This document shows positions 1-64,000 of a stretch of 64,000 nucleotides of DNA, in pieces. Where the stretch lies: positions 6,207 through 70,206 of the forward strand of contig JAUSGQ010000002.1 in the NCBI GenBank assembly GCA_030674455.1, read 5' to 3'. Origin of the DNA: a bacterium. Lineage in GTDB: Bacteria; Patescibacteriota; Minisyncoccia; Phycocordibacterales; UBA2100. The notes beneath the pieces were generated by a model that was not told the DNA's origin, did not search any database, and was given only the letters and a program-made list of their open reading frames with translations. The first letter of the stretch is position 1. Every line of letters begins with the position of its first letter. The translations under genes were made by a program, and so were the position numbers.

Positions 1-774
1 GCCCACGACTCTTTTCGCAATGTTTTGTGCTTTCTTGAGCGCCGTTTTTGTCATCGGGTGCGGCTGCCAGCTCTCGCGGTAATCGCCGTCAATCTGAATA
101 TGCCCAACGGGCGCGCAGTATGAAATGCCTTTTGCATGTCGCACCGTGAGCAATGTAATTTCGTAGTCAAAATTAATGAATCCCTCAACAATTACCTTGC
201 CTGTCTGCGCGCGCGTGCCTTCCATCGCAAATTTCCAGCATTTCTTGATGTCGCTGGGTTTACGCGCAATGCTCTGGCCGTGGCCTGATGAAGACATCGT
301 CGGTTTGATGACGCATGGGAACCCGACAGCTTTCGCGCCCGCTTCCAATTCCTCCAAGCTCGATGCGAAACGGTAGGGAGAGGTCGGTAATTTCAATATC
401 TCCGCGGCGAGCTGTCGGATTCCTTGGCGGTCCATAGTGAGCCGCACGGCGCGCGCGGTGGGTATTACGCGCCAGCCCTCTTTCTCAAGCTCCACGAGCG
501 TATCCGTCGCGATTGCTTCAATTTCGGGGACGATAAAATCCGGCTTTTCTTTTTCCACCACCTTCCGAATTTCTGCACCTTCGCGCATGGGGAACACATA
601 GCTCCGATGCGCAATTTGCATCGCGGGCGCGTTCGCATACCTGTCGCACGCAATCACCTCAATACCAAGCCGCATGGCCTCAATAGCGACCTCGCGCCCT
701 AGTTCGCCCGAGCCGAGAAGAAGGAGTTTAGTCGCGGAGGATTTGAGAGGGGTTCCAAATCGGACTTTTTTCAT
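1..774 (-). CDS. purT: Formate-dependent phosphoribosylglycinamide formyltransferase PurT (ATP-grasp), 5' part only; runs off the window start
   Basis: Reverse-strand translation starts [56 protein letters not shown]...[18 protein letters not shown]. This closely mirrors the E. coli PurT N-terminus ([16 protein letters not shown]...VIAVDRYADAPAM...[11 protein letters not shown]). There is no stop before position 1. Confidence 0.85.
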
Positions 775-798
775 ATCGCGGAGTATACTATTTCTGTC

Positions 799-1293
799 AT
801 GAATCCCAAAATCAGCGATGATAGAGTCAAATACGATTTTCCCGTAATTTCCCTTACCTCGGTCACAGAGGCCGAAAGTCACGGAATAAAAGAATTAACC
901 ATCCAAAGATTGAAAGAATTTGGATTTCATTCCGTATCCAATTTTGATAATGACCTTGATAATCTTCAGCGTGAATATATTGATACAGGAGGAGCGATTT
1001 TTGTTGCGAAGGATGGCAATCGAATTATAGGTTCGCTTTTGGTCAAGAAATTAGCTGATGGCATCGGCGAGATAAAGCGTTTCCAGAACCTTCCCGAATA
1101 CCGTGGAAAGGGAATCGGAAAGAAACTCCTCGATAGCGCGCTTGTTTTCATGCAAACTCACGGATTCAAGAAAGCCGCGCTGGACACGACAAGCAAGAGT
1201 ACGAAAGCCATCGAATTGTTTAAGAAAGCAGGTTTTATAGAGACAAAAAGAGAAAGAGAAAAAATCTATTTTGAGAAATCTTTTAATGCATAA
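799..1293 (+). CDS. GNAT family N-acetyltransferase
   Basis: 164 aa with the acetyl-CoA binding motif: ...[41 protein letters not shown]. Confidence 0.7.
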
Positions 1294-1310
1294 ACATCCG
1301 TCTACCTTAC

Positions 1311-1334
1311 TTGCTTATTCGCGCGAATAAGCAA
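1311..1334. repeat. 24-bp perfect palindrome TTGCTTATTCGCGCGAATAAGCAA (family 4, copy 1)
   Basis: The same sequence recurs at 19027..19052, overlapping the ribE stop codon. Confidence 0.8.
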
Positions 1335-1386
1335 ATAAGGATACTGCGATGTTGCGGCAAAACGAGAAGAATGAGAAAGTTGCTTC

Positions 1387-2121
1387 ATGGACAGGCCAAA
1401 AATCATTGTTTTTGCATCAGGCACGAAAGACGAAGGCGGTTCCGGTTTCGAGAATTTGGTCGAGGCATCAAAGTCTGGGATTTTGGAAGCAGAAATTGTC
1501 GCAGTAGTCTCAAACCACGAACACGGGGGAGTGTGCAAACGAGCGGAACGGCTAGGAATTCCCTTCATTTATTTTAATTCCTACTCAAGCAGCTATTCTC
1601 AAATTCTCAAGAATTTGAGAATAGACGGAGGAAGAACGGAGGCGGAAATGTATGCGCGTATTGTAAAAGAAAGCGGGGCGGAGTGGGTTGCTCTTTCCGG
1701 CTGGTTGAAGGTGGTGAATGGGCTAGACTCGAAGAGAACATTCAATATTCATCCGGCTCTTCTTTCACAGCTTGGCGGCCATGGCCGGGCAGGGCGGTTC
1801 GGTGGGAAGGGCATGTACGGAACGTGTTTGTATGAAGCAGTAAAAACCGCTTTAGACGCGGGCGAAATATCTGAATCAGGATTTACCATGCATTTTGTAA
1901 CAGACGAATTAGACAGAGGACCGGCGTTTTTTGAGTACCGTATTCCGCTCCGAAAGGGAATGAAAGCAGATGATATCGAAAAAGCAGTCCACGCTGCCGA
2001 ACACGAATGGCAGCCGAAAATCACGAACATGGTAGTCCATGGCGAGATTTCATGGGACGGGAAGAATCCAAAAAGTCTTGTTGTCCCGGAAGGTTATCAG
2101 TACCTGCCAAAACGTAAATGA
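1387..2121 (+). CDS. purN: Phosphoribosylglycinamide formyltransferase (PurN-like) with a C-terminal extension
   Basis: The N-terminus KIIVFASGTKDEGGSGFENLV matches the PurN G-x-G-S-N region. It also has NIHPALL and TMHFVTDELDRGP motifs. 244 aa. Confidence 0.75.
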   Translation: MDRPKIIVFASGTKDEGGSGFENLVEASKSGILEAEIVAVVSNHEHGGVCKRAERLGIPFIYFNSYSSSYSQILKNLRIDGGRTEAEMYARIVKESGAEWVALSGWLKVVNGLDSKRTFNIHPALLSQLGGHGRAGRFGGKGMYGTCLYEAVKTALDAGEISESGFTMHFVTDELDRGPAFFEYRIPLRKGMKADDIEKAVHAAEHEWQPKITNMVVHGEISWDGKNPKSLVVPEGYQYLPKRK

Positions 2122-2129
2122 TCGTCGAC

Positions 2130-2163
2130 ACCCGATACTTCATTTAATAATGAAGTATCGGGA
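2130..2163 (+). terminator. 14-bp-stem hairpin after purN
   Basis: CCCGATACTTCATT-taataa-AATGAAGTATCGGG followed by ATTTAGG. The U-tract is weak. Confidence 0.45.
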
Positions 2164-2177
2164 TTTAGGTAGGTGCA

Positions 2178-2206
2178 TTGAAAATAAAGCAATTTATGCG
2201 CATAAT
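2178..2206 (+). promoter_or_regulatory. Sigma70-like promoter for tRNA-Leu
   Basis: TTGAAA, a 17-nt spacer, then CATAAT. The -10 ends 8 nt before the tRNA 5' end. Confidence 0.55.
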
Positions 2207-2214
2207 CAGCGGAC

Positions 2215-2298
2215 GCCGCGGTGGTGAAACTGGTAGACACGCTAGCTTCAGGAGCTAGTTCTCGCAAGGGATTGGGAGTTCGAGTCTCCCCCGCGGCA
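2215..2298 (+). tRNA. tRNA-Leu (anticodon CAG), class II with long variable arm
   Basis: Acceptor GCCGCGG/CCGCGGC. D-arm GTG-AAACTGGTAGA-CAC. Anticodon stem CTAGC/GCTAG with loop TTCAGGA. T-arm GGGAG-TTCGAGT-CTCCC. Confidence 0.85.
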
Positions 2299-2330
2299 CA
2301 GAAGGAATTTGACTGCTACAATTCAGGAGT

Positions 2331-3413
2331 ATGGGAAATGTTGAATCTCAGAAATACCGAGCTGACTTATTGAACGATATAAATAAGAGTCCCGATAAAG
2401 CAAAGCGGCGCGCGATACTTGAGCAAGCGAAAACAACCACTGAATATAAAGAAGCTCGGAGATTAAAGCTAGAAAGCATCAACAGGTTTGTGGAAGATAA
2501 AGAAAAGATATCAGCTGTTAAAGCACGACTGGATATGGGGCAAGTTACCCCAGAGATAACCACCACAAGGCAAGTCGCCGAAGAGCTAGCAGGTTTGCAA
2601 ATTAACCGACCGGAATACTCGATTGAAAATGCCGTCCGCGAGAAGCCACTTATGCACTACTCTAAGGCTGGTAACATATTTCAAATTTTGCGCTTTGGCA
2701 TTCAAAGTAATAACTTTAAAAACAGATTTGACGCACTAAGAAATGGTAATCCTGGGGCGAACAGACTTGCGCAGCAAATGTGCGGACTGTGCATAAAACA
2801 AGGCGGTAGTTATCAGGGGGCAGACAGTATATCTTTATCAAAATTTTCAGAAAAGTTACATACGCCGCCAGGGAATGTACTTTACCTGGTGAATCCCAGG
2901 ATAAAGACTTTCGGTGATAGCGATGCGGAAAGAAACCCGAAATCTGGATATGGCCATGGAATAAAGGGTCAGCTAGTGGCAGGCGAATATGCAATTGGGA
3001 ATCCCACGGCTTATCGAGACGAAGTTTTAGGTGCAAATGCGATTATGCCGAAAGAGTTAAGGGCTATCGTTATTGATAAATCCACATCAATTATTTCTGA
3101 CATGAGTCGAGTGGTGCAAGAAAATGTCAAAGGTTTTATGCAGGAGAAACTGCGAAATTCTCGGGCAAGCGAAGACTTAGTTGCCACAGCAAAACTTCTT
3201 GCAGAATTAGCAGGAAATGCGGATATTGCGACTAAAGCGCAGGAATTACAGAAACAATCGGACACAATGGATTATCGGGAAATCTGCATGAAACTGATTA
3301 GCCTTCAAAAGAAAGCCCTTGTTGAATTAGTCGGCACAGGCAAGAATTTAGACGAAGAAAACTTAAGACAGGCAATCGAGAAAAGATTTAACATTCGTTT
3401 TATTACGAAGTAG
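2331..3413 (+). CDS. Hypothetical protein (orphan, 360 aa, soluble), directly downstream of tRNA-Leu
   Basis: Long ORF with lower GC than its neighbours and an A-rich 5' part. I recognise no family. The N-terminus is MGNVES, and the protein is K/E-rich and helical. Confidence 0.5.
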   Translation: MGNVESQKYRADLLNDINKSPDKAKRRAILEQAKTTTEYKEARRLKLESINRFVEDKEKISAVKARLDMGQVTPEITTTRQVAEELAGLQINRPEYSIENAVREKPLMHYSKAGNIFQILRFGIQSNNFKNRFDALRNGNPGANRLAQQMCGLCIKQGGSYQGADSISLSKFSEKLHTPPGNVLYLVNPRIKTFGDSDAERNPKSGYGHGIKGQLVAGEYAIGNPTAYRDEVLGANAIMPKELRAIVIDKSTSIISDMSRVVQENVKGFMQEKLRNSRASEDLVATAKLLAELAGNADIATKAQELQKQSDTMDYREICMKLISLQKKALVELVGTGKNLDEENLRQAIEKRFNIRFITK

Positions 3414-3478
3414 TAGCTTCGCTCCAATGTTGTTGGCGTGAACTCGCGTTTATGCCGGATGCTTGTTGTTCTCACACT

Positions 3479-5944
3479 TCAAACAACTCGCGATGGAATC
3501 CGCAGAATATCCGCGAAGACGCCGGCGGCTGTTACCTTGGCTCCCGCGCCGGGGCCTTTGATTACTATGGGCGTTGTGCTGTAGCGTTCGGTAGTGAACG
3601 CAATTACATTGTCGTTTCCTGAAAGCGAGTAGAACGGATGCTCTTTCCCGACGGCTTGCAAAGATACGGTCGCTTTTCCTTTGGAGAGCGTGGCGATGAA
3701 TCGCAAGACCTGGCCTTTATTTTCGGCATCTTTCCTTTTCTTTTCAAACGACGGGTCTTCTTTTTTAAGCTTTACGAAAAAGTCATCAATAGATTTTGCT
3801 TTTTGCAATTCCGGACTCAAAAGCCCCTTGATTTTAATATCCTTAATCTCGAGAGGGAAACCTGCTTCTCTCGCAAGTATCAGTATTTTTCGCGCAACAT
3901 CCATGCCGTCGAGGTCGCTTCTAGGGTCGGGTTCCGTGTATCCGAGTTCGCGCGCTTTCGCGACAATTTCGCTGAACGCATTACCCGCGGAGTAATGATT
4001 GAAAATGTAACTTAAGGTTCCGGAAAGTACCGCCTCAATTTTGACTATCTTGTCGCCGGAGAGCATGAGGTCGTTTATCGTGCTGATGACCGGCAACCCC
4101 GCGCCGACATTCGTTTCGTACAAGAATTTTACGCCGTGTTTCTGCGCGCGCTGTTTCATTTCCTTGTACTGCTCGTATGTGCCGGAATTCGCTCTTTTGT
4201 TCGGCGTGACAACCGATATCCCAGCCCGAAGCACGTCGGAGTAACGAGAAGCCACCTCTTCGCTTGCGGTGCAATCGACAAATACGCTTTCCGGCAAACC
4301 CATCTTTTTCATTGTGTCTATAAAACTATTAACTTTCATCTTTATGTGCGATTTCTCTAACGCCTTGCGCCATGAACCGGTTGAAATTCCATCCGGAGAG
4401 CAAGCAAAAGTGCGGGTGTTGGCAATTCCGGCAACGCGAATGTCATAGCCATGCTCCCGCGCCAGGGAATCTTTCTGCTCATGGATCTGCTCGAGGAGCG
4501 TGCTGCCGATGAGGCCGACGCCAACTTGGAAGATATTGATGCGTCTTCTCCCCGGAGCAAAAAAGGCCACGTGTACCGCATTGAGGGCTCTGATTTCCTC
4601 GGATTGATTTATAACTGCCGAGATATTCAGCTCGGATGACCCTTGCGCGATAGCGACGATGTTAACCCCGTTTCGGCCGAGAGTCTGGAACAGGCGGCCA
4701 GCGAGGCCCCGCTGATGCCGCATACCTTCGCCCACAATCGCGATAATGGAAAGCCCCCGTTCGACGAGTACATCATCAATTGAATGTGCGGCTCGCTCCT
4801 GCGAGAACTCCTCCTCAATTGCGGCTTTTGCCGCATCTGCATCTTTTGGGGACACGGCAATTGAAATCGAATGTTCCGATGACGCCTGCGTGATGAGTAT
4901 CACATTTATTTTTTCTCTGCCGAGCGCGCCGAAAAGCCGCCCAGAGACTCCCGTAGCGCCTGCCATACCGATTCCGCGAAGGGAGAGCATGGCAATCCCG
5001 CTTACAGCCGAAATACCTTTTATCAGGTTATCGTCCGGAATGGATTTCTTTCCGATAAGCGTTCCAGAGGCTTTGGGGTCAAAGATATTCCGTATATGCA
5101 ACGGAATATTCTTTTCGACGGCCGGGCGCATTGTTGCAGGATGAATGACTTCTGCGCCAAAATACGATATTTCAGCCGCCTCTTCGTAAGAGAGCGAGCG
5201 GATAGGCAAAACTTCTTTTACTTTCCGCGGGTCGGCTGTCAAAACTCCCGCAACTCCGGCCCATATCTCGATCATTTTTGCGCCGAGCGCGGCTCCAAGG
5301 ATGCACGCAGTATAATCGCTCCCGCCGCGCCCGATAGTCGTTGTTTCTTGATTCTTTGATGACGCGATAAAGCCCGTAGCAATTTGCAGTTTTTTATGAG
5401 CAGAGAAGTACTGCTTTATGTTTTTGTCCGTCTGCGTGAAATCAACGGCCGCCGAGCCGAAATTGTCGTCGGTGACAATAATGGTGCGCATGTCCAAGTA
5501 TTCGCACGACACTCCGCGGGCATTCAACACGTCCGAAAGCAGGCGCGAAGAAAGTCGCTCTCCGTAACTCATGATTCTGTCTCTTGATTTTCCTTCCAAT
5601 TCGCCAGTTAGGAACACCTCGCGCGCGGCATTCTCGAGTTTGCCGAAAAGCTCATCAATGTGCGCAAGAGCTGATTTTTGCGCCCGCTTCGAAAGGAGAG
5701 AGCGCGCCGCGTCTTTATGTTGCTTTTTAATATGAAGCAAAAGTTTTTTGTGCGTTTCTTTCTTCTGGGAAGCAAGTTCCGCTATCTGTATAAGCTCGTT
5801 TGTTACTCCACGCATGGCGGAAACAACGACTACGGGAACATGAGCATCCCTTTTGGACTTCTTTATGATGTCGACTACTTGTTCAATAGTCTTCGGCGTA
5901 TTCATTGAAGCGCCGCCGAATTTGAGGATTTTTGTCGTCCGCAT
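3479..5944 (-). CDS. thrA: Bifunctional aspartokinase / homoserine dehydrogenase
   Basis: 821 aa. The N-terminal aspartokinase fold begins KILKFGGASM. It has central ACT regions and a C-terminal homoserine dehydrogenase (NIFQVGVGLIGSTLLEQI...YETNVGAGLPVI). Confidence 0.9.
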   Translation of the reverse strand: MRTTKILKFGGASMNTPKTIEQVVDIIKKSKRDAHVPVVVVSAMRGVTNELIQIAELASQKKETHKKLLLHIKKQHKDAARSLLSKRAQKSALAHIDELFGKLENAAREVFLTGELEGKSRDRIMSYGERLSSRLLSDVLNARGVSCEYLDMRTIIVTDDNFGSAAVDFTQTDKNIKQYFSAHKKLQIATGFIASSKNQETTTIGRGGSDYTACILGAALGAKMIEIWAGVAGVLTADPRKVKEVLPIRSLSYEEAAEISYFGAEVIHPATMRPAVEKNIPLHIRNIFDPKASGTLIGKKSIPDDNLIKGISAVSGIAMLSLRGIGMAGATGVSGRLFGALGREKINVILITQASSEHSISIAVSPKDADAAKAAIEEEFSQERAAHSIDDVLVERGLSIIAIVGEGMRHQRGLAGRLFQTLGRNGVNIVAIAQGSSELNISAVINQSEEIRALNAVHVAFFAPGRRRINIFQVGVGLIGSTLLEQIHEQKDSLAREHGYDIRVAGIANTRTFACSPDGISTGSWRKALEKSHIKMKVNSFIDTMKKMGLPESVFVDCTASEEVASRYSDVLRAGISVVTPNKRANSGTYEQYKEMKQRAQKHGVKFLYETNVGAGLPVISTINDLMLSGDKIVKIEAVLSGTLSYIFNHYSAGNAFSEIVAKARELGYTEPDPRSDLDGMDVARKILILAREAGFPLEIKDIKIKGLLSPELQKAKSIDDFFVKLKKEDPSFEKKRKDAENKGQVLRFIATLSKGKATVSLQAVGKEHPFYSLSGNDNVIAFTTERYSTTPIVIKGPGAGAKVTAAGVFADILRIPSRVV

Positions 5945-6028
5945 TTAGTTGAAACTATCACATGAGCCAAACACTGGCAATTCCTTTTTGACATTGATTT
6001 TTGAGCTCGGGAAAGCTATGTTCTAGGC

Positions 6029-6748
6029 ATGCAGGTGCGGCCAATAAAAACGCGCGTTTTTAAGGAGGGAGAGAACCTTGCGGATTTTATTATCACGCAT
6101 ATACCGAAACTAAAGAATGGTTCAATTCTTGCCGTCACTTCAAAAATTGCCGCGCTCGCGGAGGGCCGTGTCGCCATCTTGAAGAATCGGAAAGAAAAGG
6201 AACGGCTCATTCGCTCCGAAAGCGAGTGGCAGCTCAAAGTCTTGCCGCAGTGGTGGCTCACCGTACGCGACGGCACGGTTGTCGTGAATGCCGGGCTCGA
6301 CAATTCAAACGCGGATGGAAAGACTATTCTGCTCCCGAAAGACAGTTTTACGTCGGCTCTTGCGTTGCGCAAACAATTAAAAAAGAAATACAAGCTCAAG
6401 AATCTCGGCGTCGTAATTACCGACAGTCGCACGAGCGCTCTGCGCGCGGGCGTGACTGGAGTGGCGCTTGGCTACGCTGGTTTCAAAGGTATCAAAGACT
6501 ATCGGGGCCAAGCGGATATATTCGGGCGGAAGCTCAAAGTAACGCAAACAAACGTCGCGGACTCTCTCGCGACCGTTGCGACCATTGTTATGGGAGAAGG
6601 AAGTGAGCGCCAACCGCTTGCAATCATTGAAGACGCTCCTATTGAGTTCAGCGAGAAAGTCAATAGAAAAGAATTGCGGATTTCTCTGAAATACGACATG
6701 TACCGCTCGTTATTTGCGAAAAAAATGAAGATCAAGGGGAGTCCTTGA
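6029..6748 (+). CDS. F420-0:gamma-glutamyl ligase (CofE) family protein
   Basis: 239 aa with ILAVTSKIAALAEGR...GLDNSNADG...VVITDS motifs characteristic of PF01996. Confidence 0.65.
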   Translation: MQVRPIKTRVFKEGENLADFIITHIPKLKNGSILAVTSKIAALAEGRVAILKNRKEKERLIRSESEWQLKVLPQWWLTVRDGTVVVNAGLDNSNADGKTILLPKDSFTSALALRKQLKKKYKLKNLGVVITDSRTSALRAGVTGVALGYAGFKGIKDYRGQADIFGRKLKVTQTNVADSLATVATIVMGEGSERQPLAIIEDAPIEFSEKVNRKELRISLKYDMYRSLFAKKMKIKGSP

Positions 6749-6799
6749 TTTGGTATTTTTAGTGAAGATCAAGGGGAGTCCTTGATTTTGGGTATTTTA
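6731..6799 (+). terminator. Tandemly duplicated rho-independent terminator (two copies of ATCAAGGGGAGTCCTTGAT plus a T-tract)
   Basis: The hairpin has a 7-bp stem ATCAAGG/CCTTGAT with loop GGAGT, followed by TTTGGTATTTT. The roughly 36-bp unit occurs twice, at 6731-6760 and 6768-6799. The first copy contains the stop codon of the preceding CDS. Confidence 0.7.
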
Positions 6800-6875
6800 G
6801 GTAAATTTCTGTTTTCCCCAGCCCTTGTCGCACGCGTGTCTTTCTATAAAGCAGGGTGCTAGAATCACTACTTCC

Positions 6876-8660
6876 ATGTGGGAACTGACCCTTGTAGGAC
6901 TCATAGTTCTCTTTTTTCTACACTTTGGCCTTAAGAGTCGGGTATCGAAATTGGAGGAGGAATTGAAGAAGAGGGGAACTGATGCTGTTCCTGTTGCTTC
7001 TGATGTTGCGCAGTCCGCCGCGAGCCGTCTACAGGTCCCGCCACAAACGGCGGGGCCAGTGCCGCAACCAGGGTTTATGAATGTTGTTCAAGCGGTAGCG
7101 GCAATGAAAGAACCAGTCGCGAGTTCAGCATCACCATCGTGGGATGTCCAGTTTTCCGCATGGCTCAAAGAAGATTGGCTATTAAAACTCGGCGCTCTCC
7201 TTTTCTTGATAGGTTTTGGATGGCTCGTGAGCTACGCATTTTTGCACAACTGGATAGGACCTGTCGGACGCATTACTATCGGCCTCATTGCTGGAGCGCT
7301 GATCTTGATATTTGGATGGTGGCGCATGCGCACATTTGTTCATCAGGGAGGAGTATTCATGGTCATAGGTTCGGCTGCAGTCCTACTGACTGTTTTTGCC
7401 GCCCGTGAGATATACCAGTTCTTCACTCCAACGATTGCTCTTTCTGTTATGTTTTTGACTTCCGCATTTGTCGCGTTCGCGAGCGTACAGTTCAAGTCGC
7501 GCAATCTTGCGCTCGGAAGTCTTATTGTGGCCGGCGTCGCGCCACTCCTCACCAATTCGCCTGCACCAGATTACATCGGGTTGTTCGCTTACCTCTTGGT
7601 TGTCGTCGTTGGCGCAGTGTGGATTGTCGCGCTTACCGGCCAGCGCGCGCTCACGCTGGCGGCTTTGGTTATTGTCGCCTTGTACAGCATGCCACACCTT
7701 TTTGGCATCCTTTCTGCAGATACAAGCATTTTGCTGCTCTTTGCGTATGCATTTGGTGCGATATTCTTTATCACAAACATTCTCGGCATATTGCGGAATA
7801 AGGAAAAAGATTCCGCCGATACTATATGTGCAGTGGGAAACGGACTTTTTCTGCTCACTTGGATAATGATGGTCGCTCCGGAAGAATGGCAAAGTCTTAT
7901 AATTTCAGCGTGGATGGTTGCATTTCTAACTGCGGCATTCGTGGCATATAGAGCCACACAACGGCCCGACGCTTTCTATACGTACGCCGGCGTGGCAGTC
8001 GCCATGATAGCTGCCGCGACAGCGGCCGAACTGGAAGGTGCCGCGCTCACCATCGCATACACTATTGAAAGCGGCCTCATACCTCTAATTTCTTATGCGG
8101 TCCTTAAAGACTTCCGATTGGCATCGCGCACATCCTTACTCTTGATCGGTCCGGCGTTTCTGGCTCTTCCGAGCATTGTTTCGTCATCGTGGAATGTTGG
8201 AGTCGTTCAAAAAAATTTCTTTGTTCTCCTGATTCTTTCGGCGACGTTGTTTCTCCTGGGTCTCTTTTTCTCTCGATTGCAGCCTGAAGTCCAAACAAAC
8301 GACAAAGCAACCCTATCGTCGACGCTATTGGTCGCCGGTTCAGTATTCGCATATATCCTGCTCTGGCTTTCCATGCGAGCCGCGCTCGATAACAACACAG
8401 TCGCCGTCATGATATGTCTCATAATCTATACGATTATCGGGCTCATCGCCTACTTCTACGGACGCACCAATGATAAGGGAAATATTCGAATATACGGCGG
8501 AGTACTGCTGGCGTTTGTGGTAGTGAGGCTTCTTTTGATAGATGTTTGGAATATGGAATTGACTTGGAGAATAATCACATTCTTTGCCGTAGGCGCGCTT
8601 CTCATGAGTACGGCATTTTTTGGACGGCACAAATCTGCGCCTCTTGCCAAGAGTTCATGA
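6876..8660 (+). CDS. Large polytopic membrane protein (DUF2339-like)
   Basis: It starts with an N-terminal TM helix, then a charged coiled segment ([10 protein letters not shown]), then more than 12 predicted TM helices. Start chosen at MWELTL after a TAGAAT -10. An alternative start is 6825. Confidence 0.55.
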
Positions 8661-9847
8661 CGATGAGAAGACAATTCGCGGGTGCAATTATATTTGTGTT
8701 CGCTTTGGTTTTCTCTTCGAGCGTTGCCTACGCAGAGATTTTCGAGGGAAATGTTCTCGAGATCGTAAGCGCGTATCGCCAGTACAAAGAAATCGGGTCG
8801 CTTCCGATTCGGGTCCCTACTGTTATACAAATTCCTTTCAATAAAGACTTCATGGAAAGGGCAGATAGCACCGTGCTGAATTTGACGACGGGGAAATTTG
8901 AGCCGAGTTACTTCAAACAAGAATCGAGAGCCAATTTAATTCCTATCACGGCGCAAGTTCCGAATGGCAACGGCCAATATATGCTCGATGACGACATACG
9001 AACGTATGTCGAATTCCCGTTGCCCGAGGCAGGGACCGGTTCCGTACGTATTGTCCTTTATAGCGCTCGGCCGATAGTATCTTCTAAGCTTACGGTACTT
9101 CTCGATGATTACGTGGCGCTCCCAACCCAAATAAAGATTAGTACAGAGTCAACGCAAGGGGAAATAATCATTCTCGCTCCCACGCGCATGGATGGGCAGA
9201 CTATTCGATTTCCCAAAACAACTTCCGCTATTTGGGTAGTGACGCTATGGTACGCCCAGCCGCTGCGCATTACGGAATTGCGTCTTGCGCAGGACAACGC
9301 GCCAATAGCATCAGGGAGTCATCTGCGTTTTTTAGCTCAGCCGGACAATCAATATGAAGTGTATTTTGACGCAGACCGTCCTGCGCTTCCCAAAGTCGGC
9401 GAAATCGGAAATTTAACTGATGACAGAGATGTTCTCACTATCGACCGTCAAGCACAAAAGAATCCTCGGTATGTAATAGCAGACACCGACGGCGATGGAA
9501 TTCCAAACATACTGGATAACTGTCTATCCGTCGCAAATGCAGACCAGAAAGATGCGGACGGCAATGGCCGCGGGGACTTGTGCGATGATTTCGACAGAGA
9601 TGGAATACCAAATGCGAAAGACAATTGTCCCAACGACCCTAATGTAAACCAGATGGATACTGACGGGGATGGGATAGGGGATGTTTGCGACAAAGAGGAG
9701 AGCAGGATAACCGAGCGCAACGCCTGGCTTCCGTGGCTTGGAATAGGATTTGCGGCACTTGTTCTCGTGGGCCTCTTTACGGCGACTGCGCTTATGAAGC
9801 CAAAAAATCCGGATGTCCCAGAAAAGACACCGACTGCCACGGAGTAA
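8657..9847 (+). CDS. Secreted, C-terminally membrane-anchored protein with thrombospondin type-3 (Ca-binding) repeats
   Basis: Signal peptide [26 protein letters not shown]. It has two TSP3-like repeats ([14 protein letters not shown]...[12 protein letters not shown] and [33 protein letters not shown]) and a C-terminal TM helix. The start overlaps the upstream stop (ATGA). Confidence 0.7.
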
Positions 9848-9864
9848 TTAACTGGCTAGTTTTT

Positions 9865-11859
9865 CTAGCGTTGTTTTCGTTTTCGAAACCCTCGCCATAG
9901 GCCTGCGATAAATGCAAGCAAAACGAGCAGCGCGAGCCACCATTTCCATTCAGTTGGAATTCCGTAATCAACAACTGCTATGGCCGCTGTTTGAACATAC
10001 GGAGGAGAAACATTCGCAAGCGTCGTTGTTGCCTCTGTGCTTGTTGCAAGTGGTTCGGCGGGTGCTGGCAATTCCGGCTCCACGAATGTTTCCTGTTTCT
10101 CTTCGTCCGGCAATTTTTCAGCGTTTGAAAGCTCAACTGCTACTGAAGAAGTTGGCGCAACACTTACCGCTTCGGCTGTTGTAACTGGCGTAGATGTCGC
10201 GATTTGCTCAACATTGACTTTCGGCGCGGGCTTAGCGAAAGAGGAGAGAAGCGAATCCCATGTGTTACCCTGAATTGCGGGAATAGCATATGCTGTTGCC
10301 CACACGCGCGTGTCGGAAGTAGCACTCGCAGGTTCGATGCCGCCATCGCGCTCCTGAAGCGTGGCAATGTAGTATTGAGGCGTGTAATAGCCGTTCGCCC
10401 AGTTTAGAGATGAGCTTGGAGCCGCGGCAATTGCCTGCAGACTCCAGCTTGTTGCAAAACTGTTTCCAAGGCTTGCATCCGCTTGCAGTTTTCCGTGTAT
10501 GTAATCAATCGCCGAGTTTATCGCGTTTGACGTGTCCGGAAGCTGCCGCGCGAGCGAAAGTGCTTGAACAGCGGCAGCGGTCAAATCCTCGCTGTTTTCC
10601 CACGAGCCGTTAGGAAGTTGTTTTGATAGGATGAACAAAACAACTCTTTGTATTACATCGTCGTTGGTCGAGTAGCCGGCATGAAGGAGCGGAAATATGG
10701 CAAAAATATCGTCATTGACGAGCGCCGCATCGCCAATTTGCTTCCCGTCGAAACCATTTACGATGGGAGTTATGTAATCAACAGATGTCCCTGAATAGGG
10801 ATTTATTCCGAGCGCCTCGAGCGCCATTGCATGCCGCTCGTAATCGGAAACACTTTGCAGAGATGGCGGATTGGATGAGAAATACTGGGACAGCTTCTTT
10901 TGCGCGTCTCCGGCTCCTCCTCCGCCGAGCGCGATTGCAACCCAATCGGAAAGAAGCGCAGAACTAAATGAGCCATCGGCGCGCTGCTCGCTTTGAAGAT
11001 ATGCAAGTGCGAGCGGCATGTCAAACGGCGCGTGCAGATTAATGCCGCCCCCGCCCCCTCCGGAAGATGAAAGGGAAGCTTGAGGCGTAGCAGATGCTGT
11101 TATTGAGGCATTGGGATAATAGCCATCTTCTAACAGGCCTGCGGCGTACGAGCCGGCGGTATGTATCGTGAATGTTGCTTTGCCATCCGCCCCGACAGTC
11201 GCGGAAGAAATGATAGTCGGACTGTTAAAAGGGTCGCCCTGAAGAATCCTTAACGTGAGACCGGTCGCGGGCGTCCATGAATTGGATGGTGCAACGTATG
11301 ATTCCGCTGCTACAGTGAACGGCACTCCAATCGTGACATTAGAAGAGCTCGGCGTAATGCGACGCGACGGGCCGAAATACAGATAGACCGCGTCGTTGTT
11401 AGAAAGCGTCTGCACCTCCATTCCTACATTGGGACTTGTGCCGTTCACCACATACTGCCAATTTCCGCAGAGTGGGCTTGCGGGGTCTGCGGGTGCCGCG
11501 ATGCAATTGAGATAAAAAGAACTATAGGCGTCCGAGTATTGCAGGTCTGAAATAGAGAATGTCGTTGTTGCGGATTCAATATCTTTTATAATTGCCAAGA
11601 CGCTTCGCGCCGGGACATTATGAGAACCTCCTATAGAAGTGATGGCGACATCCGGTGAGCCAATATCAGGAAGCGTGGCCGACCCGCTCGAAATGACCGT
11701 TGCTCCATCGCGAATGGTAATCGTTGCTTGGTCAGAAGCAGGCGGTGGAGGTGGTGCGTCTGGGTCGACAATCTGCGCAAAGGCGGTCGCGACACCAATA
11801 GTTGAAGAGAGGAATAAGACAATAATCAAGCCAAAGAGGGAGCGGTTAAGATGTCTCAT
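9865..11859 (-). CDS. Surface protein with an N-terminal DUF4430 (transcobalamin-like beta domain) and a prenyltransferase/terpene-cyclase-like alpha/alpha-toroid domain. It has a C-terminal TM anchor and is a putative cobalamin-capturing protein
   Basis: Signal peptide. DUF4430 hallmark GNWQYVVNG...DAVYLYFG. A poly-Gly linker. Repeated DGSF/NGSW toroid-like motifs. C-terminal WKWWLALLVLLAFIAGLWRGFRKRKQR. It is second gene of a Cbl-riboswitch operon. Confidence 0.65.
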   Translation of the reverse strand: MRHLNRSLFGLIIVLFLSSTIGVATAFAQIVDPDAPPPPPASDQATITIRDGATVISSGSATLPDIGSPDVAITSIGGSHNVPARSVLAIIKDIESATTTFSISDLQYSDAYSSFYLNCIAAPADPASPLCGNWQYVVNGTSPNVGMEVQTLSNNDAVYLYFGPSRRITPSSSNVTIGVPFTVAAESYVAPSNSWTPATGLTLRILQGDPFNSPTIISSATVGADGKATFTIHTAGSYAAGLLEDGYYPNASITASATPQASLSSSGGGGGGINLHAPFDMPLALAYLQSEQRADGSFSSALLSDWVAIALGGGGAGDAQKKLSQYFSSNPPSLQSVSDYERHAMALEALGINPYSGTSVDYITPIVNGFDGKQIGDAALVNDDIFAIFPLLHAGYSTNDDVIQRVVLFILSKQLPNGSWENSEDLTAAAVQALSLARQLPDTSNAINSAIDYIHGKLQADASLGNSFATSWSLQAIAAAPSSSLNWANGYYTPQYYIATLQERDGGIEPASATSDTRVWATAYAIPAIQGNTWDSLLSSFAKPAPKVNVEQIATSTPVTTAEAVSVAPTSSVAVELSNAEKLPDEEKQETFVEPELPAPAEPLATSTEATTTLANVSPPYVQTAAIAVVDYGIPTEWKWWLALLVLLAFIAGLWRGFRKRKQR

Positions 11860-11893
11860 AAAAGTTAATTATACCACAGTGTAGGGATATTGT

Positions 11894-12370
11894 CTAGTAA
11901 CCTTTTTCATATTTCCATTCTACGCTGTTTTCAGGATTTACGATGATAGTGGAGATTCCTTGCTGTGCCTTTGCTCCATTTACATACAGAATCCAGTAGT
12001 ATCCATCGGCCGCAATCTTGCCTGCCTGCCGCGCCGAACGCGGCGCAGGCAGGCCGTTTATTGATTCGACGAACGCGCCCATGCCGGGAAAATCTTTTGA
12101 TGTGAATCGAAATTTGGTGCTTGATGCGAGTATGTTCATAGCATCAAGGATTGTTGAGCCAGGCGGCACATTGTCTTCGTAGAGCTCTTCTCCGACGATA
12201 AGTGTGAACTCAATGCCAGTTGATTTTTCTGATGCCGCATTTAGCGCTCCCAAGGAGACACCTTGCAGAGCCAAGGAGTCACCTTGGGATGAAAGAAAAG
12301 AACGTTCAGAGAAATACGCACCCGCTCCGAGGACGATGATAGCAAGGAAAAGTAATAAATGTTTTCTCAT
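11894..12370 (-). CDS. Secreted stand-alone DUF4430 (transcobalamin-like C-terminal domain) protein
   Basis: Signal peptide plus the DGYYWILYVNG motif. It sits directly downstream of the cobalamin riboswitch. It carries an in-frame family-3 palindromic element encoding SQGDSLALQGVSLG. Confidence 0.7.
   Translation of the reverse strand: MRKHLLLFLAIIVLGAGAYFSERSFLSSQGDSLALQGVSLGALNAASEKSTGIEFTLIVGEELYEDNVPPGSTILDAMNILASSTKFRFTSKDFPGMGAFVESINGLPAPRSARQAGKIAADGYYWILYVNGAKAQQGISTIIVNPENSVEWKYEKGY
12249..12288. repeat. Family-3 palindromic element CCCAAGGAGACACCTTGCAGAGCCAAGGAGTCACCTTGGG, in-frame inside the DUF4430 gene
   Basis: It matches the intergenic copies at 51907..51952 and 58927..58977. 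Confidence 0.75.
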
Positions 12371-12381
12371 ATGTTATCTCT

Positions 12382-12405
12382 CCGCCTTCGCCAAGGCTTC
12401 GGCGG
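12382..12405. repeat. Family-1 core palindrome (CCGCC-TTCGCCAAGGCTTCG-GCGG) in the leader of the DUF4430 gene
   Basis: The core CGAAGCCTTGGCG is shared with copies at 15689, 32611 and 14223. Confidence 0.6.
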
Positions 12406-12420
12406 ATGATTTGCTACTGC

Positions 12421-12620
12421 AAATCAAAAAACTCCGCCCAAGCGGAGGTTACGTGCGTGCGCCGCAGCTGCGGCGTCAGCGGTCTCCTGCTCGGGATATC
12501 CGCTTTCTGAAGACCGGACTCGCCTCGGCTCGCCGTAGCTCCTTGCGGAGGCAGCTCACCAAGTTTTACCGTTGCGGCACAGTGGGGGAATCAAACCCCA
12601 ACTTCCACAGAAAGCAGTTG
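12421..12620 (-). promoter_or_regulatory. Cobalamin (AdoCbl) riboswitch with an intrinsic-terminator expression platform
   Basis: The minus-strand RNA reads GGAAGUUGGGGUUUGAUUCCCCCACUGUGCCGCAACGGUAAAAC. This closely parallels the btuB aptamer core (GGGAAUCCAGUGCGAAUCUGGAGCUGACGCGCAGCGGUAAGG). A downstream B12-box-like AGCAGGAGACCGCUG is present. The terminator CUCCGC-UUGG-GCGGAG plus UUUUUU lies at 12425..12447. A promoter TTGTGC, 16-nt spacer, TATAAT lies at 12625..12652 (minus strand). Confidence 0.75.
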
Positions 12621-12717
12621 TGGAATTATACGCGCGAAGCAAAGGCGCACAAGTGGATAACTTAATGCCTCATGTTCCAGATTACATTTCCCACGCCTGA
12701 TGATACAATGCGAAATT

Positions 12718-13791
12718 ATGGCGGAACTCATACCAGGCCCATCTTTTTTTATTGGAAAAGGGGATGACACAGACCTCATTTCGTTCGGCTCCGGACAGCC
12801 CGATTTGCCGCCGCCGCCGGAGGCATTTGATGCTTTAAAGCAGTATAACGGGTTCAAATACGGTCAAATTCAGGGAGAGGAATCGCTGCGCGCTAAACTC
12901 GCGGAAGAATACCCGGGAGCTAAGCCGGAGCATTTTGTCATAACGAACGGCGCGTCGGAGGCGATCGACCTTGTTCTGCGCTCAATTTCAAAATCGGGAG
13001 GCAAAATTCTTTTGCCGCGACCGTATTACTATTCCTATCCGTTCGTTGTGGGGTATGCGGGAATGACCGCAGAATATTACGACCTCGGCGAAGGAGGAAA
13101 AATAAATTACGAACAGTTTGCAGATATCGCGCCCGGATGCCGAGCGGTTCTTATCAATTCGCCCTCCAACCCGACCGGCACGGTTCAGGATATTGAGACG
13201 CTGAAAAAAGTCGAGGCGCTCTGCGACCGCCTGGGGCTCTATATTATTTCCGACGAAGTTTATAAAGACCTTATTTACGACAGAGAGAATTATTTGTTGC
13301 ACGGCAAACACGTCGTGACCGTAAACTCGTTCTCCAAAACCTACGCTATGTGCGGATTCCGAGTCGGCTATCTTTATTCGCCCGACGAGGATCTCGTTTC
13401 AAAAGTGGTGGAAATGAAGAATCACACGTCTATGAACACGAGCGTCGCAGCGCAGGTCATGGCGCTCGCGGCTCTCTCCGTGCCGGCATCCTATGTGGAA
13501 AAGCACGTAAAAATATGGAAGGAGCGGCGCGACATGATATATGCCGGCATGCTCGAACTTGGCCTCGAATTATGGAAGCCCGAGGGCGCGTTTTACGTCT
13601 TACCAAAGTTAAAGAATTCGGGCCGTGTCGTATCCGACCTCTACTACAAATACAGGATGATTTCTTACGATGGCGCATGGTTCGGCGCGCCCGACCACGT
13701 GCGCTTCAGCTACGCGCTCGATGCTTCCAAGATACAGGAGGGATTGAGGCGGCTTAAGAAATTTCTGGAGACTGACTATCGCGCGTATTAA
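12718..13791 (+). CDS. Class I/II pyridoxal-phosphate aminotransferase (AspC-like)
   Basis: NSPSNPTG and SFSKTYAMCGFRVGY (PLP-lysine motif). An alternative start is 12700. Confidence 0.75.
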   Translation: MAELIPGPSFFIGKGDDTDLISFGSGQPDLPPPPEAFDALKQYNGFKYGQIQGEESLRAKLAEEYPGAKPEHFVITNGASEAIDLVLRSISKSGGKILLPRPYYYSYPFVVGYAGMTAEYYDLGEGGKINYEQFADIAPGCRAVLINSPSNPTGTVQDIETLKKVEALCDRLGLYIISDEVYKDLIYDRENYLLHGKHVVTVNSFSKTYAMCGFRVGYLYSPDEDLVSKVVEMKNHTSMNTSVAAQVMALAALSVPASYVEKHVKIWKERRDMIYAGMLELGLELWKPEGAFYVLPKLKNSGRVVSDLYYKYRMISYDGAWFGAPDHVRFSYALDASKIQEGLRRLKKFLETDYRAY

Positions 13792-13796
13792 AGTGC

Positions 13797-15176
13797 ATGT
13801 TGAATTGTCAAAAACTGTTTGAAGGCAAAAAAATAACCGTGTTAGGGCTAGGACTCCTCGGGAGGGGACTCGGCGACGCGGAGTTCCTCGCGAAGTGCGG
13901 CGCGCATGTTCTCGTTACAGATAAGAAGACAGAAGCACAGCTCGCGGAATCGGTGGAGAAATTAAAACACTACAACAACGTTTCGTTCCGGCTCGGCGGG
14001 CACGATGAAAAAGATTTTGCGGGCCGCGACCTTGTGATTAAGGGCGCAAAAACTCCGCTCGACTCTCCGTACATAGCGGCGGCGCGAAAGGCGGGCGTTC
14101 CCGTTGTAATGTCCACCGCGCTCTTTGCGAAATACGCGATGGAGGAGGGCGCGATTATCGTAGGAATAACCGGCACGCGCGGAAAATCGACTGTGACGCA
14201 CATGATTCACTATGTGCTTATTTCCGCCTTCGCTAAAGCTTCGGCGGACAGGCGCGCTCCGAATGTGATTCTTGGGGGGAACATAAGAGGAATATCAACC
14301 CTTGCTATGCTTCCCGAAATTAAGAAAGGCGACATTGCCGTTCTAGAACTCGATTCGTGGCAACTGCAGGGATTTGGAGATTTACAAATCAGTCCGAACA
14401 TTTCCATCTTTACGAATTTGATGCCTGATCATCTGGACTACTATCAAGGATTGGATGCTTATTTTAACGACAAAGCTAATATTTTTAAGTTCCAAAAGCG
14501 AGGCGATTCACTGTTTGTTGGGAAGGGCATTTTGGAGAAAGTGAAGGCAACGCGGCCGGAGGCCGCGCCGCATGTTCCTCCGGCAATTCCCGCCGACTGG
14601 AAACTGCAAATTCCTGGCGAACATAATCGAGAAAACGCGTCGCTTGCCGCCGCCGCTCTTCGTTCTCTCGGCCTTCAAGAATCGGATATTCAAAGCGGGC
14701 TGGAATCATTTGTTGGTTTGGAAGGCCGGCTTCAACTTGTCGGTCAAATAAAGGGTGTGAACGTTTACAACGATACAAATGCAACCACTCCCGAGGCCAC
14801 GGTCGCCGCCTTGCGAGCCGTGGGAAATGCAAAAAATAGAAAGGTAGTTCTCATAATGGGTGGTGACGATAAATTTCTTGATATGTCCGCGCTCACTGCA
14901 GAAATACCGAAATGGTGCTCCAAAGTTGTTCTCTTTAAAGAACGCGGAACCGACCGAGTTCGTGATGAAGTGTTCGCGATGAAAAGTGAGGGTATGGATG
15001 TTTACGAGGAAGAGGGATTGCCCAATACCGCTGGCCGCGCGTTCTCCATCGCGGTTCCGGGCGAGACCATTTTATTCAGTCCGGCGTTTACCTCATTCGG
15101 CAAATACTTCAAGAACGAATATGACAGGGGGAATCAGTTCATGGCGCTAGTTCGCGCGCACACTGCAAACGGTTAG
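13797..15176 (+). CDS. murD: UDP-N-acetylmuramoyl-L-alanine--D-glutamate ligase
   Basis: N-terminal KKITVLGLG. GITGTRGKSTV P-loop. A DSWQL/MPDHLDYY region. It contains an in-frame family-1 palindrome insertion (ISAFAKASADRR). Confidence 0.85.
   Translation: MLNCQKLFEGKKITVLGLGLLGRGLGDAEFLAKCGAHVLVTDKKTEAQLAESVEKLKHYNNVSFRLGGHDEKDFAGRDLVIKGAKTPLDSPYIAAARKAGVPVVMSTALFAKYAMEEGAIIVGITGTRGKSTVTHMIHYVLISAFAKASADRRAPNVILGGNIRGISTLAMLPEIKKGDIAVLELDSWQLQGFGDLQISPNISIFTNLMPDHLDYYQGLDAYFNDKANIFKFQKRGDSLFVGKGILEKVKATRPEAAPHVPPAIPADWKLQIPGEHNRENASLAAAALRSLGLQESDIQSGLESFVGLEGRLQLVGQIKGVNVYNDTNATTPEATVAALRAVGNAKNRKVVLIMGGDDKFLDMSALTAEIPKWCSKVVLFKERGTDRVRDEVFAMKSEGMDVYEEEGLPNTAGRAFSIAVPGETILFSPAFTSFGKYFKNEYDRGNQFMALVRAHTANG
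14223..14248. repeat. Family-1 palindrome TCCGCCTTCGCTAAAGCTTCGGCGGA inside murD, in frame
   Basis: It is a variant of the 12382 copy. It adds about 10 aa right after the P-loop, compared with E. coli MurD. Confidence 0.7.
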
Positions 15177-15212
15177 TCTGACTAACCTGTCCGTTAGTCA
15201 GACTAACCCATC
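15171..15212. terminator. 17-bp perfect inverted repeat GGTTAGTCTGACTAACC-tgtc-GGTTAGTCAGACTAACC, a likely bidirectional terminator between convergent genes
   Basis: Each arm overlaps the stop codon of one of the convergent genes (murD TAG at 15174-15176; the minus gene at 15198). Confidence 0.5.
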
Positions 15213-15473
15213 TCTTGTTGGAAGTCGATTGAGCATCTGAACAATTCCTTTTCGCATCCGTGCGGATGTATCGGGGTCGTTCTCAATATCGGAGATGGTT
15301 TCGGAGAGTTTTTTGTCGATGGTATCTGTGTTATCGAAGAGGTATGAGGGAAATTCCTCGAATTGTTCAAAGTATTCCTCGAAGACTTTCTTTCGTACTC
15401 CGGCGTTCTCGCTTGTGGCTGCCGCTTTTAGCTCTTCAAAATTGAACTTCGTTTTCTTTTTACTTTCTTTCAC
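15198..15473 (-). CDS. Hypothetical small acidic protein (91 aa)
   Basis: ORF with no competing frame; no recognisable domain. Confidence 0.4.
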   Translation of the reverse strand: MKESKKKTKFNFEELKAAATSENAGVRKKVFEEYFEQFEEFPSYLFDNTDTIDKKLSETISDIENDPDTSARMRKGIVQMLNRLPTRDGLV

Positions 15474-15529
15474 AAATTCATTGTAGACCTTTCTGGCGGA
15501 AGCGATAGAGTGTAAACTTCTAAACGTCT

Positions 15530-16876
15530 ATGACAGTTTCGAATATTTACATGGTTGGCATAGGAGGTATAGGTATGTCGGCCCTTGCACAGCTTCTTGT
15601 GCATCAGGGCAAACAAGTGAGTGGGTCGGACAGAGAAGAGTCGCCCACGACAAGATTGCTTGCCGAAAAAGGAGTTTCCGTTTCAATCGGCCTGCTTGCC
15701 GAAGCCTCGGCGCAGGCAGGCCACGATAGGTGTCTCATACCTGCCGATACGGAACTTCTCATATACAGCGATGCCGTTTGGCTCGACAACCAGGAGCGAA
15801 TGCGCGCGAAAGAAATGAAAATCCCCGAAATGTCCTACTTTGAGGCGCTCGGTCAGGTTTCAAAGAAAATGAGAACACTTGCTGTCACGGGGACTCATGG
15901 GAAAACCACAACGACCGGAATGTTGGCGGCGATATTGAAGCACGCGGGGAAAGACCCGAGTGCCATAGTTGGTTCCATTGTGTCGGATTTTAAGTCCAAT
16001 TATCTTGAGGGACGCGATGACCTTCTTGTTGTTGAAGCGTGCGAATACAAAGACCATATGCTGAAACTCTCTCCAGAAATACTGGTGATGACAAATGCCG
16101 AATGGGACCACACCGATTACTTTCCTACGCTCGAGAAGATGCTGGAGTCGTTCAACAAAGCCGCGCGCGCGGTACCAAAGCATGGAGTTGTCGTCACGAA
16201 TCCTGACGGCGAGAATATGAGTGTTGTATTGAAAGGCGTTACAGCGCGCGTGGTTGATTATACGAAAGAATCAACCCCCATGCTCAAACTGCTAGGCGAA
16301 TTCAATCGTGAAAATGCGCGCGCCGCGAAAGCCGCGGCGCGCGCCGCATTTCCCGACATTGTTGAAACTGTCGCGGATGAGGCGCTTAAGAATTTCAAGG
16401 GCTCGTGGCGCCGGTTTGAATACAAAGGCGAAACGCCAAATGGAGCGCAAGTTTACGACGACTACGCGCACCACCCGACGGCGATTAAAAAAACTCTGCG
16501 CGCTGTACGAGAGAAGTTCCCCGGCAAAAGAATAGTCGTTGCATTTCACGCGCACCTCTATTCGAGAACAAGGGATTTGATGAAAGGGTTTGGCGAAGCG
16601 CTTGCCAAAGCCGATGAAGTAATTATCGCGCCGATTTACCCCGCGCGAGAGGAGCCGATTCCCGGTATCACAAATCACGCGCTCGCTGAAGCGGTGCGAA
16701 GGAGCCTGCCTGCCCTGCCTACCGGACAGGCAGGCGGCAGGCAGGGAAATGCCCGCGCTCTGGATTCGTTCAATGAAATCCGTGATGCTCTTCTTAAGTG
16801 CGATTCGGACACGCTAATCATCACAATGGGAGCGGGGGATATTTATAAAGTCGCCGAACAGATTATTGAGCAGTAA
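15530..16876 (+). CDS. murC: UDP-N-acetylmuramate--L-alanine ligase
   Basis: IYMVGIGGIGMSALAQLL...VTGTHGKTTTTGMLAAIL. It contains two in-frame family-1 palindrome insertions (LLAEASAQAG at 15689; SLPALPTGQAGGRQG at 16704). Confidence 0.85.
   Translation: MTVSNIYMVGIGGIGMSALAQLLVHQGKQVSGSDREESPTTRLLAEKGVSVSIGLLAEASAQAGHDRCLIPADTELLIYSDAVWLDNQERMRAKEMKIPEMSYFEALGQVSKKMRTLAVTGTHGKTTTTGMLAAILKHAGKDPSAIVGSIVSDFKSNYLEGRDDLLVVEACEYKDHMLKLSPEILVMTNAEWDHTDYFPTLEKMLESFNKAARAVPKHGVVVTNPDGENMSVVLKGVTARVVDYTKESTPMLKLLGEFNRENARAAKAAARAAFPDIVETVADEALKNFKGSWRRFEYKGETPNGAQVYDDYAHHPTAIKKTLRAVREKFPGKRIVVAFHAHLYSRTRDLMKGFGEALAKADEVIIAPIYPAREEPIPGITNHALAEAVRRSLPALPTGQAGGRQGNARALDSFNEIRDALLKCDSDTLIITMGAGDIYKVAEQIIEQ
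15689..15722. repeat. Family-1 palindrome GGCCTGCTTGCCGAAGCCTCGGCGCAGGCAGGCC inside murC, in frame
   Basis: It has the CCTGC(C/T)TGC / GCAGGCAGG arms with a CGAAGCC core. Confidence 0.8.
16704..16747. repeat. Family-1 palindrome GCCTGCCTGCCCTGCCTACCGGACAGGCAGGCGGCAGGCAGGG inside murC, in frame
   Basis: It has the same arm motifs and a nested arrangement. Confidence 0.75.
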
Positions 16877-16912
16877 GAACATTCCAACATTCTGCAGAAT
16901 GTTGGAATGTTC
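16877..16912. repeat. Family-2 perfect 36-bp palindrome GAACATTCCAACATTC-TGCA-GAATGTTGGAATGTTC
   Basis: It sits immediately after the murC stop. A second copy lies at 18098..18133, so the aminotransferase gene is bracketed. Confidence 0.85.
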
Positions 16913-16995
16913 TTAGGTGGGCCACACATAAATCTCCCTTTCAGGGCATATAGACCCCTTTTACATTTTTCCAATCAGTAAGTATTATAGCTCTA

Positions 16996-18093
16996 ATGTC
17001 AAAGCAGTCCGAGCATGGAGGTGCATTTTTCGCCGCGATTGGTGATGACTTCTCTACACTGGAAAGGTCAAGCAAAGTAATTAGCGCAGATGTACTTGAT
17101 GCGTGGTTTGACCCATCGCCAAAAGTTATCAAGAAAGTCCGCGAATATCTATCCTTCGCTTTGAAAACGTCGCCGCCGACGCATTGTGAAGGTTTGATAA
17201 GAATCATTTCGAAGCAGCGGGAAATTCCACAAGAAAACATCGTTGTTGGTAGCGGCTCATCAAGTTTGATATTTTCTTTTTTTCCTCACATTTTGAATAA
17301 AGGCGACAAAGTTATGATTCTTGATCCGATGTACAGCGAGTACCCGCATATTTTAGAAGATGTCATTGGCGCGACCGTTTATAGACATGTTTTGAATAAA
17401 AAGTTTGATTTTGCGATTGATTGCGACCTACTGGTTAAGGACATCACCAAAATTCATCCCACAGTGATGGTTTTGGTGAATCCGAACAATCCAACTGGGC
17501 AGTATTTGGGAAAAGAAGATGTTCTTGAACTTGCTAAGACCTTTTCTGACGTGATATTTGTTGTGGACGAAGCATATATAGATTATGTAGAGCGAGATAA
17601 ATCAGTTGAGAGGGAGGTAGTTAAACATCCAAATCTTGTCGTTATAAAGTCAATGTCAAAAGTGTACGGATTAAGCGGGGTGCGTCTGGCCTATCTCACT
17701 GCACCTGTTTCAATAATCGAAAAAATCTCTCAATTTATTCCTCCGTGGCCAGTGAGTTTAGTTGCGCAAATCGCAGGAGTTGAAGCGCTTAAAGACAAAG
17801 AATACTATACGCAAAAATATGCTGAAACTAAGGTACTCCGAGAAGCGATGATTCAAGATTTGCTAATACCGTCTCTAAGGATTTTTGATTCGGTCGCAAA
17901 CTTCTTTCTTGTAAATCTAACTGGCACAGGATTGAGCGCAAGAAATATCGTTGAGGAATTGCGCGAACAGAATATTTATCTGCGTAACTGCGACTCGATC
18001 AGTAAACAGTTTCATGATGATTTTATTCGTATAGCCGTGAAAGATAAAACAAGCAATAAAATCATTACCAGTGCGCTCAAGGCGTTGTTGTAA
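16996..18093 (+). CDS. PLP-dependent class I/II aminotransferase of the HisC/CobD type
   Basis: LVNPNNPTG...VVDEAYIDY...KSMSKVYGLSGVRLAYL. The N-terminal HGG is reminiscent of CobD-type threonine-phosphate decarboxylases. The gene is flanked on both sides by family-2 palindromes. Confidence 0.7.
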   Translation: MSKQSEHGGAFFAAIGDDFSTLERSSKVISADVLDAWFDPSPKVIKKVREYLSFALKTSPPTHCEGLIRIISKQREIPQENIVVGSGSSSLIFSFFPHILNKGDKVMILDPMYSEYPHILEDVIGATVYRHVLNKKFDFAIDCDLLVKDITKIHPTVMVLVNPNNPTGQYLGKEDVLELAKTFSDVIFVVDEAYIDYVERDKSVEREVVKHPNLVVIKSMSKVYGLSGVRLAYLTAPVSIIEKISQFIPPWPVSLVAQIAGVEALKDKEYYTQKYAETKVLREAMIQDLLIPSLRIFDSVANFFLVNLTGTGLSARNIVEELREQNIYLRNCDSISKQFHDDFIRIAVKDKTSNKIITSALKALL

Positions 18094-18097
18094 ATAA

Positions 18098-18133
18098 AAA
18101 CATTCCAACATTCTTGAGAATGTTGGAATGTTT
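18098..18133. repeat. Family-2 perfect palindrome AAACATTCCAACATTC-TTGA-GAATGTTGGAATGTTT
   Basis: See 16877..16912. Confidence 0.85.
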
Positions 18134-18154
18134 GCAGACGAATACGCATACATG

Positions 18155-18181
18155 TTGCAAAAGTAAAGCGAGGTGTATAAT
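18155..18181 (+). promoter_or_regulatory. Promoter of the rib operon (TTGCAA, 15-nt spacer, TGtTATAAT extended -10)
   Basis: It lies immediately upstream of the FMN riboswitch. Confidence 0.5.
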
Positions 18182-18182
18182 A

Positions 18183-18435
18183 GGCACTTCCTTCGGGGTT
18201 TGGGTGATGTTCGTAAAGTACGGGCAAAGTCCCAATCGGCGGTAAAGCCCGTCCTCCTGCGCTAAAGCTATGGAGGACAAGCGAGTCCGCGAGCTCTGGT
18301 ATTTATCAGAGCACGACTGCGGTTTGATTCCGCGACCGACCGTATAGTCGGGATGAAAGAAGGAAACCGTACCGCATCACTGATGCATAATGGTACTGTT
18401 TCTATCCCCGAAGAAATGAGGGGATTTTCTATTTT
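18183..18435 (+). promoter_or_regulatory. FMN riboswitch (RFN element) with a terminator expression platform
   Basis: CTTCGGGGTTTGGGTGA...TCCCAATCGGCGGTAAAGCCCG...GATTCCGCGACCGACCGTATAGTCGGGATGAAAGAAGG matches the RFN consensus (UUCGGGGCAGGGUGAAAUUCCC.ACCGGCGGUA..AGCCCG...CCGACAGUGAAAGUCUGGAUGGGAGAAGG). The terminator TCCCC-gaagaaatga-GGGGA plus a T-tract lies at 18405..18435, just before the ribE ATG. Confidence 0.8.
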
Positions 18436-19047
18436 ATGTTCACAGGAATCATCACAGAAATCGGAACCGTTAAAAAGCGCACGGCGAGCGGTTTAGAAGT
18501 TGCCGCAAGCCCCAGCATCGTGCGCCGTCTCGGTCTGGGAGAAAGCGTGGCCGTAAACGGCGCGTGCCTCACTGTTACCTCGGCTCGCGCCGGAACGATT
18601 AAAGCGGATGTCATGGAAGAAACTTGGCGGAAAACGATGCTTGGAAAATTGATATCTGGGAAAAAAGTAAATTTGGAGCTTCCTCTAAAGGCCGACTCTC
18701 TTATCTCGGGCCATTTCGTTCACGGCCATGTGGACGGTGTAGGAAAAGTAAGTAAAGTTGTGAAAACAGGCGCAAGCTATCTTCTTACGCTGGAAGTGCC
18801 GAGAGAAATCTCCCGCCACCTTGTAGATAAGGGTTCTATTGCGGTAAACGGCATCTCGCTCACTATCATCAGGGCGAGCAAAAATAAATTCAGCGTCGGG
18901 ATTATTCCTCACACATGGAGAAATACGACACTGCATGAAGTCAAAGCAGGCGATACGGTGAATATTGAAATTGACATACTAGCGAAATACGCAAGTAAAT
19001 CTCTAACCGCACATTTGCCCGCGTCACTTGCTTATTCGCGCGAATAA
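18436..19047 (+). CDS. ribE: Riboflavin synthase alpha subunit
   Basis: MFTGIITEIG...GESVAVNGACLTV, with the duplicated lumazine-binding halves. The stop lies inside the family-4 palindrome. Confidence 0.9.
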   Translation: MFTGIITEIGTVKKRTASGLEVAASPSIVRRLGLGESVAVNGACLTVTSARAGTIKADVMEETWRKTMLGKLISGKKVNLELPLKADSLISGHFVHGHVDGVGKVSKVVKTGASYLLTLEVPREISRHLVDKGSIAVNGISLTIIRASKNKFSVGIIPHTWRNTTLHEVKAGDTVNIEIDILAKYASKSLTAHLPASLAYSRE

Positions 19048-19052
19048 GCAAG
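19027..19052. repeat. Family-4 palindrome CTTGCTTATTCGCGCGAATAAGCAAG (copy 2), encoding the ribE C-terminus ...LAYSRE*
   Basis: Identical to 1311..1334. Confidence 0.8.
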
Positions 19053-19070
19053 TAGTTAAGATTAATTTAT

Positions 19071-19514
19071 ATGAAATCAAAAAAGAAAATTCGGATAGGG
19101 ATTATCGGAACTTCGTTCCGTGAGGACGTTACGAGTGAGTTGGAAAAGCGCTGTGTTGCAACGCTTCTTGCTCGCGGTATTGCAAAAAACCACATTACGA
19201 TGGTTCGCGTTCCCGGCGCTCTTGAGGTTCCGCTCATCGTCAAAAAGATGGCGAAGCAGAAAAGATATGATGCGCTGATAACCTTCGGCGCGATAGTGAA
19301 GGGGAAGACATACCATTTCGAGCAGATTGCGAACGAGTGCTCGCGCGGATGCGCGGAGGTCGCGCTTCAATACGAAATTCCTGTGATATTCGAGATTCTT
19401 GCCGTTTACAAATTGTCGGACGCATTCGAGCGTGCGACGAGAAAGGTTGAGAACAAAGGCGTCGAAGCCGCGGAAACCGCGCTCTCGATGATTACACTCA
19501 TATCAAAATTATGA
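19071..19514 (+). CDS. ribH: 6,7-dimethyl-8-ribityllumazine synthase
   Basis: IGIIGTSFREDVT...VPGALEVPL...ITFGAIVKGKTYHFE. Confidence 0.9.
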   Translation: MKSKKKIRIGIIGTSFREDVTSELEKRCVATLLARGIAKNHITMVRVPGALEVPLIVKKMAKQKRYDALITFGAIVKGKTYHFEQIANECSRGCAEVALQYEIPVIFEILAVYKLSDAFERATRKVENKGVEAAETALSMITLISKL

Positions 19515-20803
19515 AAAGCTTAAAGAAAAAGTTTTGCACAGTGCCGGAAGCGATAGCGGAAATAAAGAAGGGCAAGATGCTCATTGTTGTTGATAGTCCG
19601 AAGCGGGAGAACGAGGCCGACTTATACATTCCCGCCGATGCCGCGACCGGAGAGAACATCAATACCATGCTGAAGTATGGAGGCGGTATTGTTTGCACCG
19701 CGATTACTCCTAAGCAAGCGCACAATCTCCGGCTTTCCGCGATGGTTCCCTTAAGACAGAATACCGAAAAGACAGGCGTGAATTTCACGATCTCGATGAA
19801 CGCAAAGAGAGGAATCACGAGCGGAGTTTCCGCATACGACAGGGCAAAAACGATACGCATACTCGCCAACCCAAAGTCGCGCCCTAGCGACATAGTAAAA
19901 CCAGGCCATGTGTTCGGGCTTGTGGCACGTGCCGGCGGCCTCTTGAAGCGTGAAGGCCACACCGAGGCGGCTGTTGATTTGGCGCGCCTTGCGGGGAGGG
20001 AGCCTGCGGGCGTCTTGTGCGAAATCGTCGGAAAAAATGGCCGCATGGCGCGAGGCGCCGAAATCCTGCGTTATGCGCGCGAACTTAAGGTAAAGATCGT
20101 GGCGATAAAAGATATTGTGCGATACCTGCGTGCGCATCCGCTTCCGCAACTTCAGTCTCCGCACGGTGTGGCGAGGTTCTCTGAATCCACGCTTCCCACG
20201 CTGCACGGAATGTTCCGCATCATCGTCTTCACGTCTACTATCGACGACCTTGAACATGTCGCGCTCATTCACCTGCCTGCCGCGCCCGCGGCGCAGGCAG
20301 GCGGCGATAGTAAAGAAATTTCGTCCGACGCTCATGGGAAGCCTGTTCTCGTCAGAGTTCACTCACAGTGTCTTACGGGAGACACATTCGGCTCCCTTCG
20401 GTGCGACTGCAGAGAACAATTGCAGGCAAGCATGGAAATAATCAGTAAGGCAGGAGGCGGAATCATTGTGTATCTCAATCAGGAAGGGCGCGGTATAGGG
20501 CTTGGAAATAAAATAAAAGCGTATGCGCTTCAGGATGAGGGGTACGACACGGTGGATGCAAACCACGCGCTTGGATTTGCCGCCGACGCGCGGGATTATG
20601 AAGTTGCCGCCATGATATTAAAAGACTTGGGCGCCAAAAGAATAGAATTGCTGTCCAATAATCCCGAGAAAGAAAAACAGCTTACCTCGTTCGGAATCAA
20701 TATCGCGAAAATGATCCCTCTGGAAATCCCACATAATGAGATAAACGCGGCATATCTTTCCGCAAAGAAAAAGAGGCTCGGCCACACATTAAAGAATGTT
20801 TAA
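19511..20803 (+). CDS. ribBA: Bifunctional 3,4-dihydroxy-2-butanone-4-phosphate synthase / GTP cyclohydrolase II
   Basis: The DHBP synthase half has RENEADL...GHTEAAVDLARLAG. The GCHII half has RVHSQCLTGD...CDCREQL. The inter-domain linker carries an in-frame family-1 palindrome (HLPAAPAAQAGGD). Confidence 0.9.
   Translation: MKSLKKKFCTVPEAIAEIKKGKMLIVVDSPKRENEADLYIPADAATGENINTMLKYGGGIVCTAITPKQAHNLRLSAMVPLRQNTEKTGVNFTISMNAKRGITSGVSAYDRAKTIRILANPKSRPSDIVKPGHVFGLVARAGGLLKREGHTEAAVDLARLAGREPAGVLCEIVGKNGRMARGAEILRYARELKVKIVAIKDIVRYLRAHPLPQLQSPHGVARFSESTLPTLHGMFRIIVFTSTIDDLEHVALIHLPAAPAAQAGGDSKEISSDAHGKPVLVRVHSQCLTGDTFGSLRCDCREQLQASMEIISKAGGGIIVYLNQEGRGIGLGNKIKAYALQDEGYDTVDANHALGFAADARDYEVAAMILKDLGAKRIELLSNNPEKEKQLTSFGINIAKMIPLEIPHNEINAAYLSAKKKRLGHTLKNV
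20273..20302. repeat. Family-1 palindrome CCTGCCTGCCGCGCCCGCGGCGCAGGCAGGC in the ribBA linker, in frame
   Basis: Canonical arms CCTGCCTGC/GCAGGCAGG. Confidence 0.8.
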
Positions 20804-20808
20804 ACGCT

Positions 20809-21894
20809 ATGAAAAATTCTTTCATAGGGGACGAGAAGTTCATTGACGAGGCACTAAGATTAGCGGTTAAAGGCATCGGTCAAACGAATCCAAATCCGAT
20901 GGTCGGCTCTGTCATTGTTAAAAACGGCAAAATCATCGGACGCGGATACCACAAGAGAGCGGGCACTGCTCATGCGGAAGTTTTGGCACTTAGAGATGCG
21001 GGCGCCGACGTCTCCGGCGCGACTCTTTATACAAATCTTGAGCCGTGCGCTCACTTCGGCAAGACTCCGCCCTGTGTGGAATCCATAATCAATGCGGGAA
21101 TAAAAAGGGTTGTTTGTTCCGCCATCGACCCCAATCCGAAAGTGCAAGGTAAAGGAGTAGCTCGCCTCAAAAAATCCGGCATTTCTGTTTCTGTGGGGAC
21201 GGAAAAAGAAGCTGCGCATGCTCTTAACGAATCGTTTTTTGTTTTTCACGAAAAGAAGCGCCCATTCGTCGCTCTTAAATTCGCGATGAGCTTGGACGGA
21301 AAGCTGGCAACGCGAACCGGCGATTCAAAGTGGATTACCGGCGAAAAGGCCAGAGCTTTTGCGCGAGAATTGAGAGGTGCCTACCAGGCGATTCTTGTCG
21401 GCGTGAATACGGTGATTCGCGATAATCCGCATCTTGGAGTCCGTGCAAAGGGAAGGAGAGACCCTGTGCGGGTAATTGTGGATTCTCATCTACGCATCCC
21501 GCTCCGTGCGAATGTTCTTCGGGATTCAAATGTCATTATTGCGACAACATCCAGCGCTCCAAAAAAGAGAATAGAGGAGCTGGAAAAACGAGGCATTCGC
21601 GTTCTCGTTTTTAAGGCGCGAATTTCCATTCCAAAGCTTCTTGCCGAACTGCGAAAAGCTGAAATTATCAGCGTATTCGTTGAGGGCGGCGGAGAAATAC
21701 TGGGCAGTTTTATTGACGCCAAAATTGTCGATAAAGCATACATTTTTTGCGCGCCCGTTTTAGTTGGAGGAAAAGATGCGCACTCCATAGGCGGAAAGGG
21801 CGTGCAGAAAATCGCGCAGGGATTGCGTCTCAAAACCGAATCAGTGAGTACACTTGGTGATGACATTATCGTAATTGCGGATAGGCTAACATGA
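20809..21894 (+). CDS. ribD: Bifunctional diaminohydroxyphosphoribosylaminopyrimidine deaminase / 5-amino-6-(5-phosphoribosylamino)uracil reductase
   Basis: The deaminase zinc motifs HAEVLAL and LEPCAHFGKTPPC are present, plus a C-terminal reductase domain. Confidence 0.9.
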   Translation: MKNSFIGDEKFIDEALRLAVKGIGQTNPNPMVGSVIVKNGKIIGRGYHKRAGTAHAEVLALRDAGADVSGATLYTNLEPCAHFGKTPPCVESIINAGIKRVVCSAIDPNPKVQGKGVARLKKSGISVSVGTEKEAAHALNESFFVFHEKKRPFVALKFAMSLDGKLATRTGDSKWITGEKARAFARELRGAYQAILVGVNTVIRDNPHLGVRAKGRRDPVRVIVDSHLRIPLRANVLRDSNVIIATTSSAPKKRIEELEKRGIRVLVFKARISIPKLLAELRKAEIISVFVEGGGEILGSFIDAKIVDKAYIFCAPVLVGGKDAHSIGGKGVQKIAQGLRLKTESVSTLGDDIIVIADRLT

Positions 21895-21921
21895 TTGAGT
21901 TCCGGCTAATCGCACCTTATC

Positions 21922-21960
21922 AACACATCCTTACAAACTTGAGAATGTAAGGATGATGTT
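21922..21960. repeat. Family-2 variant palindrome ACATCCTTACA-aacttgagaa-TGTAAGGATG
   Basis: It shares the central AACTTGAGAA with copies at 22258 and 47104. It lies between ribD and the arsR-like gene. Confidence 0.7.
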
Positions 21961-21965
21961 ATGAT

Positions 21966-22256
21966 ATGAATATGACCAAAGTAAAAAATGCGAAGCAAAT
22001 GGAGCGGCACTTAAAAGGAATATCAAACCATTACCGCATAGAGATTTTACTTCTCGTAGCCGAAAGTGGAGGCATAACGCTTGAAGAAATTGTAAGAACG
22101 CTCGGCGCAAATGAGAAAACATTGGGGGAACACACGCGGCGGCTCCAGAATAGCGGACTCATAAATAAAAAATATCGTGGCAAGTTTGTTGAGCACACGT
22201 TATCTCCTTACGGCAAGTTGTTCGTCCGTTTTCTCAAATCATTCCAGCACGTTTAA
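21966..22256 (+). CDS. ArsR/SmtB-family winged-helix transcriptional regulator
   Basis: 96 aa with HYRIEILLLVAESGGITLEEIVRTLGANEKTLGEHTRRLQNSGLI (HTH). The gene is flanked by family-2 variant palindromes on both sides. Confidence 0.65.
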   Translation: MNMTKVKNAKQMERHLKGISNHYRIEILLLVAESGGITLEEIVRTLGANEKTLGEHTRRLQNSGLINKKYRGKFVEHTLSPYGKLFVRFLKSFQHV

Positions 22257-22257
22257 G

Positions 22258-22289
22258 ACATCCTTACAAACTTGAGAATGTTGGTATGT
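22258..22289. repeat. Family-2 hybrid palindrome ACATCCTTACAAACTTGAGAATGTTGGTATGT
   Basis: The left arm is of the 21925 type and the right arm of the 16877 type. Confidence 0.6.
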
Positions 22290-22427
22290 GTTTGTGGTTG
22301 GAAGCGCGATTGACGCAAAAATGATATATTCAGTTCCGCCTGCCGAAGTAGCTCAGCCCCGACGCCCTGCGGGGTCGGGGAGCCGACCGAAGCGTCGGCT
22401 TTGGTAAGAGGGTTGTTCTTTAGTTAA

Positions 22428-22500
22428 GCCACCTTAGCTCAGTTGGTAGAGCACGTCTTTCGTAAAGACGATGTCCGCGGTTCGATTCCGCGAGGTGGCT
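22428..22500 (+). tRNA. tRNA-Thr (anticodon CGT)
   Basis: GCCACCTTAGCTCAGTTGGTAGAGCACGTCTTTCGTAAAGACGATGTCCGCGGTTCGATTCCGCGAGGTGGCT. Anticodon stem CGTCT/AGACG, loop TTCGTAA. T-loop GGTTCGATTCC. Confidence 0.9.
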
Positions 22501-22586
22501 CAAAATAGGTTTAAGCACGACAGCACTTTTACTGGCGACGTAGAGCGAGTGAAATGAAAACGTACTCATTTTCATTTCCGAGCCGA

Positions 22587-22645
22587 GCCTGCCTGCGCCC
22601 GCTGGCCTGCCTGTGCGTGGCACGCAGACAGGCGGGCAGGCAGGG
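22587..22645. repeat. Composite family-1 GC-rich nested palindrome downstream of tRNA-Thr. It contains the 26-mer CTGCCTGTGCGTGGCACGCAGACAGG, which is also found inside proC
   Basis: Outer arms GCCTGCCTGCGCCCGC / GCGGGCAGGCAGGG. The inner 26-mer is identical to 44163..44188. Confidence 0.8.
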
Positions 22646-22695
22646 AGTCAGAAACCGGCGTAACGCCCTGCGGTCTCGAAGTGAGACGGTTTACC

Positions 22696-23079
22696 CTATC
22701 CGCGCGCCTTTTTCGCTGCTTTTTTCGCGCCTTTCAGTGCTTCCAGCTTGACTGCTCGCGCGGAGCCGCCAATCGTTTTCCAGTGTTTTTTCAAATCTTG
22801 CGCCAGCGCCTTTATTTCTTCGCGGCTTGCCTTTTTTCCTTTCTCATACGTCGCGGCCACGGAATCAATGATTTCGCGGTACACCGGCTCGCTCACGTCG
22901 CGCGCCTTCTCTAATTTCTCAACGACATCGCCTTTCATCTTGATAGCCCATGCCTTTGTCTGCCTCCGATGCGCCTTACCTTTCGGCCCGAGAAAGAAAT
23001 AGGCCGCCGCCAAACTGGCAACACTCGCGCCGAGAACGGCCAATTTTGCCGCGCCTGAACTTTTGCTTGATTTTTTCAT
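22696..23079 (-). CDS. Hypothetical small membrane-anchored coiled-coil protein (YtxH-like)
   Basis: It has an N-terminal TM helix, and the rest is charged and helical. Confidence 0.4.
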   Translation of the reverse strand: MKKSSKSSGAAKLAVLGASVASLAAAYFFLGPKGKAHRRQTKAWAIKMKGDVVEKLEKARDVSEPVYREIIDSVAATYEKGKKASREEIKALAQDLKKHWKTIGGSARAVKLEALKGAKKAAKKARG

Positions 23080-23157
23080 TTTATTTTTGATATTAAAAAT
23101 ATTAATTGCTCGACCCCGCCGTCCACGCCGTTTCAGAAACGAATGTGTTACAGCAGA

Positions 23158-23400
23158 TTACTTTTTATCCTTGTTTTTCTTCCTCCGTGCGGGAGGGAAA
23201 AAAAGCCGAAAAACCATATTATCTTCCAAACGCTCCCGAAGCTCCGCGATGAATTCCTCCGATTCCTTGAAACCGCCCTTGAGTGCCTCTGAAAGGATGT
23301 AGAGATTTTTCCCCGCCTTGATTAAATAAAACAGGAGAATGGAAGCCAAAACCGCCAACACAACCGTTGACACGGAAGATATAAAAAAGAAAATGTCCAT
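23158..23400 (-). CDS. Hypothetical small membrane protein (80 aa)
   Basis: It has an N-terminal TM helix and a charged helical tail. Confidence 0.4.
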   Translation of the reverse strand: MDIFFFISSVSTVVLAVLASILLFYLIKAGKNLYILSEALKGGFKESEEFIAELRERLEDNMVFRLFFPPARRKKNKDKK

Positions 23401-23747
23401 TTTAAAGGAGAAATTCCAATGGACAAAAAATAAAGAACTTTCTTAATCGTATCCTCGCGCTTATCGCCAAAATCGCGCTACCGCAATAGCCGGAAATATG
23501 GTACCCCGTTAGAAGCCCGCCCGCCATCGCCCGAAAGCGACGGCAGTGACGAACTTGATGAGCGAATAAATACTTCCCGTTCGTTTTCATACCACTTGCC
23601 ACGCTCTGGCTTTGGCGGGCAGGTAGGAAGCGATGCTTCCCGCTTCAGAAAACTTACAGTGAGACCTATTCGGTATTCTGAAAGAGTCTTCTAACTTAGC
23701 ATATTTCAGCCTTCCGAGACTTCTAACGAGGTGGTATAATATACCTA

Positions 23748-23942
23748 ATGAAGCACTGGTCAGTCGATACGCGCGCGCTAGAGAATGACCCGGACGCGCT
23801 GGCCGTGTGGGAACTTGAGAATGCCGTCAATTTCGGAATTCGCGACGGTAAAATCAAGAAGCAAGACCTTCTCGCCTATTGGGACAAGCTTGAACTAGAC
23901 CCGCACAAAAAGAAGTTTCTTTCTCTCATACTATCGCAATGA
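23748..23942 (+). CDS. Small protein translationally coupled to the AbiEii-like toxin gene; putative antitoxin
   Basis: 64 aa. Stop and start overlap (ATGA) with the downstream gene. It is preceded by a TGGTATAAT extended -10 positioned so the transcript would be leaderless. Confidence 0.4.
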   Translation: MKHWSVDTRALENDPDALAVWELENAVNFGIRDGKIKKQDLLAYWDKLELDPHKKKFLSLILSQ

Positions 23943-24595
23943 CCTCCATTCTTTCGGACAACCAGCAAAAGTTGCTGAAATTGTTGAGCGAAGAGCAGCG
24001 CATTTGCCAGACATTTTACCTGTCTGGAGGGACAGCGCTTGCGGAGTTTTATTTGCAACATCGGCTCTCGGAAGATTTGGATTTCTTCTCGGAAGAAGAG
24101 TTCGAGCCGGAAGGCGTTTCTGCAGTATTGAAGAAGCTCCAAAAAGCAGTAGGAATTATCCGTGTGAGGTATGAACAATCTTTCAACAGAAATCTTTTTT
24201 TCCTTGAACTTGAGAAGGATGAAATTAAGACGGAGTTTACCTATTTTCCGTTCCCGCGAATCGAACAAAAGAAGAAGATTGGCAGTCTGCATATCGACAG
24301 CATCATCGATATCGCAGTCAATAAAATATTTACAATCTATCAAAAGCCTCGTTCGCGCGACTTCATTGATTTGTACTGCATTCTGAAGCGTGAGCCGTGG
24401 ACTATCGACGACCTCGTAAAGAAGGCGAGGATAAAATTCGATTATCATATAGACCCTCTGCAACTCGGCGCGCAGTTTCTGCGTGCGCAAGAGCTAAAGG
24501 ACTATCCGCGTATGCTCATACCTCTTGACGAGAACGCGTGGCAAAAGTTCTTTCTTGAGGAAGCGAAACGGTTGTCCCCCGAGATTCTCAAGTAA
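23939..24595 (+). CDS. Nucleotidyltransferase of the AbiEii/DUF1814 toxin family (type IV TA / abortive infection)
   Basis: It has the N-terminal motif YLSGGTALAEFYLQHRLSEDLDFF (G-G-x-A-L...R-x-S-x-D-x-D), typical of AbiEii nucleotidyltransferase toxins. 218 aa. Confidence 0.6.
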   Translation: MTSILSDNQQKLLKLLSEEQRICQTFYLSGGTALAEFYLQHRLSEDLDFFSEEEFEPEGVSAVLKKLQKAVGIIRVRYEQSFNRNLFFLELEKDEIKTEFTYFPFPRIEQKKKIGSLHIDSIIDIAVNKIFTIYQKPRSRDFIDLYCILKREPWTIDDLVKKARIKFDYHIDPLQLGAQFLRAQELKDYPRMLIPLDENAWQKFFLEEAKRLSPEILK

Positions 24596-24797
24596 ATCGG
24601 CTCTTTCGAGACCGCAGGGCGTTAAACCATGCGGCTCGAAAGACAGCCCTGCGCACAAGCGCAGGGCGTTGTGCCGATTTCTAACTCCTCGACTCGGAAG
24701 AGTACATGAGTACATGTACTCTTCTCTCGCTCTACGTCGCCAGCAAGAAGTCTGCCATGTAATAATTCAAGCCCTCTTACGGCTTCGTTAGCATGAA

Positions 24798-25292
24798 ATG
24801 AAAGAAACCAAAGCCATGCCAATAGGCAGGCAGGGATTTATCTCGCCCCTGCTCCTCGCGCTTATCGCTATCCTCGTGCTTGGCGGCGGGGCGTATGTGT
24901 ATGTACACAATAAGAAACAGGGGAATCAGCCCGTGGCTTCTTCTACTCAAGCAACATCAACGGCGCAGACTTTAGACTTGAAGACATCCCCACCTCCTCA
25001 AGCTGGGATGTTGCGATACCAAAGTTCTCTCGGCTTTAGCATAGACTATCCAGAAAAATGGAGGATTGAATCTGCGACGATTGAAGGGTTCGGAAGCATA
25101 AAGGAAGCGGAAAAAGTCAGCGGGAACCATTTTTCTATTTATAGTTATCCAGAAAATAATTCTTACAACCCCGGAGCTTCGGTGCCGCAGATGGAATTAG
25201 CAGAAAAGACACTTATCATTATCGGATACTGGAAGATTGGGCATCGAGTAGGAGAAACTGCAGAAGGGCGACAAAATATCTGTCGAGGATGA
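24798..25292 (+). CDS. Hypothetical secreted/membrane-anchored protein
   Basis: It has an N-terminal TM helix/signal anchor (ISPLLLALIAILVLGGGAYVYV). No recognised domain. Confidence 0.45.
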   Translation: MKETKAMPIGRQGFISPLLLALIAILVLGGGAYVYVHNKKQGNQPVASSTQATSTAQTLDLKTSPPPQAGMLRYQSSLGFSIDYPEKWRIESATIEGFGSIKEAEKVSGNHFSIYSYPENNSYNPGASVPQMELAEKTLIIIGYWKIGHRVGETAEGRQNICRG

Positions 25293-25395
25293 AAATGGGA
25301 CCATTACTACTTTTAGTGATATTTGCTGACAGACTATAACTCCTAAGCGATTTGATATACCCCATGAGATAAGAGAGTAAAAGATAATACGGTAA

Positions 25396-26343
25396 GTGGA
25401 GTGCATGTATCTCACGGGGTATACTGCTCGAATGCAATCGAAAGAAGAAATTGAACGGCGGATAGCGGATATAGAAACGGCAATGGCTAGCCCTGATTTT
25501 TGGGCTGATAAAGAAAAGGCGCAGGCCACACTTAAAGAGTATCAAGATTTAAAAGCAAAGCTTGCGGGCGGGGGTTCATACGACAAAAGCGATGCGATTA
25601 TTTCAATAATCTCCGGCGCGGGCGGTGATGATGCGGAAGATTTTTCCAGAATTCTTTTCAGTATGTACAGTAAGTATGTTGCGAGCAAGGGATGGCGCAC
25701 ATCGCTTCTCTCGGCAAACGAGAATTCGGTCGGCGGGTACAGAAGCGTCTCGTTTGAAGTTTTGGGCTCCCATTCGGCAAGCTCAGGACAAGCGGGCGCA
25801 TATGGCTCCTTAAAGAACGAAGCGGGCGTGCATCGGCTCGTGCGCATGTCGCCGTTTAATGCGGCGGGGAAACGGCAAACAAGTTTTTCAATGGTTGAGG
25901 TGCTTCCCAAGTTGCCTGACGCGGGGGAATTGCATATACCGGATGCGGAAATTGAAGTTTCTGTCGCGCGCTCCGGCGGCCCCGGCGGACAAAATGTAAA
26001 CAAGCGCGACACTGCCGTCCGAATGACGCATACTCCGACAGGAATTTCCGTTCAGGTTACCTCAGAGCGCAGCCAGGCCCAGAATCGGGAGAAAGCGCTG
26101 GAAATGATACGGGGAAAACTGTTTAAGTTGCGTGAAGATGCGCAATTGAAAGAGTCGCGCGGCTTTTCCGTTGCCGCAACGACAAAAATAGAGTGGGGAA
26201 GCCAGATACGCTCGTATGTATTGCACCCGTACAAGCTCGTGAAAGACCATCGCACCGATCATGAAGAACACGACACCGACAAAGTGCTCGATGGCGGCAT
26301 TCAGCCATTCATCGATGCGGAAAAGAATTTAGGCAATTCTTAA
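25396..26343 (+). CDS. prfB: Peptide chain release factor 2, with a short N-terminus and no recognisable frameshift site
   Basis: It has the SPF tripeptide (VRMSPFNAAGKRQTSF), the GGQ motif (SGGPGGQNVNK), and WGSQIRSYVLHPY. The alignment starts near E. coli RF2 residue 60. The start could alternatively be the ATG at 25432. Confidence 0.8.
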   Translation: MECMYLTGYTARMQSKEEIERRIADIETAMASPDFWADKEKAQATLKEYQDLKAKLAGGGSYDKSDAIISIISGAGGDDAEDFSRILFSMYSKYVASKGWRTSLLSANENSVGGYRSVSFEVLGSHSASSGQAGAYGSLKNEAGVHRLVRMSPFNAAGKRQTSFSMVEVLPKLPDAGELHIPDAEIEVSVARSGGPGGQNVNKRDTAVRMTHTPTGISVQVTSERSQAQNREKALEMIRGKLFKLREDAQLKESRGFSVAATTKIEWGSQIRSYVLHPYKLVKDHRTDHEEHDTDKVLDGGIQPFIDAEKNLGNS

Positions 26344-26504
26344 GAGCGGAGGATCCTGCTCCAGATTTCCTTCCCCGCACTTTTCAGTCCATATTGATAT
26401 CGTGATACAATTGTACGAATGGATGCTAAACGACCTTTTGAGCAGTTGGTGAAAGTGCGGGACGCTCAAAAAATATAGTCGCTTTGCTCCTTATTTTTTG
26501 GCGC

Positions 26505-27185
26505 ATGATTCAATACGATAAAGTCACAAAGATTTACCACGGAGGCCAGCATGCGGTTGAGGACATCACTCTGCATGTTGAACCCGGCGAGTTTGTCTTT
26601 ATTGTCGGGCATTCCGGTGCGGGGAAAACAACGCTCCTGAAGATGCTTTTTGCCGAGGTGCTTCCGACCTCGGGCGCGGTTTACTTCGATTCTCGCTCAA
26701 TAGGTGAGCTGTCTAATGCGGAGCTTTTGAGGGTGAGGCGCAATATCGGCACGATTTTCCAGGATTTCCGCCTTCTGCCGACAAAAACAATCTATGAAAA
26801 TATCGCTTTTGCGCTTGAGGTAGCAGGCAAAGACGATGACGACATTAGGGCCGATGTCCCGCATGTCCTGGAACTCGTCGGATTAGCCGACAAGATGTGG
26901 AGTTTCCCGCGCGAGCTTTCCGGAGGAGAACAGCAGAGAGTCGCAATAGCGCGCGCGATTGTAAATCAGCCTGCAGTGCTTATTGCGGATGAGCCTACGG
27001 GAAATTTGGACCCGATAAATACGCACGATGTCTTGGAAATTTTAAAAAAGATAAACAATCTTGGGACTACGGTACTGCTCGCGACACACAACAGGTCGGT
27101 CGTGGATGCCGGCGGCAAGCGCGTGATAACGATGGACCAGGGGCGATTAATACGCGACGACAAGGAGGGGAAGTATGTCTTATGA
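26505..27185 (+). CDS. ftsE: Cell-division ABC transporter ATP-binding protein FtsE
   Basis: Walker A GHSGAGKTT. ABC signature LSGGEQQRVAIARA. Walker B LIADEPTGNLD. Confidence 0.9.
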   Translation: MIQYDKVTKIYHGGQHAVEDITLHVEPGEFVFIVGHSGAGKTTLLKMLFAEVLPTSGAVYFDSRSIGELSNAELLRVRRNIGTIFQDFRLLPTKTIYENIAFALEVAGKDDDDIRADVPHVLELVGLADKMWSFPRELSGGEQQRVAIARAIVNQPAVLIADEPTGNLDPINTHDVLEILKKINNLGTTVLLATHNRSVVDAGGKRVITMDQGRLIRDDKEGKYVL

Positions 27186-27454
27186 AATTAACGACCGAAG
27201 GGAGTATAATTTCAAAGACCCAGCACTATCTTGGCATCACACAACTTCCGTTCATCCTTCCGATACCGTTGAGACAGTCTCAACAAGGTCGTACAATGGA
27301 CACATGAGAACGGATGCCAAAATGGTGCTGGGTGTATGCCAAAGGCATATCGTGTCTTCACTCGGGCATCATGTCTGCAAAATGCAGACGCGATGGCCCT
27401 CGCTAGACACGATAAGATTTTCTAAGCTCGCTTCGCTCACTAACAAAATCTAAC

Positions 27455-28384
27455 ATGTCCCTCTGGCTAAACACAAAAAGAGTCGCGCGGTACGGACTCA
27501 TAGGATTCATTCGAAACGGATTTGTTTCTTTGGCGGCCGTCTCAATAATGACGCTGACGCTTTTTGTTCTGTCGGGGCTCATGGTTTTCGGCGCCGCCCT
27601 TGATGCAACGCTTGTTCAATTGACGCAAAAGGTTGATGTGAACGTGTATTTCACGACTAATGCGACCGAGGCGCAAATCACGGATGTTAAGAAAATGCTC
27701 GAAGGAATGCCGGAGGTCGCATCCGTCACCTTCGTTAGCCGCGAAGAGGCGCTCGCTACATTCCGCGAGAGGCACAAAAACGACCAGCTTACAATCCAGG
27801 CGCTCGACGAGCTACGGGACAATCCGCTCGGAGCCACGCTTGAGGTGAGAGCCAAGCAGACTTCGCAATACGAAGCGATAGCGAAATTCCTTACTACTCA
27901 ACAATCGAATGGCACAAGCGGAGGTTCCGCGATAGACAAGGTGAATTTCTATCAGAACAAGACCGCCATAGACCGGCTGACGAATATCATTGATACCTCG
28001 AAACGCATCGGAACGATTGTTGCCGTCGTCATGGGGCTCGCGTCTCTTCTCATCGCATTCAATACGATACGCCTTGCCATTTATACCTCGCGCGATGAGA
28101 TTGGAGTGATGAATATTGTGGGCGCTGGCAGATGGTACGTGCGCGGGCCGTTTATGATCGCCGGCATTCTCTACGGATTTGTTTCCGGACTTATCGTTTT
28201 GCTGCTGCTCTATCCCATCACGCTCTATATGAGCGCGCCTCTGCAGCGTTTCTTAGGCACATTTAATGCTTTTTCATACTATGCCGGCAATTTCCCCTTC
28301 ATTTTCTTCGTGATAATGTCATTCGGCATAGCTCTCGGAGCATTATCCAGCTATTTGGCCGTTAGAAGATATTTACGAAATTAA
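27455..28384 (+). CDS. ftsX: Cell-division permease FtsX
   Basis: An N-terminal cytoplasmic region with a TM helix, a periplasmic domain and three C-terminal TM helices. It lies 270 bp downstream of ftsE. Confidence 0.85.
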   Translation: MSLWLNTKRVARYGLIGFIRNGFVSLAAVSIMTLTLFVLSGLMVFGAALDATLVQLTQKVDVNVYFTTNATEAQITDVKKMLEGMPEVASVTFVSREEALATFRERHKNDQLTIQALDELRDNPLGATLEVRAKQTSQYEAIAKFLTTQQSNGTSGGSAIDKVNFYQNKTAIDRLTNIIDTSKRIGTIVAVVMGLASLLIAFNTIRLAIYTSRDEIGVMNIVGAGRWYVRGPFMIAGILYGFVSGLIVLLLLYPITLYMSAPLQRFLGTFNAFSYYAGNFPFIFFVIMSFGIALGALSSYLAVRRYLRN

Positions 28385-28541
28385 GGAGCGAAGCGACTAT
28401 AATTTCTTTAATCCAGCCCCAATTTTGAAACGGAGCGGAAATACGCAAAGCGAGCTCAAAATACCGTGATTGGAGAATTTCTGCACATAATGCTGGAGCT
28501 CAAAATTGGTGCTGGGTTTGCCACGTGATAGTATAGTTCGT

Positions 28542-30197
28542 ATGGCGCGCGCGAGTACGGCACACAAGTACATTTTTATCGTGGGAGGCGTAATGTCCGG
28601 CGTCGGCAAAGGAATTGCTTCTTCTTCTATCGCAGCACTCTTGAAAGCGCGCGGGCTCAAAGTCACTTCCCTTAAAATCGACCCCTATATCAACGTTGAT
28701 GCCGGCACGATGAATCCGACGGTTCATGGAGAAGTCTTCGTTTTGGAAGATGGCTTAGAGACTGACCAAGACATGGGCAACTACGAGCGCTTTCTCAATC
28801 AGAGTATTTCGTCGATCAACTATATGACGACGGGCTCCGTCTACCTCTCGGTCATCAAACGCGAACGCAATTTGGAATATGAAGGGAAGTGCGTTGAGGT
28901 GGTACCCGACATTCCGCTTGAAGTTATTTCTCGCATAGAGAAAGCGGCCGAAGGCGCTGATGCGGATGTCACGACGATTGAAATCGGCGGGACGGTGGGC
29001 GAATACCAGAACATTCTTTTTCTTGAAGCGATACGCATGATGAAATCGCAGCATCCCGACGATGTCGCCACGGTTCTTGTCAGCTATCTTCCTGTGCCAA
29101 ATTCGATCGGAGAGATGAAAACGAAGCCGACGCAGTATGCGGCACGAACATTGAACAGCGCCGGAGTTTTCGCGGACATTATCATCGCTCGCGCACCAAT
29201 TGCACTGGATGAGAAACGCCGGCAAAAAATTGCTCTCTTCTGCAACGTAAAGCCCGAGCACGTCATATCAGCGCCCGATGTAAAAAGCATTTACGACGTA
29301 CCGCTCAACTTTGAAAAAGACAATCTATCGGGACAGCTGTGCGAGATATTGAAGATGAATAAATGTTCGCCCACTATCGACCTAAAAGATTGGGAAGAAT
29401 TCGTACGCCGTTCCAAAAATGGAGGAAAAGAAGTAAAAATCGCCGTTGTAGGGAAGTATTTTGATTCCGGCGATTTCGTTCTTTCCGATGTTTATATTTC
29501 CGTGCTTGAGGCGATAAAATATTCCTGCTATGCGGTGGGAGTGAAGCCCAACATAGATTACATCTCGTCGCAGCAATTCGAGAAAGGTGAAAATCTCGAG
29601 AAACTCGCCGGATATGACGGCGTACTCGTTCCCGGGGGATTTGGCGAGACGGGCATTGAAGGGAAAATCAATGTCATAAAATACGTGCGCGAGAACAAAA
29701 TCCCGTATTTCGGCCTTTGTTACGGAATGCAGCTGATGACGGTGGAATTTGCGCGGAATGTCGCCGGGCTCGCGGGCGCGCACACGACGGAAATCGACCC
29801 GAAAACCGCCCATCCGGTTATCGCTATTTTGCCCGAACAAATTGAAAAGCTCGCAAAAAAGGATTACGGCGGAACGATGCGGCTCGGAGCATATCCGTGC
29901 GAACTTACGCCAGGGTCAATCGCACAAGAGGCGTATCAAGCAAAATCAATTTCCGAGCGCCACCGCCATCGCTACGAGATTAATCCCGATTACATCAAAC
30001 AGCTGGAAAATGCCGGGCTAGTTTTCTCGGGGAAATCGCCGGACGGAATTCTTATGGAAATCGCGGAGTTGCCGAAAAGCGAGCATCCGTTCTTTCTCGG
30101 AACGCAATTTCATCCGGAATTCCGCGCTCGCCCGCTTGCACCGCATCCCTTGTTTAATGCGTTCATCAAAGCCGCAGTGGAGAGAAAATCAAAATAG
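28542..30197 (+). CDS. pyrG: CTP synthase
   Basis: KYIFIVGGVMSGVGKGI N-terminus and a C-terminal glutamine amidotransferase domain (GLCYGMQL...HRHRYE). Confidence 0.9.
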   Translation: MARASTAHKYIFIVGGVMSGVGKGIASSSIAALLKARGLKVTSLKIDPYINVDAGTMNPTVHGEVFVLEDGLETDQDMGNYERFLNQSISSINYMTTGSVYLSVIKRERNLEYEGKCVEVVPDIPLEVISRIEKAAEGADADVTTIEIGGTVGEYQNILFLEAIRMMKSQHPDDVATVLVSYLPVPNSIGEMKTKPTQYAARTLNSAGVFADIIIARAPIALDEKRRQKIALFCNVKPEHVISAPDVKSIYDVPLNFEKDNLSGQLCEILKMNKCSPTIDLKDWEEFVRRSKNGGKEVKIAVVGKYFDSGDFVLSDVYISVLEAIKYSCYAVGVKPNIDYISSQQFEKGENLEKLAGYDGVLVPGGFGETGIEGKINVIKYVRENKIPYFGLCYGMQLMTVEFARNVAGLAGAHTTEIDPKTAHPVIAILPEQIEKLAKKDYGGTMRLGAYPCELTPGSIAQEAYQAKSISERHRHRYEINPDYIKQLENAGLVFSGKSPDGILMEIAELPKSEHPFFLGTQFHPEFRARPLAPHPLFNAFIKAAVERKSK

Positions 30198-30203
30198 GGA
30201 AGC

Positions 30204-30959
30204 ATGAGTGTCGCCTTGAAGCTCATCTCACTCAATATCGAGAAGTCGAAACATCTCGACCTTATCGTGCCTTTTTTAGAGAAACAAATGCCTGACGTTT
30301 TTTGCGTACAGGAAATCTACGAGAGTTCTATAGCAACAATTTCAGCTGCTTTGGGTGGTGCGGAGCATGTGTTTATACCGATGACAGGTCGTCCCCGCGA
30401 AACTCCCCCGGAAATTCAAGGTGTTGGCATATTTTCGCGTTTGTCGATAAGAAGACACGAGGTGAAATATTATGTTGGAACGGCGGAAACGGTACCGAAC
30501 TCCGTACAGAATGACCCTGCGACTTACAATCTCAATAACAGAATGGTCATTATCTGTGACATTGAGAAATACGGGAAGATTTTTCGAATAGCGAATACTC
30601 ATTTTACGTGGACGCCAGACGGAAATACAAGTGAGGAACAGCGGACCGATATGCGAACTCTTTTAGACATACTCCATGAGGTGAAGGAGTTCGTACTCGC
30701 AGGCGATTTTAATGCGCCGCGCGGTGGTGAGATTTTCTCAATGCTTGCTGAGAGATACAAAGATAACATTCCGCCGAAGTACAAAACGAGTCTCGACATC
30801 GCGCTCCATCACGCGGGGAAACTGCGTTCGCGCGAGCTTGCGGACAAGATGGTCGATGGCATTTTTTCTACGCCTGGGTATGAGGTTTCTAATGTCCAGC
30901 TAATAAGCGGCGTTTCTGATCATTGTACGGTTGTTGCCGAGGTTATCCCGAACGATTGA
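30204..30959 (+). CDS. Endonuclease/exonuclease/phosphatase (EEP) family protein
   Basis: LNIEKSKH...FCVQEI...AGDFNAP...SDHCTV motifs. Confidence 0.7.
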   Translation: MSVALKLISLNIEKSKHLDLIVPFLEKQMPDVFCVQEIYESSIATISAALGGAEHVFIPMTGRPRETPPEIQGVGIFSRLSIRRHEVKYYVGTAETVPNSVQNDPATYNLNNRMVIICDIEKYGKIFRIANTHFTWTPDGNTSEEQRTDMRTLLDILHEVKEFVLAGDFNAPRGGEIFSMLAERYKDNIPPKYKTSLDIALHHAGKLRSRELADKMVDGIFSTPGYEVSNVQLISGVSDHCTVVAEVIPND

Positions 30960-30988
30960 TTTATTCGGCCTTTTGGATACAATAGGCC

Positions 30989-32035
30989 ATGGATTCGAAG
31001 ATTCTAAATAGGAGTTTTACATTTGACGACGTCCTCATTCGCCCTGCCGCCTCCGACATGGAGCCCGCAGAAGCCTCGCTAAAAACTAACATTGCCGGTA
31101 TTACGCTTACGGTGCCGTTCCTTTCGGCTGCAATGGACAGAGTGACGGAAGAAGCGATGGCCGTCTCCTTGGGCAAGCTCGGGGGCTTGGGCGTGGTACA
31201 CCGCAACTGCTCCATCGAAGTACAGGTGAAGATAATAACCACCATAAAAAAGGCTGGGGTGAAAGTCGCGGCCGCGTGCGGCCCTTTTGCGGCAGACCGC
31301 GCAAAAGCTCTTGATGAAGCGGGGTGCGACGTCATCGTCATTGATTGCGCTCACGGGCATAATTTGAATGTGGTAGCGAGTGCAAAGAAAATAAAAAAGA
31401 GTTTGAAGAATGCGAAGATGATTTATGGAAACATCGCGACAGCAGAAGCTGCAAAAGAAGCGTGCAAATTCGCCGATGCCATTAAAGTGGGCGTGGGCCC
31501 CGGAAGTATCTGCACCACTCGAATTATTTCCGGCGTCGGAGTTCCGCAACTATCCGCAATATTGGAAGTGGTATCGGTAGCATCGAAAAAAGGCGTGCCG
31601 GTCATTGCCGACGGCGGCATCCGCACATCGGGCGACATTGCAAAGGCGCTCGCCGCGGGCGCTTCGGCTGTGATGCTTGGAAACCTCTTCGCTGGCACGG
31701 ATGAGACGCCGGGCAAAATCGTTGAGAAGGACGGCAGAAAATTCAAAGAGTACCGAGGTATGGGTTCCAAATCGGTCATTGAAAGTGCTGCAGGCAAAGA
31801 GCGCTATTTCACGCACGGACGCAAAGCAGTGCCGGAGGGCGTCGAAGCATTGGTGCCATACAAAGGACCCGTGGACGATGTCGTAGCAACGCTCGTTTCA
31901 GGCGTCCAAGTCGGAATGGGATATGTTGGAGCCCGAAACCTCAAGGAATTCCACAAGAAAGCCAAATTTACGCGCATCACGAACGCCTCGATAACAGAAG
32001 GCAAACCGCATTCCCTAGCGGGGATTATTGAATAG
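30989..32035 (+). CDS. IMP dehydrogenase family protein without CBS domains (IMPDH/GMP-reductase-like)
   Basis: [10 protein letters not shown] catalytic loop. [20 protein letters not shown]-terminal [24 protein letters not shown]. 348 aa with no CBS pair. Confidence 0.75.
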
Positions 32036-32127
32036 AGGAAGCGGGGTTATCGACAGGATTGAGTTGCTGAGAGTCACTGAAGATGTACACTGAAGCTTGA
32101 GATTATTAAATAAGTTATACATTTGAT

Positions 32128-32334
32128 ATGAGCTTAGATAGCCCGGACGGTAAGAAAGGTAGGTTGACTGTACGCCGAATTGAGAATAAAGATCCAAAGG
32201 AAACGAACAGTTTGTTGCCAGTTCAAGATGAAAAATCTAGAATCTCAGCAACAGACGCTAGAATCTTAGGTTTTGAAAATTCGAGGGGCAATGTTCACTT
32301 GGTTGATGAGAAGCCAGAAGAGCCGACAGAATAG
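32128..32334 (+). CDS. Hypothetical small hydrophilic protein (68 aa)
   Basis: ORF only; weak support. Confidence 0.2.
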   Translation: MSLDSPDGKKGRLTVRRIENKDPKETNSLLPVQDEKSRISATDARILGFENSRGNVHLVDEKPEEPTE

Positions 32335-32400
32335 TGATAAGTGATATCAGTGGATCTCCACATTTACTGCGTTTTTCCGTATTTGTCGTAGGATATAGCG

Positions 32401-33504
32401 ATGCAACGCGCTTTTGGTTTGGCAATAACGTTAACGCTTGTCGCGGCTTTTTTGTTCGTGCTCGCAGAGAGGTATGTGTTGCATATACAGTCGGTGACGA
32501 ACTATGCATGGCCGGCGAGGGTAAAAACCGCGTCAATTGTTTTTGGCGGCGACATGATGTTCGATAGGTCAATTCGAACGGCAATCGAAAAACGTACACA
32601 AAAACAAGGTGGCCTGCCTGCCGAAGCCTTGGCGCAGGCAGGAGATTTTATTTTCTCCTGCATTGACCCAGTTCTTGCAGACGCTGATTTAGTCGTGGCT
32701 AATCTTGAGGGTCCGATAACGGAACATGCCTCCATCAGCGCGTCATCAGTCCCCGGAGACGCGTCTAACTTCACGTTTACGTTTCCGACTTCAACATCTG
32801 CGCTTCTCAACTCTCACAATATTCGCATGGTGAACCTGGGGAATAACCATATCCTGAATTTTGGAAGGGTGGGCGCAAAGGTCACCGCGCAATTCCTCAA
32901 AGATGCCGACATTGGATATTTTGGCCAGCCAACGGTCATTTCATCCAAAGCTCTGGCGCAGGTTGGAGCGGCGGCCTGTCCTTTTGAAGCATCATGCGAA
33001 GGGTGGGCAAAGGGAGGCGGTGAGTTGATGCGCACAGTTTCCACAAAAATAATACATGGAATTCCTCTAGCTTTTATAAACTACAATGAGTTTGCTCCCG
33101 CAGAACATTCCAACATTCTTGAGAATGTTGGAATGTCGTCGACTACGATATTTCAGATACAAAATGCGCGCGCCAGCGGATACATTCCGATAGTCTATAC
33201 GCACTGGGGAGTGGAATACGCGACCACATCATCGGCATATTCGCGCGAATTAGCCCATAGATTTATCGAGGCAGGCGCGGAAATTGTTATCGGTTCGCAT
33301 CCGCATGTTGTTCAAGAACACGAAGTTTATAACGGCAAGCGCATTTATTATTCGCTCGGCAATTTCATCTTTGATCAGTATTTCAGCGATGATGTTACGC
33401 ATGGGCTTCTCCTCAAAGTCGCTTTTAATCAAAGCGGCGTGCAGTTGGTCAAAGAAATCCCGATAGAGCTAGAGCGCGATCGAAGGACGTGTCTTGCATT
33501 GTAG
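32401..33504 (+). CDS. CapA/PGA_cap family metallophosphoesterase (poly-gamma-glutamate capsule synthesis-like)
   Basis: An N-terminal TM helix. FGGDMMFDR...VANLEGP...NLGNNHILNFG...HWGVEY...GSHPHVVQ motifs. It contains two in-frame palindrome insertions (family 1 at 32611, family 2 at 33103). Confidence 0.75.
   Translation: MQRAFGLAITLTLVAAFLFVLAERYVLHIQSVTNYAWPARVKTASIVFGGDMMFDRSIRTAIEKRTQKQGGLPAEALAQAGDFIFSCIDPVLADADLVVANLEGPITEHASISASSVPGDASNFTFTFPTSTSALLNSHNIRMVNLGNNHILNFGRVGAKVTAQFLKDADIGYFGQPTVISSKALAQVGAAACPFEASCEGWAKGGGELMRTVSTKIIHGIPLAFINYNEFAPAEHSNILENVGMSSTTIFQIQNARASGYIPIVYTHWGVEYATTSSAYSRELAHRFIEAGAEIVIGSHPHVVQEHEVYNGKRIYYSLGNFIFDQYFSDDVTHGLLLKVAFNQSGVQLVKEIPIELERDRRTCLAL
32611..32642. 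repeat. Family-1 palindrome GGCCTGCCTGCCGAAGCCTTGGCGCAGGCAGG inside the capA-like gene, in frame (LPAEALAQAG)
   Basis: Canonical arms plus the CGAAGCCTTGGCG core. Confidence 0.8.
33103..33138. repeat. Family-2 palindrome GAACATTCCAACATTC-TTGA-GAATGTTGGAATGTCG inside the capA-like gene, in frame (EHSNILENVGMS)
   Basis: It is nearly identical to the intergenic copies at 16877 and 18098. Confidence 0.85.
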
Positions 33505-33546
33505 CAGCGGAAAAATGGCCAAATATAGCCATGTTATAATCGCCGA

Positions 33547-34113
33547 ATGCTTGATATCATTCGGGCAAATATCTACTACGTAATCTTTGTCGGCCTTTTT
33601 TTTGCTGGAGAAACCGTACTGCTTCCTGCTATTTATCTGGGCGTCGAGGGGAAGCTTAATTTGTGGCTTGTACTCTGCCTTTCTCTTGCTGCCACAATTC
33701 TTTCTGACCTCGCGTGGTATTTCATAGGAAGGAATATTCCTTTATCAAAGATACTTTCGTTTCGTTTTTTGCGTTCCAGAAGCAAAGAAATTACTCAGGT
33801 TTCCAGGGCTTTTGATAAGCATGCTTTGTATATTCTATTCATATCAAAGTTTGTTTACGGCACACGTACCATTGCGCAAATTCTTTCTGGTACGCACCGC
33901 GTGCCGTTCTTACCATATCTTGCAATAAACTTCAGCGGTCTTTTTGTATTGAACATGGTTATTGCCATTGTTGCGTTTGTGATAGGCAAAAATACCGTAC
34001 TCGAGGATTCAACATATGGCCTATGGATGGCACTAGGAGTGTTTGCCGCCGTAATCATATTACTTCATTACATATCCAAGAAGATTCTTTGGAAAATATG
34101 GTCACAGCAGTAA
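33547..34113 (+). CDS. DedA/SNARE-associated family membrane protein
   Basis: AGETVLLPAIYLG...YFIGRNIP...FISKFVYGTRT motifs. Confidence 0.7.
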   Translation: MLDIIRANIYYVIFVGLFFAGETVLLPAIYLGVEGKLNLWLVLCLSLAATILSDLAWYFIGRNIPLSKILSFRFLRSRSKEITQVSRAFDKHALYILFISKFVYGTRTIAQILSGTHRVPFLPYLAINFSGLFVLNMVIAIVAFVIGKNTVLEDSTYGLWMALGVFAAVIILLHYISKKILWKIWSQQ

Positions 34114-34775
34114 TCCCCGTATATAACGAAGAAGAGTTGATAGGAAGGGCAGTGTCTGCCCTTCGCGCTTCTCCTTTGATAAGCGAAATAGTTGTTGTTG
34201 ATGACGGCTCAGGCGACAGAACAGCAGAAAGGGCGAAAGAATTAGGCGTTCTCGTTATTACGCTTCCAAGAAACACAGGAAAGGGCAATGCCATGGATGT
34301 TGGCGTAATAAATTCTCGGAACGATATAATTTTATTTTGTGACGGAGACATGTATGGGTTCTCTAAAGACGGGGTAGAGAGCGTGCTAAAACCGATGCTT
34401 AATGGAGATTTGGAAATGTCGATAGCAATTCGTCCATTCATAAGATTTGCCAGAATCTTTTTTCCATTTTTAATTCAGACAAGCGGATTTCGCGCGGTGA
34501 CGAAGCAATCATGGAAACAAGTTCCAAAAGACCTTATTTCCGGGTACCAAGTTGAATTAATGCTTAATTTCGTAGCCAGGAGAAATAATTGGAGAGTTGG
34601 GTATGTGTGCGTACCAGGATTAAAACACACCGTTAAGGAAATAAAGTATGGGCTTCTCGCTGGACTAAAAGCAAGAGGCGTAATGATACGGGATGTTTCT
34701 TCCCTTTTTGTTAAAGTATATGTACGCGAGAGAAAGTTAAAAAGGTCTTCCATTTCCGGCTCCGTGATTGAATGA
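34098..34775 (+). CDS. Family-2 glycosyltransferase (dolichyl/polyprenyl-phosphate sugar transferase-like)
   Basis: VIPVYNEE...VVDDGSGDRT...FCDGDM motifs. The start overlaps the end of the dedA-like gene. Confidence 0.7.
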   Translation: MVTAVIPVYNEEELIGRAVSALRASPLISEIVVVDDGSGDRTAERAKELGVLVITLPRNTGKGNAMDVGVINSRNDIILFCDGDMYGFSKDGVESVLKPMLNGDLEMSIAIRPFIRFARIFFPFLIQTSGFRAVTKQSWKQVPKDLISGYQVELMLNFVARRNNWRVGYVCVPGLKHTVKEIKYGLLAGLKARGVMIRDVSSLFVKVYVRERKLKRSSISGSVIE

Positions 34776-34885
34776 GAGCGTTTTTTAGCGTATTCTCTAC
34801 GAACTAGGGCTTTAATAGCGCCTAGTTATTGCCAGAGCGTGATTAAGGTGGAAAAGTGTAATGAGGTCGTTTTAAGACAGAAGAT

Positions 34886-34956
34886 TGCCAGATCGTCTAA
34901 TGGTAGGACCGCGCCCTCTGGAGGCGTGTATCTTGGTTCGAGTCCAAGTCTGGCAG
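34886..34956 (+). tRNA. tRNA-Gln (anticodon CTG)
   Basis: TGCCAGATCGTCTAATGGTAGGACCGCGCCCTCTGGAGGCGTGTATCTTGGTTCGAGTCCAAGTCTGGCAG. Anticodon loop CTCTGGA. T-loop GGTTCGAGTCC. Confidence 0.8.
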
Positions 34957-34967
34957 CCGATTTTTAA

Positions 34968-35140
34968 GCGTAAAAATCGCGTCGAAGTAAGCATATCTTC
35001 GACGTGGTCACATTACCTTTGCATTAGACTTTGTTATCAATAAAAAAGCTTCAATTCGCGTCGCAGTGTCTCGCATAGAGACACAAGACGAGAACAAGCG
35101 TAAAAATCGCGTCGAAATGACAAACACTTTCGACGAGGTA
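34968..35140 (+). repeat. Two copies of a ~45-bp element (AGCGTAAAAATCGCGTCGAA... plus a 7-8-bp-stem hairpin) separated by ~85 bp. They lie between tRNA-Gln and the Cys-rich four-helix-bundle gene
   Basis: Copy 1 is 34968..35010 (CGTCGAAG-taagcata-TCTTCGACG). Copy 2 is 35097..35140 (GTCGAAA-tgacaaacac-TTTCGAC). A third hairpin GTGTCTC-gcata-GAGACAC lies between them. Confidence 0.6.
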
Positions 35141-35187
35141 CATTTTAAATTCACTGCCAGTTCACCCTCGGCATTGAAAATGGATGA

Positions 35188-35508
35188 ATGCATTCAGAAT
35201 CGGAAGTCAAATATTCGCTTGAGTGCTATCGCGTATGCACCGAGACGATCCAACACTGCCTGAAGATGGGCGGGGAACATATCGAGCAAAAGCATTTCAA
35301 CCTCATGCTGGATTGCGCGAAGGTATGCAACACTGCCGCGGATTTTTTTATGCGCGACTCCGCGTATCGCGAGAAGCTCGGCGTGTTGTGCGCCGAGGTA
35401 TGCGATGCATGCGCCGCAAGTTGCGATGCGTTAGAGGGCGAGGAGATGAAACGCTGCGCAAAAGCGTGCAGGGATTGCGCCGCCGCCTGCAGAGGCATGG
35501 GAGAATAA
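35188..35508 (+). CDS. Cysteine-rich four-helix-bundle protein (DUF326; copper-storage Csp-like)
   Basis: 106 aa with repeated CxxxC / C-x-x-C-x-x-x-C helices: CAKVCNTAADFF...CAEVCDACAASCD...CAKACRDCAAACRG. Confidence 0.6.
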   Translation: MHSESEVKYSLECYRVCTETIQHCLKMGGEHIEQKHFNLMLDCAKVCNTAADFFMRDSAYREKLGVLCAEVCDACAASCDALEGEEMKRCAKACRDCAAACRGMGE

Positions 35509-35704
35509 ATGTCCCTAGGTTAATCCGAATCCGAGAAGGCCTGCAATCGCAACTATAGCTCACTCACAAGCCCTCATTGCACGTTCATTTTAGTGTTATA
35601 TACTTAATGATGTGCTTGTGGGGCGTCAGCCCTATTTCGGCTAACACATAAGCCGAAGGCAGGCACGACAAAGAGCGCCACCGTAAGGTGGTGTTTTTTG
35701 TTGC

Positions 35705-36184
35705 CTAATCCTCGTCGGGATTACCTTTCATCGTGCTGATGAGCTTCATGTCGCGGTATTTGTTGGTCGTCCATGCGGGTACGATACTCCAGAAATGAAG
35801 CTGGCCATTGTCACCGATTTTTCTCACGATAACCTTTATCTTACGCCCATCAATGATGGCGATGATGCCCCAGTATTTCACGGGCTTGCTTTTGCGAATA
35901 CGCTTTTTATGGCTTTTCACTTCAAACTCCTTGAGCGTTTCCTCGTACTCTTGGTAGGTAGTCGAGAGCTCGACTAGTTTCGCTGCTCGCGATAGGAGCT
36001 TGAAGCGAAGTATCTGCGACGGCCGTTCTCGTTCGCTACGCGAACCCTTGAAGATGAGATGGTTGAAACCCTCGGCAGTGAAGTGAAGGTAATCATTTAG
36101 GGCGGGCGAGAATATCGGACCTATGCTTTGGTAGAACTTTTGCGCGTCGGCGCGGATTTTCTCGTAGTTGGAAAGGTCTTCCAT
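35705..36184 (-). CDS. Hypothetical protein (159 aa)
   Basis: ORF with no competing frame; the family is not recognised. Confidence 0.4.
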   Translation of the reverse strand: MEDLSNYEKIRADAQKFYQSIGPIFSPALNDYLHFTAEGFNHLIFKGSRSERERPSQILRFKLLSRAAKLVELSTTYQEYEETLKEFEVKSHKKRIRKSKPVKYWGIIAIIDGRKIKVIVRKIGDNGQLHFWSIVPAWTTNKYRDMKLISTMKGNPDED

Positions 36185-36284
36185 TGCGAGTAGTGTACAT
36201 CATCGTAAATAGACGATATGGCCTGTTTTGTGTCTGAAACTTACTTTTAAAAGCAATTATTTAGGTTCAAAGTAGTATACTGAT

Positions 36285-37184
36285 TTGATGAAACGTATCG
36301 GAATCGTAATAATTGTCGTTATTCTGCTTGGCATAGCGTTTGCCTGGGTGCGCAATTTTAGCCGCACAGCGGCGCCTGCGCCGATTGCCACGGTTCTATA
36401 TTCTTGCGATGCGGGGAAAACAATAAATGCCATTTACTACTCGGGCGAGCCGAAGCCTGCAGCCGGACCTGATATGCCGCCCTCGCCCGGCGGAAGCGTC
36501 GCTATTACGCTTTCCGACGGACGCGCGATGACGCTGCCGCAAACCATATCCGCTTCCGGAATCCGTTACGCTAATGCGGATGAATCATTCGTATTCTGGT
36601 CTAAAGGCGAGGGCGCGCTCGTGCTTGAGAGCAATGAGGAAAAATCATACATAGGATGCATCGCAGTAGTGCCGGAGCCACGAGGCGAGGGCCTTACGCG
36701 CATTTACTCCAATAGTTCGGAAGGTTTCTCTATCCGCCTGCCGAGCGATTACACGATTGACGAATCCTACCGCTACCCAAATCTAGACCCCGGCAAAATT
36801 ATCTCGGGCATCAAATTTACTATTCCGGAATTAGCGGCAGCGGGGACTAATCTCGGCGTTGACACATATATAAGCGTCGAAGAAATTCCGCAGACGCAGG
36901 CGTGTACGGCAAATCTGTTCATGGTACGCGATGAAGCGGAGCGGACTATTCCAGAGGGCAAAACTACGTATTCCTTCGCATCATCAACAGGGGCTGCCGC
37001 CGGCAACCGCTGGGATGAGCAGGTTTACGCCCTTTCGGGTACCAATCCGTGCGTCGCGGTGCGCTACTTCATCCATTATGGAGTGATTGAGAATTATCCC
37101 GCCGGCGCAGTGCAAGAGTTTGATGAGACATCCCTCATCGCGGAATTTGATGCAATTCGCCGCACGCTCATTATCGTGCAATAA
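36285..37184 (+). CDS. Secreted protein with an N-terminal MliC-like (membrane-bound lysozyme inhibitor) domain and an unknown C-terminal domain
   Basis: Signal anchor. YSCDAGKTINAIYY...ITLSDGRAMTLPQTISASGIRYA...FWSKGEGALV resembles PF09864. Confidence 0.45.
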   Translation: MMKRIGIVIIVVILLGIAFAWVRNFSRTAAPAPIATVLYSCDAGKTINAIYYSGEPKPAAGPDMPPSPGGSVAITLSDGRAMTLPQTISASGIRYANADESFVFWSKGEGALVLESNEEKSYIGCIAVVPEPRGEGLTRIYSNSSEGFSIRLPSDYTIDESYRYPNLDPGKIISGIKFTIPELAAAGTNLGVDTYISVEEIPQTQACTANLFMVRDEAERTIPEGKTTYSFASSTGAAAGNRWDEQVYALSGTNPCVAVRYFIHYGVIENYPAGAVQEFDETSLIAEFDAIRRTLIIVQ

Positions 37185-37234
37185 GGCGCCAGGTAGAGAT
37201 TTTTCGGGTTGCGGGTATAATCGAAGTTACAAAT

Positions 37235-38128
37235 ATGCGCACTTCTAAATCAGTCTTGACAAGCCTTATTTTTGGCGTTGTTTTACTTGCGCCCTTGGCC
37301 GCCACAAGGGCATATGCGGCATCTCCGTCGGAGCTTCATATAAAGCCCGACGGCAAATTTTTGGCGACCAATGTCGTGGTCACACAGAAAGCCGGCACCT
37401 CGAATTTCTTTTCTCGGGTAACGTGGGGAAATAATGTGTATGTTCGCGTTACGATACTGGCGAAGAAAGACACGGCGATTACCAAAGCACATGGCGAGCC
37501 GGCGAGCGTCAATGAAATTAAGGAGAAAGACGTCCTCGATGTGGAAGGCACGCTTTCTTCCGGAGAGGGGGTTCTCATAATTAACGCCACGCGCATCCGA
37601 GACACATCGCTTCAAATCGAATCTAATACCGTTTCCGGCACTGTTGTGAGCGTTAGTCCCGAAAGCTCATTGTTTGCTCTTGCCAACACTAAGTTTGGCG
37701 GGACAACGACCGTGCTGCTCGCGACATCCACGCTCATTCAAAAAGGCGTGCGAACCATCGGCCTTGGCGAAATATCTAAAGGGGACAAAATACTCTCTGC
37801 CACGGGAAATTACGACTACTCAAAAAACATTTTCTCGGCATCGCTCATAGAGGTATATCAAGATAAGAGCATGTTCGTTCTGCGCAACTTTGAGGGGAAG
37901 CTCAAGAGTGTTTCGGCGACGACATTGCCGACGACGCTTGCTGTATCGGTGGGCGGCACGGATTACACGGTCTACCTTGCAGAGGGGGCAAGCGTCCTCA
38001 ATAACCGCAGGTGGTCAGCGAGTCTCACGCGATTTGTAGCGGGAGATACGGTGCGATTCTACGGCGGGATTCGGCAGACAAACTTCAGCGAAATTGACGC
38101 GACCGTTCTGCGCGACCTGAATTTTTAG
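37235..38128 (+). CDS. Secreted hypothetical protein with internal beta-rich repeats (DUF5666-like)
   Basis: Signal peptide plus three ~80-aa repeats (e.g. VSGTVVSVSP...TVLLATSTLIQKG). Confidence 0.4.
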   Translation: MRTSKSVLTSLIFGVVLLAPLAATRAYAASPSELHIKPDGKFLATNVVVTQKAGTSNFFSRVTWGNNVYVRVTILAKKDTAITKAHGEPASVNEIKEKDVLDVEGTLSSGEGVLIINATRIRDTSLQIESNTVSGTVVSVSPESSLFALANTKFGGTTTVLLATSTLIQKGVRTIGLGEISKGDKILSATGNYDYSKNIFSASLIEVYQDKSMFVLRNFEGKLKSVSATTLPTTLAVSVGGTDYTVYLAEGASVLNNRRWSASLTRFVAGDTVRFYGGIRQTNFSEIDATVLRDLNF

Positions 38129-38187
38129 GCTGCTTAGCGCATATTCATATTAAATTCCCTGAAACCGAACATAATTAAAAACTATTA

Positions 38188-38319
38188 TGAACACGATATT
38201 TGAATTATTCAGCACACTGGTTTCGTTTCTCTATCAGTTCCTTGTGACCATACTCGGATTCTTTGTCAGTATTTTTTCACTCTTGCTGGCATTCGTCCAG
38301 AGAATTTTCAGCTTCCTTT
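38188..38319 (+). CDS. Possible 43-aa hydrophobic membrane peptide
   Basis: MNTIFELFSTLVSFLYQFLVTILGFFVSIFSLLLAFVQRIFSFL. It is below the ORF-track cutoff and has no SD. Confidence 0.25.
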
Positions 38320-38324
38320 AGAAC

Positions 38325-38834
38325 ATGAAAGCCATTCTCAAGACAAACAAAGGCGACATTACCCTCGAATTCATGGAAAACGACGCGCCGAACACGGTCG
38401 CAAATTTTGTGAAATTAGCAAAAGAGGGATTTTACGATGGCACGAAATTCCATCGTGTCATCAAAGATTTTATGATACAGGGTGGCGACCCGCTTTCAAA
38501 AGATGACTCGCAAATTTCGCACTGGGGAACCGGAGGTCCGTCAACAGGTGCCGATGCCAAACTCATCGGCCCGGGTTACTCCTTTGCAGACGAGATACAT
38601 GCAAATAACCGCAATGAAATAGGAACGATTTCCATGGCAAATGCGGGGCCGAATACGAATGGTAGCCAATTCTTCATCAATGCCGCAAATAACAATTTTC
38701 TCGACACAAAACACACTGTCTTCGGTAAAGTGTCGGAAGGCATGGATGTTGTGGCAGAGGTAGAGAACACCCCCGTAGATTCAAGGGACATTCCCGTCTC
38801 ACCCGCAGTTATCCAGAGGATTGAGATACAGTAA
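38325..38834 (+). CDS. ppiB: Cyclophilin-type peptidyl-prolyl cis-trans isomerase
   Basis: FHRVIKDFMIQGGDP...GTISMANAGPNTNGSQFFI. Confidence 0.9.
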   Translation: MKAILKTNKGDITLEFMENDAPNTVANFVKLAKEGFYDGTKFHRVIKDFMIQGGDPLSKDDSQISHWGTGGPSTGADAKLIGPGYSFADEIHANNRNEIGTISMANAGPNTNGSQFFINAANNNFLDTKHTVFGKVSEGMDVVAEVENTPVDSRDIPVSPAVIQRIEIQ

Positions 38835-38880
38835 CGATTTCGCTCCCCTTGGCTGATACAATAGAGGCATTAATAGCCTA

Positions 38881-39264
38881 GTGTCTTTTGCTATGGATGA
38901 AGCCTTGCTCGCATCAAAATTATTAGGAACCTATCTGGTAGTCAGCGGATTATTTCTCGTTCTGCGCGGGAAAACGTTTCCGAACATACTTAAGGATTTC
39001 TTTGACCATCCCGCTATCGTGTATTTGACGGGCGTTCTATTGATAGTCCTTTCATCGCTCTATCTCATCGAGAATAATGTCTGGGATGGAACATGGCGCA
39101 CGGTCATTACAATTGTCGCATGGGCGGTCTTCATCAAGGGAATAGCATATATCTTTGCACCAAAGGCACTCCACAAAATGGTAAGCAAGAAGCTTCTAAA
39201 AACGGTCAATCTCTACGGCCTTGTCGCCATCATCATCGGCATGTCCCTGTTTTACATCGCCTGA
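38881..39264 (+). CDS. Hypothetical small membrane protein (4 TM)
   Basis: Hydrophobic ORF. Confidence 0.4.
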   Translation: MSFAMDEALLASKLLGTYLVVSGLFLVLRGKTFPNILKDFFDHPAIVYLTGVLLIVLSSLYLIENNVWDGTWRTVITIVAWAVFIKGIAYIFAPKALHKMVSKKLLKTVNLYGLVAIIIGMSLFYIA

Positions 39265-39287
39265 TGCGTGGGCGGTTTATCAAATCC

Positions 39288-39890
39288 ATGATTAAGCGCT
39301 ATTTTCCGCACATACTGTTGGGAATTTACATCGTCGAATTTATCATTGCGGGGATAGAACCATTTTCTCGGGATGTTTGGTATGCAGAAAATGGGCCGAT
39401 CGTATTGCTCGTTGCTGTTCTTGTATATCTCTATTCCAGAAATATCCGGTTTTCAAATACCGCGTACGCGCTCATGTTCATCCTGCCGTTCTGGCATACC
39501 ATAGGCGGCCATTACACATTTGAACGAGTGCCTTTTGACTGGTTCAACGATTTCTTCGGCTTTGAAAGAAATATGTACGACCGCATCGGCCATTTCGCGG
39601 TCGGCTTTTATGCTCTTCCTATTATTGAATATCTGACGGAGAGAGGGCTTGTCGCAAAAAAATGGATAGCGGTGACGTATGCCATTTTCGCGATGGCATT
39701 TGTGGCCGTTTTCTATGAGTGGATCGAGTGGTGGTTTGCGGCGATATGGGGAGGCGACGCCGGTGCCGCATTCTTGGGTTCCCAGGGAGACATCTGGGAC
39801 GCTCAAAAAGATATGCTTATGGACGTGCTTGGTGCCGGTTTGGCGGCCATTATCTACGCAGCAGGGAATTGGAAACAGAGATTGAGATAG
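39288..39890 (+). CDS. DUF2238 (YjdF-like) inner-membrane protein
   Basis: WHTIGGHYTFERVPF motif plus multiple TM helices. An alternative start is 39264. Confidence 0.55.
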   Translation: MIKRYFPHILLGIYIVEFIIAGIEPFSRDVWYAENGPIVLLVAVLVYLYSRNIRFSNTAYALMFILPFWHTIGGHYTFERVPFDWFNDFFGFERNMYDRIGHFAVGFYALPIIEYLTERGLVAKKWIAVTYAIFAMAFVAVFYEWIEWWFAAIWGGDAGAAFLGSQGDIWDAQKDMLMDVLGAGLAAIIYAAGNWKQRLR

Positions 39891-39909
39891 TTGCGGACTG
39901 CGCTACTAT

Positions 39910-40218
39910 ATGAGCATGCCGACGATAAAAAGAATGCACTTGACGATGAAGGTATATTTGCTGGTCGCAACAGTCGTTCTTGCCGTTGCGGTCATTCTTC
40001 TTATGCTGTCGCCGCTTATTTTCCCGCCCTTAGTAGAGATTGCCGTGGCCCTTGATGCGACGGCGATGTTAAGCACGAGGAGCTTCGCGGTAACGATTGC
40101 GCTGGTTCTTCTCATTGGTTTTCTGCCGGTGTTGATCGTAGGTTCTACTCTGTATGCCTACATTGACGGACTGCTCGCCAGAAAAAACGGCATCGGAAGC
40201 TCCGTTCACGCACGGTAA
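39910..40218 (+). CDS. Hypothetical small membrane protein
   Basis: Three hydrophobic helices. Confidence 0.35.
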   Translation: MSMPTIKRMHLTMKVYLLVATVVLAVAVILLMLSPLIFPPLVEIAVALDATAMLSTRSFAVTIALVLLIGFLPVLIVGSTLYAYIDGLLARKNGIGSSVHAR

Positions 40219-40398
40219 TTGTGGGTGTTGCCTTCCTCCTTTAACGCGATTCTTCGCGTCTTCATGATGGTCTACATCGAAATCACATCATTGAAGGACT
40301 ACTATTGGAGCATTGGTCGGTAAATGGAATGGGACCGAGAGCCGTTCCAATTAGCTGGAGTAAGGTTTACCTTATCAGCATTAATCACAAACAAAAAT

Positions 40399-40575
40399 AT
40401 GTGGCAAAATTGGACAAATGCAGTACTCGGACTTCTCGTAATCTTAGTTGCATTCATGGGACTCCAAGGTTCTTCGCTCACGTGGACGCTCGGAATTCTT
40501 GGTGCCGCTATCGCCTTAATGGGGTTCATAGGGGCTAGTGCGACAAATAGAAGTGCGACACACAAAACAGCATGA
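40399..40575 (+). CDS. Small two-TM membrane protein (SPW-repeat-like)
   Basis: MWQNWTNAVLGLLVILVAF...TWTLGILGAAIALMGF. Start uncertain (40324 is an alternative). Confidence 0.35.
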   Translation: MWQNWTNAVLGLLVILVAFMGLQGSSLTWTLGILGAAIALMGFIGASATNRSATHKTA

Positions 40576-40743
40576 GAGGAAACCGGATGAGCCATGTTCC
40601 CGCCTGCTCCCGACCAGCGGGAGGGCGGGCAGGCCCGCGTGCGCCGAGCCTCGTCAGTATCTCGGTATGATGGGGCTTCGGCTGGCGGTCGCGGCAGGAT
40701 TGATGGCGCAATACTCATTAAAAAACATTAATAATTAATTACT

Positions 40744-41175
40744 ATGGCAATAATAAAATGGGAACCACTAAGCGAATTGGATCGGATCTTCGAAGACAGA
40801 TATTTTCCCGCCATCTCGTTTCCTTCCATCTCATCTAAATTCGGATGGGACATCTCGGTGGACATGTATGAGGAAAAGGGGAATCTAATAGCAAAAATGA
40901 CGCTTCCTGGTATTAATCCGGACGATATTGAGATATCGGTCGAGGAAGACAGACTGCGCATTTCGGGAAAACGTGAAGAGGGAAAAGAGACAAAAGACAA
41001 GAATTACTACAGCAAGAAGATGCGGCGCGGTTCATTCTCGCGCGTACTCTCTCTTCCTAAATCCGTCGACGCGTCAAAAACCTCTGCGGAATACAAGGAT
41101 GGGATTCTTCAAGTTACCCTGCCGACAACCGGTGAAACAAAAAGTAAGGCAGTGAAAGTGCGGGTAGCACGATAA
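40744..41175 (+). CDS. Hsp20/alpha-crystallin family small heat-shock protein
   Basis: Alpha-crystallin domain: VDMYEEKGNLIAKMTLPGINPDDIEISVEEDRLRISGKRE...GSFSRVLSLP...KDGILQVTLP. Confidence 0.85.
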   Translation: MAIIKWEPLSELDRIFEDRYFPAISFPSISSKFGWDISVDMYEEKGNLIAKMTLPGINPDDIEISVEEDRLRISGKREEGKETKDKNYYSKKMRRGSFSRVLSLPKSVDASKTSAEYKDGILQVTLPTTGETKSKAVKVRVAR

Positions 41176-41419
41176 TCTGACATTGTTATGCGCGCTTTCC
41201 AGGCAAAGAGAATGAAAGACGAGATCAGGCGCTTGATGCGGCTGACGCGTCCGCCGCGCATGGAAGGAGTCGTGAAAGAGGCGATGATGCAGCCGGTTCG
41301 GAAGCCGAAAATGTCGCGGGAGGAACCGCAGCGGCCGCGCAAGACGCAGGTAAGCACAGAGCAGCGCAAGGAATACCATTTGGCCGACCGGAGGCAAAAA
41401 TAATCTCGTACGCTCGCAT

Positions 41420-42058
41420 ATGTTTAAAGACAGGCAGGACGCGGGGCGCCAGCTCGCGGATAGGCTCTCGAAATACCGCCACAGCGATTCTGTGGTACTC
41501 GCACTCCCGCGCGGAGGTGTTGTGACAGGTAATGAAGTGGCCATAGCGCTCGGCTTGCCGCTTGATATTGTAGTAATCCGGAAAATCGGCCATCCATATT
41601 CCCCGGAATACGCGATAGGAGCGGTAGATGATAAAGGAACCACTATTTTTAATGATGCTGCCGCGGCCGCAGTGGATAAAGAGTGGCTTCGGAACGAGAC
41701 GAACAGGCAAAAAGAAGAGGCAGTGCGGCGCAGGGATATTTATCGCAGCGGAGACGAACCGATAGAGATAGCCGGCAAAACTGCGCTCATCGTTGACGAT
41801 GGTACAGCGACAGGGCTCACGATGCGTCTGGCGGTGCGAGCGGTGAAAGCGCGCAAGCCCGCGCGAATCGTAGTCGCACTTCCCGTGGCGCCGGCGGCGG
41901 CAATTGAACTTTTATTAAAAGAAGCAGATGAAGTCGTTGTGCTGGAACCACCGGATAAATTCCTGGGGGCTGTTGGTTCGCACTATCTTAGTTTCGAGCA
42001 GGTTGAAGATGAGGAGGTAATTCGATTACTCGGAGGCGGCAATGTAGAGGGGAATTAA
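41420..42058 (+). CDS. Phosphoribosyltransferase-domain protein
   Basis: PRPP-binding motif TALIVDDGTATGLT. 212 aa. Confidence 0.7.
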   Translation: MFKDRQDAGRQLADRLSKYRHSDSVVLALPRGGVVTGNEVAIALGLPLDIVVIRKIGHPYSPEYAIGAVDDKGTTIFNDAAAAAVDKEWLRNETNRQKEEAVRRRDIYRSGDEPIEIAGKTALIVDDGTATGLTMRLAVRAVKARKPARIVVALPVAPAAAIELLLKEADEVVVLEPPDKFLGAVGSHYLSFEQVEDEEVIRLLGGGNVEGN

Positions 42059-42060
42059 AT

Positions 42061-42094
42061 GTTCAGCTGGCGGCGATTCAGCTGGCGGCGATTT
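42061..42094 (+). repeat. Tandem direct repeat (TTCAGCTGGCGGCGAT)x2
   Basis: GTTCAGCTGGCGGCGATTCAGCTGGCGGCGATT, immediately after the PRTase stop. Confidence 0.7.
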
Positions 42095-42233
42095 GACAGG
42101 ATAAGCGAGATATGTTATTATCGTTTTTACTCTTTAACTTTCTCGACCATTCCGGTTGAGCCGTCCGCGCGGACCCGCGGAAACCCGAAACCAATGTCAT
42201 TAGGGCAAAGGTTTCAAATGGCAAGGAGGCCAT

Positions 42234-43007
42234 ATGCGTATCGTAATTACCCAAATCGAAGCGCCGGCAGTTGCCGAAGCTGTATCGAAAGCGGATGCGA
42301 CTTCGTTCCGTCTTGACGGTAGCCACGACGACAACATCTGTGTCGTGGCAGTGAATGGAGCTCAACGTTCTATTCGCAACTTTGAGTTTCGGCACTGGAA
42401 GGTTGGCAGGAGCAGTGAACGGAAGGGAGAAGATCCCGGACCGCTTCCCGTGATTGAAGAAATCGCCACTGCGGCGATTCTTGAAACACGGGGCCATAAC
42501 GGCTCGAATCAACGGGACCGTTCGCACCTGCGTCTTTTCGTGCGTCGTTCGGACGCCATCTTCCTCGTCCTCGACATAATGGAAGTTGGCCCCGAGGCAG
42601 GGAACGTGCCGTTCAAAGCGTTGTCCCTGAAAGATGCGATTTTGCAAGCGAGGCGCAAGATAAGCGTCAAGATTGAGGACAATCTCCATGACGATATCTG
42701 GTGGGGGAACGGCGGGAAATCTTGTTCGGGGATTCGGAGTTGGAACCTGGGCAGGCACATAGGTGCCGACGAGTGGAAATTTAACCCAGAAAATCACTCG
42801 CTCTGGTTCCAAAGGGCAGCAGAAGAGACGGGTAACGTTCTGAGGGAAATTCGCTCACTCGCCGGACGTTTTGGCGAAGTAAGCAGTTTCCGTCACACCG
42901 CCGCTGTTTGGAAACTGTTATGGCCGGAAACTCCCCTCGGCGATCTGATGAAAAATCTCAGCCTTCAAATGGGAACTCAGGTCGAAACTGAACTGGTCAT
43001 AAAGTAG
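42234..43007 (+). CDS. Hypothetical protein (257 aa)
   Basis: Perfect SD AAGGAGG 4 nt upstream of the ATG. The overlapping minus-strand ORF 42078..42812 starts with TTG and has no SD, so the plus strand is preferred. No family recognised. Confidence 0.4.
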   Translation: MRIVITQIEAPAVAEAVSKADATSFRLDGSHDDNICVVAVNGAQRSIRNFEFRHWKVGRSSERKGEDPGPLPVIEEIATAAILETRGHNGSNQRDRSHLRLFVRRSDAIFLVLDIMEVGPEAGNVPFKALSLKDAILQARRKISVKIEDNLHDDIWWGNGGKSCSGIRSWNLGRHIGADEWKFNPENHSLWFQRAAEETGNVLREIRSLAGRFGEVSSFRHTAAVWKLLWPETPLGDLMKNLSLQMGTQVETELVIK

Positions 43008-43110
43008 CAAAGTAGCATTGCCGAATATCGGCACGGCCCCAATATCCGCAAGGTGAGGGGCTTTGTTTTTAATAGCTGACGTTACTGAAAGGTCTGACCT
43101 TCACAGAAAA

Positions 43111-43332
43111 TCAAACTCTTGCAGTAAGCGAGAAGGGTAGCCCCGCAGGAATCTTTGCGCTTTGCGCGCGCCGTGAAGCATTGATGATAGTAAATCCTCG
43201 AACAGTCTTTGTTCGTGGATTTACGCGGAGCAGAACATCACCTTTTGCTTCGATGGTCTCATCGGCTACGCTCGGCGCACCATTTGAGAAGTAAAATACG
43301 TCGGCCTCTTTGTCGTAGAAGTACTTAATCAT
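43111..43332 (-). CDS. DUF2283 family protein (putative antitoxin)
   Basis: MIKYFYDKEADVFYFS...GDVLLRVNPRTKTVRGFTI matches the YxYDxExDxLYI signature of DUF2283. Confidence 0.6.
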   Translation of the reverse strand: MIKYFYDKEADVFYFSNGAPSVADETIEAKGDVLLRVNPRTKTVRGFTIINASRRAQSAKIPAGLPFSLTARV

Positions 43333-43335
43333 AGT

Positions 43336-43617
43336 CTATAGAATACTGCGTTTCGGCTTTTTCGCAAGGTAGGCGGTAAGGATGAACGGGTATCTCGTAA
43401 CCTTAACGACGATGGCGAGATACTTTTTTCGGCGTGCAAGCAAGCGATAACAAATAATGACAGTCGAATCATGCAGGGAAGCAACAGCAATGTCTGGATG
43501 TTCCAATGTTTCGGCGAAGCGAGAGAGGCAATGCGCGACGTCGGGATGAAAGGTGAGTATATGCGCTTTGCGCTCATCAGTCAGCGTGACAATTCCATAT
43601 GGAGAGTTAAATCTCAC
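43336..43617 (-). CDS. Small protein upstream of and co-directional with the DUF2283 gene; putative DUF4258-type toxin
   Basis: 93 aa, 4 bp from the DUF2283 gene. This is the classic DUF4258-DUF2283 arrangement. Confidence 0.45.
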   Translation of the reverse strand: MRFNSPYGIVTLTDERKAHILTFHPDVAHCLSRFAETLEHPDIAVASLHDSTVIICYRLLARRKKYLAIVVKVTRYPFILTAYLAKKPKRSIL

Positions 43618-43792
43618 TGCTCCATTGTATCAAACTTGTTATCTACTGACTGGATTTGGGACGATTGACAGCCGATTTGAGACATGCTATACTTAAGCAA
43701 TCAAATCAGCGCTGATCCAGAGAAGTGAGGATCGAGCTTCCACTCCAGCTTACTGCCTTTGATATATTAGCCAAACATTTTTTCTCATTGCT

Positions 43793-43996
43793 ATGCAAAC
43801 AGGAACAATTGCCCGTCTTACCGACAAGGGATTCGGGTTCATCAAGCGAGAGGGACAGGAGAGAGATCTCTTCTTCCACTCCAACGAGCTCGTCGGCGTT
43901 ACGTTCGACGAACTTCGCGAAGGTGATACGTTGACATTTGAAGTCGCGGACAGCCCGAAGGGCCCCAACGCGGTCAAGGTCAGCAAGGTCGTTTAA
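43793..43996 (+). CDS. csp: Cold-shock protein (CspA family)
   Basis: GTIARLTDKGFGFIKREGQERDLFFH. RNP1/RNP2 motifs. Confidence 0.9.
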   Translation: MQTGTIARLTDKGFGFIKREGQERDLFFHSNELVGVTFDELREGDTLTFEVADSPKGPNAVKVSKVV

Positions 43997-44021
43997 GATT
44001 TACAATCTTGCACAAAACGCC

Positions 44022-44052
44022 GCGTCTGACGCGGCGTTTTGTGTTTTTGGGT
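44022..44052 (+). terminator. Rho-independent terminator after csp
   Basis: AAAACGCCGCGTC-tga-CGCGGCGTTTTGTGTTTTT. Confidence 0.8.
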
Positions 44053-44099
44053 TAATTTGAGGTGTGTGTCAATAAGGGTATACTTAATCAACAAATTCT

Positions 44100-44909
44100 A
44101 TGAAAATATTTATCATTGGTTTTGGACATATGGGGCAGGCAATCGCGCAATCTTTGCGCGCTCTGCCTGTGCGTGGCACGCAGACAGGTTCCAAATCACA
44201 CTATGATATTTCCGCCACGAGCCGCGATGCCCGCCTGAAAGCAGCTTCTTCGGCGCTTGCCGTCACGCCCGATTTGGAATGTACAGGTCTTAAGGATGCC
44301 GACGTGGTCATTCTTGCGGTCAAGCCCCAAGATTTAGCAGAAGCGGCAAAACAATACAAGAGCAATGTTTCCGCAAACGCGATTTTGGTTTCAATCGCGG
44401 CGGGCATCACGCTCGCGAAGATAGAGAAACTTTTCGACCACAAAAAAATAGTGCGGGTCATGCCCAATATCGGACTCTCGGTGGGCGAGGGCATTTCTGC
44501 GTGGAAAAGTTCCGGGCTTTCATCCGACGATGAAAAAAATGTACGACAACTGCTGAACGACATTTCCGAGAATTTTGAAGCGAACGATGAGCAAGAGATT
44601 GATGCGGTAACGGCAATTTCCGGAAGCGGTCCGGCATATTTCTTTGTTTTTGCTGCAGCTCTTCTAAAATCGGCTAAAGCTCTTGGACTCGCAGACAAGG
44701 AGGCTCGCGCATTGGTGGGAAAAACATTTTCCGCTGCCGCAGCTCTGCAGAAAGGCGCAGATTACGAAGATTTGATTAAGAGGGTCGCTTCCAAGGGCGG
44801 GACGACGGAAGCCGCATTGCGTGTTTTTGAAAAGAATAATCTTTCCGGCATCGTCGAAGAGGCGACTAAGGCGGCGTATGACCGCTCAAAAGAATTGAAT
44901 GAAAAGTAA
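44100..44909 (+). CDS. proC: Pyrroline-5-carboxylate reductase
   Basis: IFIIGFGHMGQAI...VKPQD...MPNIGLSVGEG...GSGPAYFF...GGTTEAAL. The N-terminal Rossmann region carries an in-frame family-1 26-mer (LPVRGTQTGS). Confidence 0.85.
   Translation: MKIFIIGFGHMGQAIAQSLRALPVRGTQTGSKSHYDISATSRDARLKAASSALAVTPDLECTGLKDADVVILAVKPQDLAEAAKQYKSNVSANAILVSIAAGITLAKIEKLFDHKKIVRVMPNIGLSVGEGISAWKSSGLSSDDEKNVRQLLNDISENFEANDEQEIDAVTAISGSGPAYFFVFAAALLKSAKALGLADKEARALVGKTFSAAAALQKGADYEDLIKRVASKGGTTEAALRVFEKNNLSGIVEEATKAAYDRSKELNEK
44163..44188. repeat. Family-1 26-mer CTGCCTGTGCGTGGCACGCAGACAGG inside proC, in frame
   Basis: Identical to 22607..22632 (intergenic). Confidence 0.85.
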
Positions 44910-46176
44910 CATCACACAATTAAAAAAGACAAAAGCGACGAGCGCGCAGCTCGGTCTTTTGAACCATGCGGCGCGGAATGCGATCCTTCTCGATATTGCA
45001 AGGGCACTCCAGGGCGCTCGCGGGGAGATACTTGCGGCAAATAAGCGCGACCTAAAAGCATTCAAGGGGTCAGATGCAATGCGCGGGCGCTTGGTATTGG
45101 CGGAAGAAAAGCTGGAAAAATACGTGCGCGGCATAGAAGAAGTGACAAAGCTTCCGGATGCCCTCGGTAGGATATTGGACGAACGGACGCGCCCCAATGG
45201 ACTGCGCATACAGAAAGTGAGCGTACCGCTCGGGGTCATCGGAATCATATACGAATCGAGGCCGGAGGTTACCATTGACCTGGCGTCGCTCGCTCTCAAA
45301 ACCGGAAATGCCATCGTACTCAAAGGAGGTAAGGAAAGTTACCTTACGAATCGCGCGATTGTCTCTTGCATACACGCTGTTTTGAAAGCGCATCGAGTTT
45401 CCTCGGATGCAGTATTTCTTGTTGACCCGAAAAGCGATTGGAAAAAAGAGCTGTTGAACGCCCATGGCCTTATAGACCTGCTTGTGCCGCGCGGAGGAGC
45501 GGGTCTGATACATTTCGTTCGCGAGAATTCGCGCATACCCATTATTGAAACAGGCGCGGGAGTGTGCCACATACTCGTTGATGAATCGTACAACGTAGAA
45601 AAAGCGGTTCCGATAATCGTTAACGCGAAAGTCCAATCTCCTGGCGTATGCAATGCGCTCGACACGCTCGTCGTGCATGAAAAAATTGCTTCCCAATTAT
45701 TGCCTCGTGTTGCGGCAGAACTTGCACAGTATGGAGCCGAGATTTTTGCCGACCCGCAAGCGTTCAAGATTTTATCCGCCGAAGGCGGATCCGCCTACGG
45801 CGGAAAAGCAAGAACCGGATTCTTGAGAAAAGCGCGTCCGGAAGATTTCGGACACGAATTCTTGTCGCTAAAAATGGCTGTTAAAACAGTTAAGAGTTTC
45901 GCGGAAGGACTCGCTTTTGTGCAGAAACATTCCTCTGCTCACACGGAAGCGATACTAACCGAGGATGAAAAGCATGCGCGCAAATTTTTGAGCGATATCG
46001 ATGCCGCCGTTGTCATTCATAATGCGTCTACCAGATTTACCGACGGCGGAGAATTTGGCATGGGAGCGGAAGTAGGCATCAGCACCCAAAAACTCCACGC
46101 ACGCGGGCCTATGGGCATAGACACGCTTACGAGTTATAAATGGATTCTGCGCGGCGACGGGCAGATAAGACAATAA
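44899..46176 (+). CDS. proA: Gamma-glutamyl phosphate reductase (glutamate-5-semialdehyde dehydrogenase)
   Basis: Aldehyde dehydrogenase fold. The C-terminal TSYKWILRGDGQIRQ matches the ProA C-terminus. Confidence 0.9.
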   Translation: MKSNITQLKKTKATSAQLGLLNHAARNAILLDIARALQGARGEILAANKRDLKAFKGSDAMRGRLVLAEEKLEKYVRGIEEVTKLPDALGRILDERTRPNGLRIQKVSVPLGVIGIIYESRPEVTIDLASLALKTGNAIVLKGGKESYLTNRAIVSCIHAVLKAHRVSSDAVFLVDPKSDWKKELLNAHGLIDLLVPRGGAGLIHFVRENSRIPIIETGAGVCHILVDESYNVEKAVPIIVNAKVQSPGVCNALDTLVVHEKIASQLLPRVAAELAQYGAEIFADPQAFKILSAEGGSAYGGKARTGFLRKARPEDFGHEFLSLKMAVKTVKSFAEGLAFVQKHSSAHTEAILTEDEKHARKFLSDIDAAVVIHNASTRFTDGGEFGMGAEVGISTQKLHARGPMGIDTLTSYKWILRGDGQIRQ

Positions 46177-46314
46177 TACAAAAATTAAAAGTCAGAAATC
46201 AAAATGTAATGTAAAATGAAAAAAGAATCAATTCAATCAGAATTCCGCGTATCCAATTTTGAATTTTGATTTGTCATTTTGCATTTTGGTTTTTACATTT
46301 TGAATTAACTTCGT
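46177..46314. repeat. AT-rich imperfect inverted repeat (AAAATGTAATGTAAAATG ... CATTTTGCATTTTGGTTTTTACATTTTG) between proA and proB
   Basis: ~35-nt arms flank a ~50-nt core. It could be a regulatory element or a relic. Confidence 0.5.
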
Positions 46315-47091
46315 ATGTATAGAAAAATAGTCATAAAAATAGGGACGGGCGTGATTTCCAGAAAAGACGGGAAGCTTGATTCACGCGTGCTTAAACTTTT
46401 AGTTGACCAGTGTGCGCAGCTGCGAAAGAGCGGCATTCAAACGGTCATCGTGACGTCTGGCGCCGTGGGAACCGGCAGAGGGCTCATCACCATAGAAGAC
46501 GGCGCGACGAGCGTTATCAAAAAACAGGTCTATGCCGCCGTGGGGCAGGTGAAGCTCATGAGCATGTACGCGAAGTACTTCGCAAAGCACGGGATTTTCT
46601 GTGCGCAGATTTTGGCGACCAAAGAGGATTTTCGCGACAAGGAACACTATCAGAACATGAAGAATTGTATGGAAAATCTCATGCGCGACAACGTCGTGCC
46701 TATCGTCAACGAAAACGACGCGGTCGCCGTTGCAGAGCTCATGTTTACCGACAACGACGAACTGGCCGGCTTAATTGCGACCCAACTTAATGTAGATGCC
46801 GTCATAATTCTCACGAGCGTGGATGGCGTTATCGCGGGCAAACCAACAGACAGGAACGCGCGCGTTATTTCGGAGATTCCGTTCGCTGATATTTCTTCTT
46901 TTGAGAAATATGTCATGCCGGACAAATCAGAATTCAGCAGAGGCGGGATGCTGACGAAATTTAAAGTTGCCAAAGAGTTGGCGGAGAAGGGAATTACAAC
47001 TCACATAGCAAATGGTCTCACTTCTGGCATCCTTTCGGATATTCTCGCCGGAAAATCAGTCGGTACCAAATTCCTTCCGAAGGACAAATAA
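46315..47091 (+). CDS. proB: Glutamate 5-kinase (no PUA domain)
   Basis: IVIKIGTGVI...VIVTSGAVGTG...NENDAV...TDNDELA motifs. 258 aa. Confidence 0.9.
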   Translation: MYRKIVIKIGTGVISRKDGKLDSRVLKLLVDQCAQLRKSGIQTVIVTSGAVGTGRGLITIEDGATSVIKKQVYAAVGQVKLMSMYAKYFAKHGIFCAQILATKEDFRDKEHYQNMKNCMENLMRDNVVPIVNENDAVAVAELMFTDNDELAGLIATQLNVDAVIILTSVDGVIAGKPTDRNARVISEIPFADISSFEKYVMPDKSEFSRGGMLTKFKVAKELAEKGITTHIANGLTSGILSDILAGKSVGTKFLPKDK

Positions 47092-47103
47092 CGAAGTTAG
47101 CAA

Positions 47104-47135
47104 ACATACTTACAAACTTGAGAATGTGAGGATGT
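47104..47135. repeat. Family-2 variant palindrome ACATACTTACAAACTTGAGAATGTGAGGATGT
   Basis: The AACTTGAGAA centre is shared with 21925 and 22258. Confidence 0.65.
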
Positions 47136-47167
47136 CCGTTTGAAGAATCGGAAATTGCTCCCACTTT

Positions 47168-47200
47168 CTTATTCCAGTGTTTGCAAAACACTGGAATAAG
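47168..47200. repeat. 15-bp-stem palindrome CTTATTCCAGTGTTT-gca-AAACACTGGAATAAG
   Basis: Perfect hairpin in the proB-gap intergenic region. Confidence 0.7.
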
Positions 47201-47274
47201 AAAGTATGCGGGGTGTGGATATCGTCTAAGCACCTCTCGTGCCAGGGCTTAAAAAATGTAGTACACTGGCGCAA

Positions 47275-47376
47275 TGATACGCGTCGCAATTAACGGATTC
47301 GGCAGGACCCCGAAGGAAAGCAGAACTTACTACGGGGCGAGCATTAAGACGGATGGTACGTCAGTATCAATGTAAC
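47275..47376 (+). other. 33-codon upstream ORF whose first 11 residues (MIRVAINGFGR) duplicate the N-terminus of the downstream gap gene, using different codons
   Basis: atgatacgcgtcgcaattaacggattcggcagg encodes MIRVAINGFGR. The true gap start at 47380 encodes MSIRVAINGFGRIGR with nearly every codon synonymous-different. The uORF ends at a TAA 3 nt before the gap ATG. Confidence 0.6.
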
Positions 47377-47379
47377 ACT

Positions 47380-48387
47380 ATGAGTATCCGAGTAGCTATC
47401 AATGGTTTTGGGCGTATCGGACGCGGGTTTACGCGCTCTGCGCACGGGAAGAAGAATATCGAGATAGTGGCAATAAATGACCTTGCGCCGGCTGCGAATC
47501 TTGCGTATCTCCTCAAATACGACACTGTGTACGGGCGTGCGCAGTTTCCTGTCGAAGCGGCGGAAGGCGCAATAATCATTGATGGAAAGAAAGTTCCCGT
47601 GCTTGCCGAGAAGGACCCGGCGAAGTTGCCGTGGAAAGATTTGAATGTTGATATAGCTCTCGAATCTACGGGATTTTTCACTAATGCTGAAAAGGCCGGC
47701 GCGCACCTGACAGCCGGCGCGAAGCGCGTTGTAATCTCGGCGCCCGGGAAAGGCGAGGGGGTTGAAACAGTCGTCATAGGAGTGAATGAAGAGAAGCTGG
47801 CTAATTGCAAAATAAGTTCAAATGCGTCTTGCACGACGAACGCGGTAACTCCTGTCATGGGCATTCTGGATGAAGCAATCGGAATAGAACGCGCAATTTT
47901 AAATACTACGCACGCCTACACCGCTTCGCAGGCGATAGTGGATGGGGTAGCGGCGGATGATTTCCGGCGCGGGCGTGCCGCGGCCTTGAACATGGGGCCA
48001 TCGACGACCGGAGCCGCTAAAGCCACAGCCCTCGTATACCCTCAATTCAAAGGAAAGTTTGACGGTCTCGCAGTGCGCGTTCCCGTCGCCTCCGGCTCGA
48101 TTGCCGACGTTACATTTGTCTCAAAGCGGCCGACAACAGTGGAGGAGGTGAACGAGGCATTGCGTGCCGCTTCAAAAACAGACCGCTGGAAGCGCGTTTT
48201 TTCCGTTACGGAAGAGGCCATCGTTTCCTCCGACATCCTGGGGCTTCCCTATGGCTCGATTGCTGATTTGCCGATGACGCGCGTCGTGGACGGCACGCTC
48301 GTCAAAGTGCTTGCATGGTACGACAACGAAATGGGATATGTGCATACATTGGTGGAACACATCTCGGAAGTGGGGAAGTATATTTAA
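47380..48387 (+). CDS. gap: Type I glyceraldehyde-3-phosphate dehydrogenase
   Basis: MSIRVAINGFGRIGR...SNASCTTN...WYDNEMGY. Confidence 0.95.
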   Translation: MSIRVAINGFGRIGRGFTRSAHGKKNIEIVAINDLAPAANLAYLLKYDTVYGRAQFPVEAAEGAIIIDGKKVPVLAEKDPAKLPWKDLNVDIALESTGFFTNAEKAGAHLTAGAKRVVISAPGKGEGVETVVIGVNEEKLANCKISSNASCTTNAVTPVMGILDEAIGIERAILNTTHAYTASQAIVDGVAADDFRRGRAAALNMGPSTTGAAKATALVYPQFKGKFDGLAVRVPVASGSIADVTFVSKRPTTVEEVNEALRAASKTDRWKRVFSVTEEAIVSSDILGLPYGSIADLPMTRVVDGTLVKVLAWYDNEMGYVHTLVEHISEVGKYI

Positions 48388-48435
48388 AATGTTCAATTTT
48401 TAATTTTGCAATTTTCAATCAATTATCAATTTTCA

Positions 48436-48807
48436 ATGAAGCAAACTGAAAGAAAATTCGACCGTGAAGAACGAACTGCAAAATTCGGCGAAAATATCAT
48501 TGCACTGTGCAAGAGAGTGAAACATACCAACATTACAGAACCTATCGTAAATCAACTCGTACGGTCTGGCACAAGCGTGGGAGCAAACTACATGGAAGCA
48601 AATGGCGCAAGTTCAAAGCGAGATTTTACAAACAAAATATTTATTTGCAAAAAAGAATCTCAGGAATCTAAACACTGGCTTCGGATGCTTGCTTCGTGTG
48701 GTTTGGAAGAAATTAAAGATGATATTCGCACGTTATGGAAGGAGGCTCAAGAACTTACATTGATATTTCAAAAGATAACTACATCCGCGCGTTCGTCATC
48801 TGTTTGA
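48436..48807 (+). CDS. Four-helix-bundle protein (23S rRNA intervening-sequence protein family), copy 1
   Basis: IVNQLVRSGTSVGANYMEANGASSKRDFTNKIFICKKESQESKHWLRML matches the TIGR02436/PF05635 signature. It is a paralog of 50674..51024. Confidence 0.7.
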   Translation: MKQTERKFDREERTAKFGENIIALCKRVKHTNITEPIVNQLVRSGTSVGANYMEANGASSKRDFTNKIFICKKESQESKHWLRMLASCGLEEIKDDIRTLWKEAQELTLIFQKITTSARSSSV

Positions 48808-48864
48808 AATTTAAAACATTGTAAATTCAATGAAAATTAAGAATTAAAAATTGTAAATTGCTAT

Positions 48865-49356
48865 ATGCAAATCTATTTCGCAAGCGATCATGGTGGTTTT
48901 GAACTGAAAAATATCCTTGTTGGATATGTACGGTCGCTTGGATTTGCAGTGGAGGATTGCGGCGCAAAGAGTTTTGATTCTAACGACGATTATCCGAGCA
49001 TTATTGCGGGCGCCGCTCGCAAGCTTTCGGCCGACGCCCTTGCGGGCCGCGACAGCCGTGCAATCGTCATTGGCGCTTCCGGCCAGGGGGAAGCTATTAT
49101 TGCCAATCGTTTCAAAGGTGTGCGTTGTGCCACCTACTATGGTTCCGCGGGAGAGCAAAAAGACATGAGCGGAAAGACTCTCGATATGATTTCGTCCGTA
49201 CGCGAGCACAATAATGCGAACGCGATTTCTCTCGGTGCGCGATTCCTGACTGTTGATGAGGCGAAGAAGGCAGTTGAAAGATGGCTTAAAACGGACTTCT
49301 CTGGGGAGGAGCGGCATGCGCGAAGAATTGCACAGATTGACGAGATAAAGTCCTAA
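48865..49356 (+). CDS. rpiB: Ribose-5-phosphate isomerase B
   Basis: IYFASDHGGFELKN...GIVIGASGQGEAIIANRFKGVRCA (RpiB/LacAB). Confidence 0.85.
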   Translation: MQIYFASDHGGFELKNILVGYVRSLGFAVEDCGAKSFDSNDDYPSIIAGAARKLSADALAGRDSRAIVIGASGQGEAIIANRFKGVRCATYYGSAGEQKDMSGKTLDMISSVREHNNANAISLGARFLTVDEAKKAVERWLKTDFSGEERHARRIAQIDEIKS

Positions 49357-49456
49357 TCTACGAATATATCCCAATCTACAAATAACTACGAATATCAAAA
49401 TACTCAACATTTGTAGCCATTTGTAGTATTCGTATCATTTGTATATTGGAACACGT

Positions 49457-50167
49457 ATGGCCGAAATTGAAATTATCCCGACGAATACTTGTCCGCCGGA
49501 TTATTCCGAGCTTGCTCGGCGCTCCGAATCTTTTTCGACATTTGCACCGGTGATACAACTGGATTTGGACGATGGAGTTTTTGCGCCGGTAGTTTCGTGG
49601 CCATACCACAAGGGTCAGTGGGAAGAAGTTGAAACGATGGCAAAAGGAGGAGAGAAGTTGCCATTTTCAGAAACGATGAAATACGAGACGCACTTAATGG
49701 TTCAAGAACCGGTGCGCATCGGAGAAATGCTCGCACAGATGGGTTGCGCGCGCATTATTGCGCACCGAGAAGTGTTTAAAGATGCGCAGGCAGTTACAAA
49801 TGCTTTTTCGAAATGGAGAGACGCGGGTGCATCAGAGTTTGGTTTGGCTTTGCTCATCGATACGCCGCTTTCTGTACTAGACGGATGCGTTGAGGATTGT
49901 GACGTCGTTCAATTAATGTCGATTCCGACCTTGGGAAAACAGGGCGCCCCCTATGACTCGCGCGTCATTGGCCGCATTGAGGAACTCCACAAGCGCTACC
50001 CGGAACTCATTATTGCCGTCGATGGCGGTGTTTCCGAGAAAAACATTGCCGACCTCGTACGCGCAGGGGCGAGGCGCTTTGGCATAGGTTCTGCTATCTC
50101 AAAAGCCGCGAATCCGGCCGATTCTTACGCGCGAATTAAGGCACTGGCTGAATCTGCAATCGTCTAG
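49457..50167 (+). CDS. rpe: Ribulose-phosphate 3-epimerase-like (divergent)
   Basis: QLDLDDGVF...THLMV...QLMSIPTLGKQGAPY...IAVDGGVSEKN...FGIGSAI parallels Rpe motifs (HxDxMDG, HLM, PGFGGQ, VDGG). The sequence is divergent. Confidence 0.6.
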   Translation: MAEIEIIPTNTCPPDYSELARRSESFSTFAPVIQLDLDDGVFAPVVSWPYHKGQWEEVETMAKGGEKLPFSETMKYETHLMVQEPVRIGEMLAQMGCARIIAHREVFKDAQAVTNAFSKWRDAGASEFGLALLIDTPLSVLDGCVEDCDVVQLMSIPTLGKQGAPYDSRVIGRIEELHKRYPELIIAVDGGVSEKNIADLVRAGARRFGIGSAISKAANPADSYARIKALAESAIV

Positions 50168-50179
50168 TAATGTTAGTGT

Positions 50180-50617
50180 ATGAAGACAATACTGTTCATA
50201 CACGGCCCCAATCTTAATCTGCTCGGCGCGCGCGAGGCAGAGCACTACGGCACAAAAACGCTGTCAGATATTGAATCGTTGGTGAAAGAACAGGCGAAGA
50301 AATTGGGATTCGAAGTGCTTGCGTTCCAATCCAACCACGAGGGCGCACTGGTGGATTTCCTGCAGAAGGAAGGTCCGAAAGCCTCGGGCATCATCATCAA
50401 TCCCGGTGCGCTCACGCACTCGAGCTACACATTGCACGACGCACTTCGCGACACGAAATTGCCTGCCGTTGAAGTTCATCTTTCCGACATCAACTCCCGC
50501 GAGGAGTGGAGGCGCGTTTCCGTTACGGCTCCCGCGTGCATCGCGCAAGTTTCCGGAAAGAAGGAAGAGGGGTACATTGAAGCGCTAGAAGTTTTGCATA
50601 AGAACATCCAAGGATGA
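50180..50617 (+). CDS. aroQ: Type II 3-dehydroquinate dehydratase
   Basis: ILFIHGPNLNLLG...INPGALTHSSYTLHDA. Confidence 0.9.
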   Translation: MKTILFIHGPNLNLLGAREAEHYGTKTLSDIESLVKEQAKKLGFEVLAFQSNHEGALVDFLQKEGPKASGIIINPGALTHSSYTLHDALRDTKLPAVEVHLSDINSREEWRRVSVTAPACIAQVSGKKEEGYIEALEVLHKNIQG

Positions 50618-50673
50618 ATTTGCAATAATCAATTTGCAATTTGCAAAGAAATCACAATAAACAATTACCAAAC

Positions 50674-51024
50674 ATGAAATACGATTTGGAAGAACGTGTG
50701 GCAAAATTTGGAGAGGACATTATTGATTTCTCGAAAAAGGTGGCGAAGAATGAGATTACCAAACCACTCATAAACCAGATTGTACGCTCTGGAACAAGCA
50801 TCGGTGCGAATTACATGGAAGCGAACGAAGCAAGTTCAAAGAAGGATTTCCGAAATAAAATCAAGATTTGTTGCAAAGAGTCTAGAGAAACAAAACACTG
50901 GCTACGAATGATAGCGCGTGCTGATGAAAAAGTGATACTATCATGCAAACTGCTATGGAAAGAAGGCGACGAACTCAATAGAATATTTGGCAGCATAGCC
51001 CGTAAATCCGTTGAGGTTTCTTGA
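50674..51024 (+). CDS. Four-helix-bundle protein (23S rRNA IVS protein family), copy 2
   Basis: LINQIVRSGTSIGANYMEANEASSKKDFRNKIKICCKESRETKHWLRMI. About 55% identical to copy 1. Confidence 0.7.
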   Translation: MKYDLEERVAKFGEDIIDFSKKVAKNEITKPLINQIVRSGTSIGANYMEANEASSKKDFRNKIKICCKESRETKHWLRMIARADEKVILSCKLLWKEGDELNRIFGSIARKSVEVS

Positions 51025-51035
51025 AAATTATGACT

Positions 51036-51077
51036 TGTAAATTATTTGCAAATTGCAAATTGTCAAATTGAGATTTT
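51036..51077 (+). promoter_or_regulatory. AT-rich upstream motif TTTGCAAATTGCAAATTG(n)AAATTGAGATTT, copy before aroE
   Basis: Near-identical motifs lie at 54751..54776 (before tkt) and 58976..59009 (before rplY). Related TTGCAA/TTGTAAATT runs precede both 4HB genes and rpiB. Confidence 0.55.
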
Positions 51078-51082
51078 ATTTT

Positions 51083-51904
51083 ATGTCCATATCAGCTCAC
51101 ACCAAGCTCACTGCCGTTATTGGAAATCCGATAGGCCATAGTTTGAGCCCGCTTTTGCACAACGACATATACGCGCGCGAAGAGGTGGACGCCGTCATGC
51201 TTGCGTTCCAAAACCCGAACATCGCCGAACTTGTCGCCGCGATTCGTTCGCTTCCGATACATTTGACCGCCATAACGCTCCCGCACAAAGAATCCGTCAT
51301 CCCTCTTTTGGACGAGGTTGATGCGAAGGCGCTCGCCATCGGTTCGGTGAATACGGTCGTCAACACAAACGGGAAACTCAAGGGTTACAACACCGATGTC
51401 GTTGGCATCGCGGTCGCACTCAAAGATGCGGCGCTCAAAGGCAAGAGCGTTTTAATCTTCGGCGCCGGAGGTGCTGCGCGCGCTGTCGCATATCACATGA
51501 AAGAGAGCGGAGCGAAAATCCACAGCTACGATAGGACGCTCAAGAAAGCGCAGCTGTTGTGTGAGAAATTCGGCGGCACGGCACTGGAAGCCGCAGCTCT
51601 AAATGGCATGCAATTTGATGTCATCGTAAATGCCTCTCCCGTCGGCCTCCACCCCAATACTGATGCGACACCGGTACCGAAAGAAATGATCCGGAAAGGC
51701 GGAGTGGTATTTGACCTTGTATACAATCCGCTCGAAACTCGCCTCATGCGCGAAGCGCGGGAAGTTGGAGCGCAGGTTATTTCAGGCCTCACGATGCTCG
51801 TCGAACAAGCGCTCGAACAAGAGCGCCTATGGCTCGGAAGAGAAATTGGCAACGCTCCATACTACGTGCTTCTGGAGAGGGAGTTGAACAAACAGCACAA
51901 ATGA
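51083..51904 (+). CDS. aroE: Shikimate dehydrogenase
   Basis: KLTAVIGNPIGHSLSPLLHN...ILGAGGAARAV. Confidence 0.85.
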   Translation: MSISAHTKLTAVIGNPIGHSLSPLLHNDIYAREEVDAVMLAFQNPNIAELVAAIRSLPIHLTAITLPHKESVIPLLDEVDAKALAIGSVNTVVNTNGKLKGYNTDVVGIAVALKDAALKGKSVLIFGAGGAARAVAYHMKESGAKIHSYDRTLKKAQLLCEKFGGTALEAAALNGMQFDVIVNASPVGLHPNTDATPVPKEMIRKGGVVFDLVYNPLETRLMREAREVGAQVISGLTMLVEQALEQERLWLGREIGNAPYYVLLERELNKQHK

Positions 51905-51906
51905 AA

Positions 51907-51952
51907 TTCCCGAGGTGACTCCTTGGTATTTTGCAAGGTGTCTCCTCGGGAG
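51907..51952. repeat. Family-3 palindromic element TTCCCGAGGTGACTCCTTGGTATTTTGCAAGGTGTCTCCTCGGGAG (reverse orientation relative to 58927)
   Basis: Its reverse complement differs from the 58927 copy at 2-3 positions. Confidence 0.8.
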
Positions 51953-52080
51953 CAAAACGATATCATCATCTGATGTCCGGCCGGACATTAGATGATGATA
52001 TGCCGGAAAACTTGACAGGGGGGGGTTCTCAATATGATAGCTGTCGGCTGTTCCGATTAATCTTCCAGAAAGGAGGGACT

Positions 52081-52338
52081 ATGGCCATCCCAGACGATAT
52101 AACGCATTACATGGTCGACAGGCTGTTTCTGCGTCTTCCGGAAATTGAACATCGGGCGTTCATTGTGCATTGTCATGAGGCACCACATGAGGTTGTTGCC
52201 TCACTGACTTACGCTCGCGTGGATGCATTGCTGGAAGGCGCAGGGAAGAGCCTGCGCAGGACGGTGTGCGTAGAAGATTTCCAAGTAGCGGCAGAGCAAA
52301 TCGTAGCGCACATCAGGCAGCGCTACGTAGCCAGTTAA
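52081..52338 (+). CDS. Small (86 aa) putative HTH protein resembling sigma-70 region 4
   Basis: Strong SD AAAGGAGGG 3 nt before the ATG. LPEIEHRAFIVHCHEAPHEVVASLTYARVDALLEGAGKSL parallels the sigma region-4 consensus LPERQREVF.L...GLSYEEIAE.LG....TVKSRL. Confidence 0.4.
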   Translation: MAIPDDITHYMVDRLFLRLPEIEHRAFIVHCHEAPHEVVASLTYARVDALLEGAGKSLRRTVCVEDFQVAAEQIVAHIRQRYVAS

Positions 52339-52484
52339 AGCTGGCTGGTATTAGAGGTCGTACTAGGCAAAAGGGGCGTGCCGACAAGTACGACCTTTTT
52401 GTTTCGATACCAGGCTCGATACCAGGCTTTTGAGCGCTCCTCATCAGTGGTACACTAAATTCAACGGCCGAGCCGTTACTGCAT

Positions 52485-53531
52485 ATGGGAGTCACAATAA
52501 TCAAGAAAATGCCTTCTGCCGACGAGATAATCGCTCGTCATCCGCTTTCTGCGCAAGGAGAAAAGAACGTTGAAAGAGACCGCAAAGAAATTTCCGACAT
52601 TCTCGCGGGGCGCGATAACCGTTTGCTTTTTATCGTTGGCCCCTGTTCCGCGTGGCCGAGCGAGTACGTTCTTGAATACGCCAAGCGGCTGAAGTATCTT
52701 TCAGACGAACTCAAAAGCTCGCTCAAAATCGTAATGCGCGTCTACATCCAGAAACCCCGCACCATCAAAGGCTGGCTCGGGCCGGTAAATCAGCCCGACC
52801 CGTTCAAGCCGGCGGATATTGCCGCAGGAATTGAGTACTGCCGCGACATGATGGTGAAAATCGTTGAGATGGGATTGCCAATAGCCGACGAAGCGCTCTT
52901 CACCCACAACTCAAAAGGATTTGCGGAACTTCTTTCGTGGATAGCGATCGGCGCGCGAAGCGTAGAAGACCAGGAGCATAGGATTTTTGCTTCGGGCATG
53001 GAAGGCCCCGTGGGAATGAAAAATGCCACCTCCGGCTCAATTGATGTCGCGGTCAATGCTATCGTCGCCGCTCAACACAAACATGTAGCGGTAATAGACG
53101 GCTACCAGGTGGAGACGCACGGGAATCCATACGCGCATCTCGTGCTTCGCGGCGGAGAAACCGGCCCTAATTACGGCGCAGAATACATACACAAAGCGAA
53201 GGCCCTTTTTGAAAAGCACAAAGTTAAAAATCCATCAATCATCATTGATGCGAGCCACGACAACTGCATTGTGAACGGAAAAAAGGACTGCACGATGCAA
53301 TCAACCGTGGTGAAAGAGGTACTCGCGACGCTAAAGGTACACGACGACTGCCGCCATCTGGTAAAAGGTTTTATGGTGGAAAGTTTTCTCAAGGAGGGGA
53401 ATCAAAAGGTAGACTCACTCACGGAAGAAACGATTGACCGCGGCGGGCTTTCTATAACTGACCCGTGTTTGGGATGGGAAGCGACGGAGAAATTATTGCG
53501 TGATGTACACAAAGAGCAGCATGCAAACTAA
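52485..53531 (+). CDS. aroG: 3-deoxy-7-phosphoheptulonate (DAHP) synthase, class I-alpha (AroG/F/H type)
   Basis: LLFIVGPCS...IVMRVYIQKPRTIKGW...WIAIGARSVEDQEHR...PVGMKNATSGSIDVA...HLVLRGG closely parallels E. coli AroG. Confidence 0.9.
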   Translation: MGVTIIKKMPSADEIIARHPLSAQGEKNVERDRKEISDILAGRDNRLLFIVGPCSAWPSEYVLEYAKRLKYLSDELKSSLKIVMRVYIQKPRTIKGWLGPVNQPDPFKPADIAAGIEYCRDMMVKIVEMGLPIADEALFTHNSKGFAELLSWIAIGARSVEDQEHRIFASGMEGPVGMKNATSGSIDVAVNAIVAAQHKHVAVIDGYQVETHGNPYAHLVLRGGETGPNYGAEYIHKAKALFEKHKVKNPSIIIDASHDNCIVNGKKDCTMQSTVVKEVLATLKVHDDCRHLVKGFMVESFLKEGNQKVDSLTEETIDRGGLSITDPCLGWEATEKLLRDVHKEQHAN

Positions 53532-54660
53532 GACCATAGAAGCCAGTGTGGAGGGAGGAAAGGGATACTCCGTATCGATCGGTTTGGGGCTCGAAAAAGA
53601 ACTTCAGGAAATTGTGAGTCGAGAAGGAGGCGAGAATCGAATTGTAGTTATCACCGACAAACGCGTCGAGAAGTTTTTTGGAGCGCAGATTTTGTCGGCG
53701 CTTGAAATACCCCTGCCTGCGCCGCACGCGCGGCAGGCAGGTGGAAAACCCGTGGAGCTTTACAGTTTTTCGGAAGGGGAACGCAACAAGAATCAAAAGA
53801 CGGTAACGGCGCTTCAGCATGAGCTTCTGAACGGAAGATACGGACGCGACACTCTCATTATTGCAGTCGGTGGGGGAATTGTTGGCGATGTTGGCGGATT
53901 CGTAGCGGCGACATACATGCGCGGCGTTCCCTATATAAACGTCCCGACGACGCTTCTCGCGATGGTAGACAGTTCCATTGGAGGGAAAGTCGGCATTGAT
54001 ACAAAGTACGGAAAAAACACCATTGGCAGTTTCTGGCAGCCGCGCGCTGTAATCATGGATATTCAGTATCTCGCAAAAATGCCGCGCGAGCAGATAATAA
54101 ACGGCTTGCTTGAGGCCGTGAAGACTTTTATGACATCGGACCGCGAGGCACTTTCTCTCGTAGAAAAACTCAATCTTGATGAGCCGCTAGAAAACCCGGA
54201 GGTTCTTCAAGAAATTATTTTCCGCTCCGTTAACATTAAAGTCGGAGTAACGAGCCGGGATGTGCGCGAGGGAGGCGAGCGGATGGTACTCAATTTCGGA
54301 CATACTATCGGACACGCGATTGAACTGCTTTCCGGCTACCGTTTGCCGCACGGTTTTGCCGTGGGCTATGGCATTTTGGCCGAAGCGAAGATTTCTGAAT
54401 TGCTCGGCATACTTTCGCCGGCGGATTGCGCAGAAATCTACAAGCATTTTGCTCGCCTTGGAATTACTCCAAAGGATTTTCCTCAACACTCTCCGGAAAA
54501 GATTCTTGAAGCGACGCTTGGGGATAAGAAAACGCGTGGCGGAGTACCGCGCTATGTCTTACTTGAGTCCATCGGAAAAGTGCAGGTGAAGGAGGGCAAA
54601 TTTGCTCATCCGGTTGCGGACGATGTTGTTACAAAAGCGCTCCAAGACTTAAGACAATAA
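53521..54660 (+). CDS. aroB: 3-dehydroquinate synthase
   Basis: LIIAVGGGIVGDVGGFVAATYMRGVPYINVPTTLLAMVDSSIGGK. It contains an in-frame family-1 palindrome (PLPAPHARQAGGK). Confidence 0.9.
   Translation: MQTKTIEASVEGGKGYSVSIGLGLEKELQEIVSREGGENRIVVITDKRVEKFFGAQILSALEIPLPAPHARQAGGKPVELYSFSEGERNKNQKTVTALQHELLNGRYGRDTLIIAVGGGIVGDVGGFVAATYMRGVPYINVPTTLLAMVDSSIGGKVGIDTKYGKNTIGSFWQPRAVIMDIQYLAKMPREQIINGLLEAVKTFMTSDREALSLVEKLNLDEPLENPEVLQEIIFRSVNIKVGVTSRDVREGGERMVLNFGHTIGHAIELLSGYRLPHGFAVGYGILAEAKISELLGILSPADCAEIYKHFARLGITPKDFPQHSPEKILEATLGDKKTRGGVPRYVLLESIGKVQVKEGKFAHPVADDVVTKALQDLRQ
53712..53741. repeat. Family-1 palindrome CCTGCCTGCGCCGCACGCGCGGCAGGCAGG inside aroB, in frame
   Basis: Canonical arms. 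Confidence 0.8.
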
Positions 54661-54810
54661 TTTGCAAATACCAATTTGCAATTTGCAAAAGAATCCACAA
54701 ATTCCAAGCGTCAGAAGAGGCGATTATTTGTGAATTGAGTTTTGGAATTTCATTTGCAAATTGCAAATTGAGATTTAGGGGTGAGATTTACTAATGGTAT
54801 ACTGCCAACA

Positions 54811-55659
54811 ATGACAATTACAGATGAAGAAGTCCGGCAGATTGCACTTCATGCTAACGATATCCGGCAGACAATTGTTCGGATGCTCGCTGCTGCCGGC
54901 TCCGGGCATACCGCCGGCCCTTTGGGAATGTCTGATATTTTTGCGGCTCTCTATTTCCACGTATTGAAGCATGACCCGAAAAATCCGAGTTGGCCGGAGC
55001 GGGACCGACTATTTCTTTCCAATGGCCATATCGCACCCGTGCTATATGCCTCAATGGCGCACTCCGGATACTTTCCCGTTGAAGAATGTCTGACGCTCCG
55101 CAAATTCGGTTCGCGTCTGCAGGGGCATCCGGAACGGCATATGTTGCCCGGCCTTGAGTCAACATCGGGTCCTCTTGGAAGCGGGATTTCGCAGGCCGCC
55201 GGTTACGCGTATGCCGCGCGCATGGATGGAAGAGATTTCCGCGTGTATGTCGCGACATCGGACGGCGAACACGACGAGGGAAATTCGTGGGAGGGTGCGA
55301 TGTTCGCCTCCGCGAAGAAATTGGGAAACCTAACGCAAGTTATTGACCGCAATTTTATCCAGATAGACGGCAATACCGAAGACGTTATGCCGCTCGAACC
55401 ATTCGGCGATAAATACCGCGCGTTCGGCTGGCACGTCATCGACATAGACGGCCACGATATCAGGCAGTTCATTGGCGCATGCGAGGAGGCGAAAACTGTT
55501 ACGGACAAACCAACGCTTATTCATGCACGCACGACTCCCGGCAAAGGCATCAAATCCATAGAGAACGATTATCTCTGGCACGGCAAACCGCCGTCCAAAG
55601 CAGAAGAAGTGGTTTTTTTGAAGGAATTGGAGCTTGCTCGAGAGGAACTGCTCAAATAG
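54811..55659 (+). CDS. tktN: Transketolase, N-terminal (TPP-binding) subunit of a split enzyme
   Basis: The N-terminus VRQIALHANDIRQTIVRMLAAAGSGHTAGPLGMSDIFAALY closely parallels E. coli TktA residues ~5-45. The ORF ends at 292 aa. Confidence 0.85.
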   Translation: MTITDEEVRQIALHANDIRQTIVRMLAAAGSGHTAGPLGMSDIFAALYFHVLKHDPKNPSWPERDRLFLSNGHIAPVLYASMAHSGYFPVEECLTLRKFGSRLQGHPERHMLPGLESTSGPLGSGISQAAGYAYAARMDGRDFRVYVATSDGEHDEGNSWEGAMFASAKKLGNLTQVIDRNFIQIDGNTEDVMPLEPFGDKYRAFGWHVIDIDGHDIRQFIGACEEAKTVTDKPTLIHARTTPGKGIKSIENDYLWHGKPPSKAEEVVFLKELELAREELLK

Positions 55660-55663
55660 TTAT

Positions 55664-55785
55664 GCGTCCCGTTAGAAGTCGCGGAAGTTCAGACTGTGGT
55701 ACATTCAAGGTATGTTATTTATCGGTCGGATGCTTACAAGCAATAACTTCTGAGTCGGAAGCGCGAGCTTCCTACTTCTAACGGG
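55664..55785. repeat. Long-range inverted repeat (ATGCGTCCCGTTAGAAGTCGCGGAAG ... CTTCCTACTTCTAACGGGATGCGC) spanning the tktN - DUF296 junction
   Basis: ~25-bp arms separated by ~65 nt. The 5' arm starts 4 nt after the tktN stop. The 3' arm ends at, and includes, the DUF296 ATG. Confidence 0.65.
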
Positions 55786-56211
55786 ATGCGCTCCACCAAA
55801 GAAGGGAAAAATCACATAATAATTCTCGAAAGAGGGGAGGATGTAATTCCTTCACTTCTGAAATACTGCACCGAAAACAGGATCACAGCGGGAGTTTTTA
55901 CCGGAGTTGGCGCCGTAAATAAAATAGAAATAGGGTATTACGAATTTGAAACGCGGGAATATCATTTCCGCAAAGAAGAAGGGGATTTTGAAGTCGCTAG
56001 TATGAACGGCAATGTCGCGCTTTTTGAAGGGAAACCGTTTATACATGCGCATGCAGTACTCTCTCGATGCGACAAAACTCTGGAATGCATCGGCGCGCAT
56101 ATCAAGAAATGCTCGGTCGCCATTACGCTGGAGATATTTCTGACGGAAGTTGAAGTTTCGCTTACGCGGGTACACGATGATTTTATCGGACTGAAGTTAT
56201 TAAAGGTATGA
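55786..56211 (+). CDS. PPC/DUF296 domain protein inserted between the two transketolase halves
   Basis: IIILERGEDVIPSLLKYCTENRITAGVFTGVGAVNKIEIGYY...NGNVALFEGKPFIHAHAVL matches the DUF296 (PPC) pattern. Confidence 0.6.
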   Translation: MRSTKEGKNHIIILERGEDVIPSLLKYCTENRITAGVFTGVGAVNKIEIGYYEFETREYHFRKEEGDFEVASMNGNVALFEGKPFIHAHAVLSRCDKTLECIGAHIKKCSVAITLEIFLTEVEVSLTRVHDDFIGLKLLKV

Positions 56212-57230
56212 TTAACAAGGAAATGCATCTTCGGGAGGACTTGTTTTCCGCCAAAGGCGGATCCGCCTCCGGCGGAGATGGTCCAACTATGGTGCCCACA
56301 CGCAACGGATTTGGCAAAGGCGTTGTGGAGGCAGGCCGCGCCGATGTGCGCGTCGTCGTCCTTTCCGCTGATTTGGCGGAATCAACCAGAGCGGACGCGT
56401 TTCAGAAAGAGTTTCCGGAACGGTTTGTAGAAGTAGGAGTAGCCGAGCAAAATATGGCTACTGTGGCGGCCGGAATGGCGGCCTTTGGCAAAATACCCTT
56501 TATCACTTCATACGCGACATTCTCCCCGGGGCGCAATTGGGAGCAGATTCGTACGACTGCCGCCATCAACAATATGCCGGTGAAAGTGTGCGGGATGCAC
56601 GCGGGGCTTCTCACGGGTCCTGACGGCGCGACCCATCAGGCGCTTGAAGACATCGCGCTAATGCGCGCCATGCCGAACATGATTGTCATTTCGCCGTGCG
56701 ACGCAGAGGAAGGGCGCAGAGCTACTCTTGCGGCGGCAAAAACCGGCACACCGGTGTATCTGCGTTTTGGGCGCGACAAAACGCCGGTCATGACTACGCC
56801 GGAAACGCCGTTTGAGATAGGCAAGGCGCAAGTGTTCTGGAAAAGCAACAATCCGAAAGTTGCTGTGTTCGCGACAGGGCATCTTGTACACAGCGCGCTT
56901 CTCGCGGCGCGCGAGCTAGAAGGAAAGGGAATTGGCACCGCTGTCGTAAATGTTCATACCATAAAGCCGTTGGACAAAGACCTGATTGTTTCGCTCGCGC
57001 GCGAAACAGGATCCGTAGTTACCGTGGAGGAACACCAAATAGCAGGCGGACTTGGCGGAGCTATCGCGGAACTTCTCGCGCAAGAATGTCCTACGCCAAT
57101 AGAATTTGTCGGCGTACAAGACAAATTCGGGCAATCAGGCGAACCAAAGGAGTTGTTAGAGGCTTACGGTCTTGGCGTTTCCCACATCATCGAGGCTATA
57201 AAAAAAGCCCTTGCAAGAAGAGGCATCTAA
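56208..57230 (+). CDS. tktC: Transketolase, C-terminal (pyrimidine-binding + C-terminal domain) subunit
   Basis: FGKGVVEAG...VVVLSADLAES...FVEVGVAEQNMATVAAGMA...HAGLLTGPDGATHQALEDIALMRAMPNM. The start overlaps the DUF296 stop. Confidence 0.85.
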   Translation: MINKEMHLREDLFSAKGGSASGGDGPTMVPTRNGFGKGVVEAGRADVRVVVLSADLAESTRADAFQKEFPERFVEVGVAEQNMATVAAGMAAFGKIPFITSYATFSPGRNWEQIRTTAAINNMPVKVCGMHAGLLTGPDGATHQALEDIALMRAMPNMIVISPCDAEEGRRATLAAAKTGTPVYLRFGRDKTPVMTTPETPFEIGKAQVFWKSNNPKVAVFATGHLVHSALLAARELEGKGIGTAVVNVHTIKPLDKDLIVSLARETGSVVTVEEHQIAGGLGGAIAELLAQECPTPIEFVGVQDKFGQSGEPKELLEAYGLGVSHIIEAIKKALARRGI

Positions 57231-57350
57231 TAACCTACTAACCCAGTTGTAATTAATCAATTTGTCTTCAAATGTATACCATGGTATCAAATAGGAGACA
57301 TTTTCAAGGGAGAGGTGTGGTAAATGTGTATCGTGCGGGCGGAGAAAGGT

Positions 57351-58337
57351 CTAGATCTCAGTCATTTGGAAATCGTTCGGTTTTTTTGCGTACAACTCTT
57401 CGACTTGTTTATCCGTTAGAAGGCCGGCTTGGGCGCCGACTCCTTGCACTACTGCCGAGGCGTTTATCATCCCGCGCAAAAGCGCTTCCTTTGGCTCTAG
57501 TCCTTTGATTATGTATGCCACTGTCGTTGACGCGGTCGCGTCTCCAGCGCCAGTGCGATTGACCGGCGGTTTCGGGTCTGGGTACATCGGCGCGCGGTAC
57601 GCGCCTGAATCATCCATAATATAAGCCCCGTTTTGGCCATCGGTTATGACTGCGATTTTCGGCCCAAGCTCGCGCACGCTTGCAAGCAGTTTCTTCACGT
57701 CGCTCTCTTTCGTGCCGAGGATTTGCTGGGCTTCTTCTTTGTTGCAGAAAAATATTTCCGACACGGCGTAGATGTCTTTTAATTCCTCGAGCTTCGAGCG
57801 TATCTGAAATGTGCCGGGCTGAAACGCGAGCTTGACGCCGTTTTCTTTAACATACCGCGCGATGTCGCGCTGCATGTCGTAAGTGCCTTCCGCGAGCGAT
57901 GTGAGGTAAATCCATTTCGGCGGTTCGTCGAAGTTCGGAAGCGAACGCTCGAACAGTTCGTGCTTGATGAGTATCGTACGCTCGGCCTCGTATTGGAGGA
58001 CGTAGTGATAGTTGGTTTTCTGTCCCGCGTGAACTCCGACGTACTCGGTCGCCACATTCGCGGCCTTGAGCGCGTCCATGCACGTTTTACCGTTTAGGTC
58101 ATCGCCGAGCTCGGTTGCGACCGCGCTTTTCAATCCCAACTTCGCGGCCGCGACAGATGCGTTCGGACCGTTGCCGACAGCCGGCACCTCGGTTGCCGAT
58201 TCGAAAGGGATTTTCTGCCCGAACTTCACACACAGCAAACAATTCTCATGGTCGAGGTCGCATTCCACCTTCGCTTCTTTCAGCTTTATAAAACAGTCTG
58301 TCACTATGTCGCCGAATGCTACGAAGTCGTATTTCAT
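57351..58337 (-). CDS. PfkB-family carbohydrate kinase (ribokinase-like)
   Basis: VNRTGAGDATAS (the DTxGAGD signature) and an N-terminal GG-like region. 328 aa. Confidence 0.75.
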   Translation of the reverse strand: MKYDFVAFGDIVTDCFIKLKEAKVECDLDHENCLLCVKFGQKIPFESATEVPAVGNGPNASVAAAKLGLKSAVATELGDDLNGKTCMDALKAANVATEYVGVHAGQKTNYHYVLQYEAERTILIKHELFERSLPNFDEPPKWIYLTSLAEGTYDMQRDIARYVKENGVKLAFQPGTFQIRSKLEELKDIYAVSEIFFCNKEEAQQILGTKESDVKKLLASVRELGPKIAVITDGQNGAYIMDDSGAYRAPMYPDPKPPVNRTGAGDATASTTVAYIIKGLEPKEALLRGMINASAVVQGVGAQAGLLTDKQVEELYAKKPNDFQMTEI

Positions 58338-58342
58338 AGGGA

Positions 58343-58376
58343 CAGTTTACAGTGAACAGTCTACAGTGAACAGGGG
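58343..58376. repeat. Tandem direct repeat (ACAGTYTACAGTGAACAG)x2 immediately upstream of the pfkB-like gene
   Basis: acagtttacagtgaacagtctacagtgaacaggg. A candidate operator. Confidence 0.6.
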
Positions 58377-58488
58377 GTAACAAGAACAGGAACAAAGGAA
58401 CAGTAATATAAAAAGACGAACCCAGCAAAAGCGGCTAGGTTCGCCTTTCCTTTTGCTTGGTTGAGAAATTCCTGCCGACCCTCGGTTC

Positions 58489-58797
58489 CTAGTACATCAG
58501 CGCCTGATCGTCCAGTTTCGGGCCCGCAACTCTTTTCATGTTTTCGAGCATGATACCGAGCGTTCCTTGTTGGCGCTTAAGAATCTCGCGATCAGAACTG
58601 CTCGGAATCATCCCCCAATTATGGGCGAGTGCAATTTGCTCCATGCTTTGGATCCGGAGAGATTCGGCCAGACCAATATTAAATTCCTTAGCAGCTTTCA
58701 GTGCCAAGCGAAAAAATTGTATTGCGTTTTGCCAGTGTGTCATGATTAGTCCTTGGGTAATGAGCCGAGCGTCCCTCGGCGGGTATTCGTGAATCAA
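58489..58797 (-). CDS. Hypothetical protein (102 aa), TTG start
   Basis: ORF only. No SD and a non-ATG start. Confidence 0.3.
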   Translation of the reverse strand: MIHEYPPRDARLITQGLIMTHWQNAIQFFRLALKAAKEFNIGLAESLRIQSMEQIALAHNWGMIPSSSDREILKRQQGTLGIMLENMKRVAGPKLDDQALMY

Positions 58798-58926
58798 CGT
58801 CCAATTACAAGCCAGCCAGCACTATCGCAAATCAGAGAGAGAGTCAATGGAAAGTGGCAGTCAGTAGTTAGTAGAAAGTAGTCAGTATGATACGAGAGAA
58901 ATCCCCAAGGTTTCACCTCAAATGCA

Positions 58927-58977
58927 GAATTCCCGAGGAGACACCTTGCAAATGCCAAGGAGTCACCTCGGGAATTC
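58927..58977. repeat. Family-3 palindromic element GAATTCCCGAGGAGACACCTTGCAAATGCCAAGGAGTCACCTCGGGAATTC
   Basis: 12-bp perfect outer arms (GAATTCCCGAGG/CCTCGGGAATTC). The interior is shared with 12249 and 51907. Confidence 0.85.
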
Positions 58978-59052
58978 TTTGCAAATTGCAAATTGCCAAA
59001 TTGAGATTTCCCGAGTTTTGCATTTTGGTCTTCCTCGGTTATACTCTCGCCC

Positions 59053-59748
59053 ATGTTAGCGCTTGAAATCAAAGCTCGGGAGCCGAATGAGTCGGTAGAT
59101 GCTCTGCGGAAACGCGGCGCAATTCCCGCTGTTTTCTATGGCCCGAAGGAGGGCGCGACCGCGATTTCCATTGATGCTCTTAAGTTTGGCAGTGTCTGGA
59201 AAGAGGCAGGCGAAACAACGGTGATTCAGCTCAAAGGAATCGGCGACGCAAAAGAAACCCTAATTCACGACGTGCAATTCCACCCTGTCACCAGCGTCCC
59301 GCTACACGCAGATTTCTATGTGCTTGAGAAAGGAAAGAAAATCCGCATTAAAGTTCCACTTAAATTTATCGGCGTTGCGCCAGCTGAAAAAGCGGGAAAT
59401 ATTGTTTCCAAGGTATTGCACGAAATCGAAATTGAAGTGGCACCGGCTGAATTGCCGCACGACTTGCCGGTGGACATCGGAGGCCTTGCGAATGTGGGTG
59501 AGCACATTACCGCGGCTGATATAAAACTTCCTCCGAGCGCTGCGCTTATTACGGCTGCAGGCGATATCGTCGTCACCATCATAGAATTTAAAGAAGAAAA
59601 GATAGAAGAACCGGTAGTAGCGGCAGCGGCAGAAGGCGCTCCAGTTGCGGGAGAGGCCGGAGCGGCTCCAGCCGGAGCGGAAGCGGGGGCGCCAAAAGCA
59701 GGAGCACCGGAAGCAAAGAAAGAGGAGAAGAAGGAAGCGAAGAAGTAG
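59053..59748 (+). CDS. rplY: 50S ribosomal protein L25 / general stress protein Ctc, with an Ala/Glu/Pro/Lys-rich low-complexity C-terminal tail
   Basis: The N-terminus KAREPNESVDALRKRGAIPAVFYG matches L25. A TTGCAT, 16-nt spacer, TATACT promoter ends 9 nt before the ATG, which would make the mRNA leaderless. Confidence 0.85.
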   Translation: MLALEIKAREPNESVDALRKRGAIPAVFYGPKEGATAISIDALKFGSVWKEAGETTVIQLKGIGDAKETLIHDVQFHPVTSVPLHADFYVLEKGKKIRIKVPLKFIGVAPAEKAGNIVSKVLHEIEIEVAPAELPHDLPVDIGGLANVGEHITAADIKLPPSAALITAAGDIVVTIIEFKEEKIEEPVVAAAAEGAPVAGEAGAAPAGAEAGAPKAGAPEAKKEEKKEAKK

Positions 59749-59765
59749 TTCGTAACTACTTTGTT

Positions 59766-59828
59766 CAGTTCCCGAGGAGACATCTCCCCCTTTGGGTGAG
59801 CCTGCCAGAGGCAGGCAGGCCTCGGGAA
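59766..59828. repeat. Composite element with family-3 outer arms (TTCCCGAGG...CCTCGGGAA) around a family-1 core (GCCTGCCAGAGGCAGGCAGGC)
   Basis: It links families 1 and 3 as modular variants. Confidence 0.6.
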
Positions 59829-59942
59829 ATGCGGAATAAATCCTGGATTGCTTCGCTACGCTCGCAACGACGAAAATGCCGGAGAGTCACCTCGGAAACG
59901 CAAAAGGAAGGTAACTCGGACATTCCTTGCTATAATTTCTTA

Positions 59943-61226
59943 ATGTCGCGTTCATTCGTCAGTATTTTTGTTTTGTCTCTTTGCTTTTCTTTGCTCGCGC
60001 CGCTTGCGGCGCGAGCAGATGTCATAGCAAATCAGCGTGCGGAACTGGAGCGCCAACTGCAGCAAATCGAACAGGACATAAAGGCGAGTCAGGGTGTCCT
60101 AGCCGTAAAACAGAAACAGCGCGCTTCTCTTGAGCGCGATGCCGCTATCCTTGATGCAAAAATCCAGGTGGCGAAGCTTGGCATCAAGGCAAGAGATATT
60201 AGGATTCAGAAGATACGAAGCGGTATCAGGGATAAGGAAGACGCTATCAGAATGGTAGATGGCAAGGTCGCCAGCGAGCAGGAATCGCTTGCGCAAATAA
60301 TCAGAAGCACCCGTGCGATAGATGAAACGACGCCCGTAGAGCTCGCGCTCGGCGGTTCTCTTAGCGATGTGTTTAATGACATTGATACGTTCCAGACGAT
60401 TCAGGGCGCTTTAAGTGCATCATTCAAAGAGATGGCCACAACGAGAACCGACCTCTCGGCGAGAAGGAAGGCGCTTGAGGAACAACAGCAGGAAGAGCAA
60501 GATTTGCGACAGATACAGGTGCTCCAGCAAAAGTCTTTGCAGAACGACGAAAAGGAGAAAAAGGATTTGGTTTCAGCAGCGCGCGGCCAGGAGTCGGTAT
60601 ATCTTCAGTTGATTGCCGATAAAGAAAAGAGCGCCGCCCAAATACGCGCCGCTTTGTTCGTACTTCGAGATTCGAAGGCAGTAGCATTCGGCGACATCTT
60701 CTCATATGCGAAAGAGGCATCCATAAAAACAGGCGTGCGCCCGGCGTTTATTCTCGGTGTTCTCTCTGAGGAGAGCAACATGGGACAGAACGTGGGGACG
60801 GGAAATTGGATTACCGACATGCATCCGACGCGCGACCGGCCGGTGTTTGCGACAATTACGGCCGCTCTCGGACTCAATCCCGACACGCTGCCGGTTTCCA
60901 AAAAGCCGTGGTATGGATGGGGTGGGGCAATGGGACCGGCGCAATTTATTCCTTCGACTTGGGTTCTTTACCAGGACAGGATAGCGCGCGCGGCCGGGCA
61001 GAATCCTCCGAATCCTTGGGATGCGCGCACGGCGACATTCGCGGCGGCGCTTCTGCTGATGGACAACGGCGCCGACCAGGGCACGCGCGCCACGGAGCGT
61101 CTCGCGGCGCTCCGCTACCTTGCCGGATGGAAGAATGCCAGCAAGTCTGCGTATGCTTTTTATGGCGATGACGTGATGGAGCTGGCGGATAAGTTCCAAT
61201 CACAGATCGACATCCTGGGTGGTTGA
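59943..61226 (+). CDS. Secreted protein with an N-terminal coiled-coil region and a C-terminal lytic-transglycosylase/lysozyme-like domain
   Basis: Signal peptide MSRSFVSIFVLSLCFSLLAPLAARA. Heptad-rich region to ~aa 250. The C-terminal LGVLSEESN (catalytic E-S) and GAMGPAQFIPSTW (the G-x-MQ-x-P-x-T motif) resemble the SLT family. Confidence 0.6.
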   Translation: MSRSFVSIFVLSLCFSLLAPLAARADVIANQRAELERQLQQIEQDIKASQGVLAVKQKQRASLERDAAILDAKIQVAKLGIKARDIRIQKIRSGIRDKEDAIRMVDGKVASEQESLAQIIRSTRAIDETTPVELALGGSLSDVFNDIDTFQTIQGALSASFKEMATTRTDLSARRKALEEQQQEEQDLRQIQVLQQKSLQNDEKEKKDLVSAARGQESVYLQLIADKEKSAAQIRAALFVLRDSKAVAFGDIFSYAKEASIKTGVRPAFILGVLSEESNMGQNVGTGNWITDMHPTRDRPVFATITAALGLNPDTLPVSKKPWYGWGGAMGPAQFIPSTWVLYQDRIARAAGQNPPNPWDARTATFAAALLLMDNGADQGTRATERLAALRYLAGWKNASKSAYAFYGDDVMELADKFQSQIDILGG

Positions 61227-61228
61227 GG

Positions 61229-62012
61229 TTGTACACAAGTCTGACTTGTCGACAAGTCAGACTTGTGTACACTTGTTGTTATATGCGTGTTGAACCATTT
61301 GGCGTGGACTCAATTGTACATGTGGTAAAAAGGGGCGCACGCGGTCTACCAATAACGCGTGATGATGCGGACCGCGGGCGATTTATGAGATTACTCTATT
61401 ATTTGAATGATGAGCATCAAAGCGAATTCTGGGAATTGGACGTTGCGCATCTGCGCGAATTTGAGTGGCCCAAAAGCTGGCCCGAGCGCAAGCCGCTTGT
61501 GCATGTACTCGCATGGACACTGATGCCGAATCATTTTCACCTGCTTTTACAGGAGATACAGGAAGGTGGTGTTTCGCGATTTATGCAACGTCTTTGTGGA
61601 AGCATGTCTCGGCACTTCAATGAGAAATACCAGGAGCACGGAAGTATTTTCCAAGGCGCATACAGAAGTCGCACGATAACCACGGACAGATATTTGCGTT
61701 GGGTTGTTGCATATATTCTTGTGAAAAATGTTTTTGAATTATACCCGGGCGGTTTTAGCAAAGCGTTGAAGGAATTTGAGAAGGCTTGGGAATGGGGAGT
61801 TGGCACCTACAAGTACTCAAGCTTATCCGATTACGCGATTGGCAAGACGACTCCTATTCTTAAGAAAGATCTTACCGAAATGTTCAAAGGACCAGCAGAT
61901 TTCAAGATGTGTGCGCGCGACATGGTCACAAGCCGTTTGGAGGAACTTGCAGGAGTAAATGAAGGAATAGTATTCGAATGATGTCAACACAAGTCAGACT
62001 TGTGTATTTGGC
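61229..62012 (+). mobile_element. RAYT (REP-associated tyrosine transposase) gene bracketed by cognate hairpin repeats
   Basis: The 5' end is a 40-bp perfect palindrome GTACACAAGTCTGACTTGTC|GACAAGTCAGACTTGTGTAC (61231..61270; two head-to-head hairpins). The 3' hairpin ACACAAGT-CAG-ACTTGTGT at 61989..62007 is identical to the right half of the 5' repeat. Confidence 0.7.
61283..61981 (+). CDS. IS200-like Y1 HUH transposase of the REP-associated (RAYT) type
   Basis: HUH motif [15 protein letters not shown]. The downstream [10 protein letters not shown]...[12 protein letters not shown] parallels the RAYT W/FQ..Y....I...YI.NNP catalytic-Tyr region. 232 aa. Confidence 0.7.
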
Positions 62013-62049
62013 TTGTAATAAGCTGAATTATGGAGTATTCTCTACGAAC

Positions 62050-62325
62050 ATGAAAAAGGACATACACCCAAAGGAGTATCGGCAGGTGATTTTCTCGGAC
62101 AGCACGTCCGGAAAGACTTTTTTGATTGGTTCCACCATAAAAACTACAAAAATCGCAAAGTGGACCGATGGCAAGGAATATCCTGTTTTTAACGTCGAAA
62201 TCTCAAGCGCATCGCATCCTTTTTATACCGGACAGTCAAAGACTATTGATACCGCCGGCCGCGTGGAGAAGTTCAAGACGAGAGCCGCTTCGACCAAAGT
62301 TAAGCCAAAAAAGACAGCGAAGTAG
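62050..62325 (+). CDS. rpmE: 50S ribosomal protein L31, type B (non-zinc-binding)
   Basis: [15 protein letters not shown]...[20 protein letters not shown]. There is no CxxC pair. Confidence 0.85.
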
Positions 62326-62383
62326 CTTCTACAGTATGGCGCGCACGCAGATGCGTGCGCGCCCGTATTCCGTATACTGTATT

Positions 62384-62423
62384 CTGTATACCGAATACTA
62401 AATACCGAATACTAAATACTAAC
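62384..62423 (+). repeat. Tandem 14-bp repeats (ATACCGAATACTAA x2.5) preceded by a 12-bp-stem GC palindrome GGCGCGCACGCA-ga-TGCGTGCGCGCC (62346..62371)
   Basis: Leader region of prfA. Confidence 0.6.
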
Positions 62424-62426
62424 TAT

Positions 62427-63398
62427 ATGGCTGACGAAAAGCACATAGACCCGAATGACTACGCCGACGACAGGCGGGTTTCCTATTTGGTCGCCGAATG
62501 GAAAAAGCTCACGCAGGCGGAAAAGGATGCCGAGGAGCTTATGGAGGTTGATCCGTCAATGAAAGATTTGGGAGAAAAAGAGCTTGCAGAAATTCAGGAA
62601 CAGAAAGAGCGCCTGATTGGAGACATCGAAAAGATAGTCGGTAATGATTCTGAACGTGAATGGCCGAATGAAGTCGTCTTGGAAGTGCGCGCCGGAGTAG
62701 GAGGAGACGAGGCCTCGCTTTTTGCCGAAGAGCTTGCGCGAATGTATCTGCGATACGCGGAAATCAAGGGATGGAAATGGCGACCGCTTGCTGAATCAGC
62801 AGCCACTGTCGGCGGGTACAAAGAAGCGCAGTTTGAAATAAAAGGGGAGAACTGCTACCGCGAGCTTCGTTTTGAAACCGGTGTTCATCGTGTCCAGCGC
62901 GTACCACTCACGGAAAAGGCGGGGCGCATCCACACCTCGACGGCTTCTGTTGCCGTCCTTCCGATATACAAACGAACGAAAATCCAGATTAATCCTTCCG
63001 ACCTTGAAATGGAAACATCGCGCTCGGGCGGAGCGGGCGGGCAGAACGTCAACAAAGTTGAAACGGCGGTGCGCATCATTCACAAGCCGACGGGGATTGA
63101 CGTCAAATGCACCTCCGAGCGCTCGCAGGCACAGAACAGAGAGAAAGCACTCACGCTTTTGAAAAGCCGCCTTCAGCAGGCCCAAGATGAAGCAGAGGCG
63201 CGTGAACGTGCCGCGGAAAGAAAAGCTCAAATAGGCACAGGCGACCGGTCGGAGAAAATCCGCACATACAATTTCCCTCAAGACCGCGTTACCGACCACC
63301 GAATCAAAGAATCATGGTCAAATCTGGAGGGCATCATGGCGGGGAAAATCGGGGACATTCTCCAAACTTTGGACAAAGCCGAAACGGGCGGGGAATGA
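62427..63398 (+). CDS. prfA: Peptide chain release factor 1
   Basis: RVQRVPLTE (the PxT tripeptide), [11 protein letters not shown] (GGQ), and [14 protein letters not shown], which parallels E. coli RF1. Confidence 0.9.
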
Positions 63399-63584
63399 GT
63401 GATAACATCCCGTTTTTGCGACCGCGAGCGAAGCGTGGCGGGAAGCAAACCAGGGCATAACAACGAAGCCAAGACCTGGATTGCTTCGCAGAGCTCGCAA
63501 TGACGCGGTGCCGTATTTCCGAGACAATTATCGCGCAATGACATGGTGCTTATGCGTAAAATCCAATGCTAGAATGGTCACACA

Positions 63585-64000
63585 ATGGCGCGGCTCACAT
63601 GTCACGGAGGGGCGGGAACGGTGACCGGGGCTAATTTCTTGCTTGATTTTGGAGATTCGCCAGCCGGCAAAAAGATTCTTGTCGATTGCGGTATTCATGA
63701 GCGAGATGAAGCATGCGACCCAAGAAACTATGGTGCATTTCCATACGACCCGAAAACAATAGACGCACTTTTTATCACGCACGCGCATGCAGACCATATA
63801 GGCCGCGTGCCAAAGCTCGTGCGCGACGGATTCAAAGGCGTTATCTATTCTACGCCTGCGACAAAAGAACTTTCGGGGCTCATGTTTGACGATGCGCTGA
63901 ACGTCATGAGGCAAGACTTAAGCATGGAATCGTGCGGAATGTTGTACGAAGAAGCAGATGTCGAGCAAGCGCTTTCTCTATGGCAAACGCACGAGTATCA
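63585..64000 (+). CDS. MBL-fold beta-CASP-type metallo-hydrolase, N-terminal part; runs off the window end
   Basis: MARLTCHGGAGTVTGANFLLDFGD...ITHAHADHIG (the HxHxDH motif). There is no stop before position 64000. Confidence 0.7.
   Translation, partial: MARLTCHGGAGTVTGANFLLDFGDSPAGKKILVDCGIHERDEACDPRNYGAFPYDPKTIDALFITHAHADHIGRVPKLVRDGFKGVIYSTPATKELSGLMFDDALNVMRQDLSMESCGMLYEEADVEQALSLWQTHEY

Follow-up and report, generated by a model that had tools for sequence, protein, structure and literature searches.

Palindromic repeats of 18–60 bp, belonging to several families, lie in frame in the loops of about one fifth of the genes of an ultra-small Parcubacteria genome (candidate phyla radiation, CPR), essential genes included. 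The CPR genome is a new and very dense example of selfish palindromes, of which the Rickettsia RPEs and the REP elements are known cases. Within the window, that is, the whole 64-kb stretch of DNA analysed here, at least seven palindrome families and 12–14 in-frame copies can be distinguished. We favour, with a probability of roughly 70%, the reading that several families of very short (18–60 bp) mobile repeats of the REP/REPIN–RPE kind reside together in this genome, with Y1/HUH enzymes as candidate mobilisers. Intragenic REPs and RPEs have already been published; what is new is the variant and the phylum in which it occurs.

The repeat families occur well above chance. F1 is real, its counts being far above chance: the pattern CCTGCCTGC-N(4-34)-GCAGGCAGG has five exact occurrences in the 64-kb window compared with 0.00 expected from shuffles, and the 9-mer GCAGGCAGG is found 15 times in the window compared with 0.45 expected. 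The window's F1 copies are read in a single frame in seven of seven cases, xxC CTG CCT GC, which translates to Leu-Pro-Ala ... Gln-Ala-Gly, whereas an F1 variant in purN of the relative L100 is read in another frame. A preliminary description of this DNA had named the host genes correctly (DUF4430, murD, murC, ribBA, PGA_cap/capA, proC and aroB were all confirmed by Pfam), and the in-frame copies that it reported are, wherever testable, clean in-frame insertions without counterpart in orthologs. Its copy count was too low: twin hairpins in proA and transketolase genes had been missed, as had AT-rich ones in capA and purN and a further copy in the DUF4430 gene. The inserts measure 24–42 nt at the DNA level (proA, proC, aroB, DUF4430, capA) and 9–12 aa at the protein level (murD, both murC sites, ribBA), and those tested are missing from orthologs, including congeners of 75–82% nucleotide identity. 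An unbiased census of internal indels of at least 6 aa relative to congeners gave 8 of about 25 that contain a hairpin of nine or more paired bases, for a null of 1–4%. In AlphaFold models the inserts are coil of low confidence, the lowest of any coil segment, and connect secondary-structure elements, in line with the earlier proposal that they are tolerated in loops. Inspection by eye showed no conserved foot tetranucleotide (GTAG or CGTC) beside the elements, and no target-site motif could be extracted.

Alignments of MurC and MurD and of congener DNA were checked, as the preliminary description had suggested, for orthologs with the same extra residues and favour insertion. At murC site 1 (F1, 15689–15722, encoding GLLAEASAQA) 68 of 79 orthologs are exactly 10 aa shorter, nine are shorter still and two have inserts of their own; the insert itself is present in just 2 of 45 close homologs. 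The congener L099 has no insert there, L100 has a different F1 copy with a different core at the same point, and L002 was independently hit in this loop, one codon away. The modelled insert (residues 56–65) is coil with pLDDT <50. Site 2 is a nested F1 palindrome (16704–16745, encoding SLPALPTGQAGG) whose length is matched by none of the 79 orthologs, 45 of them being exactly 12 aa shorter. L100 holds the minimal 20-nt CCTGCCTGCCGGCAGGCAGG alone, and the window copy is therefore a second F1 inside the centre of the first; it is modelled as coil between H382–391 and E407–410, with pLDDT <50 at 400–402. A further GC-rich palindrome in murC (16316–16344, NARAAKAAARAAF) was rejected as an insertion, being a native conserved Ala-rich helix. 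The murD insert is a hybrid palindrome (14223–14248; TCCGCC arms, CGAAGC(T/C)TT(A/G)GCG core) encoding AFAKASADR, 9 aa that are missing in about 65 of 70 orthologs and extra relative to PDB 3lk7, with an identical copy in L099 and none in L100. This copy and the intergenic one at 12381–12406 had been given CCTGCC arms, but both have TCCGCC/GGCGGA arms around a shared CGAAGCCTTGGCG core. Such hybrid elements have cores common to F1 and F7 arms.

The same pattern of presence and absence is found for the remaining F1 copies. The ribBA copy (20270–20303, LPAAPAAQAGG) had been assigned to a linker but lies within the GTP cyclohydrolase II domain; it makes the protein 12 aa longer than M. tuberculosis RibA2 (4i14) at this point and 17 aa longer than that of L013, and is common to L099 and L100, longer in the latter. 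In capA, F1 (32611–32644, GLPAEALAQAG) corresponds to a 42-nt insertion that L089 and L092, the closest relatives, lack and that just 2 of 40 homologs have. An old, degenerate composite insert of about 31 aa in the same gene (32926–33030, pLDDT <50 at 191–208) is common to L089 and L092 and missing in most homologs; P0129 and others carry F1 copies at its site. The proC variant (44163–44188, LPVRGTQTG) is an exact 27-nt insertion that L086 and L089 lack, and the reported identity of its 26-mer CTGCCTGTGCGTGGCACGCAGACAGG with an intergenic copy at 22607–22632 is exact; the latter sits within an outer F1, forming a nested element (22587–22645). The aroB copy (53712–53741, LPAPHARQAG) is an exact 30-nt insertion lacking in the DNA of L081, L082 and L086 and in the proteins of six of six congeners. 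For the DUF4430 gene (11894–12370, minus strand), the reported F3 palindrome in the N-terminal linker (12248–12289, inverted repeat I12, encoding SQGDSLALQGVSLG, fold z-score −6.1) is present, but the gene carries two elements, and the exact F1 match at 12021–12053 (LPAPRSARQAG) had been overlooked. This F1 is a 33-nt insertion, an exact DNA indel, missing in L099, L100 and six more distant orthologs; at the F3 site the L099 protein is shorter, in a region too variable for a clean indel.

Other families behave in a similar way. F7 twin hairpins (TCCGCCGAAGGCGGA-TCCGCCTACGGCGGA) are found in a proA-like aldehyde dehydrogenase gene (45775–45804, SAEGGSAYGG, fold z-score −4.7; none in L086 and L089) and in a transketolase (pyrimidine-binding/C-terminal) gene (56247–56276, SAKGGSASGG), the latter as a 30-nt insertion that the window has in common with L081 and that is missing in L082–L086. 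The AT-rich F4 forms a perfect palindrome in capA (33105–33136, HSNILENVGM, pLDDT <50 at 235–242) that is missing from most of 40 homologs; in other relatives this site is occupied by F7-like or core-type elements. Its arms show compensatory changes in L089 and L094, and L096 has a nested insert in the F4 loop. An F4-like palindrome in purN (1593–1624, YSQILKNLRI) accounts for about 8 aa that PDB 3av3 does not have, at the site where L100 has its F1 variant. F4 also occurs after an aminotransferase gene (18098–18133) and at the murC stop codon (16874–16915); L099 and L100 keep the latter position, with compensatory changes at multiple points.

Identical copies at different loci in congeners, nesting and independent hits in the same loops are evidence that the elements are mobile. 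L086 has an identical copy of the transketolase F7 30-mer at the 3' end of its rpmE gene, and the F1 19-mer at 59801 recurs after pfkB in the same relative. Nesting is seen at murC site 2, at 22587, in the L096 F4 loop and at 59801–59883. The last is an 83-nt insert within an F3-like intergenic element (59769–59898) that consists in part of CCTGCCAGAGGCAGGCAGG, which is an F1 copy, and of another repeat, CCTGGATTGCTTCGC...; the composite noted earlier at 59766 is real, and in L086 the F3-like element is uninterrupted. The two intergenic F3 inverted repeats reported before are likewise present, one varying among congeners (51908–51951) and one common to L086 and interrupted in L082 (58926–58978). 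Independent hits affect the loops at murC site 1, capA site 3 (F4, F7 or core element) and the purN site; gene conversion between copies is another way in which one site could come to be occupied repeatedly.

A candidate mobiliser is encoded in the same window, just beyond the range of the preliminary description. The gene at 61283–61981 (plus strand, 232 aa) resembles REP-associated tyrosine transposases: its product matches Pfam Y1_Tnp (E = 1.3e-9), scores 39 bits against NCBIfam REP_Tyr_transpos (RAYT), below the cutoff of 80, and by sequence has ISDra2 TnpA as its only match, a weak one, in the PDB. The catalytic residues are conserved, with the HUH motif, Y144 and N149 invariant in 39 homologs. 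The family comprises at least 964 proteins, the named ones all from Patescibacteria or unclassified MAGs, and syntenic orthologs of the gene exist in L087 and L088. F6 hairpins flank it, a doublet immediately upstream (61230–61271) and a single one immediately downstream (61987–62005), an arrangement repeated in L018, L087 and L088; across four genomes the AGTC-W-GACT core of the flanking hairpins is conserved and the outer stems covary. This organization is like that of a REPtron. Another F6 doublet with this core lies between murD and murC (15171–15208), without counterpart in L099. Relatives carry a second Y1 paralog with its own, different palindrome.

We propose that a copy would be excised or copied as a single-stranded hairpin and integrated without target duplication, often in the centre of an existing hairpin or at a few recurrent sites. 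Intergenic space makes up only about 10% of the genome, and therefore most insertions land in genes. Selection would then spare only copies with a length that is a multiple of three, no stop codons, a benign frame and a loop placement between secondary-structure elements. The likeliest mobilisers would be Y1/HUH enzymes like the REP-associated transposases; that they move these hairpins is a tentative proposal, at somewhat less than even odds, in which other parts of the genome would encode a cognate enzyme for each of F1, F3, F4 and F7.

Selfish palindromes of the RPE type might instead spread independently of Y1, by recombination or gene conversion through the 9-nt arms or by hairpin-primed repair, and the Y1 gene would serve just its own low-copy F6 hairpins. 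We regard this as rather unlikely, though several observations fit it: the F6 hairpins flanking the gene are low-copy, intergenic and never intragenic; neither the window nor about 1.2 Mb of loci from relatives contains a Y1 gene flanked by F1, F3, F4 or F7 hairpins; F1 cores at murC site 1 differ among congeners, as arm-mediated conversion or core swapping would give; and in the hybrids the same cores are found with F1 and with F7 arms. However, conversion cannot fill previously empty sites such as those in aroB, proC and DUF4430, and the lineage has multiple hairpin-specific Y1 paralogs, and the genome itself is represented here by just 64 kb. Improbable, in our view, is that the palindromes are host-selected functional motifs and not selfish DNA, whether as competence DNA-uptake-sequence pairs, terminator or mRNA-stabilising hairpins, or protein-binding sites that reach into genes. 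The strong over-representation of the 9-mer, F4 and F5 copies exactly at gene 3' ends, the pairing that F4 after murC keeps in L099 via several compensatory changes, and the perfect pairing of the capA F4 in L094 despite two double changes, one nonsynonymous, are consistent with function. So is the hybrid palindrome at 12381–12406, which lies between a riboswitch-like region and the DUF4430 start codon and overlaps the Shine-Dalgarno sequence. Yet this hairpin is missing in L099 and replaced by a different element in L100, intragenic copies are sporadic among close relatives and arise as whole 27–42 nt insertions, not by point mutation, and uptake sequences are normally single-orientation, not obligatory inverted pairs. 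As for the riboswitch suggested before, cobalamin (AdoCbl) is matched only below threshold (32.4 bits vs a gathering score of 50).

Native lineage-specific linkers, with palindromes as a by-product of Ala/Gly/Pro-rich coding sequence, are exemplified by exactly one case, the rejected murC helix. For the tested copies this explanation is already refuted, and overall we give it next to no weight: all other tested copies are missing from orthologs, the same sequences are also intergenic, and an identical 26-mer and 30-mer recur at unrelated loci. The comparisons contradict a picture in which insertion polymorphism is lacking and repeat-free relatives have identical residues. Of 80 loci from relatives, 74 are without any F1 palindrome. 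Equally implausible are hairpin-induced chimeras of assembly or binning. The source is indeed a contig of a metagenome-assembled genome, but independently assembled genomes from other samples have the identical elements at the identical sites (L099 in murD and ribBA, L081 for F7), reading frames are intact and predicted proteins are already deposited (P0001, P0121, P0241).

Among known systems, the comparison with RPEs made earlier is supported, but REP/REPIN elements are at least as good an analogy because the window holds a hairpin-flanked candidate mobilising Y1 gene. RAYTs mobilise REPs, and in-frame intragenic REPs exist (PMC6006769, PMC3733652). Di Nocera et al. 2013 catalogued intragenic REPs and found RPE-4 and RPE-6 to be short REPs themselves (PMC3733652). 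Of the claim that much shorter elements occur here in a different lineage, the new phylum stands, whereas short (20–40 bp) intragenic palindromes have precedent. A degenerate F1-like palindrome upstream of an HSP20 gene (40599–40633) is probably intergenic as first described, the ORF that contains it having no family match. The F1 arms may not be lineage-specific, because at least 120 IMG/VR contigs, which differ widely in GC content, also contain F1-type palindromes, with 71 for the permuted-arm control.

The host is a CPR bacterium of the Parcubacteria/Paceibacteria group, Kaiserbacteria-like, whose closest MurC among GTDB species representatives is only 66% identical. Comparisons drew on 80 species-representative loci surrounding murC, six contigs of congeners covering the aroB region, more congeners retrieved via exact-protein look-ups, and homolog sets for CapA and MurC. 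The gene calls of the preliminary description held, with DUF4430 (11894-12370, minus strand), murD, murC, ribBA, capA (PGA_cap), proC and aroB all matched by Pfam. At Rfam gathering thresholds the window contains only three tRNAs and an FMN riboswitch (18185-18368, 68.7 bits) upstream of a riboflavin operon (ribE-like gene at 18436, ribH-like gene at 19071, ribBA at 19511 and ribD at 20809), and none of the palindromes belongs to a known RNA family at these thresholds.

The palindromes themselves are real. The F1 pattern CCTGCCTGC-N(4-34)-GCAGGCAGG occurs five times exactly, compared with none in 100 shuffles, and the F1 arm 9-mer is found 15 times in 64 kb where 0.45 occurrences are expected. 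The 26-mer claimed to be common to the copy at 22607 and to proC at 44163 is indeed an exact match. The original inventory was nevertheless too short, as a systematic hairpin scan adds both families and copies. F1, with arms CCTGCCTGC...GCAGGCAGG, has variable and sometimes nested centres, and a hybrid form places TCCGCC arms around its CGAAGCCTTGGCG core (12381 and murD 14223). F3 reads TCCCGAGGAGACACCTTG...CAAGGAGTCACCTCGGGA, F4 is AT-rich (ACATTCCAACATTCT..AGAATGTTGGAATGT, plus a purN variant), F5 is built from ACTTGCTTATTCGC/GCGAATAAGCAAGT, F6 comprises doublets with an AGTC-W-GACT core, and F7 is a twin hairpin carrying TCCGCCnnnGGCGGA twice. Inverted doublets are seen in F3, F6 and F7. 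The elements fold as stable single-stranded DNA hairpins, most with z-scores of -2 to -7, and of the roughly 12 F1-type copies in the window, eight are intragenic.

Comparison with orthologs establishes these intragenic copies as insertions, as had been proposed: the extra residues of MurD, MurC, AroB, ProC and CapA are missing from all or most of the orthologs compared. MurD is longer by 9 aa than about 65 of 70 orthologs and than PDB 3lk7, and its insert comes right after the helix following the P-loop; the element has an identical copy in the related locus L099 and none in L100. MurC carries two inserts: at site 1 it exceeds 68 of 79 orthologs by 10 aa, an insert found in only 2 of 45 close homologs, and at site 2 it has 12 aa that are confined to the window. 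A 33-nt palindrome accounts exactly for the surplus of the DUF4430 gene over L099 and L100, and the insertions amount to exactly 30 nt in aroB, 27 nt in proC and, for the F1 copy of capA, 42 nt that are not in the two closest relatives. RibBA has 12 aa more than M. tuberculosis RibA2, an insert common to the congeners. Other families behave similarly: F7 adds 30 nt to transketolase in the window and in L081 only, the F7 copy of a proA-like gene is not in L086 or L089, the F4 copy of capA is missing from most homologs, and PurN has a surplus of about 8 aa over PDB 3av3. Insert sizes range from 24 to 42 nt (8-14 aa). Insertion in frame into functionally unrelated ORFs, with absence from orthologs, is a property that they share with Rickettsia palindromic elements (RPEs).

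An unbiased count of internal indels, covering every one of at least 6 aa between window genes and ten congener loci, gave about 25 events. Eight of them contain hairpins of at least 9 paired bases, compared with 1-4% in a null of random segments, and about 13 are recognizable family members. A further GC palindrome within murC (16316-16344, 12-bp stem, encoding NARAAKAAARAAF) was rejected as an element because it is conserved in all orthologs; it is a native Ala-rich helix resembling an element, and served as the negative control.

The F1 copies inside window genes share a single register in 7 of 7 cases, xxC CTG CCT GC..., which translates to LPA...QAG. If the frames were equiprobable, such agreement would have a probability of (1/3)^6. 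As the other frames of F1 are also open, the bias probably reflects selection against Cys-rich and Arg-rich readings. An exception is the purN copy of L100, which is read in another frame (LPACAAHADRQ). AlphaFold2 models computed with family alignments place the two MurC inserts in coil between secondary-structure elements; mean pLDDT is 89, and values below 50 are confined to residues 56-65 and 400-402, which are the two inserts. The CapA model (mean pLDDT 79) falls below 50 at 191-208, an old composite insert, at 235-242, the F4 insert, and at 28-32, which is unrelated to inserts. The inserts are candidates for the proposed surface loops: coil and low pLDDT coincide with them in MurC and CapA, with the CapA F1 insert scoring higher, at about 62-70. 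PDB alignments also put the inserts between secondary-structure elements.

Two F4 hairpins have kept their pairing while their sequence changed. One, located at the stop codon of murC, holds its position in L099 and L100, and the L099 copy is still a perfect palindrome after several changes in both arms. The other is the F4 element of capA, in which L094 shows two compensatory double changes relative to the window; one of the two requires a nonsynonymous N-to-Y replacement, and L089 has an intermediate with one mismatch. Such maintenance could be due to selection on structure, to hairpin-templated correction or to replacement by a sister copy.

Genome comparisons also indicate that the elements are mobile. 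Their presence and absence vary between genomes with 75-82% DNA identity, and the same units recur at different places: the 30-mer TCCGCCAAAGGCGGATCCGCCTCCGGCGGA of the window's transketolase gene sits in L086 in frame at the extreme end of rpmE, and the F1 19-mer CCTGCCAGAGGCAGGCAGG, found at 59801 in the window, follows pfkB in L086. Nesting is seen at four places. At murC site 2, L100 holds a minimal 20-nt element, CCTGCCTGCCGGCAGGCAGG, and the window has a second F1 in its centre; at 22587 an outer F1 holds the proC-type copy; at 59801-59883 an F3-like element that is whole in L086 is split; and L096 has an insert within the loop of the capA F4 hairpin.

Different elements also occupy the same sites. 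At murC site 1, L002 (protein 64% identical) carries an F1 copy one codon off and L100 an F1 with another core; capA site 3 holds F4, an F7-like element or a core element depending on the relative; the purN site has an F4-like element in the window and an F1 variant in L100; and the murD site after the P-loop contains other palindromes in L005, L015, L033 and L055. These comparisons indicate that the same loops, in murC site 1, capA site 3, purN and murD, have been struck repeatedly and independently. A same-site F1 copy in the DUF4430 gene of L017 was left out, since the gene there looks frameshifted. At the empty sites of aroB, proC, DUF4430, murC and capA we saw neither target-site duplications nor a common target motif; a loose G/GG tendency 5' of the insert is not solid. 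The MurC proteins of relatives (P0250-P0270, P0258-P0262 and P0344 in the MurC alignment A2) have two other sporadic insert families, LNRPVRTVGRTDVPRT and PEGQQAAYGAG, at other sites, the latter nested in P0254. The distribution of both families across MurC proteins does not track sequence identity, and their occurrence extends the phenomenon across the clade.

The range covered by the preliminary description ended just before a candidate engine, a Y1/HUH transposase-like gene at 61283-61981 (plus strand). Its 232-aa product matches Pfam Y1_Tnp (E = 1.3e-9, 38.7 bits vs a cutoff of 23), and its top NCBIfam match is REP_Tyr_transpos, the REP-associated tyrosine transposase (RAYT), at 39 bits vs a cutoff of 80. 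The HUH motif (H84-F-H86) and the residues Y144 and N149 do not vary among 39 homologs, whose identity goes as low as 54%. Against the PDB the family profile found only ISDra2 TnpA, weakly (E = 0.026), and the E. coli RAYT structure was reached by neither sequence nor profile search. The family has at least 964 members, of which the few that are named are called 'transposase' and come from Patescibacteria, Kaiserbacteria or unclassified MAGs.

An F6 hairpin doublet (61230-61271) lies 5' of the gene and a single F6 hairpin of the form ACACAAGTC(A/T)GACTTGTGT (61987-62005) lies 3' of it. This corresponds to the REPtron architecture described for RAYTs, in which the gene is flanked by its own hairpins (PMC6006769), and it holds for F6 only. 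Orthologs in L087 and L088 occupy the same syntenic place between an EnvC-like gene and rpmE, and the flanks of the Y1 genes of L087, L088 and L018 share the AGTC-W-GACT core with differing self-complementary outer stems. A second paralog (33% identical) is located between transketolase and pfkB in L082, L087 and L088, with the window lacking it; it has palindromes of its own, one family in L082 and L088 and another in L087. Searching all fetched loci by tblastn with three Y1 proteins returned no more Y1 genes, so that no enzyme is tied to F1, F3, F4 or F7. Because the F6 hairpins flanking the Y1 gene are low-copy and intergenic, and no Y1 gene in the window or the fetched loci is flanked by F1, F3, F4 or F7, we can only infer that Y1 enzymes are connected with the abundant families found inside genes.

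F1-type hairpins are not confined to the host lineage, as the F1 pattern was found in at least 120 IMG/VR contigs (L101-L220) with GC contents of 0.31-0.72. Among the matches listed, most are perfect palindromes of the minimal 18 or 20 nt, and a contig has at most 3 copies; the gap is mainly 0 or 2 nt long, and some copies have inner stems like those of the window. A permuted-arm control matched 71 IMG/VR contigs, with gap lengths that, from untallied coordinates, looked spread over the range. No Y1 genes were found in the 120 viral loci. The viral copies may be explained by spread via phages, by common ancestry or by a tendency that (CCTG)2 arms have in general. Their reading frames proved unusable, since high-GC contigs have spurious long ORFs in every frame.

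How do these elements compare with known systems? RPEs are characterized by palindromes that lie in frame within housekeeping genes (Ogata et al. 2000/2002, as summarized in PMC10969869). The window elements share with them the occurrence both between genes and in frame in unrelated housekeeping genes, a characteristic peptide per family in a consistent frame, insertions that fit the protein fold, and several families in a reduced genome. They differ in size, with 18-60 bp as opposed to about 100-150 bp (about 30-50 aa) for RPE-1, in lineage, with Patescibacteria as opposed to Alphaproteobacteria, and in the clear nesting, the reuse of the same loops and the nearby Y1-like gene with flanking hairpins; the comparison with RPEs is one by description. 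The resemblance to REP/REPIN-RAYT systems (PMC3116915, PMC6006769) lies in imperfect palindromes of 20-40 bp that often form inverted doublets, several families per genome, copies at the 3' ends of genes, a single-copy, syntenic Y1/HUH gene with its own flanking hairpins, and several paralogs, each accompanied by a hairpin family of its own. Canonical REPs, however, are overwhelmingly extragenic, whereas the F1 copies of the window are mostly intragenic, and they carry a GTAG/CGTC foot, whereas inspection of the sequence next to eight F1 copies and to the F6 and F7 copies revealed no conserved GTAG/CGTC tetranucleotide. Moreover, the Y1 protein, of 232 aa and under the NCBIfam RAYT cutoff, represents a divergent clade, and the abundant families (F1, F4 and F7) differ from the one flanking the Y1 gene.

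The literature already lists short REPs within ORFs of several bacteria, including GTAG repeats of Opitutus terrae, and RPE-4 and RPE-6 of R. conorii were reclassified as CGTC REPs (Di Nocera et al. 2013, PMC3733652); REPs also occur in frame within tnpAREP (RAYT) genes (PMC6006769). Like the window elements, these are REP-size palindromes wholly within ORFs, in frame, single or as dimers, and the published singles and dimers encode about 10-30 aa proposed to lie in loops or linkers. Unlike them, the published cases are GTAG/CGTC-tagged and enriched in replication and repair genes; the window families are untagged and lie in cell-wall, cofactor and amino-acid biosynthesis genes, in about one gene in five. 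DNA uptake sequences (DUS/USS) are short over-represented motifs that accrue by substitution, mostly as single oriented copies, whereas the window copies are obligate inverted pairs gained as whole insertions. The SDR elements of Nostoc and other cyanobacteria, which Elhai et al. are said to have described in 2008, are reportedly mobile, nearly palindromic, about 21-27 nt long and nested. They belong to another lineage, have other sequences, and are not known for frequent colonization of essential genes in frame. IS1397/ISKpn1-type elements are full-length insertion sequences with their own DDE transposase that insert into REP loops. The nested copies of the window suggest a similar preference for landing in the middle of an existing palindrome, but the unit inserted here is itself a tiny palindrome. 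A literature search on CPR, Patescibacteria or Parcubacteria with palindromic, REP or in-frame elements found no relevant report. The case thus differs from known ones in lineage, the lack of GTAG/CGTC tags, a high intragenic fraction and density, conspicuous nesting with hot-spot reuse, and the divergent Y1 clade; given its likenesses to published RPEs and intragenic REPs, it is therefore not a categorically new phenomenon.

Overall, the observation of in-frame palindromes in the preliminary description is confirmed, and its RPE-like interpretation is supported by insertions that are in frame and absent from orthologs. The data fit best with a mechanism of the REP/REPIN type, in which hairpins would move, selection would then filter the copies, and the Y1 enzyme is our proposal for the mover. 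A wider reading would make hairpin insertion, through a Patescibacteria-specific clade of REP-associated-like Y1 enzymes, the dominant source of protein-length change in Parcubacteria/Kaiserbacteria-like CPR, with Y1 substrates favouring a small number of hot-spot loops and the middle of hairpins already in place, with hairpins actively kept and with spread by phages. We regard this combination as unlikely, at perhaps one chance in five. Active keeping is suggested by compensatory arm changes, some of them nonsynonymous, and by perfect stems in copies shared by proteins about 57-77% identical; if real, intragenic hairpins would be functional at the DNA or RNA level, or continuously re-templated. 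If the wider reading is true, the related F1 hairpins in many viral contigs point to phage-mediated spread.

CPR/Patescibacteria have tiny, streamlined genomes usually called poor in repeats and mobile DNA. In this 64-kb stretch about one gene in five contains a translated selfish hairpin, murC, murD, aroB, proC, ribBA and transketolase included, and more than half of the larger congener indels go back to hairpin elements. If this holds genome-wide, it would offer a concrete mechanism for fast protein-length evolution in CPR, show which loops of essential enzymes accept insertions of 10 aa, and provide strain-typing markers for metagenomes; the inserts could also cause errors when CPR genes are called and their proteins aligned or placed in phylogenies. 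REP-RAYT systems have been studied mainly in Proteobacteria. Systems of this kind would then extend to a phylum for which we found no report, and nesting and hot spots would form a natural system for studying how hairpin elements choose their targets.

Further repeats and hairpins were seen along the window. A distant relative, with just 48% identity in MurC, has the 32-nt F4 palindrome AACATTCCAACATTCTTGAGAATGTTGGAATGTT in identical form (L059:11621 and 12000; L003:248), so that F4 is either old or horizontally shared. A perfect palindrome with 21-bp arms (51960-52001) is kept in L081 and L082 with compensatory changes in mid-stem and lies directly upstream of a promoter-like sequence, TTGACA - G-run - TATGAT, which is kept in L086 too. 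The intergenic spacers 50617-50642, 54659-54767 and 58982-59027 contain repeated AATTTGCAA(A)T / CAAATTGCAAATTGCC motifs, another repeat class that is possibly a binding site or promoter element. The repeat CCTGGATTGCTTCGC(T)..GCTCGCAA is found at 59842-59856 and 63475-63489 and within the F3 element of L082. Upstream of DUF4430, an AdoCbl riboswitch match (12500-12617, minus strand) scores 32.4 bits, below the gathering score of 50; between it and the start codon, overlapping the Shine-Dalgarno sequence, is the hairpin 12381-12406, which is missing from L099 and has a different element in its place in L100.

Larger segments vary as well. The 3.3 kb or so at 38128-41418 (cyclophilin, a DUF2238 membrane protein, HSP20 and two unassigned ORFs) are without counterpart in the otherwise syntenic L089. 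A variable island at 22505-25400, which starts with the nested F1 copy and holds an AbiEii toxin gene (23939-24595), adjoins tRNA-Thr (22428-22501); in its place, L089, L092, L099 and L100 have an MFS transporter gene after the tRNA.

Follow-up and report, generated by a model that had tools for sequence, protein, structure and literature searches.

A palindromic element shared by Patescibacteria and PVC phyla brackets a conserved gene for a small winged-helix protein

Results

The window, meaning the whole 64-kb stretch of DNA that was analysed, contains genes identified by Pfam as MurC, class I/II aminotransferase, RibE/H/BA/D, HTH_5, PGA_cap and AA_kinase, together with six copies of a palindrome termed Family-2. 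All six had been listed in an initial annotation and were confirmed by pattern scans of the window and of shuffled sequences. The 2a pattern, scanned with a tolerance of ≤3 mismatches, was matched at 16877-16912 (0 mismatches), 18098-18133 (2) and 33103-33138 (2), with 0 matches expected from 100 shuffles. The 2b pattern was matched at 21925-21955, 22258-22288 and 47104-47134, also with 0 expected from shuffles.

Copies 1 and 2 (subtype 2a, no strand assigned) lie on either side of a HisC-like class I/II aminotransferase gene (16996-18093, plus strand), the presence of which varies among close relatives. Copy 1 forms a perfect 42-bp palindrome at 16874-16915 (core 16879-16910), takes in the murC TAA stop codon at its left end and folds as RNA with -28.1 kcal/mol (z -6.9). 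Copy 2 (18098-18133) starts 4 nt past the aminotransferase stop, and a promoter-like TTGCAA-TATAAT of the rib operon/FMN riboswitch is found downstream of it. Both had been described as perfect 36-bp palindromes; both are palindromic, but copy 2 is perfect only over 17+17 nt and ends in AAAC...GTTT instead of GAAC...GTTC.

The remaining four copies are on the plus strand. Copy 3 (2b, 21925-21956, previously placed 3 nt off at 21922) is immediately 5' of an ArsR/SmtB-like winged-helix (wHTH) gene at 21972-22256 (plus strand, 94 aa and stop, alternative ATG at 21966), of which it is the putative promoter/operator. Copy 4 (22258-22289), with a 2b left arm and a 2a-like right arm, begins 1 nt past the wHTH stop. 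Copy 5 (2a, 33103-33138) reads in frame through capA (32401-33504) as the peptide EHSNILENVGMS, and copy 6 (2b, 47104-47135) starts 12 nt beyond the proB stop, both as originally annotated. An unrelated palindrome was seen 3' of copy 6, at 47163-47205. Four of the six copies fold well below shuffles (-17.8 to -28.1 kcal/mol, z -5.0 to -6.9); those at 22258 and 47104 fold no better than shuffles (z +0.41 and -0.34), so that their sequence is conserved while their hairpins are poor.

Beyond the window, the element was found at >120 loci with the consensus ACATTC-NN-ACATTC-TNNA-GAATGT-NN-GAATGT, that is, four hexamers in a 14-4-14 layout with a unit length of ~32-36 bp. A logo of 165 copies (core and flank) reads A.AACATTC...GAATGTT.T. 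The hosts comprise many Patescibacteria (CPR) lineages as well as Kiritimatiellia, Verrucomicrobiota and Planctomycetota. The same sequence is kept in DNA from 27 to 68% GC, and within GC-rich Planctomycetota and Kiritimatiellia it stands as a sharp AT-rich block. The Family-2 palindromes are no genome-specific REP family; the element occurs across phyla. Approximately 82% of 167 copies are extragenic and ~18% are intragenic and in frame. Intergenic copies were more often in convergent than in divergent settings (25 vs 9), at a median of 22 nt from the facing stop codon. The earlier label 'REP-type' holds in the broad sense of a dispersed, REP-like palindrome family that prefers gene ends.

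The palindromy of the element is preserved through compensatory changes. Complementary bases occupy the free mirror positions in 91%, 81% and 64% of the distinct sequences; the corresponding values for shuffles are 48%, 53% and 35%. Sense-strand mismatches were more frequently G-T than A-C (140 vs 77), which hints at constraint at the RNA level.

The wHTH protein passed the Pfam HTH_5 model (PF01022, 26.3 bits, cutoff 22), scored under the cutoff for NCBIfam HTH_metalloreg (34.5 bits, cutoff 55) and matched HlyU/YgaV/ArsR structures in the PDB with E about 1e-3; its own predicted structure was poor (pLDDT 65.6). Homologs formed 2166 clusters, the top 120 of them with 76-95% identity, and the family has 402 representatives among 1.84 billion proteins. 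The invariant residues (E11, R12, K15, G16, N19, H20, R22, H54, L58, G62, L63, K66, V73, H75 and F87) belong to the DNA-binding scaffold. A search for a metal or redox sensing site (alpha3N/alpha5 ligands, reactive Cys) in the window protein returned no Cys and no obvious metal-site motif.

A tblastn search with the 96-aa protein as query placed wHTH homologs immediately next to an element, or between two of them, in about 25 of the 120 loci that had been selected by pattern; these came from several phyla. The association was also examined in reverse, in 80 metagenome loci picked solely by wHTH protein similarity. There, an element was present upstream of the gene in 72/79 and downstream in 75/80 loci, compared to a background of 10/600 random 96-nt windows. 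The wHTH gene is the palindromes' conserved partner: in >90% of protein-selected loci it has a copy on either side, and the element brackets this one highly conserved DNA-binding-protein gene in hundreds of uncultured bacteria. The proposal that the arsR-like gene is a mobile passenger did not survive this result, nor the finding that the ribD context of the gene is the same in every close relative.

Subclades of the wHTH family retain their own element subtype. Clade A1, with the recognition helix NEKT[LI]GEHTRRL, has flanking elements of the ACATCC..ACAAAC type; in clade A2 ([FI]KTIS[QE]HTR.L) they are of the ACATTC..ACATTC type on 20/20 assessable sides. The pairing holds where both modules share one locus (L129, L148). 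Simple inheritance of the module as a unit would equally yield such co-variation of gene and flanks. Within the 64 kb there is no A2-type gene to match the three 2a copies.

The upstream copy looks like the promoter/operator of the wHTH gene. In copy 3, the centre TTGAGA (21939-21944) is positioned as a -35 and TATGAT (21960-21965) as a -10 box, ahead of the ATG at 21972. The consensus of 67 distinct wHTH upstream regions is ACATCCTTAcAAAC TTGA GAATGTAAGgATGT tGTGTAtAaT, followed after 5-6 nt by the ATG. At the right offset, TAnnnT is present in 84% of the upstream copies, compared with 16% of the dispersed and 25% of the downstream ones. The window promoter has a short spacer (15 nt) and was not called by a consensus promoter scan.

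Element density decreases with distance from the wHTH gene: consecutive 1-kb bins have 1.9, 1.2, 0.6 and ~0.15 elements per 10 kb, and the background is 0.19 per 10 kb. Additional copies are concentrated within <~3 kb of the gene, frequently one per gap between adjacent genes. Scattered copies prefer gene 3' ends or lie in frame inside genes, in loops of CapA, TsaD, PurL, Tgt, ArgS, Pgk, MnmA and others; MnmA carries two in tandem. No frame of the element contains a stop, its usual reading being xHSNILxNVGMx (12 codons), and 18 of 24 copies within ORFs of at least 250 aa share one frame. The capA peptide occupies a variable loop, being present in 6/19 aligned CapA homologs with other short loops in the rest. 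Orthologous capA copies at the DNA level (L121:19560, L123:16952) differ by stepwise compensatory changes, one step being Asn-to-Tyr with pairing restored.

Both the window and its closest relative (L121/L208) have the aminotransferase in the murC-rib interval; in Kaiserbacteria GW2011_GWA2_49_19 (L123-126) its place is taken by a gene for a 91-aa paralogous wHTH protein. The content of this interval is variable, as had been suspected. The interval 3' of the arsR-like gene (wHTH-prfB) also varies among three close-relative genomes. Copy 1 has an ortholog 3' of murC in L121/L208 with fully compensated stem changes, copy 2 has orthologs at L121:6074 and L208:7105, and copy 4 at L121:10287, L123:10296 and L208:11318. 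No elements were found near more distant aminotransferase homologs, which occupy other contexts.

Discussion

The Family-2 palindromes are best read, with a probability of roughly 0.6, as dispersed cognate DNA sites of the wHTH autoregulator encoded at 21972-22256. By analogy, the sites were probably spread in the manner of REP or Rickettsia palindromic elements (RPE); both the binding and the dispersal mechanism are what we infer. The association of gene and element, promoter-like anatomy, subtype co-variation, clustering, in-frame insertions and compensatory evolution were each computed directly. The proposed module consists of a palindrome, about 17 nt, the ORF, 4-11 nt and a second palindrome. 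In the upstream copy, the palindrome centre TTGAGA would serve as the -35 and the right arm as the spacer, with a TATAAT-like box and then the ATG ~6 nt further on. Such a short distance from the -10 box implies a leaderless mRNA, and since the palindrome overlaps the gene's own promoter, a bound dimer would repress it, as in the ArsR/SmtB family. From this home locus the ~32-36 bp unit would be copied elsewhere, mostly to sites <~3 kb away and more rarely to gene 3' ends or in-frame sites, and the dispersed copies may, with the protein bound to them, form boundaries or roadblocks, or may merely be tolerated selfish copies.

The two window copies that retain their sequence without folding point to recognition of the sequence, beyond the hairpin. 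Mirror covariation between copies in one genome fits better with a hairpin or copying mechanism than with dimer symmetry alone; no enzyme able to copy the element was identified. We found no published description of the element with its wHTH partner. Tentatively, the two could constitute a previously undescribed system, made of a small winged-helix protein and a ~32-bp palindromic site, widespread in CPR and shared with PVC phyla, in which the site propagates through genomes in a REPIN-like manner, reaching the gaps between adjacent genes, gene ends and in-frame positions in essential genes. If so, the conserved partner of a propagating site would be a sequence-specific DNA binder instead of a transposase, and the protein-bound sites may be recombination or cassette boundaries, or insulators of transcription units, in genomes with very few regulators.

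An unlikely alternative is that the elements are lox/dif/attC-like recombination sites, with 13-bp inverted arms and a 6-bp CTNNAG spacer, which delimit single-gene cassettes beside the wHTH gene, its product being an accessory or architectural factor. Runs of single genes and single elements in the same orientation beside the wHTH gene (L016 with 6 elements, L196, L087, L181, L099, L068 and L010), spacers that are mostly identical inside each array, clustering <3 kb from the gene and highly variable neighbours (among others Fic, HsdS, SWIM, glycosylase and TspO-like genes) suit this account, as do the element-marked junctions murC-X-rib and wHTH-X-prfB, which coincide with gene-content differences in three close relatives. 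Integron attC and Acinetobacter pdif (XerC/D) sites are likewise imperfect palindromes after single genes, in one-orientation arrays with variable gene content. An attC site, however, has R'' (RYYYAAC) and R' (GTTRRRY) cores, an imperfect stem of variable length and an adjacent IntI-type tyrosine recombinase. The Family-2 element has no such cores (...TTCCAAC.../...GTTGGAA..., where the seventh base of a would-be R' is A, not Y) and no linked integrase, and is invariably short, conserved in sequence and found in solo intragenic copies. A tblastn search with an approximate XerD query against ~211 loci with flanks of 6-10 kb gave a XerD-like match in just one, and the wHTH neighbours contain no integrase cluster. 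Membership in attC was rejected on the missing cores, the fixed length, the conserved sequence and the near absence of a tyrosine recombinase from the 6-10 kb flanks (1/~211 loci), and the 'attC-like' label of the initial annotation fell with it. Aminotransferase homologs in other contexts bear no elements, and site-by-site recombination leaves unexplained the solo in-frame copies in essential genes and the sharp solo copies in GC-rich genomes. Less probable still is the reading as plain transcription terminators or as hairpins that stabilise mRNA, arising repeatedly through convergence or local duplication with no protein involved. The 3'-end bias (orientation and distance to the facing stop), the very stable hairpins of four window copies, A/T tracts at some copies (e.g. 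3' of murC in L121) and the excess of G-T mismatches would agree with such hairpins. The T-tract is not conserved, with a bias in the logo only at +1 (72% T) and +3 (64% T), so the elements are not canonical intrinsic terminators; a terminator scan of the window called only the 18098 copy, on the minus (antisense) strand. The loop was not significantly biased towards either orientation with respect to the gene upstream (29 against 19). The hairpin account also conflicts with a stem sequence conserved across phyla from 27% to 68% GC, with the two window copies that do not fold, with copies inside essential genes and with the tight tie to one gene family.

Mobilisation as classical REP/REPIN by a RAYT (Y1 HUH transposase), with a secondary wHTH link, is likewise improbable. 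Like REPs and REPINs (Bertels & Rainey 2011, PMC3116915; PMC3337134; tagged REPs as outlined in PMC3733652), the elements are short (20-40 bp), dispersed palindromes, mostly 3' of genes and sometimes clustered, with one conserved gene flanked by repeat copies; the unit of 32-36 bp, the six copies in 64 kb and the mostly extragenic location agree with REP dimensions. A RAYT-like Y1_Tnp gene is present in the window (61283-61981; 38.9 bits, cutoff 23) and another lies 2.4 kb from an element in L090. The window gene is, however, flanked by another palindrome, ACACAAGTC(T/A)GACTTGTGT, at 61230-61271 and 61987-62005; this bordering palindrome, ACACAAGTCWGACTTGTGT, is not Family-2. Y1_Tnp homologs occurred in only 3 of ~211 loci, one of which (L209) has no element. 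The logo of 165 copies contains no GTAG/CGTC tag, the conserved tetranucleotide described for one end of REPs (PMC3733652). Classical REP/RAYT membership was rejected on the missing tag and the different palindrome beside the RAYT-like gene. REP families are lineage-specific, in contrast to a sequence common to several phyla, and the gene flanked here encodes a 94-aa winged-helix DNA binder instead of a Y1 HUH transposase; Family-2 further differs in its intragenic in-frame fraction and in an upstream flanking copy that is a putative promoter. DNA uptake sequences for natural competence are very improbable. In Neisseria and Haemophilus they are often arranged as inverted pairs within terminators, and uptake sequences in general have a very high, roughly even genomic density of about 1 per kb. 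A motif that related taxa have in common, that coding regions accept in a preferred frame and that forms inverted repeats after genes would suit this function, in line with the general connection of terminators to uptake sequences presented in PMC1852404. The element is far too sparse, at ~0.2 per 10 kb outside the surroundings of the wHTH gene, and is strongly clustered at that one gene. A 32-bp unit cannot be built up by point mutation, and an uptake function predicts neither the association with the gene nor an upstream copy that serves as promoter.

With dispersed sites of the wHTH autoregulator as the preferred reading, several known systems offer partial parallels. The RPE unit is about 100-150 bp and confined to Rickettsia; the present element has 32-36 bp, occurs in many phyla (CPR, PVC and others) and is tied to a specific regulator gene. 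We know of no transposase for either. RPE resemble the element as palindromic repeats in frame in housekeeping protein genes, where they add a short peptide, and also in intergenic DNA (PMC1779305; PMC10969869, a review of prokaryotic MITEs). ParB-parS and MatP-matS are similar as a protein and palindromic site co-conserved over large phylogenetic distances, with sites near the gene and tolerated in ORFs. The protein family here is different, though, and no partner ATPase or partition gene is linked. parS and matS sites are of 13-16 bp and arise by point mutation.

The ArsR/SmtB autorepressors SmtB, CzrA and CadC have 12-2-12 inverted-repeat operators over their own promoter. The present protein is likewise a small HTH_5 wHTH whose inverted repeat, as judged from the sequence, takes in the -35 and spacer of the promoter of its gene, and the centres of the inner half-sites, ACATTC and GAATGT, are separated by 10 bp. 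In contrast to that family, the protein has no Cys, the site is 14-4-14, and a second copy lies past the stop with dozens more at gene ends or inside ORFs; to our knowledge, no ArsR-type repressor is known to keep sites within coding sequence or at the ends of genes. A distant wHTH paralog (L123, 91 aa) is flanked by a shorter palindrome, GTTCT-NN-AGAAC, which resembles the centre of the element.

A conserved regulator gene accompanies the element

The small ArsR/SmtB-like winged-helix gene at 21972–22256 (forward strand, 94 aa; hereafter the wHTH gene) had been described in the initial annotation as bracketed by Family-2 elements, AT-rich palindromes of about 32–36 bp. Our main result is that it is instead the conserved partner of the element, a role which that reading missed, and that its protein, judged from sequence, is probably the binder of the element.

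The element was searched in one genome per GTDB species using a degenerate pattern with the stem spacers and the loop left free. At least 120 loci carried it. About 25 of these 120 had a homolog of the wHTH protein immediately next to an element or flanked by elements, and they included contigs of Verrucomicrobiota, Kiritimatiellia and Planctomycetaceae. In the reverse test, 80 metagenome loci were chosen solely by similarity to the protein alignment, and an element was called with at most 4 mismatches over 21 specified positions. It was present within 90 nt upstream of the gene in 72 of 79 loci and downstream in 75 of 80, with 10 of 600 random windows reaching the same score. Usually 17 nt separate the upstream copy from the ATG, and the downstream copy begins 4–11 nt past the stop.

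The protein family comprised 2166 clusters at E<1e-5, the best 120 of which were 76–95% identical across named CPR lineages, and 402 representatives at E≤1e-3 among 1.84 billion proteins. For contrast, CapA homologs past the closest few were about 50–57% identical to the CapA of the window. Sequence comparison makes the wHTH protein a distant member of the ArsR/SmtB family: it scored above the Pfam HTH_5 cutoff and below the NCBIfam cutoffs, and matched the HlyU, YgaV and ArsR structures at E ~1e-3. It contains no cysteine, and its structure prediction, made from a shallow alignment, had a pLDDT of 65.6.

Organisation of the module

The arrangement shared by 67 distinct upstream regions was ACATCCTTAcAAAC TTGA GAATGTAAGgATGT tGTGTAtAaT, followed by 5–6 nt and the ATG. 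From this layout we infer a promoter in which the palindrome centre TTGAGA would act as the -35 box and the right arm as the spacer, with a near-consensus -10 box next. The start codon would then coincide with the expected transcription start, so that the mRNA would be leaderless. TAnnnT was present at the right offset in 84% of upstream copies vs 16% of dispersed and 25% of downstream copies, and dispersed copies were therefore rejected as portable promoters. The putative wHTH promoter of the window has a 15-nt spacer and was not called by a generic promoter scan.

Element subtype followed protein subclade. A1 proteins, among them that of the window, were flanked by the ACATCC..ACAAAC type, and A2 proteins by the ACATTC..ACATTC type on all 20 assessable sides; the matching persisted where A1 and A2 modules shared one locus. 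Loci L129 and L148 are examples of such neighbouring modules, each with its own subtype. An A2-type paralog is predicted in the source genome beyond the 64 kb. A third, more distant wHTH paralog, in the Kaiserbacteria locus L123, was flanked by a shorter GTTCT-NN-AGAAC resembling the element centre. In many A2-clade genes the final codons and stop (ACA TTC TAA) are supplied by the element.

Family-2 copies in the window

All six palindromes reported for the window were recovered by pattern search, with zero expected in shuffles for either pattern: 2a at 16877, 18098 and 33103, and 2b at 21925, 22258 and 47104. The copy within capA (32401–33504) does read through in frame, as proposed, and is translated as EHSNILENVGMS. 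In the five copies with an asymmetric centre, CTTGAGAATGT was always on the forward strand. The copy at 16877 is a perfect 42 bp palindrome that includes the murC stop codon, and that at 18098 a perfect 17+17 palindrome beginning 4 nt 3' of the stop of the HisC-like aminotransferase gene (16996–18093). GC content is about 33% in the 36-bp 2a element (12/36 bases) vs 49% in the window. A 5.4-kb span holds four of the six copies, none of them more than about 5 kb from the wHTH gene. The window derives from a CPR MAG close to Kaiserbacteria/Paceibacterota.

Gene identities were confirmed with Pfam; the MurC ORF had no exact protein match on record, probably owing to a start-codon difference. An FMN riboswitch lies 5' of the rib operon and a tRNA-Thr 3' of the wHTH gene. 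At the gathering threshold, Rfam returned this riboswitch and three tRNAs for the whole window and nothing else, and a relaxed scan of the copy at 16877 gave only sub-threshold miRNA-hairpin noise. As RNA, four of the six copies folded at -17.8 to -28.1 kcal/mol (z -5.0 to -6.9), and those at 22258 and 47104 folded no better than shuffles.

Sequence, distribution and placement of the element

The element is not a repeat of one genome. Among the matches listed, nearly all loci were from Patescibacteria MAGs (Kaiser-, Nomura-, Harrison-, Lipton-, Zambryski-, Brenner-, Sung-, Yanofsky-, Doudna- and Portnoybacteria, with many labelled Saccharibacteria). The remainder included Kiritimatiellia (three contigs of one MAG, plus others), Verrucomicrobiota, Omnitrophota and Planctomycetota, one of the last on a 5.97-Mb scaffold. 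Groundwater datasets such as those of Hainich and Rifle were the source of many contigs. The element was unchanged across locus GC contents of 27% to 68%, appearing in GC-rich genomes as a sharp 32-bp AT-rich block.

The consensus was A.AACATTC-YA-ACATTC-T-NN-A-GAATGT-TR-GAATGT-T.T, and contained neither a GTAG/CGTC tag nor a conserved T-tract. Free mirror positions were complementary in 91%, 81% and 64% vs 48%, 53% and 35% in shuffles, and mirror covariation was also seen between copies of a single genome. Sense-strand mismatches were more often G-T (140) than A-C (77). This excess and the within-genome covariation would allow for an additional component at the level of RNA or single-strand DNA.

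Of 167 elements, 38 were next to a wHTH gene and 30 within ORFs. Intergenic elements were biased to 3' ends (25 convergent vs 9 divergent), at a median distance of 22 nt to a facing stop and 40 nt to a facing start, and dispersed copies showed no significant strand bias relative to the upstream gene (29 vs 19). Density was 1.9 per 10 kb at <1 kb from the wHTH gene and about 0.15 per 10 kb beyond 3 kb, against a background of 0.19. Near the wHTH gene, single genes are often separated by one element each in uniform orientation, and these neighbours are highly variable. The commonest downstream neighbour is a TspO/MBR-like membrane protein (12–15 of about 100 loci), in which one loop is often the site of an in-frame element or of a different insert (L156, L179/L180, L207, L095).

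Alternative explanations

Classical REP/RAYT elements fail as an explanation: a RAYT-like protein is indeed encoded in the window, but its gene is flanked by a different palindrome of its own. So do attC sites, as the core motifs are missing from the element and no integrase is linked to it within the 6–10 kb flanks covered. A canonical terminator would need the missing T-tract; conservation across phyla and the non-folding copies of the window also speak against this function. The density of the element does not fit a DNA uptake sequence. Lox-like cassette boundaries may still apply.

An adapter or assembly artefact was rejected given the compensatory variation, the in-frame copies in conserved proteins and the many independent assemblies, and a CRISPR-like array because spacings are irregular and gene-sized. 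Viral contigs gave a single match. This contig of 40,750 bp, a length shared with CPR contigs, carries a TspO-like gene as well as the wHTH gene, and the element is thus not phage-borne. In the paper library searched, the literal sequence returned only unrelated siRNA and primer matches, and keywords no description of the element.

Comparison with related genomes

The initial view held up in part: the family is REP-like and lies at variable junctions, with gene content differing among close relatives. The murC–rib interval, which it had marked for comparison as possibly empty elsewhere, is variable in content, but in the relatives compared it was occupied, by the aminotransferase or by a paralogous wHTH gene. 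In the closest relative (L121/L208) the order is murC, aminotransferase, rib operon and wHTH. Elements follow murC (a different stem, fully compensated) and the aminotransferase, flank the wHTH gene on either side and also occur in capA. The Kaiserbacteria GW2011_GWA2_49_19 loci (L123–126) retain the rib-wHTH-prfB order and carry a wHTH paralog of 91 aa where the other two genomes have the aminotransferase. This paralog (L123 5827–6102, also in L124–L126) gave HTH_5/HVO_A0114 matches, and an element-like sequence, TTCTTGAGAACATTGGAATAG, encodes its C-terminal end (...KFLRTLE*). Movement of the aminotransferase together with its flanking elements was not seen in L209 or L210, and more distant homologs were in other contexts without elements.

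No two of the three genomes agree in the interval 3' of the wHTH gene: it holds nothing in L123–126, an MFS transporter in L121/L208, and in the window (22428–25292) tRNA-Thr(CGT), two small reverse-strand ORFs, an AbiEii type IV toxin gene (23939–24595) and a 164-aa ORF.

In-frame copies in proteins

The element peptide is found at one and the same CapA loop in the window protein and 6 of 19 aligned homologs; the rest have other short loops. Orthologous capA copies differ stepwise, from left arms ACATTC, ACATTC and right arms GAATGT, GAATGT in the window, to ACATAC, ACATAC and GAATGT, GTATGT in L121, and to ACATAC, ACATAC and GTATGT, GTATGT in L123. The last step changes Asn to Tyr, so it is the nucleic acid that is under selection here, and not the peptide.

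Further in-frame copies are in genes that we take, from their translations, to be TsaD, PurL, Tgt, ArgS, Pgk, MnmA (two tandem), a MurD-like ligase, HsdS, PrmC, TspO-like proteins and two orthologous glycosyltransferases. Within ORFs of 250 aa or longer, 18 of 24 copies used the frame xHSNILxNVGMx. The tandem MnmA copies (L078 6652–6750) read HSNILKNVRM...HANILQNVSM, and the CapA homolog P0014 has 11 extra aa inside the element loop (EHSNI-PSTGADTSSIG-LQNVGMS). A second, GC-rich in-frame inverted repeat in capA (32601–32654; GGCCTGCCTGC...GCAGGCAGG, encoding ...GGLPAEALAQAG) is present in some homologs only (P0004, P0005), and a third insert, at about columns 180–215 of CapA alignment A1, is common to P0002, P0003, P0017 and P0024.

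Relevance for CPR genomes

The CPR/Patescibacteria hold a large share of bacterial diversity, with tiny genomes, few regulators and almost no cultured members. The regulator and its putative site would rank among their few shared cis/trans regulatory features, and are unusual in the conserved protein, the site constant over GC, the clustering around the gene and the in-frame copies in housekeeping enzymes. A 94-aa protein and a 32-bp duplex offer a concrete, testable handle. The in-frame copies are a second case, in addition to Rickettsia, of palindromes colonising protein-coding genes. The element may mark entry points of accessory genes, and together with the peptide xHSNILxNVGMx it is a practical annotation flag for insertions in CPR proteins.

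Other palindromes in the window

The RAYT-like Y1_Tnp gene (61283–61981) is bracketed by its own palindromes, an inverted doublet TGTACACAAGTCTGACTTGTCGACAAGTCAGACTTGTGTACA upstream (61230–61271) and ACACAAGTCAGACTTGTGT downstream (61987–62005). This locus (61230–62005) has the classical REP/RAYT layout and is distinct from Family-2; a related hairpin, GTTAGTCTGACTAAC, lies at 15171–15208. Another family, TCCCRAGGWGACWCCTTG / CAAGGWGTCWCCTYGGGA, has three copies (12248–12289, 51908–51951 and 58926–58978), and ACTTGCTTATTCGC/GCGAATAAGCAAGT has two (1305–1340 and 19026–19053), the second at the ribE/ribH junction. The palindrome ACTTTCTTATTCCAGTGTTT-GCA-AAACACTGGAATAAGAAAGT (47163–47205) directly follows the Family-2 copy after proB, and a related ...CTAGTGTTTTGCAAAACACTAG... 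hairpin (L121 4868–4900) follows the one after murC, so the two hairpin families tend to adjoin. Lastly, the ORF at 48406–48807 matches Pfam 23S_rRNA_IVP (23S rRNA intervening-sequence protein) and lies outside an rRNA gene, adjoining the gap gene.

Follow-up and report, generated by a model that had tools for sequence, protein, structure and literature searches.

A RAYT-like Y1 gene bracketed by its own short hairpins in Patescibacteria, probably a REPtron-like unit

The Y1 gene and its flanking hairpins

The stretch of DNA that we analyzed (64 kb from a Patescibacteria contig; hereafter the window) contains one Y1 HUH gene, which has a head-to-head pair of hairpins just upstream and a single hairpin just downstream. 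This hairpin-gene-hairpin cassette occupies the gap from the stop of an SLT-like gene to the promoter region of rpmE. The features at this locus, and two more hairpin sites of the same class in the window, are as follows.

61230..61271, no strand: upstream head-to-head hairpin doublet, a perfect 42-bp palindrome with arms 61230-61250 and 61251-61271
61283..61981, + strand: Y1 HUH gene (IS200/RAYT superfamily), 232 aa
61529..61540, + strand: HUH metal-binding motif NHFH (N83 H84 F85 H86), invariant in 29 aligned homologues
61712..61714, + strand: Tyr144, presumed catalytic, in the motif Y-I-L-V-K-N-V on predicted helix 135-152
61987..62005, no strand: downstream single hairpin ACACAAGTCAGACTTGTGT, that is ACACAAGTC-A-GACTTGTGT, 6 nt past the Y1 stop codon
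15171..15208, no strand: a further doublet of this hairpin class whose stem differs, GGTTAGTC-T-GACTAACC / GTTAGTC-A-GACTAAC, between convergent murD and a 91-aa ORF
43085..43106, no strand: solo hairpin of this class in intergenic DNA, degenerate, CTGAAAGGTC-T-GACCTTCACAG

An earlier note on this DNA had described an ORF with an HUH motif and a downstream tyrosine-bearing helix, and we found both (NHFH at residues 83-86 and the invariant Tyr144). Most of the 29 homologues share the N-terminal MRVEP, which supports the ATG as the start. Y144, V147, K148, and N149 are invariant in the same alignment, which gives a tyrosine consensus for the family of Y-[VI]-[ML]-V-K-N-[VP] (i.e., Y-x4-N). The ORF is intact and full-length, with every invariant residue present, and homologues from different orders are 55-81% identical, with strong conservation over the full length. 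Pfam's Y1 transposase profile PF01797, which the earlier note had proposed as a check, matches residues 73-145 of the protein at 38.9 bits (gathering score 23; E = 1.1e-9), which places it in the superfamily. A RAYT profile, also proposed there, falls short: NCBIfam's REP_Tyr_transpos (NF047646) gives 39.6 bits against a cut-off of 80. NCBIfam's transpos_IS200 also falls below its cut-off (17 bits against 55). In a fold search, the closest solved fold was the E. coli REP-associated transposase, an HUH/RRM-like fold, and the protein was nearer to TnpA-REP than to IS608 TnpA. A sequence search of the PDB with the family profile gave only marginal matches to ISDra2 TnpA (E = 0.04), and no Bac_DnaA_C or HTH domain was found in the protein at E <= 0.01. 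An exact-sequence look-up returned no identical copy of the protein in the contig index, and no relative was found among 2.9 million viral contigs. The protein is a Y1 HUH enzyme, with a presumed catalytic role for the HUH motif and Tyr144.

The upstream doublet begins 4 nt past the stop of the SLT-like gene, and its last base is 11 nt before the Y1 ATG. Its units are ACAAGTC-T-GACTTGT (centre 61242) and ACAAGTC-A-GACTTGT (centre 61259). As single-stranded DNA, the doublet is predicted to fold into one long hairpin with a 19-bp stem (-20.5 kcal/mol, z = -7.75), and the downstream hairpin has a predicted energy of -6.7 kcal/mol (z = -2.3). So, the perfect palindrome of two head-to-head hairpins that the earlier note had reported is there, but it is 42 bp rather than 40 bp long, and the single matching hairpin downstream is there as well. 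Allowing up to 3 mismatches, the 19-mer hairpin has 6 matches in the window (3 sites, both strands) where 0.01 would be expected, and all of these flank the gene. More broadly, the window contains 7 palindromes with a GTC[AT]GAC centre and a stem of at least 6 bp, as compared to 0.12 in shuffled sequence. Both hairpin sites fit a loose terminator pattern (a stem with a T-rich tail), with a weak match for the upstream doublet, and the hairpins in the window have no match in Rfam.

Hairpins across homologous loci and away from the gene

At 80 homologous loci from Patescibacteria, the Y1 gene almost always lies between hairpins that share the conserved centre AAGTC-N-GACTT and whose outer stems covary and are lineage-specific. 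Hairpins with stems of 7 bp or more occur upstream of the gene at 66 of 81 loci and downstream at 49 of 81 (background, 0.59 per kb). The centres of the flanking hairpins are GTCAGAC (54), GTCTGAC (52), or GTCCGAC (10). The upstream hairpin's centre lies a median of 32 nt before the ATG, with a -10-like TATAAT box in between at most loci. The downstream centre lies a median of 15 nt past the stop, and the hairpin in the window has a typical position.

A logo of 61 upstream and 50 downstream hairpins has a conserved apex (AAGTCnGACTT) and otherwise only a paired T/A at +/-10; it has no GT[AG]G foot and no asymmetric conservation of any kind outside the stem. The central base is A or T with no bias relative to the direction of the gene, so the orientation of the hairpin has no visible signal. 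Outer positions of the stem that played no part in the selection are still 68-93% paired, with all four Watson-Crick types represented. Overall, 91% of cells are paired, as compared to 63% in shuffles, and double-sided changes number 414 as compared to 114, although in a near-perfect dyad without an asymmetric foot such covariation fits a single-stranded hairpin and a dimer-bound duplex site equally. E. coli TnpA-REP is a monomer, whereas a dimer could recognize a symmetric hairpin.

Where one genome has more than one Y1 paralogue, each has a distinct stem, and the proteins are only distantly related (13 pairs, 43-57% identical, median 50%; as MAG assemblies collapse identical repeats, IS-like copies of high identity could be hidden behind this maximum of 57%). 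The correlation between protein identity and stem identity is weak (Spearman 0.08), and the proteins are closer only where the stems are identical (56% versus 48%). We also considered a DnaA-box-like sequence, TTATCCACA, as a feature of the family and rejected it: there are 6 exact boxes within 45 nt of a hairpin, as compared to 0.75 expected, but they are confined to four loci (L055, L063, L104, and L151).

In relatives, the same hairpins also occur elsewhere, both as solo copies and as doublets, which supports this part of the earlier note's reading. In 1.14 Mb of homologous flanks, there are 20 solo copies of cognate hairpins, including cross-occurrence between contigs of one genome (L012/L031). 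A metagenome scan gave at least 57 solo matches, at least 28 gene-adjacent matches, and at least 60 that are unclassified, although in a collection of this size a 17-mer query can also find chance matches. Among the matches listed, the stem is longer than the 8 bp that were searched for in 36 of the 57 solos, and many solos are doublets. Head-to-head solo doublets are present in L081, L099, L102, L133, L171, L191, and L194. In the window itself, there are 0 copies of the cognate hairpin away from the Y1 gene. The dispersal of the repeat is real, but it appears to be low-copy, with weak amplification relative to classical REPs. A recurrent conserved context of solos (L096, L117, L128, and L173) has no match in Rfam.

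Besides intergenic DNA, the hairpins are found as in-frame insertions in the coding sequences of housekeeping proteins (MnmA, cysteine desulfurase, and tRNA synthetases) and of the Y1 proteins themselves. The insertion in cysteine desulfurase amounts to 17 aa relative to a solved homologue. The peptides HKSDL, TSQTC, TSLTC, and QVRLV can serve as annotation flags for such insertions.

The second doublet in the window (15171-15208) contains the stops of both murD and the convergent 91-aa ORF within its hairpins, and it is predicted to fold as single-stranded DNA with a 16-bp stem (-15.4 kcal/mol, z = -7.5). DNA comparison with a relative (L205) shows that the doublet is missing from the syntenic site. 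This is more informative than a comparison of MurD C-termini, which gave no clear truncation by the doublet. The degenerate solo hairpin at 43085-43106 is similar to the hairpin CTGTGAAGGTCTGACCTTCACAG of the L065 type. A palindrome at 44011-44043 with a GTCTGAC centre was set aside, because it resembles an ordinary terminator, GC-rich and followed by a T-run.

The earlier note also proposed that the Y1 gene would explain the short palindromes that proliferate in this genome, or else that other RAYT paralogues would match the other palindrome families. The core AAGTCNGACTT, which is conserved in the family, is absent from the abundant palindromes of the window (e.g., AACATTCCAACATTCT/AGAATGTTGGAATGTT), and the Y1 gene is single-copy there, so this gene does not explain them, and the lack of a second Y1 gene there leaves the idea of paired paralogues and palindrome families unsupported.

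Comparison with known Y1 systems

The unit resembles E. coli TnpA-REP (RAYT, YafM) and its REPtron, which belong to class 2 of TnpA-Y1 (Quentin et al. 2018, PMC6006769), in that the gene is bracketed by its own palindromes, including inverted doublets. Other likenesses are that each paralogue has one lineage-specific repeat, that paralogues within a genome have low identity, and that occurrence among relatives is patchy. However, our protein scores below the REP_Tyr_transpos cut-off for canonical RAYTs, the REPs of these RAYTs have a 5' GT[AG]G foot instead of a symmetric dyad with the apex AAGTC-N-GACTT and no foot, and their tyrosine motif is Y-x3-NP, whereas Y-x4-N-[VP] places the Asn one position farther along. 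The repeats of the Patescibacteria also appear low-copy by comparison (no solo copy in the 64 kb of the window, and about 20 in 1.1 Mb of flanking DNA). Finally, the protein is about 70 aa longer than E. coli TnpA-REP, and the host phylum, Patescibacteria, is different. So, of the "classical RAYT-within-BIME" arrangement that the earlier note had seen, the Y1 HUH protein, the TnpA-REP fold, and the conserved bracketing by the gene's own hairpins stand, but the profile score, the missing GT[AG]G foot, and the tyrosine motif do not fit. The Y1 gene and its hairpins probably work like a RAYT/REPtron, yet are not a canonical member.

Subclass 2.1 of TnpA-Y1 (Bertels group 1; TIRYT) shares the NH[YF]H type of HuH motif, FQ in place of WQ/WE, and an SS motif in the proximal tail (S179 and S180 here), and its median length of 238 aa is near our 232 aa. 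This subclass is reported to lack REP-like flanks (TIRYTs have terminal inverted repeats), and its tyrosine motif is Y-[IV]-x-L-N-P (PMC6006769). In contrast, hairpin flanks are the rule in the Patescibacteria family, and the protein differs as well in having no Bac_DnaA_C or HTH domain at E <= 0.01. Subclass 2.4, from Cyanobacteria and Bacteroidetes, has symmetric "double foot" REPs that recall the dyad hairpin, but it differs in its WQ and YIxNNP motifs, its GT[AG]G/C[TC]AC feet, and its taxonomic range. IS200 (subclass 1.1, IS200/IS605 family) is similarly compact (about 0.7-0.8 kb), with one Y1 gene between hairpins. Its TnpA, which is a dimer with a trans active site, has about 150 aa and the motif Y-x3-Q, and its copies are multiple and near-identical, as opposed to 232 aa, Y-x4-N, and at most 57% identity here.

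The hairpins themselves have parallels in two other kinds of repeats. As in the REPINs of Bertels and Rainey, head-to-head doublets fold into one long hairpin (61230-61271 and 15171-15208), but the copy number is far lower than that of Pseudomonas REPINs. In-frame palindromes in housekeeping genes of a reduced genome recall the Rickettsia palindromic elements (RPEs), which reportedly are inserted in just this way. RPEs are much longer (about 100-150 bp, versus units of about 17-45 nt here), and the Patescibacteria system differs from them in having a candidate mobilizing enzyme that is physically linked to the repeat.

Mobility, alternative explanations, and implications

The cassette varies among relatives. 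The SLT-like gene and rpmE (the L31 gene) have no cassette between them in relatives with SLT-like proteins of 86, 81, and 78% identity. At the same intergenic site, L048 has a different Y1 lineage (50% identical) with a different hairpin, and L025 has a Y1 copy in the neighbouring intergenic gap. The earlier note had allowed for a domesticated, immobile copy with a unique hairpin in a conserved context, which the empty sites in the closest relatives and the different lineage in L048 contradict. As compared to L001, the Y1 gene is 75% identical and its neighbour prfA is 76% identical, which fits vertical descent at the site.

We think it likely that the unit is a REPtron-like, Patescibacteria-specific branch of TnpA-Y1, in which a gene for a RAYT-like single-stranded DNA endonuclease/ligase is bracketed by its own cognate hairpins. 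The association of gene and hairpin, together with homology, suggests that the Y1 protein mobilizes the hairpins. By analogy to IS608 TnpA and E. coli TnpA-REP, it would bind the hairpin extruded on single-stranded DNA, and H84 and H86 would hold a metal ion. Tyr144 would cut the foot of the hairpin via a covalent 5'-phosphotyrosine intermediate, and the ends would be rejoined. Hairpin-bounded segments (singlets, doublets, and possibly the entire hairpin-gene-hairpin cassette) would be excised and inserted. In vitro, TnpA-REP cleaves and recombines single strands of REP/BIME (PMC3333891). The flanking hairpins probably also insulate the Y1 gene or regulate its transcription, because the doublet is just 5' of the ATG and homologues have a TATAAT box between the hairpin and the ATG.

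A much less likely explanation is that the roughly 780 bp of hairpin, promoter, gene, and hairpin are an autonomous minimal IS200-like insertion sequence, with the hairpins as its left and right ends and the solo hairpins as scars or derived miniature elements. This would account for how the cassette fills its gap, for the empty, replaced, or shifted sites in relatives, for the -10-like box, which suggests an internal promoter, and for the many homologues on very short contigs, as is seen with repeated elements. However, IS200-type elements within a genome are about 99% identical (PMC6006769, Table 1), whereas none of our 13 intragenomic pairs exceeds 57%. Also, the score for transpos_IS200 is low, the tyrosine motif is not Y-x3-Q, IS200 TnpA is some 80 aa shorter than our protein, and the fold of our protein is closer to TnpA-REP. 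Among the matches listed, solo hairpins and doublets outnumber gene-adjacent ones, and the lack of relatives among the viral contigs and the agreement between the Y1 gene and prfA also speak against this explanation.

It seems less likely still that these are ordinary regulatory hairpins (a terminator of the upstream gene, an autoregulatory operator, and the gene's own terminator) around a domesticated factor that binds or processes DNA but does not move it. The loose terminator pattern at both sites and the position of the upstream hairpin directly 5' of the -10-like box in most loci would fit, and the conservation of the protein over its full length across orders is as expected of a gene that benefits its host. 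But identical hairpins lie in frame within mnmA and the other coding genes, where a role as terminator or operator is impossible, and hairpins occur as insertions that are missing from relatives. The invariant HUH and Tyr residues also argue for retained nuclease chemistry. As for a chance palindrome beside a decayed transposase pseudogene, only the low copy number in the window would favour it, and we consider it to have almost no probability: it is refuted by hairpin matches far beyond chance expectation, by an intact ORF with all of its invariant residues, and by the recurrence of the arrangement in about 80 loci.

Beyond the REPtron-like reading of the unit, we see an even chance that the family is a new TnpA-Y1 subclass, with proteins of about 230 aa that have the motifs NHFH, FQ, and Y-x4-N as well as a helical tail that is conserved, and that this subclass together with perfectly symmetric AAGTC-W-GACTT mini-hairpins makes up a low-copy, REPIN-like system of ultra-small genomes. 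In this system, singlets and doublets would move between genes and in frame into essential genes, the enzyme would be linked to its repeat, and the cassette would be gained, lost, and replaced at one site. None of the classes listed in the phylogenomic classification of TnpA-Y1 from 2018 has this combination of motifs and hairpin (PMC6006769), and we found no description of such a RAYT-like system in Patescibacteria in the literature that we searched.

RAYT/REP systems have so far been characterized mainly in Proteobacteria, Cyanobacteria, and Bacteroidetes. If our interpretation is correct, then even episymbiont genomes of about 1 Mb keep one to three RAYT-like genes with co-evolving hairpins, and these hairpins reshape essential coding sequences (MnmA, the IscS-like desulfurase, and tRNA synthetases). 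A very short symmetric hairpin with a conserved apex would then be a simple substrate for Y1 recognition and DNA movement, and the system would be a model for in-frame palindromic insertion in reduced genomes.

A Y1 transposase gene between hairpins

A gene for a RAYT-like transposase with hairpins on both sides lies between an SLT-like gene and rpmE, with rplY (L25) in the wider neighbourhood upstream and prfA downstream. The ORF and its flanking hairpins are as the earlier note described them, except that the upstream palindrome, which is indeed perfect and consists of a head-to-head pair (hairpin ACAAGTC-T-GACTTGT followed by ACAAGTC-A-GACTTGT), measures 42 bp instead of 40 bp.

59796 or 59943 (start) to 61226: SLT-like peptidoglycan hydrolase gene, adjoining the Y1 ORF on its upstream side
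61230-61271: upstream doublet, a perfect palindrome directly after the stop of the upstream gene
61283-61981, + strand: Y1 ORF, 232 aa, N-terminus MRVEP
61987-62005: downstream hairpin ACACAAGTCAGACTTGTGT, six bases past the ORF stop
62050-62325: rpmE (ribosomal protein L31), adjoining the Y1 ORF on its downstream side

With 3 mismatches allowed, the 19-mer matches the window six times (0.01 expected), at three sites and on both strands, and every match flanks the Y1 gene. As single-stranded DNA, the upstream doublet folds into one long hairpin (−20.5 kcal/mol, z = −7.75); in the downstream hairpin, an 8-bp stem closes a 3-nt loop (−6.7 kcal/mol, z = −2.3).

The protein has the Y1 fold and its catalytic residues. 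Its match to Pfam Y1_Tnp, a check proposed in the earlier note, is significant (38.9 bits; gathering score 23). It scores 39.6 bits against NCBIfam REP_Tyr_transpos, which is under the equivalog cut-off of 80, and only 17 bits against transpos_IS200 (cut-off 55). In an alignment of 29 homologues (55-81% identity), the HUH motif N83-H84-F85-H86 is invariant, as are Q102, F123-Q124, Y144, V147-K148-N149, and several residues of the tail (W169, W171, S179). The source record calls the protein 'MAG: transposase [bacterium]'. A collection of 5.8 billion proteins holds 966 homologues, nearly all of about 230 aa, and the few with organism names are labelled Kaiserbacteria, Patescibacteria group, or simply bacterium. 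No relative was found in 2.9 million viral contigs.

Lineage-specific hairpins across the gene family

With each GTDB species represented by a single genome, a scan gave 256 confirmed relatives, of which 80 loci were kept; almost every Y1 copy in them has a hairpin on its upstream and its downstream side. (L-numbers denote these loci, relatives' loci, or metagenome stretches.) Against a background of 0.59 per kb, perfect stems of 7 bp or more occur in the 150 nt upstream of the gene in 66/81 loci and in the 100 nt downstream in 49/81. The hairpin centre falls at a median of 32 nt before the ATG or 15 nt past the stop, and in most loci a −10-like TATAAT box lies between the upstream hairpin and the ATG. 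Stems run from 6 to 22 bp. The centres are GTCAGAC (54), GTCTGAC (52), GTCCGAC (10), GTTAAAC (9), and ATCAGAT (9), and the central base is A or T irrespective of gene direction. The centre-aligned logo is T..G.AAGTCnGACTT.C..A: the apex is conserved, the outer stem varies by lineage, and there is no asymmetric conservation outside the stem. Two or three Y1 copies occur in eleven assemblies, and each paralogue has its own stem; in VGJQ01, for example, the stems are CAAAAGTC (L012), CACAAGTC (L031), and TGAAGTC (L032).

Among 124 distinct hairpins, 91% of cells are paired (63% in shuffles) and there are 414 double-sided changes (114 in shuffles). The outer five pairs, which the criteria used to pick the hairpins did not force, are still 68-93% paired and include all four Watson-Crick types. 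Judging from these sequences, dyad symmetry is under strong selection, which fits both a single-strand hairpin and a duplex site read by a dimer.

Dispersal of hairpins and insertion into genes

Within the 64 kb, no copy of the cognate hairpin lies away from the Y1 gene. The flanks of the 80 loci, 1.14 Mb in all, contain 20 solo cognate copies (away from any Y1 gene). Some of these match the hairpin of one paralogue but lie on a contig that carries a different paralogue from the same genome. The window does contain 7 palindromes centred on GTC[AT]GAC (0.12 in shuffles), and two more members of the hairpin class with other stems:

15171-15208: head-to-head doublet whose stem (GGTTAGTCTGACTAACC) is not the cognate one; it separates murD from a convergent 91-aa ORF and supplies the stop codons of both
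43085-43106: degenerate singlet of the same hairpin class

In the syntenic relative L205, murD, the same small ORF, and murC are present and the 15171-15208 doublet is absent; the last residues of the small ORF diverge exactly where the window's hairpin starts. (We also considered 44011-44043, but its 16-bp GC-rich stem and T-run look like an ordinary intrinsic terminator, and its GTCTGAC centre probably resembles the family by coincidence.)

JGI metagenome contigs scanned for CACAAGTCAGACTTGTG gave at least 145 matches in at least 120 stretches. Among the 145 matches listed, at least 28 adjoin a Y1 gene, at least 57 are solo, with at least 900 nt free of Y1 on both sides, and 60 were placed in neither group. 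The stem extends beyond the pattern's 8 bp in 36/57 of the solos listed (chance expectation 25%), and many are head-to-head doublets with a centre spacing of 19-26 nt.

A further role for the flanking hairpins, insulation and control of transcription, is plausible: the upstream doublet separates the preceding gene from the ATG, and a loose terminator pattern fits both flank sites. Among the matches listed, 36/57 of the solo copies fall within an open frame 120 codons or longer. Several of these frames belong to long housekeeping genes, and there the hairpin encodes the peptide HKSDL, TSQTC, TSLTC, or QVRLV (singlets or doublets at L191:7437-7494, L194:3756-3816, L185:3340, L093:8777, L193:5808, and L178:1160). 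By comparison with solved homologues, the doublet peptide in a MnmA homologue coincides with an indel in the comparison to E. coli MnmA, and the hairpin in a cysteine desulfurase is a 17-residue insertion. Other long ORFs with an in-frame hairpin have sequence motifs that, judged by eye, suggest ArgRS, a further tRNA synthetase, and an AMP-dependent synthetase. These cases recall the Rickettsia palindromic elements, which are likewise in-frame insertions within housekeeping genes in a reduced genome.

The Y1 genes themselves carry the same hairpin in frame, in the loop following helix A (L092:6347, L107:641), in the C-terminal domain (L167:340), or just past the HUH motif (L134:2537, in a distant YIHLNP-type Y1 gene flanked by the same CACAAGTCAGACTTGTG hairpin). 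Frame-preserving REP insertions within tnpA-REP genes have been described for subclass 2.4. These insertions within genes show that the hairpins move or once moved, and they rule out a purely regulatory role.

A solo hairpin recurs outside long ORFs on several different contigs in a conserved context that forms a longer imperfect palindrome, ...AAAGCGCTTCTT-hairpin-AGAAGCGCTTT... (L117:10064, L173:4386, L192:8715, L128:969, L138:572, L159:184, L096:1857, L187:3501). Rfam did not match this context in L096, L117, L128, or L173, and it may be an unrecognised structured element. Also, exact DnaA-box sequences (TTATCCACA) adjoin hairpins at L055:9943 and 10723, L104:2510, L151:1006, and L063:5133 and 9361. 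Six such boxes are no more than 45 nt from a hairpin (0.75 expected), confined to a few loci, and four are exactly 21 nt from the hairpin centre.

The earlier note had suggested that a RAYT could account for the spread of short palindromes in this genome. The window's other palindromes, which are probably the note's families 1-4, and its Rfam matches are:

16874-16915, 18098-18133, 33105-33136: family AACATTCCAACATTCT/AGAATGTTGGAATGTT, 3 copies
1305-1340, 19026-19053: family ACTTGCTTATTCGC/GCGAATAAGCAAGT, 2 copies
1593-1624, 2131-2162, 47163-47205, 51960-52001: further perfect or near-perfect palindromes
18185-18368: FMN riboswitch (Rfam)
2215-2298, 22428-22500, 34886-34956: three tRNA genes (Rfam)

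None of these palindrome families has the AAGTCNGACTT core. The flanking hairpin differs from them, as the note had said, and nothing here links them to the enzyme; nor is there another Y1 gene in the window that could be a paralogue matching them. The palindrome at 18098-18133 is just upstream of the FMN riboswitch.

History of the cassette and its place among known systems

In the Kaiserbacteria loci L001, L002, and L018, the same SLT-like/rpmE gap holds a Y1 copy of the same lineage (64-75% identity), again with the ACAAGTCWGACTTGT hairpin, and neighbouring proteins are 51-78% identical to the window's. L048 has much closer neighbours (81-84%), yet the Y1 copy in its gap is just 50% identical; its upstream GGAGGTTAAACCTCC hairpin and −10-like box are tandemly duplicated (9100-9307, two copies of TAGTTAAAGGAGGTTAAACCTCCAC..CAAAGGTGGTACAAT). 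In L025, a Y1 copy lies in the preceding gap, which separates rplY from the SLT-like gene. L201, L203, and L204 are closer relatives still (SLT-like protein identity of 86, 81, and 78%), and their gap between the SLT-like gene and rpmE has no Y1 gene. Instead, a long hairpin with 20-bp arms lies just past the SLT-like gene (L201:4793-4890, L203:4786-4855, L204:4786-4848). Its left arm is still recognisable in L048, upstream of the cassette, and the gap in L201 and L203 also holds a small ORF resembling one downstream of the L048 cassette. So, the cassette is polymorphic, with another lineage in L048, and does not show the conserved context that the earlier note took as pointing to a non-mobile copy. 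Either the cassette was ancestral at this site and then lost and replaced, or it was inserted repeatedly; the data fit both. For the window and L001, Y1 identity (75%) is near that of prfA (76%), which is consistent with vertical descent for this pair.

In three Kaiser-/Adlerbacteria loci, the region 8-9.5 kb upstream of the main gene also carries a member of another, distant Y1 family, about 30% identical (L001:1606-2205, L002:510-1154, L025:1706-2218, all on the − strand). Each copy has its own hairpins of another type, such as AAAGTCAGACATCGGATGTCTGACTTT (L025) and ATATCGGGATTTACGAAATCCCGATAT (L002). This family is absent from the window.

REP hairpins are bound by E. coli TnpA-REP, whose structure is available (PMC3479197), and in vitro this enzyme can cleave and recombine single strands of BIMEs (PMC3333891). 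By analogy with it and with IS608 TnpA, the Y1 protein would bind the hairpin extruded on single-stranded DNA, His84 and His86 would hold the metal, Tyr144 would form a 5'-phosphotyrosine link at the hairpin foot, and rejoining would move hairpin-bounded segments. Recognition probably relies on the conserved apex AAGTC-N-GACTT as the element shared by all lineages and on the variable stem as the part specific to each.

The system works like a RAYT in a REPtron, but it is not a canonical RAYT: the score is under the NCBIfam cut-off, the hairpins lack the GT[AG]G foot of canonical repeats, the Tyr motif is Y-x4-N-[VP] rather than Y-x3-NP, and the repeats are low-copy. Within-genome identity is 36-55% for class 2 TnpA-REP-like genes and 99% for IS200 (Quentin et al. 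2018, Table 1, PMC6006769). The 13 intragenomic Y1 pairs (43-57% identical, although MAGs may collapse identical repeats) match the class 2 pattern, unlike IS200, which is excluded by motifs, length, and copy identity. Subclass 2.1 is nearest by motifs (NH[YF]H, FQ, SS tail, about 238 aa), but it was reported without REP-like flanks (PMC6006769), whereas hairpin flanks are present here. The literature searched does not describe any such system from Patescibacteria.
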